Source: Octopus vulgaris
Lineage: Eukaryota
Length of the DNA: 64,000 nucleotides
Assembly (NCBI GenBank): GCA_951406725.2
Contig: OX597814.1
Location: 60,636,001 to 60,700,000 of the forward strand
Direction: 5' to 3'
The notes beneath the pieces are model-generated. The model did no database searches and was not told the origin of the DNA. It worked only from the letters and a program-made list of their open reading frames with translations. The translations under genes were made by a program, and so were the position numbers. Each line of letters begins with the position of its first letter. Positions within the stretch are counted from its first letter, which is position 1. Shown here in pieces: positions 1 to 64,000 of the stretch.

Positions 1-659
1 TTGACAGGATCGAGTGAGCCACATGGTGACATGGAGCTCAAATGTCAACTTTGGCAAGGTTTCTAGGCTGGATACCTTTCCTAATGCCAACCAATTTACA
101 TTGTGTACAATGTGCTTCTTTTTCTGTATCAACAGCACTTGTGAGGTCATCAGGTGACTCACAAAATCTACACAACACTGCCACTACGAACCACACAACT
201 GGAAGCTACAAAAATTACTACAACATCTCTACTGTTACCCATACTATTATAAATTATTAAATCTACATAAAACTGATATGGCCACCTATACTAATGAAAT
301 CTACATGTACAAAACAAAACCTGCCAAGCCTACACAATACCTCTACAACCACCCATACTGCAAAAATTATCATAGCTTAACAAAACTCCCACTATTGTTT
401 ATACTACCAAATCTAGGTAACACTTCAACTACCTCGCATACTATCAAACCTAAGCAATGTGTCTGCTACCACCTAGACTACCAAAAACTACAGTCTCCAC
501 CTGAAGTATCACTGTACATCTGAGATTGGTGTTTACCCTCATCTCTTGCATACACAGATACAAATAGCAGTTATACAACATGCACACATACAAACATACA
601 CATATGTATGTTGGTTGAGCTAGACAATTTGTAGGCAGAGTTATAGAAGTGCTGATCGC

Positions 660-1042
660 TTAAAGTGGAGGGAAGTTGTGAAAGAGGGAGACCCAAGGAT
701 GAAGTTTTGAAGGCTGATCTCAAAACGCTGAACCTTACGAAGGCGATGACAGAGGACCAAGATATGTGGGGCATTGCTGTACTTGAGAAGACCTGTCCAC
801 CGCAACAGAATTGAGATCCTAAAACCAAAGTGCTATGTAAAACGCACTGGTGCTGATGCCACTTAAAAAGCACCCAGTACACTTTGTGAAGTCATTGACA
901 TTAGAAAGGGCATCTAGACATAGAAACCAGGCCAAAAAAGACTATGAAACCTGATGCACCCAAGGACTTATCAGTTCCTGTCAAGCCATCCAACCCATGT
1001 CAGCATGGAAAACAGATGTTAAACAATGATGATGATGATGAT
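660..1042 (+). mobile_element. Decayed RTE LINE 3' end
   Basis: GRPK..WDEV..DL-like remnant plus the shared 3' tail and (GAT)n. Confidence 0.65.
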
Positions 1043-1589
1043 ACTTTTGTGAACTCCATATGGATTGAGGCCAGTGTTCTGAGTATAGTGATGCCATTAG
1101 TTACCAGCATTTGTCTACAATACAGCATGTGATCCAGTCCTTGTTGTAAGATGGTGGGTTGTGTAGTATGCTACAATTACCCTGAGAGCTATACCAGCAG
1201 AGCACAAGCTCCTGATAGGGCCTCTATGCTTGACAGGTCAAAGGGTGGATGCCAGACGAATATATGAACTACCTCTTCCCCAAAGGGAAAATGGGTTTGT
1301 AAGGGATAAAATCCTTACTTATAAAAAAAAGTAAAGCTACAGATGTATTAATGATAATTCAAAACCAATAAGACCTGGAAGAAGAAGGCTTTCCCTCAAG
1401 GAAATATGGCATTATGCAGCAAAATCTCTAGGGAAGCTGCAAGGTAAGGCAGGGCCCCAACTGGAGAGAAGCAGATAAGATGAACTGCAGTCAAGAACAC
1501 TGGAGAAAGGCTATCAATGTCCTATGCCCCATAGGGAGCAAAGGGCTTAAGTAAATACCTATCTGCACTGTGTTGTGTTTTGTCTGTTA

Positions 1590-2265
1590 TCATCATCATC
1601 GTTTAAAATCCATTTTTCATGCTGGCATGGATTGGATAGTTTGACAGGATCTGACCAACCAGAGAGCTGTCCAGGCTCCAATTGTCTGTTTTGGCATTGT
1701 TTCAATGGCTGGATGCCCTTCATAATGCCAACCAGTTTACATAGTGTGTTGGGGGCTTTTACAAAGCACCAGCACAAGTGCATTTTATGTGTGGCATGGG
1801 AAATTATAGAGAATGATATTTCAAGATATGGTCATTAGTATGAGTTTTACCAGGATTCGGATGGGACCAATGTTGTATGGTGCAAATGTAGCAAAAGACA
1901 GAGTGATTGTGAATCACATTCATCATCATCGTTTAACGTCCACTTTCCATGCTAGCATGGGTTGGACGATCTGACTGAGAACTGGTGGACCAGATGGCTG
2001 CACCAGGCTCCAATCTGATCTGGCAGAGTTTCTACAGCTGGATGCCCTTCCTAATGCCAACCACTCCAAGAGTGTAGTAGGTGCTTTTACATGCCATTGG
2101 CATGAGGGCCAGTCAGGCGGTTCTGGCAATGGTCATGCTCAAGTGGTGTTTTTTATGTGCCACCTGCACAGGAGCCAGGCCAGTGGCACTGGCAACGACT
2201 TCGCTCGAATGTTTTTCATGTGCCACCGGCACAAGTGCCAGTAAGGCAACGCTAGTAATGATCAC
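1590..2265 (-). mobile_element. Two RTE-type 3' tail copies
   Basis: catcatcgtttaa...ttccatgct.gcatggg tail at 1590 and 1921. Confidence 0.7.
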
Positions 2266-2608
2266 ATTGAAATCTATTATTTGGACAGTTGAGATTTTTC
2301 ATTCTATTTCACATGTTTACATCAGAACTTGGATGTTTACATCAGAAGAAAGAAAATCATAAAGTAAAACACACATATTGCACTTAACCACAAGCTAACA
2401 GTAACAATACATTACAAGAATACCAGACATGAAAGAAAAAACATCTTCATATGCATGAAACCAGAGAATGTAATTCAGAGAACTAATGTAATATAATACA
2501 AATTTTGATGTAAACATGAAGGTTGTAAACATCATGACTCAATCTAGCAGTGTGCAGTGTATAGATGAGGTGAATAGACAGAATCATTAAGAGACCATCA
2601 AAACTTAC

Positions 2609-2818
2609 TTTGGACTTCTTGGCCATCCTGTTCTTCCCGATGAGATTCTTCGTTGTCAGCTTCCTCGCCAAGACGCCGGCCCTGACCCCAACTGTGAAAA
2701 CCTGACCGAGACGGAATTGTATCATCGTCATCGTCATCGTCATCATCATCACTCAAGCCAAGGAATCTCGGTACTTGTGTTTTCTGGAATGCTACTTGGT
2801 AGTTAAATCCCTGTGAAA
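2609..2818 (-). CDS. UBX-domain protein exon (VSQGFNYQVAFQKTQVPRFLGLSDDDDDDDDDTIPSRSGFHSWGQGRRLGEEADNEESHREEQDGQEVQ); acidic tract + SHP box; gene continues left of window
   Basis: Acceptor cttttgtccag|TT, donor AAA|gtaagt; 210 nt, phase 1/1, matching the preceding exon. FHSWGQGRRLG (2667-2699) fits the SHP consensus F/W-x-G-x-G-x-x-L. Confidence 0.88.
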
Positions 2819-2844
2819 CTGGACAAAAGACAGAAGAAGAAATA

Positions 2845-3135
2845 ACTAAACAGTAGTGAACATGTTAAACAGGAACATAAGACAGTAAAAAATATGACAG
2901 TAGACACACAACACTAAATATGACAGTAGACACACAGTACTAAACATGACAATAAACAATGGTAAACATGGCAGTAAATATACAGCACTAAATATGAAAG
3001 TAAACACAGTAGTGAACATGACAATGAAGTGGACTAAACACAGTGCCAAATATGGCAGTAAACACTATGTACCTGACAGCCTGTGACAGTAAACAAAGTA
3101 GTAAACATGATAATAATCATAACGCTAAGTATGAT
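2845..3135. repeat. Degenerate ~25-bp minisatellite next to the exon acceptor
   Basis: Recurrent taaacacagtagtaaacatgaca units. Confidence 0.7.
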
Positions 3136-3679
3136 AGCTAACATATAGCTCTTGAAAAGTTTTAGTCAAACGAATTGAGACCAGTACTATTTTTTTTTTT
3201 TTTAATTCTGACACTTATTCTATTAGTCACTTTTGCTGAACCACTAAGTTACAGGGGCATAAACAGACCAACACTGGTCGTCAAAAAATGGCTGGGGACA
3301 AACAGAGATACACAGCACACATATATACAACAAACTTCTTTTCCTTTTCATCTACCAAATCCACTCACCATACAGTGGGATTGAACCCAGGACCATGTGG
3401 CTGGGAAGCAAACTGCTTACTGCTTACTATACAACCATGTCTTTAACCCTTTTACTACAGAAATCAGATATAACCACTCAAAATTTCATCACCCTTAACT
3501 TCAGTAAGCAGTTGTATATACCAATCTGTTTTTTTTTTTTGAGAAGAATATCATGTTTGAAACTCTATTTTTTTAAAACATAGTCAAATTTATTGAGGCA
3601 ACATAACTTACAGAAATAAAGAAACAATTCTATTTCCTTGTTTTTTTTTTTCCTATTGTGCCTATAGTAGAAAGGATGA

Positions 3680-3850
3680 GATGAGTAACATAAGTGTACA
3701 TGTTTGATAAAGTGCCAGTGTTTTGAGAAAGAAGTTAAGCATAAGAGGAATTAGCTGTGTGCAAGAGAGAAGACTGCACTGGTTTGGTCATGTGATGCAG
3801 ATGGATGCTAAAAGTTCCATAAAGAAGTGCCGGTCTCTCAAAGTAGATGA
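3680..3850 (+). mobile_element. RTE LINE fragment
   Basis: VQERRLHWFGHVMQMD..SIKKC. Confidence 0.65.
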
Positions 3851-4029
3851 CAACAACAGTTTTACTGCTGCACTGTTGTTGTCAAGACATTGCTTTGCAG
3901 CACTCTTGAATTGAAGAACTTTGAAGGCACAGCAATAAGGTAAGGCATTTGTTTTTTTTTGAGATTCAGTGGGGGTTTGTTGTTTGTTGTCCATTCTTTT
4001 CTAATAAGAAATCCTTACTGAGTTCCCAG

Positions 4030-5745
4030 GCATTTGTCTGCCTTTAGTTGCACTGAAATTGGAGAATTGTGTTGTTTTGTGGGTGTATCCCGCCTCCAAA
4101 AATTGTGAAACCTTTTGGAAAATTTCTACCAATTTGTGGCAGATTTTTTTGAAGTTGTGTTCCTGCTGTTGTGTCCCTGTGCATTTTGGAGTACCTTTTT
4201 GGAGTGCCTTTTGTCCAGGATTACCAGGTGGCTAGAAATGTGTGTTGCCATGTTTTGAACTGTCTTCCTTCTTTCTTTTACTCTTCTTTGTCTTTCTGCT
4301 CTTCTTTGTCTTCCTTCAGGCTGTCTTGTAGCTTTGTTTGGACTTTTGTTGATTGTTTTCTGAACTTTTTCAAAGCATGGCAAAGAAAATAAACACTGCA
4401 TTGGAGTGGGAAATCATCCCACCCAGGCAATGATTGAAAGACTTGGAAGAAAGAACAGTGGTGTTGAGGACATATTCTAAGTCACTTGACACCATCGCAG
4501 TCTTTCCTAAGACAAAAATTTAAAAAGAGTTGGCAGAATATCTGCCAACAATTAAGTTTATTTCCAGGGGTGTTAGGTATGCAATGGTGTGGTTGTTTTT
4601 TAACACCCTTGAGGTGGCTCACAAATTTGCAAGCCAACCCATAAAAGGGCAAAAGATTCTGTTTCTTCCCACAATATGTGGGAAGAAATTAACAAGAGCT
4701 TGGGTCTGTGGGCAGCCACCAGGCATTGAACTGGAATGGATACAGGATTCTATCTGCCAGGGTCTGGATGGCAGTGGGCCCAAGCTTTTAAATGTGAAAT
4801 TGTTGCCAGTGGCTGATTGGGTGGGGTCAAAAGTTGTTTTGACCCTATAGACGTAATCAGCCGCTAAAGATCTGGTATTTCCAGATATTCTGAAAATGGC
4901 CGGTTGCAGGTACCCAGTGTTGAGGAACGACCCCCCACCCACCCAAGTGCCACCTGTGCCTGGAATCGGGCCATATTAAGAAGAACTGTCCATAGGACTA
5001 AAGTAGGGTCCTGGTGCAGTTAATTAAAGTAGCGTCCCCTCCTCCTTTTGAGGGAAAAAATGGAAGCAGTTGAGGAGGTGGAGACCTCCTCGTAAAACGG
5101 AAAAATAAGGAAGAAGGTGGGCAACAATGGTTGCCCATCGAAGGACCCTAAAGCTGCGGAAGATACTCCAGATAAAGTGTAGGAACTACATGCCCCTGTA
5201 GCACAAGGGAGGAAAAAAAAGAAAAAAAACGAAGAATGGGACATTGCCGGTGGTTAGTAGTACACTGCCGGCATATCCTGAACCTTGCCGGTTGGAATTG
5301 AGCCACCGTCAGAGGAAACTGTGGCCCTTCCCAGTGTGATGAAGGATGATTTTGTGATCTTCTTTCATGAGGGAGGGGTGGTAAAGAGCTTTCTGATGAA
5401 GCTAGAGGGCCGGTGGGTGGTGGTCATGTCCTGGACTGAAGACACGGATTGGCCTCCACAGATAACTGTGGGGCAGAAAATGTTCAGGGTAATGGACTCG
5501 TTCCCCAAGGACCAATATAGGTTTTCCTTCTGAAGCCCCAACCTGGAACTGCAGGATTGCCTGCGTGAGACATATAGCCTGGTCAGGGAGGAAAGATAAG
5601 CGGCCTTAGTGCCTCAATTTGAATTTGTATTATTTATAATTTTTGGTAAGAGGCTCAGCGCCTCAATTTGTAAGGACGATTTCATCCATTTTTGAACTGA
5701 GGCAAGAGGATCAATACCTCATTTTGTTTTATTGTTAAAAAAAAG
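4030..5745 (+). mobile_element. Decayed gag-like ORF1 (L1/Tx1-type non-LTR element)
   Basis: GC-richer block of broken ORFs; CCHC knuckle CHLCLESGHIKKNC at 4948-4989; A-rich end near 5740. Confidence 0.6.
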
Positions 5746-6762
5746 AGAACAATGTTTTCGAGAATGCAACAATCGGTGGGCATTGTTTGCTTCTCCCACC
5801 AACCATTTGTTTCATTCCATCATCATTGTGTCTGAATCCAGCCCGCAGCTACTACCTCTATGTACGGCTTTTATAGCCAATTAAATGAAATAAAGTAGAT
5901 GGAACACATGGAAGTAAGAGATCTAGGAAGACATCGCATGAAGTACAGAAGAATGACCTCAGGATGCTGAACCTTTCAGGTGAGATAACAAAGGATTATT
6001 CATTTTCCCAAGAAACCAATCATTTAGCCCCAGGCAAGCTCTTATTTGGCTGACCTATTCTAGATAATCCTCAATCTTAAAGAAATAGTGTATTCTAGGG
6101 TTATATCAACCAATGTGTCACTTCCCCTTTTTTAAGATGGTAGAGTGTGAAAAAAGGGTGATTTGAGTAAAATTTCTAGCACCTCAAACAACTACAGAGA
6201 GGTTACATAGATGTGTGGTGGGGGGGGGGGAGCATGTGCATATGCAGGTATGTGTGTTTGTGTGTGAAGAAAAATTTGAAGATGTGCCAGTCTCCATATT
6301 CTTTGTAATTGTATTAGATTTATACACCTGAAAATATTCATAATCCAGTGAAGTGAACATTAGAAGAATTACAGTGGAGTTGATCACCCTAAGCAATCCT
6401 TGATGCTTCTTACTACTTGATGTGTTTAGCCAGAATCTGGAATATACCTGAGAGCTCTTAGAGTACCTTCCTGGATAATTTATCCCTATATACATATACT
6501 ATGTGTGTGTAGGTGAGAGATTTGGTGTGTGAAAGCACGTGGTTGGATGTATAAAAAATAAAAAAGAGTGCAAAAACTACAGAAGGCTTGTGTTACAAGG
6601 TTAAAGAATATATTTAAGTCGTTATGTTAGAAAAATGTTATAAAATTTTTGTGTATAATAACAGTTTTTGGAGAAATAACCGGTTTCGTATTTTCTTCTC
6701 AAATTTCTTTACCTACATCGTGTCATGTCTTCGCTATGAAGTGAAGGGGTTCCAGGCAGGGG

Positions 6763-6798
<36 letters not shown>

Positions 6799-6868
6799 TC
6801 TCTTCTCCTACTTCGTTTGAACCCTTGAACCTTTAGAACCTTCTAGAATCTTCTACATCCAACCATTT

Positions 6869-6888
6869 TGACGTCACTCCTTATAAAG
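6869..6888 (+). promoter_or_regulatory. CRE palindrome (TGACGTCA) next to TATA-like box (TATAAAG) in the pseudo-LTR
   Basis: Exact motifs about 100 nt upstream of the hammerhead core; function inferred only. Confidence 0.35.
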
Positions 6889-6977
6889 GAATTTTTTAAA
6901 GAGACACTCATTATCGCTATGGGCTCCGTGTGCGCAGTCATCTAAAAGTTTTTTGTGCATCTTGATGTTGACGTAAG

Positions 6978-7077
6978 TTCCTTGCTTTTCCTGATGCGAA
7001 AGCGGCATAATATACTCCTTATTCCTTCGCAATTTAGGAATATGCAGCCTTCGAAACATATGTCGAAAATAAAGGAA
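6978..7077 (+). ncRNA. Type I hammerhead ribozyme (core variant CUGAUGC)
   Basis: Stem I TTCCTTGCTTTTC/GAAAATAAAGGAA; CTGATGC at 6991-6997 (A9>C); stem II with inner hairpin TATTCCT/AGGAATA; GAAAC-ATAT-GTC at 7053-7064. Confidence 0.72.
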
Positions 7078-7899
7078 TTTTGTTAATTCGTCGTTCAACT
7101 CCATTCTTTCATATATTTATATTTAAAAAAAAAACATACAAATTTCCACACGAAAGCACGTAACTTCAAACGTGTCTTCTCTGATGTAAATTTGCTACCC
7201 AGGTATCGGTTAACCGAATTATCCATAACAAGATAATTCATTCAACTACTCAAATATATATATATATATGAGAAGAAAATGGACATAATAACAATGGGAG
7301 ACTCGTGGATTACACTGGCATGTCTTTAATTAAATAGGTAACAAAAAGTAAGAAGCAGAGATGAGGGTGGCATTATATATATATATAAGGTGAGCTGGCA
7401 GAAACGTCAGCACATCAGGCAAAATGCTTAGCAGTATTTTGTCTCTCTTTACGTTCTGAGTACAAATTCTACCGAGGTCGACTTTGCTTTTCATCCTTTT
7501 CGGGTCGATTAAATAAGTACCAGCTGCATACTAGGGTCGATGTAATCAACTTAATCCCTTTGTCTGTCCTTGTTTGTCCCCTCTATGTTTAGCCCCTTGT
7601 AGGCAATAAAGAAATATATATATACAGAGAGAGAGAGCTATATTTTTGCTTGTTATATAGACAGCGCTGTGAAGTGCTCAGGAAGACAACATGAGATGTT
7701 AGATATATATTATATTTAAAAGGAGAATTCAGGTAGGTTCAACATATTAGAATAATAATACAGCAGAGTATCATTATCATCATGGTTTACCATGGAAAGC
7801 AGTAATTAAACAATGATGATGACGATAATACTCAGTCATAAAACCGGTGCATGCAAATTATTAAAACATATTTAATGTATCACTCATTAAAATAATATT

Positions 7900-8460
7900 A
7901 ATAATGTACAGATACATAAATATATAAAAATATAACAAACATAGATGAGTAGAAAAACTATACTGATGTATAAAAATATATTAGCATTTAAAAATGATTA
8001 AAAAGTAAAAGTGAAAATCAACACAGAAAGGTAAATGAAGAAATGTTTAAGTATCAAGATGGAAGATAAAGTTCCCAATGATCAGAAGGAGGCAGTGTCT
8101 AAAATTTGGATAGGAATATCCTTTATTTCTATGGATTACTGTACCCTTGAAACAGCTGTCGGAGTATCATCACTTAATTCTTGAAATTGGCGTACCACCA
8201 TCTAATCACTGGAAACTTTACCTTCCATCTGGATGCTTCAACATTTTTTTAGTCACCTTTCTGCAAGGATTTAAACTTTTACTTTTTAATATTTTTAATA
8301 TATTTTTTTAATATCTTTTTAACGATGCTCTTAATCTGTAAGTACGACAATGTCTTCAGTATATGTCTTCCAAGATGCTAACATATTTTTATACATCAGT
8401 ATAGTTTTTCTACTGATATATGTCTATTATATTATTATATTTTTATGTATCTGTAAATTT
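7900..8460. repeat. Imperfect AT-rich inverted repeat (7900-8090 / 8195-8460)
   Basis: gtagaaaaactatactgatgtataaaaatat and agatggaag.taaagtt blocks are mirrored. Confidence 0.8.
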
Positions 8461-8478
8461 TTAATATGTTTCAATATG

Positions 8479-8535
<57 letters not shown>

Positions 8536-8537
8536 GT

Positions 8538-8733
8538 TGATTCGCTAGCCTCTGCATGCATTTTTTTTCTCTCCTTGTTTCTTTGTGTTTCTTTTCTGTG
8601 TATCTTTCTGTTGAAGAGCGTAGGCTCGAAACGTAAAAGACTTGTTTTATTTATATTCCTGAGCGCCATACTAATACAATTGTTTGTTTGTATTCCACCT
8701 TCGTCTTTTGTTTATTTTCATAAAGCTTCCCGT

Positions 8734-8735
<2 letters not shown>
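8538..8735 (+). mobile_element. Short TA-embedded element with minimal hammerhead-like motif
   Basis: TCTTT-CTGTTGAAGAGC-GTAG-GCTC-GAAAC-GTA-AAAGA at 8603-8640; bounded by TA runs; core is non-canonical. Confidence 0.45.
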
Positions 8736-8765
<30 letters not shown>

Positions 8766-9760
8766 ACTCTCCCATCAAAGACAATGTGTAAGTGGACCTG
8801 CGCATATTATTTGTTTATAGAGATCAATTGTTCATGCCACATATTAGCTCACTCTCTCCTTCAAATCGGAGTTACCTGAACAAGTGCACTGTGTACCACA
8901 CATCAGGTATCGAAATGATTGCAGAGCAATGTGAAATGAAACAATGCATCACCCAAATACTCCCATCCACCAGATAACGGGTAACTTATACCCAACAATG
9001 AGCAGAGGCTAAAAAGTTCATAACATATTTTTACAATAAAATTAAAAACAAAGTTTAAGGCCTGTGTTATCATCTTCCTCATTGTTGCATATCAGATTTT
9101 CTTTGCTGGCATGGGCTGGCTGAGTCATTGCTACCAAGCATCTCTCCACTAATTGTGGTCCTTTTTCATTTCATTCATGTGACTCAACATCTTCAGCTCA
9201 GCCTTCACCATTTCTTGACATGTTTTCTTTGGTCTTCTTTAACTGCTTTCTTCTACTTGGCTCCTTTGAGCCTTCTTCACCCAAATATAATTCTTCATAA
9301 GCATGTGCATATAAAAGTAGTCTCATCTCTTGCACACGACAGCTGACTCCTATACCACCCAATTTTTTTTCATACAAGTTCATTTCTCCTCTCATACATT
9401 CATACACACTGACATTACACATCTAATAGTGAAAACAAGTACCACAGTCGATTTTACAAGAGAAGGACAAATAGTTTTTACTTGAGAAAGACATGGGGAG
9501 TATATAGTTTGGCAGTCTGGTAAAAGTAACAAAATGGAATACTGTCACAAACCATACACTGTTCTTGACTGAATGATATGTCAGTAGTAGACTGAGGTCT
9601 GATAGTTACAAAAAGAGATACCCTAGCAAGTTTCACAGCCAATTGCCATCCCCAACAAAAAGTAATGTTTCAACAAGTCATGTGCATGTTTACATTTTTA
9701 GAAGAATCATCTAAAAACTACTTCAGTTTGGGAAATCTGAGGTAAAATGTTGAAAATGTT

Positions 9761-9985
9761 TTACCCCTTTAGCATTTAAACCAGCCATATTTGGCCCAAA
9801 TATTCTGCCTGTTGTATGTTCAAACTGGCCAGACCCGGCCTCTCACACTTATCCTTTCAGGTTTTACTAAAAATAAAATTCATGTCAATGAAATCTCAAA
9901 GCTATAAGACACTATGATTAATTCAAAACAGTGTGAATAAATAAGCATTACACTTAATAGAATAATCTGAATGCTGAAGCGTTAA
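9761..9985. mobile_element. About 220-bp TTAA-CCCTT MITE (piggyBac-like); other copies 26515-26697, 33415-33644, 47952-48167, 52950-53178, 55572-55791, 60937-61144
   Basis: ttaaccctttagcatt / aatgctaaagggttaa termini and a shared internal sequence in at least 7 copies. Confidence 0.8.
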
Positions 9986-11819
9986 AGTAGATTAACTTTC
10001 CAGATACATCTTACATTAAAATACTTTTAAAACAACATGCCTGCCTACAGATATTAGTATCTCTTGTGTTAAAATGTTGATAATTGCTGAAAGAAAAATT
10101 CAACTCAGTGGTTCTTGATCTGTGCAGTAGCACCAATTAAAATAAGGATTCCTAACTGCAGTACAAGAATTCATATTTTGGATGAAACAAGACACACTCA
10201 ACTAGTACTTAACTAGTGTTTATATTTTGACCACATTGATAAAAAATTTAAATTTTCATTATTATTTTATATACATGTAGGTTTCTTGCATTTAACTATT
10301 TGTTTTGCAAGATTCTTGATGTGAAATCATGTGTTGAAGCAGATATTGATACACCTGAGGATGGTCACACTTTGTCAATTAAATACATGCACTATATATT
10401 TGGTCTTTACTTCAGATTTATTATAGTTATTACTATTATCATTATTATTATTATTTATTGCTTAGTTTCTTTTCTTTTTTTCTTTTTTTTTTTTTTGACA
10501 GAGAAACTAAAATAATAGTAATAAAGCTGAGACTAAATAGTGTGTGTGTGTGTGTGTTTAATCGGTAAAATTTCACCATCCTCAAGCATAACAATATAAG
10601 CTTTCGGTCTTTCTTCATATATTAATGAAAATGAAAGTCTACCTTTGCAATAAAATAATAAAAGTAAGTAACTAAATACTCCAAGACGATCACAAATTCT
10701 ACCAGTCTAAAACCCTTCCAGTCTTTCAGAGTAATTAATATATGACAAGTTGAGAGAAAATAAATAAATTAGTAAAACAATTAACTGCAGTAATTTAAAA
10801 ATCTTAAAACCCTCATAACAAAACGGATGACTACCAGTTTCAAACTTTTTCAGTATCCCATTACTATATGAATATTCTCTTTGCGAAAAGACAAAAGTTG
10901 CTGCTACTAACTGAAAACCATTTTCGTTCTTTTTAATCATTCTAATAAAGAAAAACGTAGAAAAAACTATAGAGACTGAATACACCGAATGGATCAACTG
11001 ATAATAAAATTTGTAAAAGAAAATAAATTTGAGTCTAGTGAGGAAAGATGACTTCTGATATTACGAGTAAGCCAAGCAATTCTTAGAAGAAAATACGAAT
11101 GTAAGGGAGGCTAATCTTGTTTGCAAAAGTAGCAGAGTTGCTGCCCTTGAAAAAGATCACGTCAGGAAACGAATATTCAGTGTTATTGAAATTTGTTCAG
11201 TTTTATGGCAATTGGAAAAAAAACATTGAAAGAGGTATCTATATTTACAGAGGTACGTATACGAGTTAGGAGTGGCTGTATGGTAAGTAGCTTGCTTACC
11301 AACCACATGGTTCCAAGTTCAATCCCACTGCGTGGCACCTTGTGCAAGTATCTTCTATAGCTCAGGCCAACCAAAGCTTTGTGAGTGGATTTGGTAAACG
11401 GAAACTGAAAGAAGCCCGTCGTATATGTGTGTGCGTGTGTGTGTGTGTGTGTTTACGTCCCTGTAACTTAGTGGTTCAGCAAAAGGGACCGATAGAATAA
11501 GTAGTAGGCTTACAAAGAATAAGTCCTATGATCGATTTGTTCGACTAAAGGTGGTGCTCCAGCATGGCTGCAGTCAAATGACTGAAACACTGAAGTGTGT
11601 ACATATTAGTTTGGCACAACAAACTTATTTTATTAAACAACAGCTAGACTTGTTTTCCACGCATATTAATGCAATCTACTTAGACTTTCTACATACTAAA
11701 AGAAATAATTCCCCTAATTCCACTTATTACTATCAACGTCATTTATTTGGTTATAAGCATGATGCTTACGATGTTGATGAGAGAAGGTGAATGAGAGAAA
11801 ATATAATGTTGTAACATGC

Positions 11820-12230
11820 ATTTTGTGACACTGGCCACCAAATCTCTGGATGGAAAGTTTTAGCACCAGTGGAGAAAAATCAAGACATAACAGAGTTGAC
11901 TAATATCTGCAATGGTTAATATGTCAGCATTATAAAATCAAAACTGCCAACAAATGGTATAATCACGTCCCTGAAATGGTAACTGAGTGAGAAAATGTAA
12001 CAATTCTTTGGGACTTTCCATTATATACAGACCAAAGTTAATAAACCAGATATTGTTGTGAAAGCCCAAAACCATAAAAACTTGTTTACTGATTGACACG
12101 AATATTCCTTGTGATCATAATACTGTGGCAATAGAATTTGACAAGCTTAGAAAATATAAAGATTTGCTCACTGGTATAAAAAAATGTGGCATCTCAAAAC
12201 AGTTAGAATATCAGTGATCTTCTACTTAAG
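11820..12230 (+). mobile_element. Old R4/Dong-like C-terminal fragment
   Basis: Decayed ILWDF..TD..NKPDIVV..LLID..KYKDL motifs parallel to the 24556-25236 copy. Confidence 0.65.
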
Positions 12231-13418
12231 AATAGGAATGAAAAAGTATTGCTTCAACTAAATATAACCTAATTCAGATAAGTTCCCACATTTTTATTTT
12301 TCATCATCATCATCATCATCATCATCGTCCTGAGTGGCTGTGTGGTATGTAACTTGCTTACCAGCCACATGGTTCCGGTTTCAGTCCCACTGCATGGCAC
12401 CTTGGGCAGAGTGTCTTCTACTGTAGCCTTGATCCAACCAAAGCCTTGTGAGTGGATTTGGTAGACAGAAACTGAAAGAAGCCTGTTGTATATATGTATA
12501 TGTGTGTGTGTGTGTGTGTGTTTGTCCCCCCAACATCACTTGACAACCGATGCTGGTGTGTTTACGGCCCAATAATTTAGCAGTTCGGCAAAAGAAACCG
12601 ATAGAATAAGTACTAGGCTTACAAAGAATAAGTCCAGCATGGCCACAGTCAAATGACTGAAACAAGTAAAAGAGTATAGATACATGTATGGCTGTGAAGT
12701 AAAGAAGTTGTGTTCCCCCATGGAATTCTAATCCTTGTATATGATACTGGGTAAGTGTCTTCAACCTTTGCTTTAGGTTGAACAATACCCTGTGAGTGGA
12801 ATTCGGTAGAGAGGTACTGTGCATCAGTCCACTGTGTGTGTGCGTGTGTATGCATATGAGAGAGAGAGAGAGAGTTTATTTTGCCAGGTCTGGAGGAAAT
12901 TTAGATACACATGATCTTTGCCAGTCCTCCTAGAATGGTGAGATTGATGTCATCACTGTTCTTCTTGAACCTTTCTATGAGATATATGAGAAAGGAGGGT
13001 ATTCAAAGAGTCAAGGTTCCAAGAAAGAAGACTGGGTGTAGTCATTAGTGTGAAGCCTAGGGTAATAAACACAACAAGGATGCTGAGAGGATAAGAGGAA
13101 AGTGTGATGCAAATGTTTGAGTGGAGGTGGAATGAATCCAGCCAGCTCCAAAGAGAAGAGGCCATTATAGTAGTAATAGAGAGGAGGCAGCACACTTATA
13201 GGCCAGAAGATATACCATACCATTCCTAATTTCTTGAAATTATTTCCCTACATTTCTGAGAATCACTAACAATTGTTACTTCTTTCTTTATATCTTTTTT
13301 TTTGGGGGGGGGGGGGTTATATACAACACACAGTCTGTCACCTTGTAACTTTACACTCTAAATTTTGGGATAAGGAATAATCAACAAAGCTGAAACCAGT
13401 ACATAACAGGTATTCTAT

Positions 13419-13650
13419 AAGGCGGTGAGCTGGCAGAAACGTTAGCACGCCAGGCGAAATGCTTAGCGGTATTTCGTCTGGCGCAACGTTGTGAGTTCAA
13501 ATTCCGCTGAGGTCGACTTTGCCTTTCATCCTTTCGGGGTCGATAAATTAAGTACCAGTTACGCACTGGGGTCAATGTAATCGACTTAATACCTATGTCT
13601 GTCCTTGTTTGTCCCCTCTGTGTTTAGCCCCTTGTGGGTAATAAAGAAAT
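13419..13650 (+). mobile_element. tRNA-derived SINE family B (best copy); others at about 7387, 20147, 21298, 25311, 25541, 57640 (+) and 14215, 18000, 22935 (-)
   Basis: ggcggtgagctggcagaa head, gagttcaaattcc B-box, conserved gcctttcatcctttcggggtcgataaa domain. Confidence 0.85.
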
Positions 13651-16600
13651 AGGTATTCTATATGGGATTAATACATAGCATGTAATGGATAATATGAAAC
13701 AATAATACTAAGAGGTAACAAACGGATATGGGATTATTATATAACATGATGAATAATAAAGTCAGTCACTACAAAATTTGAAACTGAGACATAAACGAGC
13801 AGAACTAAATACACTAAACTCCCTCTTATCCAGTACTTATACCCAGATTATTTTTCAAATCACTTCCACTCTGCTGTACATGCACACTGACATTACCTAT
13901 CCAATGAAGCATACTGTTTCATTTCTTTCAAGTCTTCATATATCCTCAGTAGTCACAGCCTATGTCTCAATGCCATGTATCATAGCTGTTCATACACAGG
14001 CATCATACAAAATGCGTTTCACTCTGAGGGAGAAGCCCTTCCTTACTAACAGAGATAGTAGCTCTCTGAGTGCATATTATCCCTATCACTACTGCTTTTG
14101 TCCTCCCCTTACCCTTCAACTCAATAACTCAAAATATAAAGAGGAATGAAATGCCACTAAGCATTTTGTCCATTGAGCTAATGATTCTACCAGCTAATAA
14201 TAATAATAATAATAATTTTCGAATTTGGGCACAAGGCTAGCAATTTCGGAGGAGGAGATAAGTCAATTACATCAACCCCACTGCTCAAGTGGTACTTATT
14301 TTATCAACCCCCAAAAGATGAAAGGCAAAGTTTACCTCAATGGAATTTGAACTCAGAACATAAAGACAAATGAAATGGCACTAAGCGTTTTGCCCAGCAA
14401 ACTAAAGATTCTGCTAGCTTGTCACCTTATTATTCTATGCAATATTGATTAGATGTAATAGACAAAAACATCTATAACTGCATCTTGCCTGTGAACAAAG
14501 ATCAAACTTTTCATACCCTAAGCATGTAAATTAACTTCTGATAAATTAGTTCTTAATTTCTAGAATTTCTACATTTCTGAGAATCACTAACAGTTGTTAC
14601 TTCTTTCTTTACTTCAACATAAAGATGGCTGAAATACTGCCAAGCATTTTGCCTGGTATGCTAATGATTCTGCTAGCTCACCACCTTAAATAAAAACAAC
14701 AACAATACACGGGGGATGGGGGCATCCCTCTCTCACACCACCACCAACAACTCCTGTTGCGAAAATTAGCTTCATGTAAGAAAGCAACGTTATTTTCCTT
14801 CAGAGAACCATGATGCAAGGGAGACTATTCTTGAAAAGTCATAGACTTAACTGACATAATAATGTCAGTAATACAGGAAAATATTTCAATGTCAGTCAAA
14901 TGGGGGAATGCCAATAAGGAACTTATAAATCTCCACATGTTTCTGCATACTAAATTTTTGTAACTGTTATCTGTAGATGATCTTCATTCATAGTTTTCGT
15001 TGTATAAGAATAAAAAAAAAACTTCACTTCACATCTGCATTTTAAAAATTCTTTTAAATATTTATTTGTTTGTATGATCTTAAGAAAATTATCACGCTAA
15101 TGAGAAAATGAAACTTTGATAAAAAGATTGTTTTTATAAAGAGAATATATTTAATGTTTTAAATTAGATTATTAAGAACAGATACAGGAAATAAAATATA
15201 ATTTTTTAAATCATTTTGTATGAAATAAGAACAGTATTTAGACCACTTCCAGTAAAGACAAGTAACAATGGTCAGAAAGTGAAAAAAATTGTAATGACTT
15301 ATTGTCTCAGTAACACAAACATTACTGTCCCTCATGACTTCTAACTCATTCCCTTCAATTCCTCTCATTTACTCCAAACTGTGTCCTCCTCCTTCTCTGC
15401 TATCACTGCTGCTAAACTGTGGCCCTCTCAACCACTGTACCAGTCCTGTTTTCTCTGAATGTCATTCATCTGGAAGTTGCAAGTATGTGTTACTTCTGAA
15501 GTTAACTAATTTGCAACAGTTCAAGTGGAACATTAATTGCGTCACTTTCATTGGCTAGGGGATTTGCAAAGACCAAGAGCATAAACCCTTCTATTGCCAA
15601 ACCAACTGAAACAAAGCAAACAAATCATATTACACTGGATAAATTTTTAACTTATAACTGACATTATTTCCAAGTGTGAAGGTGAGTGGCTTCGTGGTGA
15701 GGATTCCAGGCCAGATTCTAAAAGTGGCAGGAATGCGGGGACTGGTCTATTACTGCACAAGGTGACTATTTTGAAGATGATGATGTTAAAACTTAGGTAA
15801 ATAAATTATTTTTTATCAAATATAAGGTCATAAGTTTGATTCCCAGAGCTATGTTGTGCCCCTTGTGCAAGTCACTTTATTTCAAGTTGCTCCAGTTCAC
15901 TCATCTTGTAAAAATGAGTTGTATCTGTAATTCAAAGGGCCAGCCTTGTCACATTCTGTGGCATGCTGAACCGCCCTGAGATCTGCATTAAGGGTACACA
16001 TGTTGTGCTCCAAAATGACCACAGTTGCATGGCTGAAAAGGATAAAAGGATAAACGTCTGTGGAGTGCTCAGCCACCTGCACATTAATTTCATGAGCGAG
16101 CTGTTTTGCTGATTGAATCAGCTAGAACACACATCATTATAACCCACAGAGAACCAGGCCACTACCAACTTAGTAATCACTCTGATTCTGCCCTGTGTAA
16201 CATTAAATATCATAAAACTCTTTATTAACAATCAGACTAAACTTATCATAAACTTATCAGCATCATTTCAAAAATAGACAATCTCATTTCTTTATCTTCT
16301 AAATCAGGTATGGGGAAACTTTTTCAATATTGGTCATGCATTGCAAATGCATAAGAATTTGTGGAAACACACCTGTGCAGAGAAAAATATTGATATTGAT
16401 TTTTTTTTTTTTTTTTTTTTTTTACAAATTCATAGCTATACAATTTGCATTAATCTTTCAGTTACCATATTCTTGTTGAAATACACTGCCTTTATTTCAA
16501 TTAAGTTTGAACATACTAGAGAATTTAGCAAAATAACTTTGTCATTAGTTAACTGGTATTTGGACCAAAAATTAACATGAAATTTTGATGAAAGCAATAT

Positions 16601-17220
16601 TATCGCCAGTTCAAATATGCTTGGGGCATGAGAAAGCCATTCACTGCACCAAACATATTTTCCATCATTCCATGTTTTTTGTATGCAAGCTGGAGGGGTC
16701 CACTCTGAGCACTCTAATTTTTTCACAGTGAACATACTGGCAGTCTCAGACACTTGGTGAAGAGTACCCTTGGAGGAACCATGTGGGTCAAAATGACCAG
16801 GAGTATTTATATATCCTATTGCTTACCACTGCCACCCAGTTATTTGATGAAAGGTTTTAATTTAGACCACATTAAAACAGGAAATCTATGTCTTGGAATC
16901 AGAGAGGGATAGTATCAAAAGAGTTATATAACTATGTTTCAGAATTATGATTTGTTTTTTGTTTTTTTCTTTTGGGTATTTTGGAACTTAGCAGGAAACA
17001 ATACCAGAAAATTTTAAATATGTCAAAACTATTGTTTATACTTGTTCCACATGTGACTGTGATAAGAAGCTTGCTTCCCAACCACATAGTTCCAGGTTCA
17101 GTCCCACTGCAAAGCACCTTGGGCAAGTGTCTTCTACTATAACTTCATGATGACTAAAACCTTGAGTGGATTTGGCAGACAGAAACTGAAAGAAGCCTGC
17201 TGTATATAAATATGTATGCA

Positions 17221-17268
<48 letters not shown>

Positions 17269-19251
17269 TGCATGGTATGTCTTTGTGTATGTGTTTGTCC
17301 CCAACAACAGCTTGACAACTGGTATTGGTGTGCTTATGTCCCCATAACTTAGTGGCTCAGCAAAAGAGACCAATGGAATCAGTACAGGGCTTTGCAATAA
17401 GAATAAGTACTGGGGTCAATAAGTTCAACTTAAATTCTTCAAGGCAGAGCCCAGCATGGCAGTCAAATGACTGAAACAAGTAAAAGATAACAGACAGATG
17501 AATACCAGCACAACCTTCATATCATTCAGTTTCTATTACTTACCCAGGAAAGTGTGTGTATACTTGAAAAGTCTTGTCTTAATTTACAAACTCATTAATT
17601 CTTTAACAACTTTTACTTTATGGTTTAATCAGAGGGTGAATAACAGCACCTACAACCTTTGCAGAACCTCTGAGATTAGATAGCAGAAGAAGCGGGAAAA
17701 AATCACAATTTAATCATATGAAAGTGCATATCATCATCATCATGAAAGGTCTCAGAGGATAGCAAAGTGGTCTTACTCTGGGATATACTAACACATATAT
17801 TATTACAAGATTTTCTTTGGTAGTTTCATGCAAATTTCTACTGTACCACCTGGTGCACTTTTTCGTGTTACTGAGGTGTGTGGCATTGTGTTCTTATTTT
17901 TGTGAGGATTGGAGGACTGTAGAGTCCTTCTATTGGTGTACTATACCAGATTGTCTAGTTATAGAATTTAATTTCTCGTTTCTTGTTATACTGGTTTCAA
18001 ATTTTTGCACAAGGCCAGCAATTTCAGGGGAGGTGGGGGTAAATCAATGACATCAACTCCAGTGCTTAACTGGTACTTATGTTTTATCAACCCCAAAAGG
18101 ATGAAAGACAAAGCCGACTCCAGTAGAATTTGAACTGAGAACGTAAAAACAGATGTAATGCCACCAAACATTTCACCAGGTATGATAAGGATTCTGCCAG
18201 CTCACCATCCTATGTTTCTTGTTATATTAGTGCATGTTCTGTTGCATGTAGTGTGTACTATACGAGTTCTGTTATTTCATTGAGTCTTAATTTTGTACAG
18301 TATATGTTGCAAAATTTCCACAAGTTGTCTTGTCTTAGAATATTAGTGTTATGGGTGAAGATTGCTCTATTTGAGATACCCTATTGAAACTGAGCTATTC
18401 TATGGAAATTACAGCGTCTTGTACAAGAAATTGGTTGTTCTTGACAAAGCTATTGTCAAGTGTGTAGTGCTAGGAATCCTGGTATGATTTCTGTTTCACT
18501 GCACAAAACTTCTACAATAATATAAGAGCACCACATTACATACAAATTAGAAATGTAAGCATAGCTACTTATATACCATCGTTAACCATTATTACACAGC
18601 TTATGGCTTATTACTACTAAAAGGTGTAGCTATGTGGTAAGAACCTTACTATCCAACTACATGGTTCCAGGTTCAATCCCGCTGTATGGCACTTTGTGTA
18701 AGTGTCTTCTACTATAGCCTCCATCCAACCAAAGCCCTGTGAGTGGATTATTTGGTAGACAGAAACTTAAAGAAGTCAGTCATGTGCATCTTAATGTCTG
18801 TTTGTCCCCTACCACCATTTGATAACTAGTGTTGGTGTGTTTATGTCCTTGTAACTTAGTGGTTCATCAAAAGAGACCGACAGAATAAGCATGAAGCTTT
18901 AGGAAAAATAAGTACTGGGATTGATATATTAGACTGAAAATTCTTCCAAGCAGTGCCAGTCTAATGACTGAAACAAGTGAAAGACAAAAGACTATGAAAT
19001 ATATAGAAGACAAGAACTAAGATTGGTAAACAGAGCAATAGCTGTACAATATATGAGGGGATGCTGAAAAGTTCCTGGCTTTAAGTGTCCCACAAAAGGC
19101 CTGGTTGGAAGGACCAACCTTCTGAGTTCTTTTATAGAGATTAGAAAAACTGAAGGAAACAACTGGGATTTTACCCTACATACCTACACTATGTATGTAT
19201 GTATGCATGTATGTATGCATGTATGTATGTACATACGTACATACATATGTA

Positions 19252-19468
19252 CAAGGGGGTGCTGAAAAGTTCCTGGCTTTAAGGGTATTGCAAATGACTT
19301 GACTGGAGGCTTAACATGCCAAGTTCTTTTACAGGACTTAGAAAAACTGAAGGACTGGTGCAATAAGTGAGGGAATCTGAGAGGGAAATATGTTGAATAA
19401 AATCATAATTAACTGATCCTCCTGCATTTTCATTTACCCAAAGTCAGGAACTTTTCAGCACCCCATCA
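19252..19468. mobile_element. Mariner-type MITE (partial second copy at 19053-19160)
   Basis: TIRs ggggtgctgaaaagttcctggcttt / aaagtcaggaacttttcagcacccc, TA flanks. Confidence 0.85.
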
Positions 19469-19761
19469 TATATATTCCATACTACTCATCATAATAATAA
19501 TCATTATATTTATCACCATCATTATTATCCATAGCAAGTAACATATTTCACAACTGTGGCATTCGAAAAGCTGGTGAATTAATCAGTATGAAACATCAGT
19601 ACAAACTTAAGAATAGAGAAGAACTTACTAACTTATCTATAAATAAATTTTGAACCAGAAAGATGATGTAACTTTAACATTTATTCACTCAATAAATTAT
19701 TCAACAGTAGCATTACAAAGGTAATCAGTGGAAGGTGGAAGGTTTTTCTGAGATTGCTTAC

Positions 19762-19879
19762 CAAATGCTTGCTGAGAGCCATCTGTTTTCTTCAACACAA
19801 GCGCTACTGATGGACAAAGACCGAGTTCCAATAGGCTTTTTGTAGCATCTTCTTTTGTGAAATCTCGACGAGGAAAGGG
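19762..19879 (-). CDS. UBX-domain protein exon (PFPRRDFTKEDATKSLLELGLCPSVALVLKKTDGSQQAF), UBX C-terminal half
   Basis: Acceptor tttttcattatag|CCC, donor TTG|gtaagc; 118 nt, phase 0/1. Contains the FPR p97-binding loop and the KSL.ELGL.PS..LV motif. Confidence 0.93.
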
Positions 19880-20666
19880 CTATAATGAAAAACAAAACAC
19901 CATAGAGTCAATCAAAATTATTATGGAAACACATAAGGAAAATGTTTTAATAACACATCATTAAAATGTTATGTTAACACATTATTACCACATGCCATTC
20001 ATCTTTACGGTATTAATAAATTTAAGTGCGAGTCAATTAATGGAGTCAATATAATCAACTGTCCTCCTTCCTTGAATATGAGGTTTTGTACCAATATTAG
20101 AAATTATTACTATTGTTATAATTATTATTATCATTATTATATATAAAGGCAATGAGCTGATAGAATCATTAGCATGCTGGGTGAAGTGTTTAATAGCATT
20201 TCTTCCATCTTTACATTCAAATTCCACCAGGGTTAACTTTGCCTTTCATCCTTTCAGTCATGTACTGGGGTCGATGTGATCGACTATCATCCTCCTCACA
20301 AATTCCAGGCCTTGTGCCGATAGTAGAAAGGATTATTATTATTATTATGATAGTGATGGCACATGGCTTAGCAGTTAGGGTGTCACATTCATGATCTGGC
20401 GATCATGATTTCAAACCCTACACCAGGTAGTACATTGTAGTCTTGAGCAAAACACTTCATCTCATGTTGCTCTGCGGTCGTTTCAACACCTGATACATGG
20501 TACACTATGCACCTGTTCAGACAACATTGATTTTATGGAGAGAGTGAGCGAATGTGCACCATAGACATTTGATCACTATAAACAAATCATTTGTGCAAGC
20601 CATTTGACAAACACTCATACATCATCTTCAACAAGAAAGTCCATCATCATCATCATTATTATTATT

Positions 20667-21258
20667 CAGTGAGAGAGCAGTGCATTCCATCAAAATGACA
20701 CTGGGGTAAAATATACAAAGCCCAGTAAACCCATAATGACTACCCATTTGATAAGGGTACACTAGGCACATGCATCACAACCATATGTGCATGACATGGT
20801 GATCTCATATCAAGATAAACAGCACATGACCTTGCAGGTGGGGCCCAGTTAGAATTTTCTTCTGGTCTAGTAGCCCATCCAACTTAAAAGGTCCCTGAAT
20901 AAGGATTGTTTAAGGATGTTGAACAAACCATCCATGTTTCCAAAGGTGAATTATCCAAACCTCTAAGAATTCCTTTCAACATATGGCTATGGTGCTCCCC
21001 TACTACTTCTGCTCATGATCAGAGATGCACTAATCTTCAGCCACTAAGGGACATGATCAACTGGTTATGGTCAAACAACTGACAAGCAAATCTGTGATAT
21101 TGAGCAGAATATTTGCTGTAGCCCATCTTTTATACCAAGACAAAACAATGTACATGATGACACTTACGATCAGTTAAGATCAGAAACCATAAGAGCCACT
21201 GTCTGGTACTGCATCAGTGCAGTTACTGCATCAAGGCAGAAGTACTGCATCAGGGCAG
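20667..21258 (-). mobile_element. Non-coding element in (TAA)n, possible non-autonomous R4/Dong partner
   Basis: TAA repeats on both sides; same ACTGAATAATAA 3' junction as the Dong copy at 24556; tripled CTGATGCAGTA-like motif at the 5' end. Confidence 0.4.
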
Positions 21259-21513
21259 TTATTATTTTTATTATTATTATTATTATTATGATTATTAAAG
21301 CTAGCAGAATTGTTGCACACCAGGCAAAATACTTAGCAGCATTTCGTCATCTTTACATTCTGATTTCAAATTCCAGCAAGGTCGATGTAGCACTTCATCC
21401 TTTAGGGGTCGATAAATTAAGTATCAGTGAAGCACTGGAGTCGCTGAAATCAACAAGTGACACAGGTGGCACACACTCTAGCTATGCTAGATGAAAACTA
21501 TGTTTGATGAACC

Positions 21514-21556
<43 letters not shown>

Positions 21557-21559
<3 letters not shown>

Positions 21560-22308
21560 AAAAAAATCAAACAGCATTTCAACTCTGTGTGAGTATGTAT
21601 ATAAAAGGGAGTAATGTGAATATTTGTGTGTGTGTGCAGTGGAAGTGGGATGGTGAACATTCAATGCTGAAAAGTAAAATCAAACAGCATTTCAAATCTG
21701 TGTGAGTATATGTCTGTATGCATGTACAAGGGAAGTATGGGAATGTTTGTATCTGCTAATTGTACTATTTTATACATAAATAAGGTACAAAATAAGGTAT
21801 ATAATAATCTCAGATACAAACTTTCCCATACTTCCCTTGTACACGCACACACACATATACTCACACAGATTTGAAATGCTGTTTGATTTTACTTTTCAGC
21901 ATTGAATGTTCACCATCCCACTTCCCCTGCACACACACACAAATATTCACATGACTCCCTTTTATATACATACTCACACAGAGTTGAAATGCTGTTTGAT
22001 TTTTTTTTCACCACAGAACTTCCATCATCTCACTACCAAGTTTACCATCACCCCTTCCTTCCTTATTCATCTATCACCCCTTTTTTCTCATATGTTGTGA
22101 TGGAGAAATACACAATAGTATTATTATAGTAGAAGATAAGGATGGTATATCAAATTAATACACTTGTCAATGTTCACATACATTCACATACTTCCCTTGT
22201 ATATGCACACGCACATATACTCACACAGAGTTGAAATGCTGTTTGATTTTTCTTTTCAGCATTGAACATTCACCATCCCATTTCCATTGCACACACACAC
22301 ACACACAT

Positions 22309-22342
<34 letters not shown>

Positions 22343-22460
22343 CTCCTTTTCCATACACACACATATACTCACACAGAGTTGAAACACTGATTTTTTTTCA
22401 CCCCTTTTCTTGTTATTCATCTATCACCCCTTCCTTTCTCATTTATATGTTGTGACAGAG
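21557..22460. repeat. Fold-back: ~200-bp inverted arms (21557-21755 / 21811-22011) plus a diverged direct copy (22181-22460)
   Basis: Arms are near-identical reverse complements; each holds two copies of tactcacacaga.ttgaaatgctgtttgatttt. Confidence 0.9.
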
Positions 22461-24519
22461 AAAAAACAGAAGATACACTATGTGCTCTTTGCCACTTTCT
22501 CTCTCTCATTGCTCTTACTTTCTCTCACTTCCTCTTAGTCAGGCCTATTACTCTCACTACTTCTCCTTCACTGAATTACTATTTTCTCTCCTCTCCCTTC
22601 ACTTATACTACTCTTTCTTCTAATTCCTGTGTGATTTTGGACAAATATAAATATATAAAAACATTATGTTCATTATTATATTAGGAGATACACACACACA
22701 CACACACTCACACACATGCACATCCCTCACATACAGTGTATGTATGGAAATCTTACCGTAATGTAGAATTTCATAATGCAAAGCATATTTCCACCAGATT
22801 TCAATGCTCATTGGCTTTCATATAACATGAAAGTCATTAGAAAATAAACTTCGCATTATAAAATTCTACATGAAGAAAATTGAGGAAAACAAAGTCTTTG
22901 CAACATAGGAAAAGCCTGCTTGTTTTATATATATATTTCTTTATTGCCCACAGGGGGATAAACACAGAGGGGACACACAAGGACAGACAAAAGCATTAAG
23001 TTGATTACATCGACCCCAGTGGGTAACTGGTACTTATTTAATCAGCCCTAAAAAGATGAAAGCAAAGTCGACCACAGTGGAATTTGGACTCAGAACATAA
23101 TGGTAGATGAAATGCCGCTAAACATTTCACCTAATACGCTAACAATTCTGCCAGCTCACCACCCTTTTTGTTCCTTGATGACTATATTTATATATAATCA
23201 TCAAGGAACAATTACATACACATTCATAACTCTTCCTCAATAGCTAACTTGTATTTCTAAAATCTCTCAACCTTCCTACTCAAGGGTTTCTGCATTTCCA
23301 AAGCAGTGATACATCAAATATCATCAAATAAGCACCATGAAATGGTAGCAAAAGGAATTACATAGAGCTCATTGTCAAGTCTTTCAAAAGCTGTTACTAC
23401 CAACATATGTACTCATTTAGGCTAAGAGACAGAGAGAAAACACAATATTCCTGTCAGAATTCTGCTGAACATTTAGGGATCAATGATCTCCAATAACATG
23501 AAGTTCTGTCAATAAAGCCACTCTATACTTCAATGGATTACAAAATTGCAAGCTTTGTCTATCTGAGAAGTTTCAGATGTTACAGCAACTTCATTTAACT
23601 GTAGCATTATCTAATTAACCTTTGAGAATTTGACTTAGTTTTATTCAGTGTATATTGTTTGTTCTCAAATATCTTAGGAGTGTGAAACTTTAAGTTACAA
23701 TGGTGAGAACCACCAACTAATACCTAATGCAAACATACATACAGACGTGTGTGTATATGTGTGTGTGTACACACAAATATAAAAATATACACCCATGTGT
23801 GTATGACTTGAGTAATATATTCATGAAGAGGAGAATGATCATCATCAATATTCTCTTCATGAGTTATTAGCTGGCTTGCTAACAATGTCAGCTGATTGAA
23901 TCAATACATCAAAACAAGGTATCAGCAGCAGAAATATCTAAAGTAAAAAAAAAATCAATAAGTGTGGAAGGCAGAGAGTGCAACAGACATGATAGTGATA
24001 TAACACATCGTCAATGTTGTTCACCTGTGCTGATGATCATGCAAGGGAATATCTACCTGATTGCTCAACCTGCAAGAAACAACAGCAAGTCAGAACCTTC
24101 AAATCACACCCTATGGAGCAAGAAGAGCAGAATACATCATGTAAAGTAATATTAGGGATAATTATGAGCGGAAAATGACAGGAACGTTGTAGCTGCAATG
24201 CTTTTGATCACAGGTCTGCTCAATCAGTTCAGCTCAAACGCTTACAGTGGGAAGGTTACAACAAAATGACAAGGTTTGAAATCATATCACACACACACAC
24301 ACACACAAACAGCACAATCATATGGAAAGGAGCAGAACCCACTCACATGATTCAAATAAAATATAGTAGAAGTGTTGCAAGTATGGTTTCCATGAACAGA
24401 AAGAACCAGTGTTTGAGTGGGGTACAGTGTCACTTCAACAGATTCGTCTTCCTCTTAAAAGCATACAAAACAACAAATAGGCAACCATTCCAAAATCACT
24501 GACATCCTAGATGATGATG

Positions 24520-24555
<36 letters not shown>

Positions 24556-24558
<3 letters not shown>

Positions 24559-25235
24559 TAGTTTTATTTTTATAGCGTGCTTTCACTTCACTACCGAGCG
24601 CAGCTCTGTGTGCCTTGGGTATGTGCTGTGATTTGTTGTGATGCTCTGATGGTTATTGTATGGAAAGTGTTCTGCGTAGGATGTGTGCAGTGCCTAGTAG
24701 TGCAATTTTCTGTATGTTATATGTGTTTGTAAGTCCTGGTGTTTTTGTTATGTATTTGTCTGAATATTTTTTTATCATGCCTAATGCACCTACTATGATA
24801 GGAATTGTTTCTGTTTTCAGATTCCACATTCTAGTTACCTCTATTTCCAGGTCTTTGTATTTTGAGAGTTTCTCCATTTCTTTTAGAGACACGTTGTCAT
24901 CAGCCGGTATTGATACATCAATTAGAAAGCATTTTTTTCTTCATGATCTCTGACAACTATATCTGGTCTGTTGGCCTTAATTTCTCTATCTGTGTGTATC
25001 GGCATATCCCAGAGTATGGTTGCTTTCTCGTTTTCTGTGACCTTTTCTGGTGTGTGCCTATACCATCTTTTTTCTGTTGTTATAGCTTCCAATGTATGTA
25101 GGTTCCAACTCTGTCATGTCTGTGAATATATTCCTTCTTAGCCAGGACTGGGCAGCTAGAGATAATATGATTTATTGTTTCTTGTCCATCTCCACATATT
25201 CTGCAGTTACTTGTAATATTTCTTTTCATTACATG

Positions 25236-25236
<1 letters not shown>
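24556..25236 (-). mobile_element. R4/Dong-clade non-LTR retrotransposon, 5'-truncated, in (TAA)n
   Basis: CRIC..ET..HIISSC zinc knuckle, RHD, RPDIV..FLIDVSIP..KLSKYKDL restriction-like endonuclease motifs; frameshifted; TAA repeats on both sides (known Dong target). Confidence 0.9.
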
Positions 25237-25312
<76 letters not shown>

Positions 25313-26267
25313 GGCAGCGAGCTGGCAGAATCATTAGCACACTGGATGAAATTCTAGGCGGTTTTTAGCCTGTTCATATGTTCTGAGTTCAAATTCCACT
25401 GAGGTCAACTTTGCTTTTCATCTTTTTTAGGGGGTCGATTAAATTAAGTACCAGTTATGTACTGGGGTTGATCTAATCAACTGGCACCCCACCCCAAAAT
25501 TCCAGGCCTTGTGCCTATGGTAGAAAGGATCCTTTTTATTAAGACAGCAAGCAGGCAGAATTGTTAGCATACTGGATGAAATGCTTAGTGGCATTTCACT
25601 GATCACTACAGTCTGAGTTCAAATTCCGCCGTGGTAAACTTTACCTTTCATCCTTTCAGAGTTGATGAAATAATTTCAAGTCAAGTGCTGAGGTTGATGT
25701 AATCGACCAGACCCCTGCCACCAAATTTCAGGCCTTGTGCTTTTAGCAGAAAGGATTATTATTACTATTTGTATTACATTTCATTAGGCATGCTAAATCC
25801 CTTTTAATTGGTAATGTGCTGATTATGATGACAAATCATGTATTTCCGAGTGTGTGTATCTATTTGTGTGTAGATACATATGTATCTTTATACATCTATA
25901 TACATACAGAAATGAATATATATACACACATACACACACAAATATACAGACATGCAAGTGCAGACATACGTATACACACACAAACACCTGTATGTGTATA
26001 TGTCTGTGTGTGTGTGCCTATGTTCATTTCTGTCATTCCATTTCTTTCCTTTTTTTTTTTTTTGAACAAGGAGCCACCTGAGCAAAACTGTGGTTTAGAG
26101 TAGTGATCTCTATCTATTTCCTGCATAAATAAACATAAATCAGACTCTGCTCACTCCTAACACAGGATTGCATTGAGTGCATCCATGTCTTTGTGCACAA
26201 TAAACAAAAACAATACACAAACACACACACTGACAGGTAGATAGACAGATGGAGAGAGAGAGAGAAA

Positions 26268-26303
<36 letters not shown>

Positions 26304-26720
26304 TACATAGATAGATAGACAGACAGACAAATAGACAGGCAGGTAGAGAGACAGATAGACAAACAAATGGATAGGCGGGTGGATGGACAGACAGACAGAC
26401 AGGTAGATAGATAAAAAAAATCAATGCCAAAACAGGCAGTAGAGCTTGGCACAGTCTTTGGATTTGCCAGCTTATGTCAAACTGTCCAACCCATGCAAGC
26501 ATGGAAAGCAGGTGTTAACCCTCAAGCATTCATATTATTCTGTCAAATGTAATGCATATTTATTCATATTATGTTGAATTAAACCTGCATTATTTTGTAG
26601 CTTTGAGACTTTGATGATGCAACTGTTTATTTTCAAATGACATTGTATGGTAAGTGTGAGGGGCCTGATCTGGCTGGTTTAAATGCTAAAGGGTTAAATG
26701 ATGATGAGGACAGACACGCG

Positions 26721-26782
<62 letters not shown>

Positions 26783-26814
26783 CCTACATTAATTAACTGA
26801 AACACTGCCAATTA

Positions 26815-27100
26815 GGACGACAAGGGTTCCAGTCAATTCAATCAATGGAACAGCCTGCTCATGAAATTAATGTCTAAGTGGCTGAGTGCTCCACAGACAA
26901 TGCATACTCCTAAAGTAGTTCTCAGTGACACAGAATGTGACAAGGCTGGCCCTTTTGAATTACAGCTTCACTCATTTTTTTTGTCAGTTAAGTGAACAGG
27001 AGCAGAGTGAAATAAAGAGTCTTGCTCAAGGATACAACACACGGTTGCTTTAGTTCATAATCATAAGCTGAATACCCCAACTACTAAGCCATGCACCTTC
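26815..27100 (-). mobile_element. SINE family C; related copies at about 15830, 20358, 48265 (+)
   Basis: Shared ccttgagcaag.cacttt.atttca..ttgctcc block and tRNA-like head. Confidence 0.65.
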
Positions 27101-27104
27101 AAAA

Positions 27105-27377
27105 CATACATATATACACACATAAATAAATACATACATAGAGAGAGAAACATACATAGACATACATACATACATACATAAATACATACACACATACACA
27201 GACAGAGAAACATACATACATACATACATACATACATACAGACAGACAGACATAAATACACACACATATACATACATACATAAACATACAGATATACATA
27301 GACATAAATACATACATACACACATACATACATACATACATACACACATACATACATACATACATACATACATACAT

Positions 27378-27412
<35 letters not shown>

Positions 27413-27430
27413 TACACACACATTCATACA
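27105..27430. repeat. (TACA)n/(CA)n compound microsatellite; many other TA, CA, GA, TAA and GAT tracts occur across the window
   Basis: Direct inspection. Confidence 0.95.
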
Positions 27431-29499
27431 TAGTGAATTTCTGTCATTCAGCAAAGGGCTTCCTGTTACTAAATTAAATGCATCACATGCACCTGAACTG
27501 AAATATAAGTGGCAGAACGTTCCACAGAAACGCCTACCCATTTCCCAGGTAAGAATCAGCATCACTCAGTGTGACACAGCCTTACTACTTGAATTACAGG
27601 TACAAACTAACCCACAGGCCTGCCTTTTACCCTTTACTTGTTTCAGTCGTTAGACTACGGCCATGCTGGGACACCACCTTGAAGAATTTCAGTCGATTGA
27701 ATCAATGCCAGTACTTATTATTATTGTTTCTAAGTCAGTTATTTTTTCTTACAGCCTGTTTTGCTGAACCACTAAGTTATGGGGACGTAAACACACTGAC
27801 AATGGTTGCCAAGCAGTAGTAGGGGACAAACAGACATAAACGCACATGCATACAACAAACACACACATACGTAATGAGACAAGCTTCTTTCAATTTCCAT
27901 CTACCAAATCCACTCACAATGCTTTGATCAGCTCAAGGCTATAGTAGAAGACACTTGCCCAAAGCATTATGCAGTGGGTCTGGGCCTGGAACCATGTAAA
28001 TAGGAAGCAAACTTCTTACCACGAGCAATGCCTGCACCTATTTAAGATGAAAGCAGATCAGTCACCAGATGCCAAAACCTGGTTTATGCATGTTCAATTT
28101 TTTCATCACCATCACTATCAGCATTATTATCATCATCATAATTTAACATCTGCTTTTCATGCTGGCATGGGTTAGATGGTTTGACAGGAGTTGGTTAGGC
28201 TGTAGACTGCACCAGGCTTCAGTGTTTGTTTTGGCATAGTTTTTTTATGGATGGATGCCCTTCCTAGCACCAACCACTCCGCAAAGGGGATTGAGTGCTT
28301 TTTACATAGCACCAGCACATACAACATAAGTTTTGGCATGATATTTACAGCTGGATGTTCTTCCAAATGGCAACTACTTTATAGTGTGGACTGGATACTT
28401 TTTACATGGTACCAGTACTATGCAAGATAAAGATCCTTTGAAAGGGGAGGGGCACTGGAGGGAGTGACCTTGGGTACAATCCAATATGCAGTTTCAGTTG
28501 CTGCAGTATGTTAGTGCAAAATACATATTAAAATTGAGAATTATGGAAACATTATTTACAGAGTTATTGTATAATAAAGAAGGAGATTGGAAAGATTTTG
28601 GTAGCATTTATTCACTATTACATGTAAATTAAAATATATGAAATAATAATATTATTAAATTAAACAATATTAAATAATGGTATTATCTAACCTCTCCATC
28701 TGAAGAATTTCTAATAAGAAATACTTTACATGTCTATGTAACATGTAAATCTTTGTAATTCCTATTAGCAAAATGAATCACATGTAATCATGAATATATG
28801 CTACCAAAATATTTCCAATTTCCTGTTGTGTTGTATATGAGACACATACATAGGCACAAATACTCGCTCACACACTGGCTCTGTCTCTCAGATACTCCCC
28901 TCCTACTATTTACAATAGGTGCACCTTATCCCTTTAATATTGTAATATACAGCAACAGCAAACTGAAAAGCTGACATGAAGGGAATTTAGCAGTAAAATA
29001 GTTCCTCAGAAAGTCTTGTACATTCATTTTAGCATTGAAAAAACAGATGCAAAAAGCTGCTGCTGATGGTGGAGGCAGTAGTGGGGGGCAGGGGCAGCGC
29101 AGTAATGATGATAATGATGGTGGAGGCAGAGGTGATGGTGGTGGTGATGATGATGGTTTGGTGGTCATTGTGGTGGTGGTGGTGGCAGTGATGATGATAA
29201 TGATGATGTGTAAGTATGTGTATGAGCACATACACACGCACACATACAGACATATGCACACTTATACACATTATAGGCCTTCATGTATTTCCATCGATCA
29301 GACTCATTCACAAAGCCTGGCATTAAGACCCTTGCCTAAAATGTCATCAGTGGGACTGCATCTGAAGCCACATGGTTGTTAGGTGCAAAAAACAAACTTC
29401 TTAACCACAAAACCATGCCTGCAGGTGTGTGTGTGTATGTATGCATTGGTGCAGAATGGCCAAATACTTAAAATCCTTACTTCACAACCACAAGGTTTG

Positions 29500-30015
29500 T
29501 ATCATAGCTGTGCTGGTTTTGTCATGTGTTGCAGATGGACGCAAACAGCTCCATAAAGAAGTGACTTTCACTCAAAGTAGATGGAACTCACAGAAGAGGG
29601 AGCCCCAAGAAGACATGGGATGAAATACTGAAGGATGATCTCTGGATGCTGAACCTTGTGCAAGAGAAGACAAAGGACCTAGATACCTGGTACCTTGCTG
29701 TACTCAAGATTTGTCCTCAACAGAAGAAGTGTTCAGGCCATATGCCTTGGTGAAGAGGATTGGTCTGCAAGAGTCTTATGCTGGTGCCTCAAAAAAGCAT
29801 CTGTGCTGGTGCCATCTAAAAGAGTTTGTGTTGGTGGCACATTAAAAGCACCCAGTGCATACCGTGAAGTGGCTGGCATTAGGAAGAGTATCCAACCTAA
29901 GAAACCAGGCCAAATCAAACTGGAATCTGGTGCAGTTTTCCAGCTTGCCAGTTCTGGTCAAAGCATCCAACCAATACCAGCAAGGAAACAGACATTAAAG
30001 GATGCTGATGATGAT
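29500..30015 (+). mobile_element. Decayed RTE LINE 3' end
   Basis: WFCHV..MD...GSPRR.WDE..KDDL remnant and shared tail. Confidence 0.65.
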
Positions 30016-31046
30016 GAAGAAAAAATTGGGCAGACATAAACTGTATAGAAGCTGGGTTTTGGCATTTTGTAACTGATCTGTTTACATCTTATAGAGGTGT
30101 ATGCATGACTGTGTGGTAAGAAGTTTGTTTCCTATTTACATGGTGAATGTTGGCAACAGGAAGGGCATCCAGCTGTAGAAAATCTGCATTCTATCTGACC
30201 TATGCAAGCATGGAAATGATGATGCCGATGATGATAATGAGGATCATTATCATAATGGTGATGATGGTGGCAGTGATGATAATGATGATGATATATGAGA
30301 TGGGGTGGGGGTAGCATTGAGTGAGAGAAAGAGAGAACAGGAGAAAGATAAACATGAACACACAAATGCAAACACAGACGCTCACACATTCAGATACAGG
30401 CTAAAGAAGCAATGAGAAGCAATCTTACTGAATTTATTCATATTGTTATAAATAATATTAAATCAGTCATTTCCCTTTCTCTTTACATTTATTTATTTAT
30501 TTATTTTTTTGTCTTTCTTTCAGAAATGAAATATTTAATTAGGAACTAGAAAATAACAAGCAGAAGTTCATTAGGAAAATTTGATTACACATAAAGGAAA
30601 TAAAGCATTAATCTATTTAGTTGTAATTTTAAGGATTGTTAATCTCATATTTACTCCAAAAAAGACAAGATGAGTTGCTGTATGATGTACCACTACACAG
30701 CATAAATAGAATAAATAGATCATTCTGGAGACAAAGGAAATACATTCAGTTGCAAAGTGAAGGACTAAAATTATAAACATCTACATCAGGCATAGGCATG
30801 GCTATGACGTTAAGAAGCCTGCTTCCCAAGCATGTGGTGGGAGTTGCAAAGTGACTCAAAAGCCAAGAGGTTCATATGTTGGCACTTTGATAAGTAACAA
30901 TGCATGAAACTCTTAGTTCTTGAGTCACTGTGTAACTTCTACTGATTATATATATGTATATACAATTAGAGGTTAAAATAGCCTCGTTAAGGGATAGTAA
31001 TATCCAATGAATTACTGGTTCATTGCCTAGTAGTTTTGTCAATAAT

Positions 31047-31560
31047 ATTAGGTCGAAGAAAAAGTTTGTGCGCCATGTTAAAACAATGATTTTTCATGCA
31101 AGAATTTACTCAAAAACAATGACAACTATTCTTCAAAATAATGATCAACATTTTCCATGACCTTCTGCCAACAATCTGCAAGCTTTTGGATTTGGTCAAA
31201 GTACCAATCCTTTGGCTTTGAATTGAAAATTTCTTGACAGGCTTCTTCAACTTTGTCGAATGGCTCAAATTGGCGACCTTTCATAAAGTACTGCATTGAT
31301 CGGAAGAGACCGAAATCATATGGAGCAATGTCTGGACTATAGGCTGGAGGCAGCAGAACTTCCACACCGTCCAATTCTTCAATCTTGTTGCTGGTTTTTC
31401 TGGCAGTATGAAACTTTGCATTGTCTTGTTGAAACACAGAGCGTTTTCAACAAGCAAATCACAGGTACTTTTCAACCAGCACACCATAGACTTGATGAAA
31501 TTGCTCACAGTAAAGTTCAGTGTTGATGGCGTGACCATTCGGCACAAGCTGAGTGTGTGT
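31047..31560 (-). mobile_element. Mariner transposase relic with one TIR
   Basis: QQDNAKFH...YSPDIAPYD.GLFRSM...WQKV (DD34D-type catalytic region); TIR-like tattaggtcgaagaaaaagtt at the left end. Confidence 0.88.
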
Positions 31561-32215
31561 ATATATATACATTTAAGTTTCAAGTTCTAGTTTCCTAGTT
31601 TGTATTACTAAACATATATGCATGTATATGTGTGTGTGTGTGTATATGTATGCACACACACATACATGTTAATTGACACACCAACATACAGTGGTCAAGG
31701 TGTCCCACTGCAAGGTACCTTGGCCAAGTGTCTTCTACAATAGCCCTGGACCAACAAAGCCTTGTGAGTAGATTTCATAGATGGAAACTGAAAGAAGCCC
31801 ATTGTCGGGTATCTTTGTCTTGATGTAATGGTTGTAAACGACCATAACCATTGTACAAGTGATGTTGTTCATCTCCAGTCTTCTGTAAAAAGACATGCCT
31901 AGCCATGGAGGTATATTACTTTGCTCAGAAACAAACGCGAGAAGAGCATCCAGCCACAGGAAATCTGATGGTGATAATGATGATGATGATGGCATCCGTG
32001 AATGTTTAAAGTCCATGTGCCTTACTGCTGTGGCCATGTGGGTGAACATATTACAATCTTTAGTTTAGATATGAAGGTTCCTAGTTCAAATCTGAGCAAG
32101 TTTTATGTACATAAAGAACATCCCACCCCTCCTGAGGATCTTAGAACAAACAAAATTAAAGGAGTATCGGTGTAACTATTTTTAAAAATGGTTCATCTCA
32201 AAATGTGAAGTTTAT

Positions 32216-32930
32216 AGTATGTAAAATCATAACCTAATTGACAATAATTCATCTCAGAAATTTAGACAGTAAGTTATTTTAGTACCAACCCTCCTGTCTC
32301 CTCTCATACTAAAGAGTACTCCTTTGCTTTTAAGCCTGGTATTTATTCTATTGGTCTCTTTTGCCAAACTAACATGTTACAAGGATGTAAACAAACCAAC
32401 ACCAGTTATCAAGTGGTGGTGGAGGAAAACACTAAGACATGCATGCATGCACAAGCATGCACATGCACGCACATGTGCGCACACACACACACACACTCTC
32501 ACACATGTCAGGCTTCCTTCAGTTTCCATCTACCAAACCCACTCACAAGATTTAAATTGATCTAAGGCTATAACAGAAGACACTTGCCCAAGCTTCTACA
32601 CAGCTTCTCACCACACAACCTCACCTGTACTTATAATGTTTTATATATATTTTCATCAAATTTATGTACTATTTATTTTTTAATTGAATAATTATTATTC
32701 TTTATAGGTGTAGGAGTGGCTGTGTGGTAAGTAGCTTGCTTACGAACCACATAGTTCCGAGTTTAGTCCCGCTGCGTGGCACCTTGGGCAAGTGTCTTCT
32801 ACTAAAGCCTCGGGCTGACTAAAGCCTTGTGAGTGGATTTGGTAGACAGAAACTGAAAGAAGCCTGTCGTATGTATGTGTGTTTGTGTGTGTGTGTGCGC
32901 TTGTGTGTCTGTGCTTGTCCCCCCATCATC
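32216..32930. repeat. Left arm of 715-bp inverted duplication
   Basis: Reverse complement of 35435-36149, including unique sequence and SINE junctions; only one substitution noticed (C vs S in the mirrored ORFs). Confidence 0.93.
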
Positions 32931-34348
32931 AATTGACAACCGATGCTAGTGTGTTTATGTCCTCGTAACTTAGCAGTTCGGCAAAAGAGACCAATAGAAT
33001 AAGTACTAGGCTTGCAAAGAATAAGTCCTGGGATCGATTTGTTCAACTAAAGGCAGTGCTTCAGCATAGCCACAGTCAAATGACTGAAACAAGTAAAAGA
33101 GTAAAGAGTAATTAATTAACAGACATTCCTAATTTTATACCCCCACCACCACCACCGTGTTTGATCTTAGCAGCAGAGAGACAAAGAGTTTGATACAAAA
33201 ATGTCCCCCGCCTTCTTCTCAGTTACCTGTTTTGATTCTGCAAAACATTGAAATGAATAGATGTACAGCAGGTAATTAGATAATCAAATGTGATTGTTTA
33301 ACCCTTATTGGAGACATCCTTGAACTCAAGTTTTTATTTATTTATTTACTCATTACTTATTCTAAGACTACATCTAATGTGCCCTTCCCTTTTCAAGATG
33401 ATAAGGTTCATTTTTTAACCCTTTAGCATTTAACCCAGCCATATCCAGCCCAAATATTCTACTTGATTTATGTTGAAAGTGGCCAGATCTGGCCTCTCAG
33501 ACCCATCCTACATTGTAATTCTAAAAATAAATAATCATGTCATTGAAATTCTAAAGCTATGAGACAATGTATGATTAATTCATAAAGCAATGTGAACGCA
33601 TAAGCATTGCTCTTGGCAGGTTAATCTGAACACTAAATGGTTAAGAGCTGAAGGAGATTCATGACCTACGTTCAGCAGCAGCAGGAGAGATAGTAGTAGT
33701 AAAGAAAAAAGGACACCCTTTCAAAGTAACAGGTATAGGATTATCAAAACACAAGCAAACAACATGACAAACAAACATCCAAAAAAAATGATAGAAAATA
33801 AACAATCTCTCAATTATCAGTGAAATCAATAGTAAAAATACACAGCTGTAAAAAGAATGGAAAGCAAGATAAATACTACTCAGGTATAAACATTAAAAAA
33901 AAGTGCTTGAAATCAAAATACATCTGAAATAAGAGATCCTTGCTAAATTGTAAAGAATCCATCATTCCAACAGTTCAACACTAATTCCAAACAATTCTGT
34001 AAAGAACTACAAAAATTAAATAGAAACTAATGTAGCACTAACAGAATAGGAGTAATTTTGAGAGTGAGTAATAGATAGCAAAGGAATTGGCATCGGTGGT
34101 TTCTTCATTACCATCATTATTATTATTATCCTCATCATCATTTCAGCATCCATTTTGCCATGCTAGTTTATTGAGGGAGATTTGCTATGGTCAGACACCC
34201 TTTCTGCCACCAACCCTTACTTGTTCCAAGTAAGCTGATATTACCCCATAGTCAGACATGTTTTCACAAAATATTGGAAATGAATGACACTTGTATACAA
34301 CAATCACATGTACATAGATGCGTGTGTGTGTGTGTGAGTGTATACATA

Positions 34349-34901
34349 TGAGGTTTGATCAAAAAGCATCAGGACTGGTGCTGTTAAAAGAAAACAACCC
34401 ACATACCGATTCAGCATTTAATCTTCTTTGAAGTAGCCCCCTTCTGAAGCCATACACTTTATACTGCATTGTTTCCATTGATGGAAGCATTCCTGGAACT
34501 CCACTTCTGAGAGAGTGAGCAGCTGCCCCATCACATACTCTTTGATTTTCTCAGAGTCTTGAGATCTTGTCCCTTTCAAGCAAGATTTGATTTTTTTAGA
34601 AAGATTCTTTGCCATATTAACCTTCAAGCTATGTCTCTTTCCATGTGCACACACACACACACACACACATACATTTTCTCTGCATGGTCACTGATGGAAC
34701 TTCTGTCATGTGGTGAGAGGACCACACTATACACACTTTACATCCAAGCACTTTTATAAATATTAGAAGTTAGTGAGAATGTTATAACTTAGTATGCATG
34801 CATGACACAGTTCAAGGTCAATCTATACCAAGCAGCTTCACTGTGTGTACTTTAGTACCATAACCAAAGAAACCATTCTGATACTTTTTAATCAGACCTC
34901 A
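34349..34901 (-). mobile_element. Deleted mariner element with both TIRs
   Basis: TIRs tgaggtttgatcaaaaagcatcag / ctgatactttttaatcagacctca; TA flanks; KIKSCLKG.R...FQECFHQW..C..SEGGYFK C-terminus. Confidence 0.85.
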
Positions 34902-35154
34902 TATATATGTGTGTATTCTTTTACTTGTTTCAGTCAATTTGACAGTGGCCATGCTGAAGCACCACCTTAAAGGGATTTTTTTATAGTCAAAGCAATCAAC
35001 TCCAAGACTTACTCTTTGTAAGCCTAGTAGTTATTCTATCAGTTTCATCTGCTGAACTGTTCTCACAGGGATGTAAACACACCAACATCAGTTGTTAAGT
35101 GATTGTGGGGGGGGAGGACAAACACAGGCACAAAGGTACACACACATAAATATA

Positions 35155-35204
<50 letters not shown>

Positions 35205-35223
35205 ACAGACTTCTTTCAGTTTC

Positions 35224-37211
35224 CGTCAACTAACACTTTCCGACTTCACTGCGAACTAACATGAACTTCTCTCAACTCTAAACTCTGAACTCACTCAGAT
35301 TGTTACTATTTATACATTACTCAGACCAGTCTATCTTTCACAAGGGGGTGCCATAATTCACATTACAACATCTCCCCTTTTGAGATATCGACTACTGTGA
35401 GAAAATGGAATTTCTTTTATTTTTATTCTTACCAGATGATGGGGGGACAAGCACAGACACACAAGCGCACACACACACACAAACACACATACATACGACA
35501 GGCTTCTTTCAGTTTCTGTCTACCAAATCCACTCACAAGGCTTTAGTCAGCCCGAGGCTTTAGTAGAAGACACTTGCCCAAGGTGCCACGCAGCGGGACT
35601 AAACTCGGAACTATGTGGTTCGTAAGCAAGCTACTTACCACACAGCCACTCCTACACCTATAAAGAATAATAATTATTCAATTAAAAAATAAATAGTACA
35701 TAAATTTGATGAAAATATATATAAAACATTATAAGTACAGGTGAGGTTGTGTGGTGAGAAGCTGTGTAGAAGCTTGGGCAAGTGTCTTCTGTTATAGCCT
35801 TAGATCAATTTAAATCTTGTGAGTGGGTTTGGTAGATGGAAACTGAAGGAAGCCTGACATGTGTGAGAGTGTGTGTGTGTGTGTGCGCACATGTGCGTGC
35901 ATGTGCATGCTTGTGCATGCATGCATGTCTTAGTGTTTTCCTCCACCACCACTTGATAACTGGTGTTGGTTTGTTTACATCCTTGTAACTTGTTAGTTTG
36001 GCAAAAGAGACCAATAGAATAAATACCAGGCTTAAAAGCAAAGGAGTACTCTTTAGTATGAGAGGAGACAGGAGGGTTGGTACTAAAATAACTTACTGTC
36101 TAAATTTCTGAGATGAATTATTGTCAATTAGGTTATGATTTTACATACTCCTTCTTTTTGTAATTTTTTTAGCTGTTGTATTTTAATTGTTGCCTGACTT
36201 TTAAGGTAGCATTGTTCATTGCACAGACCACTCTTTTTTTTCATTGTACTAAGCACACGTGTGCTTTTTTTTTTTTTTTTTTTTTCAACTTAGTACTACT
36301 TCCAGGTATTCAGTCTGTTTTCATTTTCCAAAGCTAGTTCTATGGAGTTCAATATCTCTTGGTGCTAGCACTTCAAACATATCATAGAAGACTTCCAATG
36401 GTATTACTCTTCATTCTTCTATATGTCTCATCTTTAACTGGTTAAGGTGCCTCTTATGTTCCAATTGTTGTCCTCTAATTAAATACATCATATTACCTAA
36501 TCTTTTGACTACACAGTCATCCTCCCAACCTTTTTTACCATTTTTGTAATTTTTAAAATGAACTTTATCTCCTACTTTGAAATGGTTTTTAATATTTCTT
36601 GTATTTCCTTCAAATGTATTTTTTGTCTTCCCTTTATGTGTCTTTTCCAGAAAATAATTTATTGAAGATTGATTTTATTTTATCACTGTTATAACTGAAT
36701 TCATTAATCGAGTTCAAAACACTGTCTGGTGAAAACAAACTTATCTCATTTTTGGCCTTCTTTGAATATAGCTCCAATAATTGTTGTTGTAGTTGTTGCT
36801 GTCATAGTTGCTTCTGCAACTCCTGTTGCTATTCTTGTTGTTGCTTTTGCAACTGTACTACGGAAGCTAATAGGTCTTCCATTATTTAACAAGTTGTATC
36901 ATGAATAAATTGTTAAGTAACCTATGTGAGCTTTGGAAACCTCATCGCCAGATTTTGTAACATAGTTTGTTATGTACAATAAATAAGATAACCAGACAAC
37001 AGTAGAGACACAATGTAACAATCTAAACAAATCTCTTTACAAAACAACTATCAATATTTGTTGTCAACTAACCAATCTTCTGATTTCACTGCAAACTAAC
37101 ATGAACTTCACTCAACTCCAAACTCTGAACTCACTTGGGTTGTTACTATTTATACTTTATTCAGACCAGTCTATCTCTCACAAGGGGGGCGTTGGAACTC
37201 TCATCACAACA
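35224..37211 (-). mobile_element. Internally deleted Gypsy LTR retrotransposon
   Basis: 5' LTR 37211-36956 (TGT...ACA); PBS TGGCGATGAGG 36950-36940; decayed gag start MEDLLASVVQLQKQQQ..FSPDSVLNSINEFSY from 36882; integrase C-terminus (WED..VVKRLGNMMYLI...KRHLNQLK) at about 36560-36400; PPT AAAAGGGGAGA 35381-35371; truncated 3' LTR 35370-35224. Confidence 0.88.
35435..36149. repeat. Right arm of 715-bp inverted duplication, inside the Gypsy relic
   Basis: See 32216-32930. Confidence 0.93.
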
Positions 37212-37289
37212 CCCTTAAAGCTACAAACTCATTAACACATTACCTGCATTTCTACAGCATACAATGTCTTAACTGTAATGATATACTGC

Positions 37290-37620
37290 AGAATAAACAA
37301 TCCTCTGGCAAGTAAACAAAGTATTCCCAGAAGAACAGACTGGCTTCTATAAAGATTCATATGGTTTTAAGATCAATATATGATCAGCAAAGCTATAAAG
37401 GAAACTTTAGTAAGTGAAAGAAGGCTTTTAGCATGGAATACATTGACTACCAGGAGGCTTTTGCAAATATCCCCTAGACATGGATCCTGGAAATATGAGT
37501 CATGTGTAAGCTAGCACCAATAAAGAAAAATAAAAAAGGCAAAAAAAAATGAAGCATACCATGATTAAATGACAGACACTTCTATTGCAGGTCAACATTT
37601 ATAAAACAACTGTGATCCAT
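37290..37620 (+). mobile_element. Decayed non-LTR reverse transcriptase fragment (R4-like)
   Basis: PEEQ.G and IDYQEAF..IP..WI motifs with frameshifts. Confidence 0.55.
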
Positions 37621-38624
37621 GCATCAATCTTTAATTTAATTATACAAACCCATGTCTCTGCTAAAACACACACACATATGAAACACCCAGCCCTCTATTT
37701 TTTATTCGACACTTTATTCACATGGTCATCTACATTGTATGTGTGTGTGTGTGTGTAAACACAAGCATACAATGAGTCAGCCTCCCCAGTTCTCTTTAAA
37801 TTGTACCCATGTGGGGGTCTTCATCTCAACACTACAAAGTAACTAAACAAAAGCCCACAAGTGAACCACCATGTAGTTATTCAACTTGCTAGAAATAGCA
37901 GCCAAATCTTCTTTAAATTACACACTACCCTTTTACATAAGAAAAAAAAGGTTACATTCAATAATGTAATCCTATACACACTTAAAACCAATGGTAGGGT
38001 CATAAACAAAATGCTTTTGATGGTAGTCCTGTTACATCAGGGATGACTTGAAAGTAAACCACAACAAAAAAAAAACTCATTATATAGTTCCCTTGCTGCT
38101 TACTACAGTGACCTGTACTTCTTCATAATGCCTATTTACTATTTGGTAGATTATGCCATCAGAAGTTGAGTTTAGAAAAGACACAATACTGGTTACTACC
38201 ATACTATGTTGATGACAGAAGCAATTGATATAGGGATAAGTTGGGAACATATCTAACACTGGCCTATATCCAGAAATGGACTTCATCTCAGCATCGCTAT
38301 GCAAAGCAAATATTTGTGGATTGTATACAACAGTAAACTGTGACAAAACTTCAAAGACAAGCACAAGTAACACATTATTTTTAAAAAAAATTATGTTTAT
38401 AATCAATTTAATCATTCTCAGTACATAGAGCGGTTACTAATTTCAACAATTCCAAAGAAGATGAAAGACAAATGCTACCATCAGAAAATTTTATCGCAGA
38501 ACACTAAAGTTAACAGCTAAAAATTTCAAGATATTTGGGAATTTTGCAATTAAACCATCATTTTCCACCCTTTACAGCCTCTGAGGAACTTGGCCTGTAA
38601 TCTGGGTCAGCAACATCTATATTA

Positions 38625-39590
38625 TTTGTAAAATTAGAATATGTCACTTCAAAGTGAGATTAATGATTTCAATGTGAGAGCATATTACTTCCAAGAGACA
38701 GTAGCAATTTCTAAGGAAGGAAATGACACTTCAAAGGAAGACTAGTGATTTCAAAGAGAAGACATATCGCTTCAAAATGAAATCAAGGATTTCAAAACGA
38801 GCATGTCACTTCATTGTGGGGATAGTAATTTCAAAGTGAGATCACATTACCTCAGAGTGAGATTAATAATTTCAAAACGAGCACATTTCATCTAAGCAAA
38901 GCTTAAACTTACTTGACTTGATTAACTAAGAATAATATATCATGATTCAGGAAGATGTAGCAAGGAAACATTTGTCAATTGGAGAATAAGTTGCTATATC
39001 TTAAATAAAACAAAATTGAAAACACTAACGTTTTAATCACAAGATGTCAACCATGTATACTGTAGTGACAAAAGTTATTTCCCCTGTATAGTAGTGACAA
39101 GAGTTATTTCCCCCTGTACAGATTGCCATGATCTTGGATTGGGCTACAAAGTATTTTGGTAACTAACTTCATAGGCATTCTTTTAAAGACTGCAAACAAA
39201 CTAATTTTAGATTCTTTGAAGATAGGAAAACAAGAAGCCTTACACAATGGTGGTTTACACAATATGAAGGATAATGATGAGATTTATATCTATTGGTAAG
39301 AGATAACAAATAATCCATCCATTTAATAACCTTGTGAAAGATAAATGTGGACTTGATATTAGATTTGCTGCAAGAACCACTTATAAGTGATTGTTACATA
39401 TCAAAATTCATGGGTAAATTCATACTGTTGACATTACAAATTATATTACACTGTTCCAATGTTATATTCTATTGTTAAATAATACTTTTCTCATTAATCT
39501 CACTTTGCAGTTGCTATTCACACTTTGAAAAGGCCAAATCTCATTTTGAAAATGTTAATCTCACTTCGAAGTGACGTGTGCTCACAATTA
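38625..39590. mobile_element. Old TIR element with subterminal minisatellite
   Basis: gtcacttcaaagtgagattaa repeated across 38640-38890 and in inverted form at 39485-39590. Confidence 0.55.
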
Positions 39591-39887
39591 GAAATATTGC
39601 AGTCAATAGAAGAGTTTTAGTAAGTTCATTTTTCCCAATAAGTGAAGAATCTGGCATTTCGTGCCATACTCTTCATATGAGGCAGGGAGGTGATGTTACC
39701 AAAGGTAGACTGAGCCACTGGGGACCAAATTTACTGCTGAAGGATTTAGGGCATCACTTATAGTAAGATACAAAGCATGAAACCAGCAGCTTAGTAGGTA
39801 AGTTGACATTCCATGAAACTCAAACAAAATCAAAATCAAAACATTCCTATAAAAGATGGAACATATGAGACTAATTTCTCCACTCAC

Positions 39888-40007
39888 CTGTATTAAACAC
39901 ATGTTTTCCATTTCTTGGAAATAATCTGTTGCATAATCCCAAACATCTTGCAAATGTTTGTCGGAATCGAAAATATTTCGAAGACTTTGTCCGTTGGGAT
40001 GCCGGAT
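39888..40007 (-). CDS. UBX-domain protein exon (IRHPNGQSLRNIFDSDKHLQDVWDYATDYFQEMENMCLIQ), UBX N-terminal half
   Basis: Acceptor ctccttttacttttag|ATC, donor CAG|gtgagt; 120 nt, phase 0/0. IRxPxG..L...F.....L.DV matches the UBX consensus. Confidence 0.92.
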
Positions 40008-40814
40008 CTAAAAGTAAAAGGAGAAAGTTTCTCTGATGTATAAAACAAAGTAAACAAACCAACACACATTCATCAATTACAAACCACACAGACTTGAATT
40101 CATCAATATAAAACAAAACACATCATCACATGGAATTGAGACAGATTTTCTATTGTCAGATGCCCTTAGTCAGTGACCTTTACCTGTCTCCAAGGAAGGT
40201 AATAATACTACAAATGACCATACTCAGAAATTGGGATGTGTCCTGTTACTTGTACAATTCGGGAAGGTCAGCTTAGACTGGTTGGTCATGTGGCTTGGTT
40301 TTCTAAATAGGATCAAGTATACTATGTTCTTTTCTGTGAGGTGCAGGCATGGCTGTGTGGTAAGTTTGTTTCTCAGCCACATGGTTCCAGGTTCATTCTC
40401 ACAGTATGATACCATGAGCAAGTATCTTCTACTATATTCTCAGGCCAACTTAAACCATGTGTTTGTCCTCCACACCACCCTCACTTGACAACTGGCATTG
40501 GTGTGATTATATCCCCATAACTTAGCAGTTCAGCAAAAGAAACTGAAAGAATAAATATTAGGCTTAAAAAGAAAATAAGTACTGGGGTTGATTCATTTCA
40601 CTAAAAATTCTTCAAGGTGGTATATATGTATAAGTAAAACATTTTACCTTCGCCCATATAATACAATAAATGAACTAATTGCATTGCAATTGTAAGCATC
40701 TATGTATTAGCCTTTTGGGTATCTTACTGGCAGTATATTGGATAAATGATATCCCATAGTGGGTTACAATCATAACCCCTATCTCACTTTGTACTTTAAT
40801 GTATATATATATAT

Positions 40815-41565
40815 CATCATCATCGTTTAGCATCCGCTTTCCATGGGTTGGACGGTTCAACTGGGGTCTGGGAAGCCAGAAGGCTGCACCAGGCCCAGTC
40901 TGATCTGGCAATGTTTCTATGGCTGGATGCTCTTCCTAACGCCAACCACTCCATGAGTGTAGTGGGTGCTTTTTACGTGCCACCGGCACAGGTACCAGAC
41001 GAGGCTGGCTAAAGGCCACAATCGGATGGTGCTTTTTACATGCCACCGCACGAAGGCCAGTTGGGGCGGCACTGGCAACGGCCACGTTCGGATGGTTCTC
41101 TTATGTGCCACCAGCACTAGTATCACAGCTACAATTTCCATTGATGTTGATTGACTTCGATTTTGATTTTTATTTTCACTTGCCTCAACAGGTCTTCACA
41201 AGTAGAGTTTTGTGTCCCAAGAAGGCAAGGTATGCATAAGTGTACTGGCATAGGTGGACTGGCTACATCCCAGGTAGAGGCCACATGTTATGGTCTCACT
41301 TGTCCAGCCAGGTCTTCTCACACACAGCATACTTCCAAAGGTCTCGGTCTCTAGTCATTTCCTCGGTAAGACCTAAAGTTCGAAGGTCGTACTTCACCAC
41401 TTCGTCCCAGGTTTTCCTGGGTCTGCCTCTTCCACAGGTTCCCTCAACCGCTAGGGTGTGGCACTTTTTCACACAACTATCTTCATCCATTCTCACCACA
41501 TGACCATACCAGCGCAAATGTCTCTCTTGCACACCACAACTGATGCTTCTTAGGTCCAAGCATAT
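40815..41565 (-). mobile_element. RTE-clade LINE 3' end
   Basis: RLRWYGHVVRM-type...GRGRPRKTW.EVV..DL C-terminus, tandem 3' UTR repeats, (GAT)n tail. Confidence 0.85.
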
Positions 41566-41599
41566 ATATATATTGGGCCATCTCATAAATAATGTGCAA

Positions 41600-42102
41600 T
41601 ATGATATGCTTGAGAAGACTTGTTGAGTCAAGTAAAACCAATATTGTAGCTGTGGCTAGTGCCCCCTGACTAACTCCCATACCGGTGGCACATAAAAGGC
41701 ACCATCCAAATGTGGTTAATGCCAGGTCTACCTGATTGGCTCCCATACTGGTGGCACATAAAGAGTACCATCTGAATGTGGCCGATGCCAGTACCCCCTG
41801 ACTGGCTCTCATGCCGGTGGCACATAAAAAGCACCATTCGAACATGCCTAATGCCAGTATCCCCTAACATGCTGCCAGTACCTATCTGAACATGATTGAT
41901 GCTAGGCCCGCCTGACTAGCTCTTGTGCCAGTGGAAAGTAAAACACATCCACTACACTCTCAGAGTGGTTAGGAAGAGCATCCAGCTGTAGAATCATTGC
42001 CAGATCAGACTGGAGCTTGGTGCAGCCATTGGCTCTCTAGACATCAGTCAAACTGTCCAACCCATGCCAACATGGAAAACGGACATTCAACGATGATGAT
42101 GA
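41600..42102 (+). mobile_element. RTE-type 3' UTR with about 60-bp tandem repeats
   Basis: Repeats of ccggtggcacataaaa.gcaccat; catggaaaacggac..gatgatgat tail; opposite orientation to 40815-41565. Confidence 0.75.
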
Positions 42103-42335
42103 CGGAAACGGAAAGTTACATTGCAAAACAGTCATTTTAATGAGTTGTATTTATTTACCACCCAATGAGATACATCTGCACCACCGGATGCTCCTGAACC
42201 AGTTGTTGAGTGACCCATCCATGAGGAATCGATGCTTGATGTGTCGAAACAATAGTCATGATTAATAATAAATTCTTGTATATTCCATCTTCAGTCTTTC
42301 ATTTGGCATATATACATATATATATACATATATAT

Positions 42336-42735
42336 ATAAATGAAAGAATGGAGTCGAACGACGATTTAACAAAATTCCTTTATTCTCAACATATGTTTCG
42401 AAAACTGTATAAGTTTTTGTTCGTCATGATGCTGACATAAGTTCCTTGTCTTTCCTGATGAGAAGGCGGCATGATGCACCCCTTATTCCTTCGGAATTAG
42501 GAATATACAGTCTTCGAAACATATGTTGAGAATAAAGGAATTTTGTTAAATCGTCGTTCGACTACATTCTTTCATTTATTTATAGTAAAAAAAAACCCAA
42601 AAATTTCCACATGAAAGCACATGATCTCTGCCCTTGGCATGTAGCTTCAACCGTGTTTTCTGACGTGAATTTGCTACCCAGGTATCGGTTAACCGAATTA
42701 TCCATACTAGGATAATTCATTCAACTACTTAAATA

Positions 42736-42738
<3 letters not shown>
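42336..42738 (+). mobile_element. Non-coding Penelope-type pseudo-LTR copy with inverted partial 5' copy, in (TA)n
   Basis: Same family as 6960-7255; 42336-42411 is the reverse complement of 42504-42579. Confidence 0.78.
42442..42540 (+). ncRNA. Type I hammerhead ribozyme
   Basis: CTGATGA at 42455-42461; stem II GAAGGC/GTCTTC with the same inner hairpin; GAAAC-ATAT-GTT at 42516-42527; stem I TTCCTT../..AAGGAA. Confidence 0.78.
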
Positions 42739-42787
<49 letters not shown>

Positions 42788-42830
42788 TATATATACCACA
42801 TATATATATAGATATATATATATATATATA

Positions 42831-43849
42831 CTAGCATTAAAGACCCGTCGTTGCCGGGTCATAGTGCTACTGCATGTATATATGTGTATATATATGTGTA
42901 CATATTACATGTACATCTATATATATACATCTACACATAAAATACAAAATACAAAGTTATATCTTGATATCGCTAGTGATAACAATACTCAAAATATATA
43001 ACAGATTGGAATTGTTAGCCCGTCTCTTGTAATTTTGATCAAGTGTATCTTGTCCTCCCTCTTGTATAGAAGTGTGGCTACAATCCAGCCTACCTCTACT
43101 TTGGGGGGGGCACATTTAAAATTTTTTTTCCGGGACGTCCTACATCCCAGATATAAAGGTAAAAATAAAATATTTCCACTTTGCAAGTTCGAGTCGAGTA
43201 CTTCCTTGCATGTTCCGTTGACTAGAACCTTGCTTCTATTGTGGCGAATTTACCGCCTTTGATTAGATACCTTTCATAGACGCACCAAGACACTTTTCAA
43301 AGGTGCTTTCCTCCATGTGTTCAAATCTTCTTTTTTCTCTACATTGTATACTTTATAGACAATAGTCTTTCCTTTAATTTTTTATTATCCATCTGGACTA
43401 TTCCATTTCTGCACGCTAATTTTATTTTTAATTTATTCCCATTCATGTGAAACCACTTATTCAAGTTCAAGTCATTGATGCAGTTTCATACCAATTGCTA
43501 TTTTTACTTTTGTTATGTTACTTTAGTTTGATTTTAATTATTACTTACTACATATAATTCAATTGTTATTATTATTTTTATTGTTAAAGTGAAAGTATCT
43601 GACATAAAATAGAGAAACGTTTTTGTTTCACTTTTAACACGTAATACTGAAATAGTGGAGAAGATATGATATTGTTAGGCTCGCTCTAGGCAAGAAGTTG
43701 AACATTTTATGGCCGATGACACTCCCCGGACCCTAAGTAAGGCATGTGTAAAATTTGAATGAAATTGGTTGTGTAGTTCTCAAGTTTTAGGGAAACAGAC
43801 AGACAGACAGACACACACACACACATTCTCAGTTTTATATATATAAAGA
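42831..43849 (-). mobile_element. Non-autonomous Helitron
   Basis: 5' TC at 43849 followed by TA and (GTCT)n; 3' hairpin GACCCG-GCAACGA-CGGGTC then CTAG at 42834-42831; inserted between A and T. Confidence 0.85.
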
Positions 43850-44202
43850 TATATATATATATACATGTATTAATCCATCTGTGTACCAAGGTTTACTGTA
43901 AAGAGTGTACATATTTATATGTACAAGTGTTTCTATTTGTATTAAAATATACATGGGAAGCCATTAGAATAAAATTATGAATATTTATATATTCTGTGCA
44001 CAAAACAGGCTTCTTTATGTATTTTCCTTGTAAAAGTAAATTTGATACTCTACTTAATTGTATGTATTCAGTGATCCTTCCATCAATATTTCCCTGTTTT
44101 CATGTATACATAAAATGAAACGTTAATATAAATGTATTGTATTTATTTAAATGTAGGTGTTAGGGTGCATGTGATATATGTGGTGTGTGTAGAGAGTATG
44201 TA

Positions 44203-44245
<43 letters not shown>

Positions 44246-44370
44246 TAGCATCATCACCATGTAACGTCCACAGGGATGGGACTATATACATATATATACA
44301 TAGGCATAATAGTACAGGTAGTCAGCATGTATCAAATCAATTTAGAACACAAGTAAGCACACCCAACAAC

Positions 44371-44478
44371 TAAATGAACATATACATACATATATAGATA
44401 CATCATACATATATATATATAGAGAGAGAGAGAGGTATCTATATGATGTATCTATATATGTATTTATATGTTCATTTA
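44371..44478. repeat. 37-bp inverted repeat around a TA/GA run
   Basis: taaatgaacatatacatacatatatagatacatcata vs tatgatgtatctatatatgtatttatatgttcattta. Confidence 0.8.
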
Positions 44479-44556
44479 CTTGTGTATGTCTGTGTACATA
44501 TATATATAAATGTGTGTGGATGAATGGATATACATAGATAGATAATTAGGTGCATG

Positions 44557-44610
<54 letters not shown>

Positions 44611-44664
44611 TAGTGAGTGGACAAATAAAAGAAAATGGCACTCAACACATTTAGTAGGAGTTAC

Positions 44665-44873
44665 ATATATTATTATTTAAAACAGTTTGATTCATTTCCA
44701 TGCAGCTTAAAGATTCACAGGCTTCTTATGGAAACCTAGCTCTGTCAGGCTCAGATAATTTTCTGTATCTCTTCATACAGTCATCTGAGCCTGAGTGAGT
44801 TAGCTTTCTGGGAAAAGCGTGAGAAACTTCAAGTCTCACAGAGCCAAATCAAATTGTTTTAAATGATATATAT
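44665..44873. repeat. Long imperfect hairpin
   Basis: Nested pairings tttaaaacagtttgatt/aatcaaattgttttaaa, tcaggctcagat/atctgagcctga, ctgtat/atacag. Confidence 0.78.
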
Positions 44874-44881
44874 ATATATTG

Positions 44882-45219
44882 TTGCTATTATGTAAAACTG
44901 TTGCATGTCCAAATTTAGCAAAATGTGTCTTTTTTTCAGTATCTAATTTTGCTTGCAATAGCCAGTTCTTTTGATCAAACTATCGTATCTCCAGCTGCTT
45001 CAAATACCAAGATATGAAAATTGTCAAAGTGTAGTAAGTCCCACATACAACAGCATTTCAAAAATATTTTTGACTGAAAATATCATACATGCACAGAGTT
45101 ACAATACAATATGATTGTTAAGCTGAAACTATTGCTAATGTAAAAAGAAAGGGAAAACCCCTTTCTCATATACTGAAAAAGCAAAGTTTTGGACTTATGA
45201 CACTTTTGCATAATAGCAA
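44882..45219. mobile_element. MITE with about 50-bp TIRs in (TA)n
   Basis: ttgctattatgtaaaactgt..gtccaaa..tttttcagtat mirrored at 45170-45219. Confidence 0.7.
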
Positions 45220-45259
45220 TGATATATATATATATATATATATTATTTCTATTATTATT

Positions 45260-45385
45260 TGACTGAACGCCACGCATCCATTTCCCAGTAAGTTTATCTT
45301 TATGATGCGACTCTGCTCTATACTGTTTTCTCTCTCATCCTTTCTCTAATTCCCTTTTTTCCTCCCCTTCACTGTTTTCTATCTG

Positions 45386-45447
<62 letters not shown>

Positions 45448-45947
45448 TTTATTTCTTTTGTTGCTCACATGTGACCATCATCCATCTTTCTCTTCCTGAC
45501 TTCATCATCTTTCTTCTCTTTCACGACTGTTATAAGGACAGCACGTATCCTATCTCTCTCTTATATCTTTTCTCTTGTCAAAGAAGATATTTCTCCAGCG
45601 TTCCCTATTTTTAATCTCGTTCAGGTCTAACAACCCTCAATGTTTGTTTCCGTTCGGTTTCCATGTATGTCTCCACTGTCCTGTTTTTGCTCCCACCTTT
45701 GACCCTGCATAAGTTCCAAATTTCATTTTGGTATGTATGGGAGCAACTGTCTTCAAAACTCATGTCGTTGTTCAATGCTCAAAGAGAGGAGTAGACAGCC
45801 AACAACTGACGAAGGGTTGTTCTTTATGTTACTTGTCCTGTTTCTCATTTGTTTCTCTTGTTGTTTGCATACTGAACTCATTTACTTTCATATTTCATGT
45901 TGTTTACTGTTTGGTGATGTCCTGTACCCATATATGTATGTTTGTAC

Positions 45948-45950
<3 letters not shown>
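45260..45950 (+). mobile_element. CT-rich TA-embedded element with hammerhead-like motifs in permuted order
   Basis: Flanked by TA runs; AAAAC-TCAT-GTC at 45755-45766 and CTGACGA at 45806-45812. Confidence 0.4.
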
Positions 45951-45976
<26 letters not shown>

Positions 45977-45981
<5 letters not shown>

Positions 45982-46765
45982 TTATACAAGCTGGTGTACC
46001 CGGTAATTCCTGGGGCTAAAGATGTTCTTTTGAAATGCCTTATTACTCTGATATAAGAAAGCAATTTCATAATAACTGCCACAAAAGGTGAATTTTTGTA
46101 TTTTCCGTCACGAAAAGTACAAAAAACTGTCAGCTGGAGGAGAACGAGATTGTTAGAGGAGGAGGGAGAGATTGCCTATCAAATCTTTTCAGAGTTGCCT
46201 CTCTTAAGTATTTTCCATTGATAAAAGCCAATTATCTAGAAGCATCAATGTCTGGGAATCTTCATAGATAGCAGCACTGAACAGATAGAGCGTTTTTACT
46301 ACTTTTTACCATGAGAGAAAAATTTTCTCTAATGGTAACTGCATTGCCTTTTAACAGTCGAAATACATCACAGACATTTTTTCACAACCCTAAACTTTGC
46401 TTGTGCCCAAACACTGCTTGGCACTAATATTTTGGTAATTTCCACAATCTGGCAATCTACCAGCGCAAATTAGTCAATGTTGTTGACTGTATTTTGCATA
46501 AAGCTATTGCTTCATAAGATCTGTTCAGAATTGCCTCTCTTAAGTACTTCCCAATGATAAAAGCCAACGAGCTAGAAACATTGATGTCTGGGAATCCTGA
46601 TAGATTTCAACACTGCATAGATAGAGTGTTTTCAAACCTTTTTACCATAAGAGAAAATTTTTCTCTGTGGTAACTGCAGTGAATTTGCCTTTTAGCAGTT
46701 GAAATATGTCACAAACATATTTTAACTAACCTAAACTTTGCTTATACCTAAACACTGCTTGGCAG
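45977..46765 (-). mobile_element. Helitron-like 3' end with internal ~235-bp direct duplication
   Basis: CCCAGG..CCGGG hairpin plus CTTG (CTAG-like) end; 46188-46423 repeated at 46525-46763. Confidence 0.5.
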
Positions 46766-49162
46766 TTACATGTATGAAGGTGGATCTGAAAGTAATGCTA
46801 ATAAAAAATTGCATTACTTTCTGACTCGCCATTCTACACACACATACTCCACCACCACCACCTTCTTTTAGCATCCAATTCCCATTTGCCAGGTTCAGTT
46901 CCACTGCATGGTATATTGGAAAAGTGTGTACTAATGTAGTCCCAGGCGAACCAAAGCCTTATGAGCAGATTTGGTAGATGAAAACTAAAAGCTCATTTCG
47001 TGTGTGTGTGCATGTGTCTTTGTATTTGTGTTTGCCCCACCCACACCACTTCACAACCAGAGTTGGCTTTTTAACATCCCCATAGCTTAGCAATTCAGTA
47101 AAAAAAAAAAGATCATCAAAATAAGTACCAGGCTTTAAAAAAAAAGTACTGGAGTTAATTTGTTCAACTAGACCCTTCAAAGCAGTGCCCCAGTATGGCC
47201 GCAAACCTATGACAGAGAGTAAAAGATAAAAGATATCCATGAGTGTGAAGATGTGTTTGTGAGAGAGAGTGAGTGAGTGATTGTGTGTGTGTGTGTGTGT
47301 GTAGATGTATGCATGCATGCATGTGGGTGGGTGGGTGCAGGTGTGCATGTGCGCACATTGTGTACGAAATTCTAGACAAATTATTGCAACTCCAGACAAC
47401 ATCACCATGAACTATTGGTTCTCTCATCTCTAATATTTATCAATCTTTATGATTGACCTTTTCAAATGAACAGTCAATATCATTTTACTTAGACAATGCC
47501 AATATAATACATTCCCATTAATTAATTATAACACTGATTTAGATCAGTTAGTTGCATACTGATGCTTTATAATTCAGCACAGATCTCTCAAGTTAGAGGA
47601 CAGAATAAATTAGTATTATCCTTCTTCTTCCCAGGTGAATCATGAAATTGTTTTGACTAGTAATTGAAAGTAACCCACAGTTCCAATCGATGAAATCTTC
47701 TTTCACTGCCATCCCCTGTGTTTGTTAACACATTAAAAGAATTGCTATAGTTTTTCTTAGCAGATTGTGGACATTAAGTCCTTCAGAGACTGCTTGAATA
47801 TAATAGTTGCTATGAACTTTCAGATAAAGAAGAAGCAGCAGAGCAACATAGTAAAGAAGACTGATGACCAGTTTTTTGGTTAATCTTTTGACCGATTCAT
47901 GCTTAACAACAAGAGAAACTCTGAGAAGAGTAACACAGAGAGAATGAATTTTTAATCCTTTGGCATTTAAGCTGACCATATTCTACCTGTTTTTATGCTC
48001 AAACTGACCAGACCCTGCCTCTCACACCTACCCAACAATGACATTCTAAAAATAAACAAACACATTATCGAAATTTCAAAGCTAAGGGATAATGCATAAT
48101 TAAATTAAAACAATGTGAATAAATAAGCATTACATTTGACAGAGGAACCTGAATGTTAAAGGGTTAAAAAAAATTATACAAACAGCATACTTGATCTGAA
48201 AAAGTTTTCAAACTCACTCTGAGAGTAAAGGATCAATATCAACAGCTACCGATCAGTAACTGCAGAGGCACATTGCTTAATGATTAGGGTGTTGGGGTTC
48301 ATGAACATGAGACTGTGGTTTTAATTCCTGGACCAGGTGACGCATTGTGTTCTTGAGCAAAACACTTCATTTCCTGTTGTTCCAGCTCACTCAGCTGCCA
48401 AAAATGACCAATCCTGCAACATGCTAGCTTCCTGAGCAGGTGGGGAATATATATGTTATGGAAACCAGCTCTATTAGTTTACATGACTTGGGAAAGGATT
48501 CGTAATTTCCTTTTTTTATTCAACACAAAATGTGAACTCATGTCCAAAAGAAGTTTTGGTGACAAAATCAAGTGTTCCTTATTGTAGCACACCGTACAGG
48601 GATGACTGTGTATTTAAAACGTTTGCTTCCCAGTTACATGGGTTTAGGTTTAGTTCTGCTGCACAGCAATTCGGTTCCACATAGAGTGGAACCTCTATAT
48701 ATGAATTAGATTCATTCCTGAAAGCTGTTCATCACCTGCAATGTTTGTACACTGGAAATATTCTTTCCATAAGAAATTCAAAATAATCACAGTCAGTTCA
48801 AGCAGGGATGTGCCATGAGTGAAAGCCAGACAGCAACTGATGCTCTCTTTCTGATACTCCCAGTTTGTTGCCAGCTGTGGCTGCCAGCTTGCATATTGGT
48901 TACTCGAGATACTATTCATCACCCGAGACATTTTATGTAAACTGATTTGTTTATAATGAAAGCTATTCATATACCAAGATGTCACTGTGTGTATGTGTAC
49001 ATGTGTGTGTATTTATATCCTTTAAGTTCATTTATCGGAAACATTTTGAACATGCATATAAAAGCCCCTATCCTCTTATGCTGGCTACAGCTTTATGGTG
49101 CCAAACTGGCTTAAACATCTTTTGGGGGTTGCAGTGATCTGTGCTAATATAATGCAGGATGA

Positions 49163-49361
49163 ATATAGTAATAACAATAATAATTCTTGGATGAAATTTA
49201 TAAATATTTTGATGTGTCTTTATGTGCATTTCCACAAATTACATATTTCTTAAGAATATGGACAATGATCTTAAGAAACATGTGATTTGTGTAAATGCGC
49301 TTAGCGATGCATTAGAATATTTATAAATTCCATCCAAGGATTATAATAGCTATTACTATAT
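49163..49361. repeat. About 93-bp-arm imperfect hairpin ending in (TA)n
   Basis: ttggatgaaatttataaatatt..cacaaattacatatttcttaaga mirrored around a 13-nt loop. Confidence 0.82.
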
Positions 49362-49378
49362 ATATATATATATATATA

Positions 49379-49591
49379 TGGGGTGTCCACAAAAACACTC
49401 CCTAATTTCATGATGCTATGATATCTCAAGTAATTCAAATATATTGGTAAATATGCTATCCACAGATTCCCTAACAATAATATTTTCTTTTATTTTCTGG
49501 TGACTTATCATCATGAATGTGAGCAGAAGGAAATCCAATATGGCCACCACCCCACAGCAACGTAGCTGGGAGTGTTTTTGTGGACACACTG
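49379..49591. mobile_element. Tc1-type MITE
   Basis: TIRs gtgtccacaaaaacactccc / gggagtgtttttgtggacac. Confidence 0.8.
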
Positions 49592-51046
49592 CATATAAAG
49601 TTTCAAAAATTAAACAGAACCATGACAAGGATTAAACATAAAATTCACACACAGACATGGACATTCTCCTCCCTCGTCAGTTATCTAAAATAATCATTAC
49701 AATTTCATGCCTTTAATAATAATATTGTTCTTTTTTGATGGTATCAACAGTGAAAAGCTGTTGGGAATAGCGAGAGGACATTGATGACGATGATAAAAAC
49801 AGCTATGAATATGACACGAGTATAAATGTAAATCTGCAAAATATATTATTTTATGCAAACAAAATAAAGGTCGTGGGGCTCTGAGGCAAGACAAGATATA
49901 TGTATGAGTAACACAATAGGAAATGTCCTACAGAGCTGAAAAGATGAAAGGGGAGAGTGAGAGAGTGCTATTTCTAGCACACTCTGCTACCATGTAACAG
50001 CTATTTGCAATAAAGGACCCCAAATACCTGTTACATGATAGCAAGGCATGCAAGAGATAGTAGCCAAATCTTTCCATTTCTGGGGAAAGGAGCCGTTTAC
50101 ATGTGATTTCAATGTCACATTCGTTGAAAGCATATGAAATAACTTGGAAAAGTATACTCACGAAACAAAACTCTGTTAATGGGAAACTCTGGTTTTCCCA
50201 GGAAATTCTGAGTTCCCCCACCACCCCACCCCCTTTTCTTTTCCAGAAGAAAGTGCCTAACGGTGGGTTTGGAGGTGAGATACATTGAATCCACCCAGAA
50301 AAACCTGTGGAAAAAATTATTTGACACTAAAGTACAAATGGGTCTTTTATGAAATATTTACCCAAGATCGAGACAGGCATGTGACTAGAAGGATTGATGA
50401 GACTGATAAAGCAAGGGCTGGGCATCTGGCGGAACAGAGGGAAAAGAGACAGAAGCAGGAGAGATCAGGAATTGGATGCTCATATGAATATAAAAGGAAT
50501 AAAACAAGTTTCGCATAAATCAGACCACAAGTTACTGAGATATGCAGTTTTTACAGATACCTTGAACTATTGGTCACCCAACAGGTCACAGGTAGTCTAG
50601 AGTTTAATAAAGTTAAGATGGTTTACAAATCTTGCTATCATGTCCAACACCATAGTAGAGAAAGTAGGATTAATTGAATGCAAATGCTATTTTGTCGTCT
50701 CATTAATTAATAAGAAGTGGAGTGGTAAAAAATTTTTACTAATATATTTTGAGGAGAAGGGCTTACATTTGTCAGTTTGAGAAACAATGGGTTAATGCAG
50801 TGAACCCATTCTAGACTGCATTCAGTAAAAGGACATCTGACTGATGAGAAATCCATAACTCATAAACAAAGAGAGGCATGGCTGTGTGGTAAGAAGTTTG
50901 CTTCCCAGCCACACAGGTTCCAGGTTTAGTCCCATTGCATGTCACCTTGGGTGAGTGTCTTCTACTGTAGCTTTGGACTGACCCAAGCCTTGTGAGTGGA
51001 TTTGGTAAGACATCTGAGAGAATTCTGTTGTGTGTGTGTGCGTCTG

Positions 51047-51077
<31 letters not shown>

Positions 51078-51489
51078 CATTATCATTGTTTAACATCCGT
51101 TTTCCATGCTGGAATGGGTTGTGTGTGTTTTTATATGTAAAGTATGTCTCTTGCTCTTCTCTCTCTGGCCAGGTTACCATGCTCCCTCCTCTATAGCAAG
51201 ACACCTGTTTCTGCCACCTTGTCTCTCTGTTATACTGTAACCATTCATCATCTGACAATATCCCCTCCTCCAATGCCCCCTCCCCTCTCAAAATTCTTTG
51301 ACATGCAAGTTACTTGGTGACCCTGCTAGTGCTGGTGCCATGTAGAAAGCATCCAGTCCACATTGTAAAGTGGTTGGCATTTGGAAGGGTACCCTGCTGT
51401 AAAAATCATGCCAAAACTGACCAGTGACATGGAGGAGATATCTGGCATTCCCAATACCACCACCACAGATGATGACTAAATAATTATCT

Positions 51490-52135
51490 TCAACATTGAT
51501 GTGATGACCAGCCCCGCACCATATATTACCAGGGATGCGAATCAGGCCACATCCCATGTTTGTAAATATATTTGATACACCAGTACTTCTTTCAAAGACG
51601 TTTTCTTAAGCCCCAGTCATCTTTCAGAGTCCCAGAAATATGGTTTGTCACATCCCTGGCCCACCATGTGTGACACCTCAAAGATCAAGGGACCCCATGT
51701 GATATCAGGTGGAAATCAATTGATCATCCAGGCCCATATATTAATGGAAGTGGCTGTTGCAAGATCTGCATTATGGAGAGAGCCAAAATTCTTAAGGACT
51801 ATAAGAAACCTGGTGCATTAAATAGACATAAAGAGGTGTTTTCTAAATGTAACCACTTCAAGCACTACTTACTAGAAAATTGGATCTCCCCATTTGTTGG
51901 TTAGGCCTCTTCGGGTCTATAAGTGTTGGTTCTTCCTCTGGTTCAGGGGAGATAATGTGTCCTTATTAACGTTTTTTTGTTAAGACATATTTCTTGATTT
52001 CTGAGCATTTCCTCATGTCTGCAACGTAGAAATTTTAAACTTCTGTCTTTGTATAGAGACAGATGAGCTGTCCATAAGGTTTTGGCTTTGTGGACTCAAA
52101 GCTTTGGGTAATTCTATGTCCAATATTTAAAATTT
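51490..52135 (-). mobile_element. Second decayed ORF1-like fragment
   Basis: DWG...IPGNIWC.GHHINVE segment parallels the pre-knuckle region of the 4030-5745 element; weak. Confidence 0.35.
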
Positions 52136-52754
52136 TCTTGTAATATACATGTAGATATATATTAATACAATGGGTTTCTTTCAATTTCTGTCTACCAAAC
52201 CCAGTCACTACGTTTTGGTCAGCCTGGGATCACAGTAGATGACACTTGCCAGAGATGCCACCAAGTGAGACTGAACCATAAAGCATGTGGTTAGAAAGCA
52301 AACTTCTTAATCACACAGCTATGCCCATGCATAATGAAGAGATTGGTAATGGTAGTGATGCTACTAGTGATTGGTCATGGTATTTGAAGGAAGTAATAGT
52401 GATGATGCTGATGGTTGAGTATGCTGGTTATGATGTGATATCAATAGAGAGAGAGAGCTGATGATGACTGTGGTGATGGTGATAATGGTGTTTGTTATCA
52501 AAATGTTAGTGATTATATGTTAATGGTAGTAGTGGTGGAGGTTACATTAATAGTTATGATAATGATTATGATGATTGTGGTGACCAGGGTGATGCTTTTC
52601 AGTTGCCATGGTGACTATGATGAATACATTTGTTGTGCTATGACAATGCAACCAATAATGATATCAACAAAGTAGGATATGTATGAAGATGTAAATCCAA
52701 TTAAGAGGAAACGGCAACACAGCTAAAGAACAAACAAAGTGAATAATAGCTTAC

Positions 52755-52931
52755 CAAGACATTGCAGGTGAGAGGTGACTGATTTGCATCGTCCGAAGTA
52801 AGGTCTGGACTTATAGACGGCAGTGCCGTCGGTGTTGTTGGGGATGTCACATTGGCCGAGACTGGACTGGAGTGTAATAGTTTCTGGTGCTGCCTGTCAT
52901 CAGCAATTTGCTTCAATACAAGTTCACGTGC
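52755..52931 (-). CDS. UBX-domain protein exon (ARELVLKQIADDR...SPLTCNVL): end of coiled coil, S/P/T linker, start of UBX
   Basis: Acceptor ttttgtcttattgcag|GCA, donor TTG|gtaagc; 177 nt = 59 codons, phase 0/0. KQIADDR resembles the helix preceding UBX in UBXN1/UBXN4-type proteins. Confidence 0.9.
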
Positions 52932-53180
52932 CTGCAATAAGACAAAAAATTGACCCTTTAGCATTTAATTCAGCCATACCCCACACAAATATTGTACCTG
53001 TTTTATGTTCAAACCTGCTAGATTTGGCCTCTCATACATGCTCTACAATGTCATTCTAAAATTAAACAATGACATTTGTCAAAATTTTGAAGCAATGATA
53101 TAATGCCTGATTAATTCAAAATCATGTGAATAAATAGGTATTACATTTGACAGAGTAATATGCACATTAAAAGGTTAAAC

Positions 53181-53500
53181 CAGAGGTTCTCAACCAAGGT
53201 CCATTTAAATCGTGAGGATCCATATAAGAGTTGTGGGAGGGTCCATGGATGCAATATAGTAAATTGGGTGTCCACAGTAATTCTTCAGTGACCATAAAAA
53301 TTTGTGCTTCAGACCAGTAAAGTTTATGCGCAAAAAATTAGTTATATGTCCACAATACACAAAATGTTTTAACATTTTTTATACAAATCTTAATATTTAA
53401 TTATAAAAATGCAATGGGATTTTTTAAACATCGAACGACTACGGAGGTCCATCCAAGTAAAATAGGAATCAAAGGAGAACAAAATGGTTGAGAACCTCTG
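53181..53500. mobile_element. hAT-type MITE
   Basis: Perfect TIR CAGAGGTTCTCAACCA; 8-bp TSD GGTTAAAC at 53173-53180 and 53501-53508. Confidence 0.93.
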
Positions 53501-55161
53501 GGTTAAACAGAAGATGAATTTTCATTGTGCTTGTACATACATATGGGTGTAAAGCTCTATGAGTACCAGTGTGGGTAATCGATGGTGACCAAAATAATTT
53601 TACTTTCTGTCTGGTATAATTAACTCTTTTGCCTGTCCTATGTATCACATGACACACACACAACATATTTCCCTGGCATCCATGCATCATAATATGATAC
53701 ACATTCCCAAATTTTCTTCAACTACTAGAGTGACTTGTGACTTGGCATTTATGAAACAAGGGCTAACTAAAAATTTGAAAACAAGCATGGATGTCTATGA
53801 CAAATGAAAATGCTTTAGAGAGGCAAGGGGCTAAAATAGTTAGCCTATTTGATTAAGTTTGTCTACCATAAGAAGGTAGAACTTCTAACATCTCAAGCAG
53901 AGGTCACTTTATTCTTTTACTCTTTTATCCTTTTATATGTTTCAGCCCAAAGACTGTGGTCATGCTGAAGCACCACTAGTATTGACTCCATGAAGCCCGC
54001 AATGAGAACTGAATTCACAAACCTTAGCTTACAAGACCAGTGATCTAACCTTTGAGGTATGGAGCTATAATAAAAATAATTATTCATAGTTTTCTGAGTT
54101 ATATATATGCCTAGCAAGTGACTTAATCTGAGATCATGTGGTGAAACTGAAATAATTACATTGAAGTAAAGGCACAATACATGTTTAAAAGACACATATA
54201 CTCTTACATTGTTTTTTTTTATTCCATTTCTTGGTCATTTTACAACTACAACTTGGTCTTGGTCATTAATACAATAGCATCACATATAGTGTTAATATAA
54301 CAATTCAGGTTGATTCAGAAATCTATAGCAGTTACAATTTCTATTTTGCCACAGTTTTGTTTTAATAATCTATTTATACTTTTAATACTGTCTTTACCAT
54401 TATGTTAGTGAATATCTCTTCTGAACAGTTGACAGTAAGAATGGAAGAGTAGTAGACCAGCTATCTAAGAATACTTGAACCATAGCAATGAATAGAGGTG
54501 ACCGAGGCCAGAGGGTTTAATGATTGCAGTAAGGTTATTGTAAAAAAGTAGATGTCAGGGAGAGATAGAGAGACCAATGTTGTCAGGTGACTTATATTAT
54601 TATACACCCTGATGTTTTAACATATGTTTTTCCATGCTTGCATGGGTCAGACAGAATTCTTGGAGGCAAATATTCAACATCCAGATACCCATTGTCTCCA
54701 ATCATTGCTTGATTCCAAACAAAATAATATATCCCTAGGACCAGACATGTTTTCGCAGGAGATAGGGAAAAACTCAACAAAAAATATTGCTTGCTTGACC
54801 ACAATGCTTGTTTATAATATCCATAATGTTAAGACAAGGAGACACAAACACCTATACACATATATATACACATGCTAGTCTTCTCATTAATTGTAATCAA
54901 CTTAGACAATTATACACAATTAGTTCAGTATTTATACTCTATACTGTTGACTAAAGTACTAGAAACAACAGTCAAATGTCCCTCAAATTGCACTTACCTG
55001 TCTTAAATAAAGACAGAAAGGATGTTTTAGATAATGTAGTCTTAGATACATTTAAAAAGATGTCACAGACACAACTAGACTGCCTTTGACCATAGTTCTG
55101 CTCAATAACAGCTAACCTGTCACTAAACAACAACAACAATAAACAACAACAAGCAACCTAC

Positions 55162-55455
55162 CGATTTATTTTGCATTTTTTCTAAAATTGCTTTCTTCTG
55201 TGCTTCATTGCGTTGCTTCTCTTCAAACTTTTGTTTCATTTCTCTCTGTTTCTCATTGACAAACATACGTGTGTGGACAGTTTCTGTTTCATCACCACCC
55301 TGCCCCTCCATCTCTTCTTTCTGTTCCTTTTCTTTCAGTTGAGATGAAGGGCTATTCAAATGACTACTGCTGCTGTCATCAACATCTGTCTGCAAACCAC
55401 TAGCATTGCTGTTTGATACAGCTGAGGCATCCATATTACTTACTTCTCTTGGATC
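55162..55455 (-). CDS. UBX-domain protein, first coding exon found in window (DPREVSNMDASAV...EKQREMKQKFEEKQRNEAQKKAILEKMQNKS); charged/coiled-coil region
   Basis: Acceptor ttgttttgtag|GATCCA, donor TCG|gtaggt; 294 nt = 98 codons, phase 0/0, open throughout; joins in frame to the 52931 exon. Exon is open upstream of the Met at 55434, so it is probably an internal exon. Confidence 0.85.
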
Positions 55456-57123
55456 CTACAAAACAATTGAAAATTTCTTGAATGTTAATGAGTTTAAAAA
55501 AATCTTTTTTTATTTTTCTTAATACAACCCACTTCAGCCCAACCCTAATTCTATGATACAAATTTCCTATTTTAATTCTTTAGCATTTAGACAGCCATAT
55601 CCAGCCAAAATATTCTACCAGTTCAATCCAGCCAGATCTGGTCTCTCTCACCTACCCTACAATGTCATTCTAAAAATAAATGATCATAAGATCGAAATCT
55701 CAAAGCCACAAGATAATGTGAGATTAATTCAATATAATGTGAGTAAATAAGCATTCCGTTTGACAGAATAATGTAAATGTTAACGGGTTAAAGTGATCTA
55801 AATGAAAACCTTTCTTCCAAATTTCATGTTACTTTATGTTCCAAACACCACCTTACCAATCACAAAGTTATTTTACTAAATCCCATCCTTCAATCTTCTC
55901 TGCCCACTATTCTTGTGAGGGTCATGAAGGCACCTCTTTCACAGAGTCCCATCAGAAGCAAGACATTACACTTTCCAGCTAGATTCCTATACGTGAGACA
56001 CTGAGACTAAAGAGATGGGGTAAGAAGTTTGCTTTCCAACCACATTGTCTGGGTTCAGTCCCACCATGTGGCATCTCAGGTAAGCGTCTTTTACTATATC
56101 CCCAGGCTGATCAAGGCATGGTGGGTAGACTTCATAGACAGAAACTGAAAGAAGCCCATCATGTGTGTGTGTGTGTGTGTGTGTTTGCATGCATGAGTGT
56201 GTGTCTCTCTGTTTGAGTTTGCCTCCCATCCCTGCCTGACAATCAGTGTTGGTTTGTTTATATCCTTATAATTTAGCAGTTCAGCAAAAAGAATCTGACA
56301 GAATAAATACCAAGCTTCAGAACAAAAGCAAGTAAGTCCTACGGTCAATTTAATTGAAACATGTAAAAGATAGAAGGTATAACTTTCCCAGAGTTAATAA
56401 GAGAGTCTCCAGGTATTTGCTCAACCTTGTAGAAGTAGAGACCAAATTTACTCTAAATTAGACTGCACCATCTTTGAAAGAAAAAAAAAAGCAAAGATAC
56501 ATTAGATAACATAGCTTGAGATATGCTGTGTACTGAGTCTGAAAATAAAATAAGAAGACTGTGACTCTGACACATCTGATCTTAGGTCTACTTCAGATTT
56601 ATTTCTTGCACCTATTCATTTGGTTGACTGTCTACATGCCATATCTCTGCATTATCAGACTGACTGAGATTACACAACAGCAACAAGATCAATTACTAAT
56701 ATTTTAGTTCCACCAATAACTACACCACCCATCCATAAATTTATATTATTGAAGTTTGAAGCATGTAAACCATTTTAGCAACAGTAGCTGATGAACTAGA
56801 CATGAGGTTTGTGATATGATCGAAGGATTTTCATACAAGTCTTATTATTGCATTTTGTGTCAATAAATGTATATAAAATGTTTCTTAAGCACCCAAGGGG
56901 TTTTAAGGGGACTTTTAGCATTTATATCCTAGTTTTATGTATGTTAATCTCAAATTGTCTAGGATCCATTCCACTGCTAGTAAAACTGCCAGTAGAGTTT
57001 GCTGCAGGCAGCTGGCCAATGGACAGCGTTAATGTACTACAGAGCATATCTTTTTCTGCCTGTGAAGAGATTTTATCACCTTAAAAAAAATGGAAGCACA
57101 TATTAGAGAATGTAGACCTAGAG

Positions 57124-57363
57124 CAGGGCCAGCGTTAGGAAGTGTGAGGCCCAATTAGAGAATTGTCACCAAGGGCCTCTACTCGGCAAAAGCCGGGGAT
57201 TGATGTATGCCAGTCCCAAACAAAAAGGAGTGAGGGCTTGAGGTACCACCATTAGCTACAATTATATACTAAAAATTCATCAGTGTCCTCTGCTTAAGTG
57301 TGCACATAGGGCCCTCTCTTGATGTGGGGCCCAATCTGTCTAATCGGCTTAAAACCAGTTCTG
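57124..57363. mobile_element. hAT-type MITE (degenerate)
   Basis: CAGGGCCAG...CCAGTTCTG ends; CCTAGAG direct repeat on both sides. Confidence 0.65.
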
Positions 57364-59211
57364 CCTAGAGGCATTATATCTAGGAAGGGAGGGGGAGGTA
57401 GGGAGGGGGACAGGGAAGGAACGAACGAAGGAAGGGCAGGGTCATCTTAATTGGCACCCCTTTGATACAGGGTCTAATAAATCAGAACTGATTCAGAAGT
57501 AAACAACAATTGCAGCAATAGCTAGTCTTTACTGGAACTGAATTCTGTAGTTTGTGTCTTCCTTAAATTTTTATATTTCTAGTTTGATAAAGGTTTTCAC
57601 ACAAATTGTAATTCTTGAAATTAATTTCTCTTCCAAAGGTGACAGCCTGGATAGAATTGTAGGATCATTGGAGGAAATGACTTGCAGTATTTATTGGCGG
57701 CACCTTGTGTTCTGAGTTCAATTTCTGCAGAGGTAAACCTTGCTTTTCATTCTTCTGGGATTCGATCAACCACAGAACAAAAAGCACTGTTCAAAAGCAG
57801 TGAACAAATAGAAATGGTAAGGTCATGGATGAGATATTTTGTGGTGTTTTTTTCAGTGCCTTGCATTCTGAGTTCAAATTCCATCAAGGACTGCTTGGTT
57901 AACAGAGTTAGACCATCAACCAGTGTAACGCCACTACCTGGCACTTTGGATGTCTTTCAGAAGAGTCCATTCTGTTGCAAGAGTTTGAGCCAGGTCTAGC
58001 TGAGGATGCCTTCCTCTCTCCCTCCTTCCCTTCCTCCCACTAGTAAATGGCTGTGAGTACTTATTTATCAAACCCTCACAGGGATTTCGAAAAAAAAAAA
58101 ATAATAGCCCGTAGTTTGAATTTCTATAAATTGGCCAACAGTTGGAATTCAACTCGAGACTACGACAATAAAATGATTGCACTACAGAATTAATTCTCAG
58201 CCATCCTTAATCTCTGATCAAACACCACCAGGGTGTATAGTCATTACGAAGATATCATAGTCATGCTATTTAGATCCCTTTAGCTTTGGGCCATGGGCCC
58301 AATTAGCGTTCTGCAGGAGCTAGCTCAAGAGTTTGCACAGAGTGTGGCTTTTAAGCTAGTACATAATAAAAACTTCAATACAGAATATCAACATACCAGA
58401 TAAAGTCTGCAAGTATTGGCAGTTTGAGGTGCTTTAACATTAGGCTGAGAGTTTCTTGAAAGAAGCCTAAAAGAAGAGAAAAATTTAAAAGAAAGAAATA
58501 ATTTTCAGGAAAATAAAAAACAACTCAACAACAAGTTTAAAAACAGACTTCCAGACAAAAGATACTTTACAAAGATATCAATTCTTAATGGTATACACAA
58601 GGTGTATCTGACAAGACAAGAAGCAGAATATTATTGTGCTGTTTTTAAACTGACAATAAAAAATATGTAGTAAATTTGAATGGCTGTTATCTTCTTGATA
58701 TCGTGGCATTTTTACAAGTACAATGATGGGAAAGCACATATAATTCTTCCCTTTGAATTAAGTAGGTAGTTTGTACAACAAGATATATCATGCAGTTATT
58801 GAAGAATTCGATAAAAACTGTACATAAAGTTCACTTTATGAGAAATATTTCTATCTGTATGAGAATATCAGAAAAACAAAAAGATGATCTGCTTACTTAG
58901 TGAGAAACTAAATCATTATCTTTCTATGTAGATGCACACATACACATGCATGCACACACACAATAACAACAACTTATTTTTATACTTGAGTATTTGTAAT
59001 AAAGTATGTGTTTGTATATATCTATATGATTTTGCACACAAAAACAAGTATATATTTATACATTTCATATACACACACACACACTCTCTCTCTCACACAC
59101 GCATATATATATATATATATTATACACATATGTAATGTATATGTTATAAATATATTATGCATATATATATTCACATATATATTTGCACATATATATACAT
59201 ATAAATACATG

Positions 59212-59247
<36 letters not shown>

Positions 59248-60004
59248 GATATAGATATATAGATATATCTATCTATATATATATATACACATACACAGAC
59301 ACACATGCATGCAAACTCACACACATCCATTTATAAATATAACTCAGAAAGATATCAATCGATTTTTATTGGACTTCTGTACATATGATAAATGGAATCA
59401 AACATCCAATATCTGCTTTGTCTGTTTGACATTTCATAATCAGTTGATGCTTGTTGATGAATACTGTAAACTTCAGGAATGCAAAAAAAAAATGGAAGTT
59501 GTGACACTCATGCCCTCTCTGAGAGCATTAGCGACATAAGGGATATAATATTGCTCTTGCAGGAAAATCAAAGCAATATCTCAGACTCACTGACTATTTA
59601 CTGACATACCTACTCCCCTACGAGCACAGATATACAAATTTAGATACATACAAACACACATAAAAAAATTAATATATAACCATTGAAATCACTTTGCCAT
59701 TCTTACATACTGAAGAAGATGGAAGGGCAGACAAGACAGCCAGCTCTGAAAACAATAGAATTAACAGACAAAATGGCCAGAGCACTTCTTTTCTATACTG
59801 TATTCAATCTAGAGCAATGGTTTTCAACCTCTTTTAGATGTTGCACTCGTGTAGATTGTGACCATGCTGGGAGCACCAAAACTTGAAGGGTTTAGATGAA
59901 GAAATCAACCCCAGGAATAGTTTTTTTTTTTTAAGTCGGGTACTTCTGGTACTTATTCTATCAGTTTCTTTTGATGAGCCACTAGGTTTTAGGGATATAA
60001 ACAA

Positions 60005-60405
60005 AGGCGCAGGAGTGGCTGTGTGGTAAGTAGCTTGCTAACCAACCACATGGTTCCGGGTTCAGTCCCACTGCATGGCACCTTGGGCAAGTGTCTTCTA
60101 CTATAGCCTCGGGCCGACCAAAGCCTTGTGAGCGGATTTGGTAGACGGAAACTGAAAGAAGCCCGTCGTATATATGTATGTATATATGTATGTGTGTGTG
60201 TTTGTGTCTGAGTTTGTCCCCCTAGCATTGCTTGACAACCGATGCTGGTGTGTTTATGTCCCCGTCACTTAGTGGTTCGGCAAAAAGAGACCGATAGAAT
60301 GAGTACTGGGCTTACAAAGAATAAGTCCCGGGGTTGAGTTGCTCGATTAAAAGGCGGTGCTCCAGCATGGCCGCAGTCAAATGACTGAAAAGAGTAAAAG
60401 AGTAA
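60005..60405 (+). mobile_element. tRNA-derived SINE family A (best copy); others at about 11268, 12331, 17055, 18625, 32708, 40325, 46890, 50875, 56015 (+) and 3150, 27630, 32325, 34915, 52175 (-)
   Basis: A-box gtggctgtgtggt and B-box ggttcagtccc head; conserved gggcaagtgtcttctactatagcc..gatttggtagacggaaactgaaagaagcc body; internal (TG)n; gtaaaaga tail. Confidence 0.85.
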
Positions 60406-61713
60406 ACTAAAACTAATTGCCAAGGGGAGTGGGAGATCAAACACAAGGACACACAGACATACACACTCACAGAGGTGTGTGTGTGAGTGTTTTGCAAGAT
60501 ACCACAGAAAGACAAAATGGAATAGGCAGGACAAGAGAGATACATGGAACAGAAAGTCAGTGAAGAGGTCAAAGAATGTGTGATGAAAGAGCTTTGACAG
60601 ACAAATAAAATAAAAACAATAAAAATAAACCTAAAATGAAAATCAAATAAATAGTGCATGTGTTTAATTGGCAAAAGATGACCATCCCCAAGTATAGCAA
60701 TACACGCACACACAAAATGGTTACAAGCCTAATGTGTTGTACGGTAGGACTGAACCTGAAACCACACGTTGCAAAGTGAGCTTCTTAACCACAGAACCAT
60801 GCTGGCATCCACCCATGACTTCACCTACAGCTTTGCTTGAGCTGCCCTTGCATGTTGTCTAAGACAGCTGTACATGTGGCAGTGGTACAGATGTGTGCAA
60901 TACTCCATTATGGATTCACCTGAGCTTTGTAAAGTGTTGACCCTTTACTATTCAGATTATTCTGTCAAATGTAATGCTTATTTATTCACATTGTTTTGAA
61001 TTAATCCAGCATAATCTCATTCCTTTGAGATTTCAAGGATGTGATTATTTACTTTTGGAATGACATGGTAGTGCAGGTGTAAGAAGTCAGATCTAGCTAT
61101 TTTGAACATAAAATACATAGAGTAGTTGGGTCTGATAAGGCCAGTTTAAATGCTAAAGAGTTAAATACTGGGGGTGGTATGGACCTGAAGAATTTTCTTA
61201 AAGATAGAAAGTGTTATTTAAAAATTATATAGAAATGGTATGATCTTGCTACAAAAAAGTAAATCATTTTACAATGATTCTCCAGATTTAACCAAAATTC
61301 TTTGAAATCAACAAATACAATACAAAAATAATTCAATATTCTAATATGAAAATTCACATGTGTGTTTTTTTAAAAACAGAAGTGACAAAGAAGTGAATAT
61401 TCTTGAAGATAGAGGCAGGAAGTAAACATCAATTTGATTAAAAAAAGATGATTGCTATCTTGAAGCATTATGAAAAGACAAAAAAAAAATTGCACATTTC
61501 AAAAAATATATGTGAATTAGAATTATTAATATTTTAGATTTACTTTAGACTAAACCGGAAGATACTGTAATTTTGGCTACATAGAAATACAGATGTATTT
61601 TAATTGCTGCTTTTTCCATTATAATTAGATATAAATTGGGCAAGTCTCTTTTAATATATCCCTAGGCCAACCAAAACCTTCCAAGTAGATTTGGTAGATG
61701 GAAAATGATGAAG

Positions 61714-61754
<41 letters not shown>

Positions 61755-61958
61755 AAATAGAAAGATGAATAATCTTGTAGTAGATTAATCAAAAGTTTAA
61801 CCGATACCTTAGTAGCAAAAATCACAGCAGTAAAACAGCACGGTTGGAGGTACAACCATATGGTGTTGCAACCGTGCGTTGGTGCGGATAATTGAAATTA
61901 GAACATTATTGGTGAATTGAAGAAATGGAGCTGAACGCAGATTGAACAGAAATCGTTT

Positions 61959-62052
61959 TATTTCATTCTACACGTGTTTCGAAAGGCACAAATTACCAAA
62001 ATCCGATGGAATAATGGGACCATATTGTGTCTTTCTCTTCAGGAAGAAAATA
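61959..62052 (-). ncRNA. Type I hammerhead ribozyme in Penelope pseudo-LTR
   Basis: Minus strand: stem I TATTTTCTTC/GAATGAAATA; core CTGAAGA (62042-62036); stem II GAAAGACACAA/TTGTGCCTTTC; GAAAC-ACGT-GTA cleavage triplet (61971-61969). Confidence 0.82.
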
Positions 62053-62642
62053 GGAAATCCGTTGGAAAAACAAAAACAGAACAGAGGCGGCGCAAAAACA
62101 AATCGAACTATGCTCCTAAGAGCCCATGGCGAAACTTGTTTATCAGTGTATGTTGAGAACCGGTGGCTGAAGAATTCAACGGGTCAGGCATCGGTCAATC
62201 ATGTGGGTGAGGGGGCGTAGATGTTCTTTGTGACCGAGAATAAAGTTCTGACTATTTAAGGAATATTGGATGTTTTATAAGGGGCGAGAAAAAATCTACT
62301 TAGAGACGTGTGTGTGTGTATACTGTTCTATATACGTGTGTGTTGGCGTAGGGGTAGAAAACATTTTTTGTGTACGTGTGTGCGTTTGATCGTTCGGCTG
62401 TCAGTGGCTACTGCCGTGATGACCGTTGGGTGGCAGAAAAAAAATATACATCATGTTTTATGTGTGTGTGTGTGTGTTCTCATCTAAACCTGCCTTGTCA
62501 AGGAAACCCCCCGCTGTGAAAAAACCAAGCCCCGTTTGTCTTACAGGAGTAATTCCCCTTGCAGTGGTTAATCGTAGATATCTTAAAGGCTATTTCAGAA
62601 TTTGTTACCAAGGGTTATGGGTGCCGGTATTATTTATAAACG

Positions 62643-63998
62643 CTATTTAAAAGCCAGATAAGTGTAACGCCGCCAATGGGGGCATCGAAAAGCCGACTGT
62701 AAAAGCCCGTTTACCATCCGGCCTCTGGCAAACAAAATATGGAAGAGTTCGGAGACACAAAGGTTGCACTGCCTTCTGCCCCTATCAAATGGGAGGGCCA
62801 CCGACAAAATTGACCATTCCAGCCTGTAGCTTAAGTTCGTATCCTTCAGTCGCCATATTAGCTTACTGAGTCCCGTGGTCTGGCGCTTGTTCATGTCCCG
62901 AAAAGTTGCGTAATGGTTGGAGACACGCAAAGACAATCTTGAGGATGAGGCCCCTACATAAGTGAAGACATCTGAGTCCGTGTAAACCTTGCATTGGTAG
63001 ACGGCGTTTTTGATCTTGGAGTTTGCCGACGTGAATCTAATTCTGCTAGGATTAGTTTCTGAAATTAGAACTGCGTTCCTGTCACTATATTCGTTCCGAG
63101 ACCTGCAGCCGCTTACTACTCTATTTTCCACTACGTCACTATTAACTATAGGTATAACCCCTGATTCTCCACTATCTATCAAAGTGCTGTCATTGCTACT
63201 GCCCGTGGTGCTGCTATTGCGGGAAATGATGCTGGGGATGCTATTGGGGCTCTCTACCCTACTCCCATTGTTACCGTCAACCACAACACCCCTATTTATA
63301 ACTATACCCCTAGTGGGTACTCCCTGGCTGGAGCTGAGATTATGTGTCACTGTACTGGCTCTCATATCATTATTACTACTATAATTATTCCTACTGAGCA
63401 TTAAACCGGGAGCGGAAGAGGCTGTGCCTCCGGAAAAAGGTGATAGGGTCTTAGTAAGTAGCCTATTATTATGGGAGGCGATTATCTGGGCGAGGTTTTT
63501 AGTGTTGGAGAAAGCTATCCTAACTTTATGCGAGTTAACCGTGGAGTAATATTTGGAATTTCTGGGGAAGTTATTGGCGATGGCTTGTCTAAACATGAGG
63601 GGGAGGTTAGTTCTAATCTGCTTACCAAAGGGGATTACAAACCATATATGCTTATTCCTATCAGTGTGATGGATCGGGACGCCAGCTCTCGCATTCGGGT
63701 GGGTGATTCTCGGATGAATGACGGGTCTTGGGTTAGTGTAAGACCTCCCGGACCGATAATTATCCTTGTTCGCTAAATTAAATGCGGGAGCGACTACCCC
63801 GGCATCCACCGCGCTCCCGTCCTTACTTAAAATGTTAATGTTATTATATACGGCCCTATCCTGATGACCGAATGATGGCATCGGAAGGGCCGGATCAATA
63901 TAAATTACCTTCTGCCTATAACCGGCCTTGGATAGTGCGGCGTTATAAAATTCCACTTTCTGCATAAAAATATCGGCACTGGCGGACAAGCCAGACAA
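62643..63998 (-). CDS. Penelope-like element ORF (partial): RT thumb/linker + GIY-YIG endonuclease
   Basis: YNAALSKAGY and KHIWFVIPF...IRIAFS-type linker motifs; NAVYQCKV...TYVG...LRVSNH...LSKLIWRLK...WSIL...CNLCVSE...CPH is a typical PLE GIY-YIG C-terminus. Confidence 0.88.
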   Translation of the reverse strand: MSGLSASADIFMQKVEFYNAALSKAGYRQKVIYIDPALPMPSFGHQDRAVYNNINILSKDGSAVDAGVVAPAFNLANKDNYRSGRSYTNPRPVIHPRITHPNARAGVPIHHTDRNKHIWFVIPFGKQIRTNLPLMFRQAIANNFPRNSKYYSTVNSHKVRIAFSNTKNLAQIIASHNNRLLTKTLSPFSGGTASSAPGLMLSRNNYSSNNDMRASTVTHNLSSSQGVPTRGIVINRGVVVDGNNGSRVESPNSIPSIISRNSSTTGSSNDSTLIDSGESGVIPIVNSDVVENRVVSGCRSRNEYSDRNAVLISETNPSRIRFTSANSKIKNAVYQCKVYTDSDVFTYVGASSSRLSLRVSNHYATFRDMNKRQTTGLSKLIWRLKDTNLSYRLEWSILSVALPFDRGRRQCNLCVSELFHILFARGRMVNGLLQSAFRCPHWRRYTYLAFK

Positions 63999-64000
63999 TC

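Follow-up and report, generated by a model that had tools for sequence, protein, structure and literature searches.

Hammerhead motifs mark the tail ends of Penelope-like elements at (TA)n tracts in a window of the Octopus vulgaris genome

Introduction

Penelope-like elements (PLEs) account for 6.83% of the Octopus vulgaris assembly (PMC13282606 supplement), and hammerhead ribozymes in PLEs, insertion of Hydra elements into (TA)n and truncated ends littering genomes are already known. Indeed, the kind of system discussed here has been described: the Hydra clade carries hammerheads, inserts into (TA)n and includes Hydra-1_Obim, a hammerhead-bearing O. bimaculoides family that prefers (TA)n (Craig et al. 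2021, PMC8557442). A 64,000-nt stretch of O. vulgaris contig OX597814.1 (hereafter, the window) contains two short non-coding sequences, A and B, and one ORF-bearing element, P, each with a putative hammerhead. A sequence-only reading proposed that A and B belong to a family of TA-targeting short elements, either solo pseudo-LTRs (pLTRs) or retrozyme-like units, mobilised by a GIY-YIG PLE. What, then, are A and B, and how do they relate to P?

Results

The three proposed type I hammerhead folds were borne out, and cores, cleavage triplets and a short palindromic stem III could be located in all of them. The motif of A (6978..7077, + strand) has its core at 6991-6997 and a predicted cut after 7064 (GUC), that of B (42442..42540, +) an intact core at 42455 and a predicted cut after 42527 (GUU), and that of P (61959..62052, −) its core at 62042 and a predicted cut after 61969 (GUA). 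The CUGANGA/GAAA core, the NUH triplet and the three helices are intact in B and P, whereas A carries a private A9-to-C change at a position where its family has A9. A strict descriptor (core, 45-70 nt, GAAAC-N4-GTH) matched B and P, giving two hits in the window, where 100 shuffles averaged 0.03 and never reached two; A was missed because its A9 is C. The expectation that the stems differ in sequence while still pairing held for stem II, with 3 of 15 pairs altered on both sides and 93% of cells pairing, but not for stem I, which shows one wobble change only. This level of stem II pairing, computed from just three sequences, was matched by 36 of 500 shuffles, and stem II of A and of P each include one A-C mismatch. 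Stem III palindromes differ in sequence between A/B and P and are perfect in each case, the self-duplexes of the A/B and P palindromes being of −7.0 and −10.3 kcal/mol and their cross-duplex of −3.0 kcal/mol.

Could these folds be chance matches in AT-rich repeat DNA? Folding z-scores of A, B and P were −2.4, −0.5 and −0.4, weak for the latter two, and the hammerhead fold lies 2.4-7.2 kcal/mol above the minimum-energy monomer fold in the three sequences. The Infernal-type search that the sequence-only reading had suggested likewise gave no Rfam hammerhead at threshold for the window, B or P: scanning the whole window returned 79 matches at E<=1, mostly to microsatellite-like miRNA/snoRNA models and none to a hammerhead; B alone had no hammerhead match, and P scored 14.8 bits (E 0.76), below the gathering value of 34. 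However, the descriptor excess, the retention of the core across the A/B family and between families that are 66% identical, and a position in agreement with that of Hydra hammerheads (PMC8557442) effectively refute the chance reading. The motifs of A, B and P are therefore real and mark the tail ends of PLEs, ~190-220 nt ahead of a (TA)n run. Searching the window with a covariance model built from the three motifs brought up no additional complete copy, the matches being an inverted arm of B and an antisense self-match.

The ORF of P (62643..64000, −) stays open for 451 codons up to the window end, which falls inside the reverse transcriptase (RT) thumb, and continues with an S/N-rich linker and a GIY-YIG endonuclease (EN). 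Its 3' non-coding end of ~890 bp (61751..62642, −; pLTR plus tail) places the hammerhead core 601 bp past the stop codon and abuts a (TA)18 tract (61715..61750). An O. sinensis protein 53% identical to P (P0152) has YRDD and the thumb; among the 36 long relatives of P, YRDD and DKT occur in all and RWK in 33, that region of P lying beyond the window. P retains 18 of the 20 near-invariant columns of our alignment A4. An AlphaFold model of its endonuclease (pLDDT 85.8) matched I-TevI (Z 9.6, rmsd 2.4, 89 aligned) and T4 EndoII (Z 9.5, rmsd 3.6, 115 aligned) best; as modelled, the C-terminal domain of P folds as a GIY-YIG endonuclease. Foldseek with this domain yielded no match at E<=0.001, its top seven rows being T4 EndoII and Hpy188I; a PDB sequence search with the endonuclease profile retrieved no relative, and Pfam reported nothing on P and, on six relatives, a weak RVT_1 match in P0158 alone.

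Several traits place P close to the Hydra clade, and to Hydra-1_Obim. The endonuclease is C-terminal and devoid of the CCHH cysteines between GIY and YIG (one Cys only there in P), a CxxC ahead of the catalytic E and a CxH following N are found in P and in 36/36 long relatives, and the RT-thumb and linker blocks are the same. Further shared features are a type I hammerhead on the sense strand, close to the 3' end and with a short palindromic stem III, and insertion into (TA)n. Judged by its sequence, P is the end of a Hydra-type PLE and comprises its RT thumb, linker and GIY-YIG portion. In a quick tree of 42 rows, which included no named reference PLE or outgroup and in which P fills 38% of columns, P grouped with O. 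sinensis proteins (support 100) inside a seven-row branch (99). Conversely, the hammerhead and 3' end differ from those of Hydra-1_Obim (compared by eye), hence P represents a different family, and five diagnostic motifs are absent from the supplement text of PMC8557442. Unlike in the Hydra clade, loop 2 spans 42-45 nt, the 26 Hydra sequences listed in File S2 (PMC8557442) having loops of 3-10 nt; the octopus elements end 190-220 nt past the cut site; and P combines long S/N-rich linker inserts with the lack of the CxCX5C linker motif. This Hydra mark is missing from P, P0002, P0003, P0152 and P0004, in which the 28 residues preceding the first EN strand contain no Cys, compared with 4 or 5 in 71 of the 98 proteins scored; six further proteins among those scored also have none and look mis-called.

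Both short copies are homologous to the tail of P, as the earlier reading had it (A versus P, blastn E 1.7e-10 and nhmmer E 2.7e-19; B versus P, nhmmer 1.7e-17). Over common ungapped columns, A and B are identical at 242/282 positions (86%), whereas A/P and B/P identities are 180/272 and 189/287 (66%). P is therefore a sister family and not the direct parent of A/B. Copy A (6795..7253, +), a 5'-truncated 3' end of the A/B family of ~460 bp, lies within a (TA)n run, between tracts at 6767..6794 (5' junction) and 7254..7269 (3' end). The direct arm of B (42410..42738, +; ~330 bp) includes a tail of ~155 nt (~42585-42738) and ends at a (TA)n tract at 42739..42782, with more TA tracts on the left (42316-42337). 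As anticipated, the 3' ends of A, B and P all abut (TA)n in register, and so do the 5' ends of A and B, in a window where only 2.6% of positions are 15 bp or less from a TA tract at least 10 bp long.

B has in addition an inverted arm (42331..42411, −), overlooked in the earlier reading, which is the reverse complement of ~42503-42584 with 3 mismatches in 81 columns. It terminates at the short, tail-less 3' end and includes no more of the hammerhead than its 3' half, the GUU triplet being present in both arms. An inverted arm with unequal ends is a standard PLE signature, this anatomy with a one-sided tail having been described (PMC8557442; PMC3846280). Like other PLE insertions (Arkhipova 2013, PMC3846280; PAc, Frangieh 2024, PMC11167929), B thus joins a truncated arm head to head and bears its tail on a single arm, and two alternative 3' ends and N-rich ORF inserts are also held in common; unlike in those insertions, the tail is of ~155 nt instead of the usual 30-40 bp.

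We then followed the A/B family in public data, consisting of assembled contigs only, from runs X1, X2, X8 and X9, the RNA nature of X8 and X9 being a guess. Contigs aligned to the family numbered 2,073 and 2,851 in the two DNA-type runs. The family consensus keeps the CUGANGA/GAAA core, with A9 at ~100% of depth in X1, X2 and X9 and at 91% in X8. Collectively, the evidence supports an octopus host, a GIY-YIG PLE, a pLTR hammerhead, TA targeting and a family dispersed in many copies whose consensus core is intact, in line with the earlier proposal. Sequence upstream of the 5' end of A is common to seven contigs in X1 and five in X2, and two X9 contigs extend it by 123 and 166 bases. The 14 joints listed comprise 10 strand switches (inversions) at scattered points, four deletions that skip the ribozyme core and no head-to-tail junction, in contigs from which rare forms can drop out. 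Loose 3' ends run into (TA)n, and short and long 3' ends coexist in B and in the contigs. Summed contig depth was 30-50x higher just 3' of the hammerhead than over the 5' part of A, which fits truncation and also a dominant short sub-family.

These patterns bear on what A and B are. Scattered inversions, the upstream continuation, the absence of head-to-tail joints and the inverted arm of B indicate that both are likely 5'-truncated PLE insertions, and the 'retrozyme-like' or fixed 'solo pLTR' short element of the sequence-only reading found no support. Descent of A/B, as monomers, from a non-LTR retrozyme, that is, from tandem hammerhead repeats making small circular RNAs, would account for a type I hammerhead within a low-GC, non-coding unit related to a PLE pLTR, as in known retrozymes (PMC7229834; bioRxiv 10.64898/2026.07.22.740005), which derive from such pLTRs and leave monomers (the latter source), and for family sequence in contigs of the runs guessed to be RNA. 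Nevertheless, the 5' ends are variable here, no tandem unit was found at the A or B locus, 3' ends pass into (TA)n instead of another unit, and none of the 14 joints is head-to-tail, albeit a unit longer than the stretch compared would show no joint; we regard such an origin as very unlikely. Less probable still is that A and B are solo pLTRs produced by recombination, or by a deletion, between the pLTR pair of a full element. Solo pLTRs have been described in Adineta (PMC3846280), but the 5' ends of A and B differ, the inverted arm of B arose at insertion and family breakpoints are scattered.

A different possibility, which we consider doubtful, is that A/B stem from a protein-less master of more than 620 bp, with pLTR, hammerhead and tail kept, which depends for its copying on P-like or other Hydra proteins acting in trans and still inserts with the truncations and inversions typical of PLEs, by analogy with MRC1 for Chlamys. 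No ORF was linked to the family in an upstream extension followed for up to 166 bases, and tblastn of 156 proteins against A and B gave one match (E 0.004), on the opposite strand and taken as chance. The very high abundance of A/B, the deletion joints and the 3' terminal blocks kept with P at 66% identity, which could be protein-recognition signals, would suit such a master, and trans-mobilisation via pLTRs (PMC3846280) and non-autonomous PLEs (PMC8557442) have been described. On the other hand, A plus its 166 upstream bases would still fit within the 3' UTR of an ordinary element such as P, so the absence of an ORF is expected, and the 190 PLE families of O. vulgaris (PMC13282606 supplement) make a separate autonomous sister plausible.

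Pattern scans of metagenome, viral and genome contig collections found nothing, and a protein scan of metagenome contigs gave 586 pattern matches, none of them a relative. A literature search retrieved no paper on this family, which Repbase, Dfam or the O. vulgaris library (Zenodo, PMC13282606) may contain.

Discussion

The reading that we favour, and hold to be reasonably probable, is that all three sequences represent 3' ends of PLEs inserted in octopus (TA)n. On this reading A and B are likely 5'-truncated members of a plentiful family, sister to P, whose copying was probably the work of its own Hydra-type RT/GIY-YIG protein, and the hammerheads are predicted to cut mainly as dimers. Known PLE biology suggests that a tandem or partial-tandem master would be transcribed and that its protein would nick AT-rich DNA. 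By analogy with PAc (PMC11167929), reverse transcription may start at either of two internal sites, yielding 3' ends of two lengths, the short one ~55 nt past the ribozyme cut site and the long one a further ~155 nt on. Copying that halts early at differing positions, frequently with a second arm in inverted orientation, is a pattern seen in the family and would leave non-coding stumps of 0.3-0.5 kb. Stem III is predicted to have 2 bp in the monomer and to form an 8-bp palindrome in the dimer, so tandem precursors would be processed and lone copies would stay largely silent. A, by its core change, and B, with the 3' half of its hammerhead buried in an 80-bp fold-back, are both predicted to have lost activity and to be mere passengers. 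Truncated PLEs have been described as normally leaving single hammerheads (Cervera and de la Pena 2014, PMC4209133), and the octopus motifs resemble those minimal, dimeric metazoan hammerheads in their short helix I, long helix II and small palindromic helix III, and in being mostly single motifs spread by truncated PLEs; they differ from them in a much larger loop 2 with an internal hairpin.

The variant traits are the 42-45 nt loop 2, the ~155-nt tail and the lack of CxCX5C in P and its O. sinensis relatives. Craig et al. (PMC8557442) connected the targeting of microsatellites with the cysteine linker; as this octopus lineage lacks that linker and one copy nevertheless ends in (TA)18, it offers a natural test of that idea. 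Hammerheads whose loop 2 is this long go undetected by Rfam here, so the number of ribozymes in octopus is probably underestimated. The change from one perfect stem III palindrome to another lends slight support to selection on the dimer form. A bolder and unlikely scenario would be a derived Hydra lineage in octopus whose endonuclease has a cysteine-free motif in place of the linker zinc knuckle, keeps inserting into (TA)n and mobilises thousands of copies of a protein-less family with a long-loop, dimer-only hammerhead, the stem III palindrome of each family serving as a self-recognition code against cross-family pairing.

Other features of the window

Six exons in the window are 95-100% identical to an O. 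sinensis LRR/UBX protein, and copy A is intronic and antisense relative to this host gene. A splice-donor-like word at 6973 in A was dropped, as it is private to this copy, the rest of the family having an adenine at that position. In keeping with truncated insertions, the window contains four other or longer PLE ends that form a graded series of lengths. Two decayed GIY-YIG remnants, C and D, had gone unnoticed in the earlier reading. Remnant C (51500..52160, +; HMM iE 1.1e-19) is a decayed Hydra-type GIY-YIG end (to ~51905) of another family, and remnant D (23340..23700, +; HMM iE 3e-4 and 4e-4) consists of strongly decayed GIY-YIG pieces; neither scored with the three-motif covariance model. 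By eye, a possible, weak decayed hammerhead lies downstream of the GIY-YIG end of C (~52058-52115), and D appears to keep the 3' half of a Hydra-type hammerhead at ~23683-23700, its core lost (compared with File S2 of PMC8557442). TATA-like and CRE-like words were also noticed by eye in A, at ~6870-6890.

Hammerhead motifs and (TA)n junctions

The three hammerhead motifs proposed by a sequence-only reading are present in two short non-coding Penelope-like element (PLE) copies, A (motif at 6978-7077, +) and B (42442-42540, +), and in the ORF-bearing copy P (61959-62052, -). All three have 3-5 bp of helix I adjoining the core, an extendable helix II of 5-6 bp, a 42-45-nt loop 2 followed by GAAA, and a monomer helix III of 2 bp closed by a 4-nt loop. 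The core reads CUGANGA in B and P and CUGAUGC in A, and the NUH triplet is GUC in A, GUU in B and GUA in P. A strict hammerhead descriptor matched the window twice (B and P) against 0.03 expected, a number reached by 0 of 100 shuffles; Rfam searches of the window, B and P returned no hammerhead match at threshold. The proposal that the stems vary yet still pair is backed by three double changes, which 36 of 500 shuffles equalled and which, with n=3 sequences, are suggestive only. The monomer hammerhead fold sits 2.4-7.2 kcal/mol above the minimum-energy structure in the three copies.

The claimed homology of A and B to the P tail was confirmed, with nhmmer E values between 1e-17 and 1e-19. Identity is 86% between A and B but 66% between either of them and the P tail, a value at which P is rejected as their direct parent. 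As also proposed, all three 3' ends abut (TA)n; they do so in register, 189-218 nt after the predicted cut, and only 2.6% of window positions are 15 bp or less from a tract of this kind.

The A/B family in public contigs

Contigs aligning to A were recovered from 4 of 24 candidate sequencing runs (2,073, 2,851, 80 and 37 per run). The ribozyme claim had been staked on a family consensus with CUGANGA/GAAA, and the A/B family core is indeed intact, because the contigs carry A at the mutated core position of copy A (a C there) in essentially all aligned depth. Family sequence continues upstream of the 5' end of A, with a stretch common to 7 contigs of run X1 and 5 of X2, and 123 and 166 extra bases in two X9 contigs; A therefore represents a longer element in truncated form. 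The hammerhead core of P lies 601 bp past the stop codon, and A plus 166 upstream bases would fit inside a 3' UTR of P-like length.

The suggestion that A and B are retrozyme-like was not upheld, as A and B show no tandem arrangement of the kind described for non-LTR retrozymes (PMC7229834; bioRxiv 10.64898/2026.07.22.740005). Among the 14 joints listed for these contigs, none is head-to-tail, 10 are strand switches at scattered places and 4 skip 80-127 bases. Among the 24 loose ends listed of 24 + 275, those at the long 3' end enter (TA)n, and those at the short end, near 7116-7122, enter simple repeats. Summed contig depth, which is not copy number, climbs 30-50-fold toward the 3' side of the ribozyme.

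The 80-127-base skips, found in contigs from three runs, fall within 6950-7078 and take out the core of the ribozyme, which may point to a sub-family that lost its ribozyme by deletion. A-to-G variants at 7067 and 7069 (helix I 3' strand) are common across the family (~25-65% of depth). In sense orientation 5' of the A hammerhead (~6870-6915), CRE-like and TATA-like words seen by eye mark a possible pseudo-LTR (pLTR) promoter.

Anatomy of B and proposed mechanism

Copy B begins with an inverted arm (42331-42411, the reverse complement of ~42503-42584 apart from 3 mismatches over 81 columns) that joins head-to-head a direct arm extending ~155 nt beyond it at the 3' end, which rules out a simple solo unit. 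PLE insertions with an inverted arm and a tail on one side only have been described (PMC8557442; PMC3846280), and B shows this anatomy; the two 3' ends of B fit the two internal reverse-transcription starts of PAc, the PLE of PMC11167929. Since both arms have GUU, this triplet was probably already in the template.

The contigs show an abundant, variably truncated A/B family, and the anatomy and the junctions are likewise observed. As expected from PLE biology, the GIY-YIG domain would nick AT-rich DNA, target-primed reverse transcription would begin at internal starts, and copying would terminate early, with the inverted arm present or absent. Overall, the A/B/P system appears to behave as a Hydra-clade PLE would, leaving truncated 3' ends.

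In the monomer, helix III has 2 bp, whereas two copies would form it as a perfect palindrome of 8 bp; the ribozyme is therefore predicted to act as a dimer. The palindromes of A/B and P differ at two central positions and are both perfect, with duplex energies of -7.0 (A/B), -10.3 (P) and -3.0 kcal/mol (mixed). Metazoan PLE hammerheads of this type are described as cleaving poorly as single motifs (PMC4209133). PAc insertion in vitro did not require cleavage (PMC11167929), which would explain copies extending 5' past the cut site. The fold-back of the two B arms (-134.6 kcal/mol) would lock the 3' half of its ribozyme; given this and the altered core of A, both ribozymes are probably inert.

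P as a Hydra-type variant

In P (- strand), an open frame of 451 codons enters from the window end and terminates at the stop codon 62645-62643. Its nearest relatives are O. sinensis predicted proteins (XP_036366068, 53% over 395 columns), which reach into the RT core with YRDD; pieces of these relatives carry host-protein annotation (myb-like, kinase-like). A search with the C-terminal 151 residues gave 2,673 relatives at E<=0.001, and the predicted fold of these residues (pLDDT 85.8) best matches I-TevI (Z 9.6) and T4 EndoII (Z 9.5); the latter, like Hpy188I, is a GIY-YIG enzyme. Of 20 near-invariant endonuclease columns, 18 are kept, R, H, E and N positions among them.

P shows the following marks of Hydra (Craig et al., PMC8557442): CCHH is absent, and CxxC-E and N-CxH are present. 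Among 96 new RT relatives, the 36 of at least 690 aa contain DK[TS] (36/36), RW[KR] (33/36) and CxCx4-8C (34/36). The CxCX5C linker was not found in P, where a cysteine-free motif takes its place; departing in this one listed Hydra feature, P is therefore termed a Hydra-type variant rather than a plain member. The motif is common to P and its relatives P0002, P0003, P0152 and P0004, less well P0005; 71 of 98 proteins scored have 4-5 Cys in this stretch. The linker has been proposed as tied to microsatellite targeting (PMC8557442), a tie on which the cysteine-free version bears, on the basis of one insertion flank. The P linker (63001-63500, -) also carries long S/N/G-rich inserts, found as well in O. 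sinensis relatives and one Argonauta protein, that recall the N-rich inserts of Adineta Penelope ORFs (PMC3846280).

Hydra-1_Obim, a 2,507-bp element of O. bimaculoides with (TA)n and a hammerhead (PMC8557442 supplement), differs by eye from the window elements in ribozyme, 3' end and linker. Five window motifs were not found in that supplement's text, where line breaks could mask a match. Loop 2 measures 3-10 nt in 26 Hydra rows of its File S2, far shorter than in A, B and P. For the long loop 2, long tail and missing linker cysteines, no counterpart was found in the PLE and retrozyme papers compared. An origin of retrozymes from PLE pLTRs has already been argued (bioRxiv 10.64898/2026.07.22.740005), and 235 Rfam hammerhead-1 matches are given for the giant squid (PMC6962438).

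Genomic setting

Two older GIY-YIG remnants of other, Hydra-type families lie on the + strand, one at ~51500-51905 and the other at ~23340-23600. What may be a decayed hammerhead follows each of them, within the stretches 51500-52160 and 23340-23700, respectively. The 64-kb window thus holds five PLE ends graded in length, fitting a PLE-rich genome (6.83%, 190 families; PMC13282606 supplement).

Six exons of a gene like O. sinensis LOC115211563 (LRR and UBX protein) span the window on the minus strand, between 58465 and 2607; they match at 95-100%, and one window exon shows 99% identity to LOC115211563. A, B and the two remnants sit in introns of this gene, all in antisense orientation. P has the same orientation as the gene and is located 3.3 kb ahead of the first exon matched.

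Other repeats comprise a DDE transposase fragment (31126-31446, -; Pfam DDE_3, E 3.3e-5), presumably mariner-like; an ORF piece (41296-41655, -) lacking Pfam support, which resembles the C-terminal end of RTE-type LINE proteins and adjoins a tandem repeat (41658-41865) with 3.2 copies of a 66-bp unit; and copies of common short interspersed repeats, recognised by eye at 60040-60400 and in similar stretches (e.g. 7380-7500, 22950-23160, 52180-52320).
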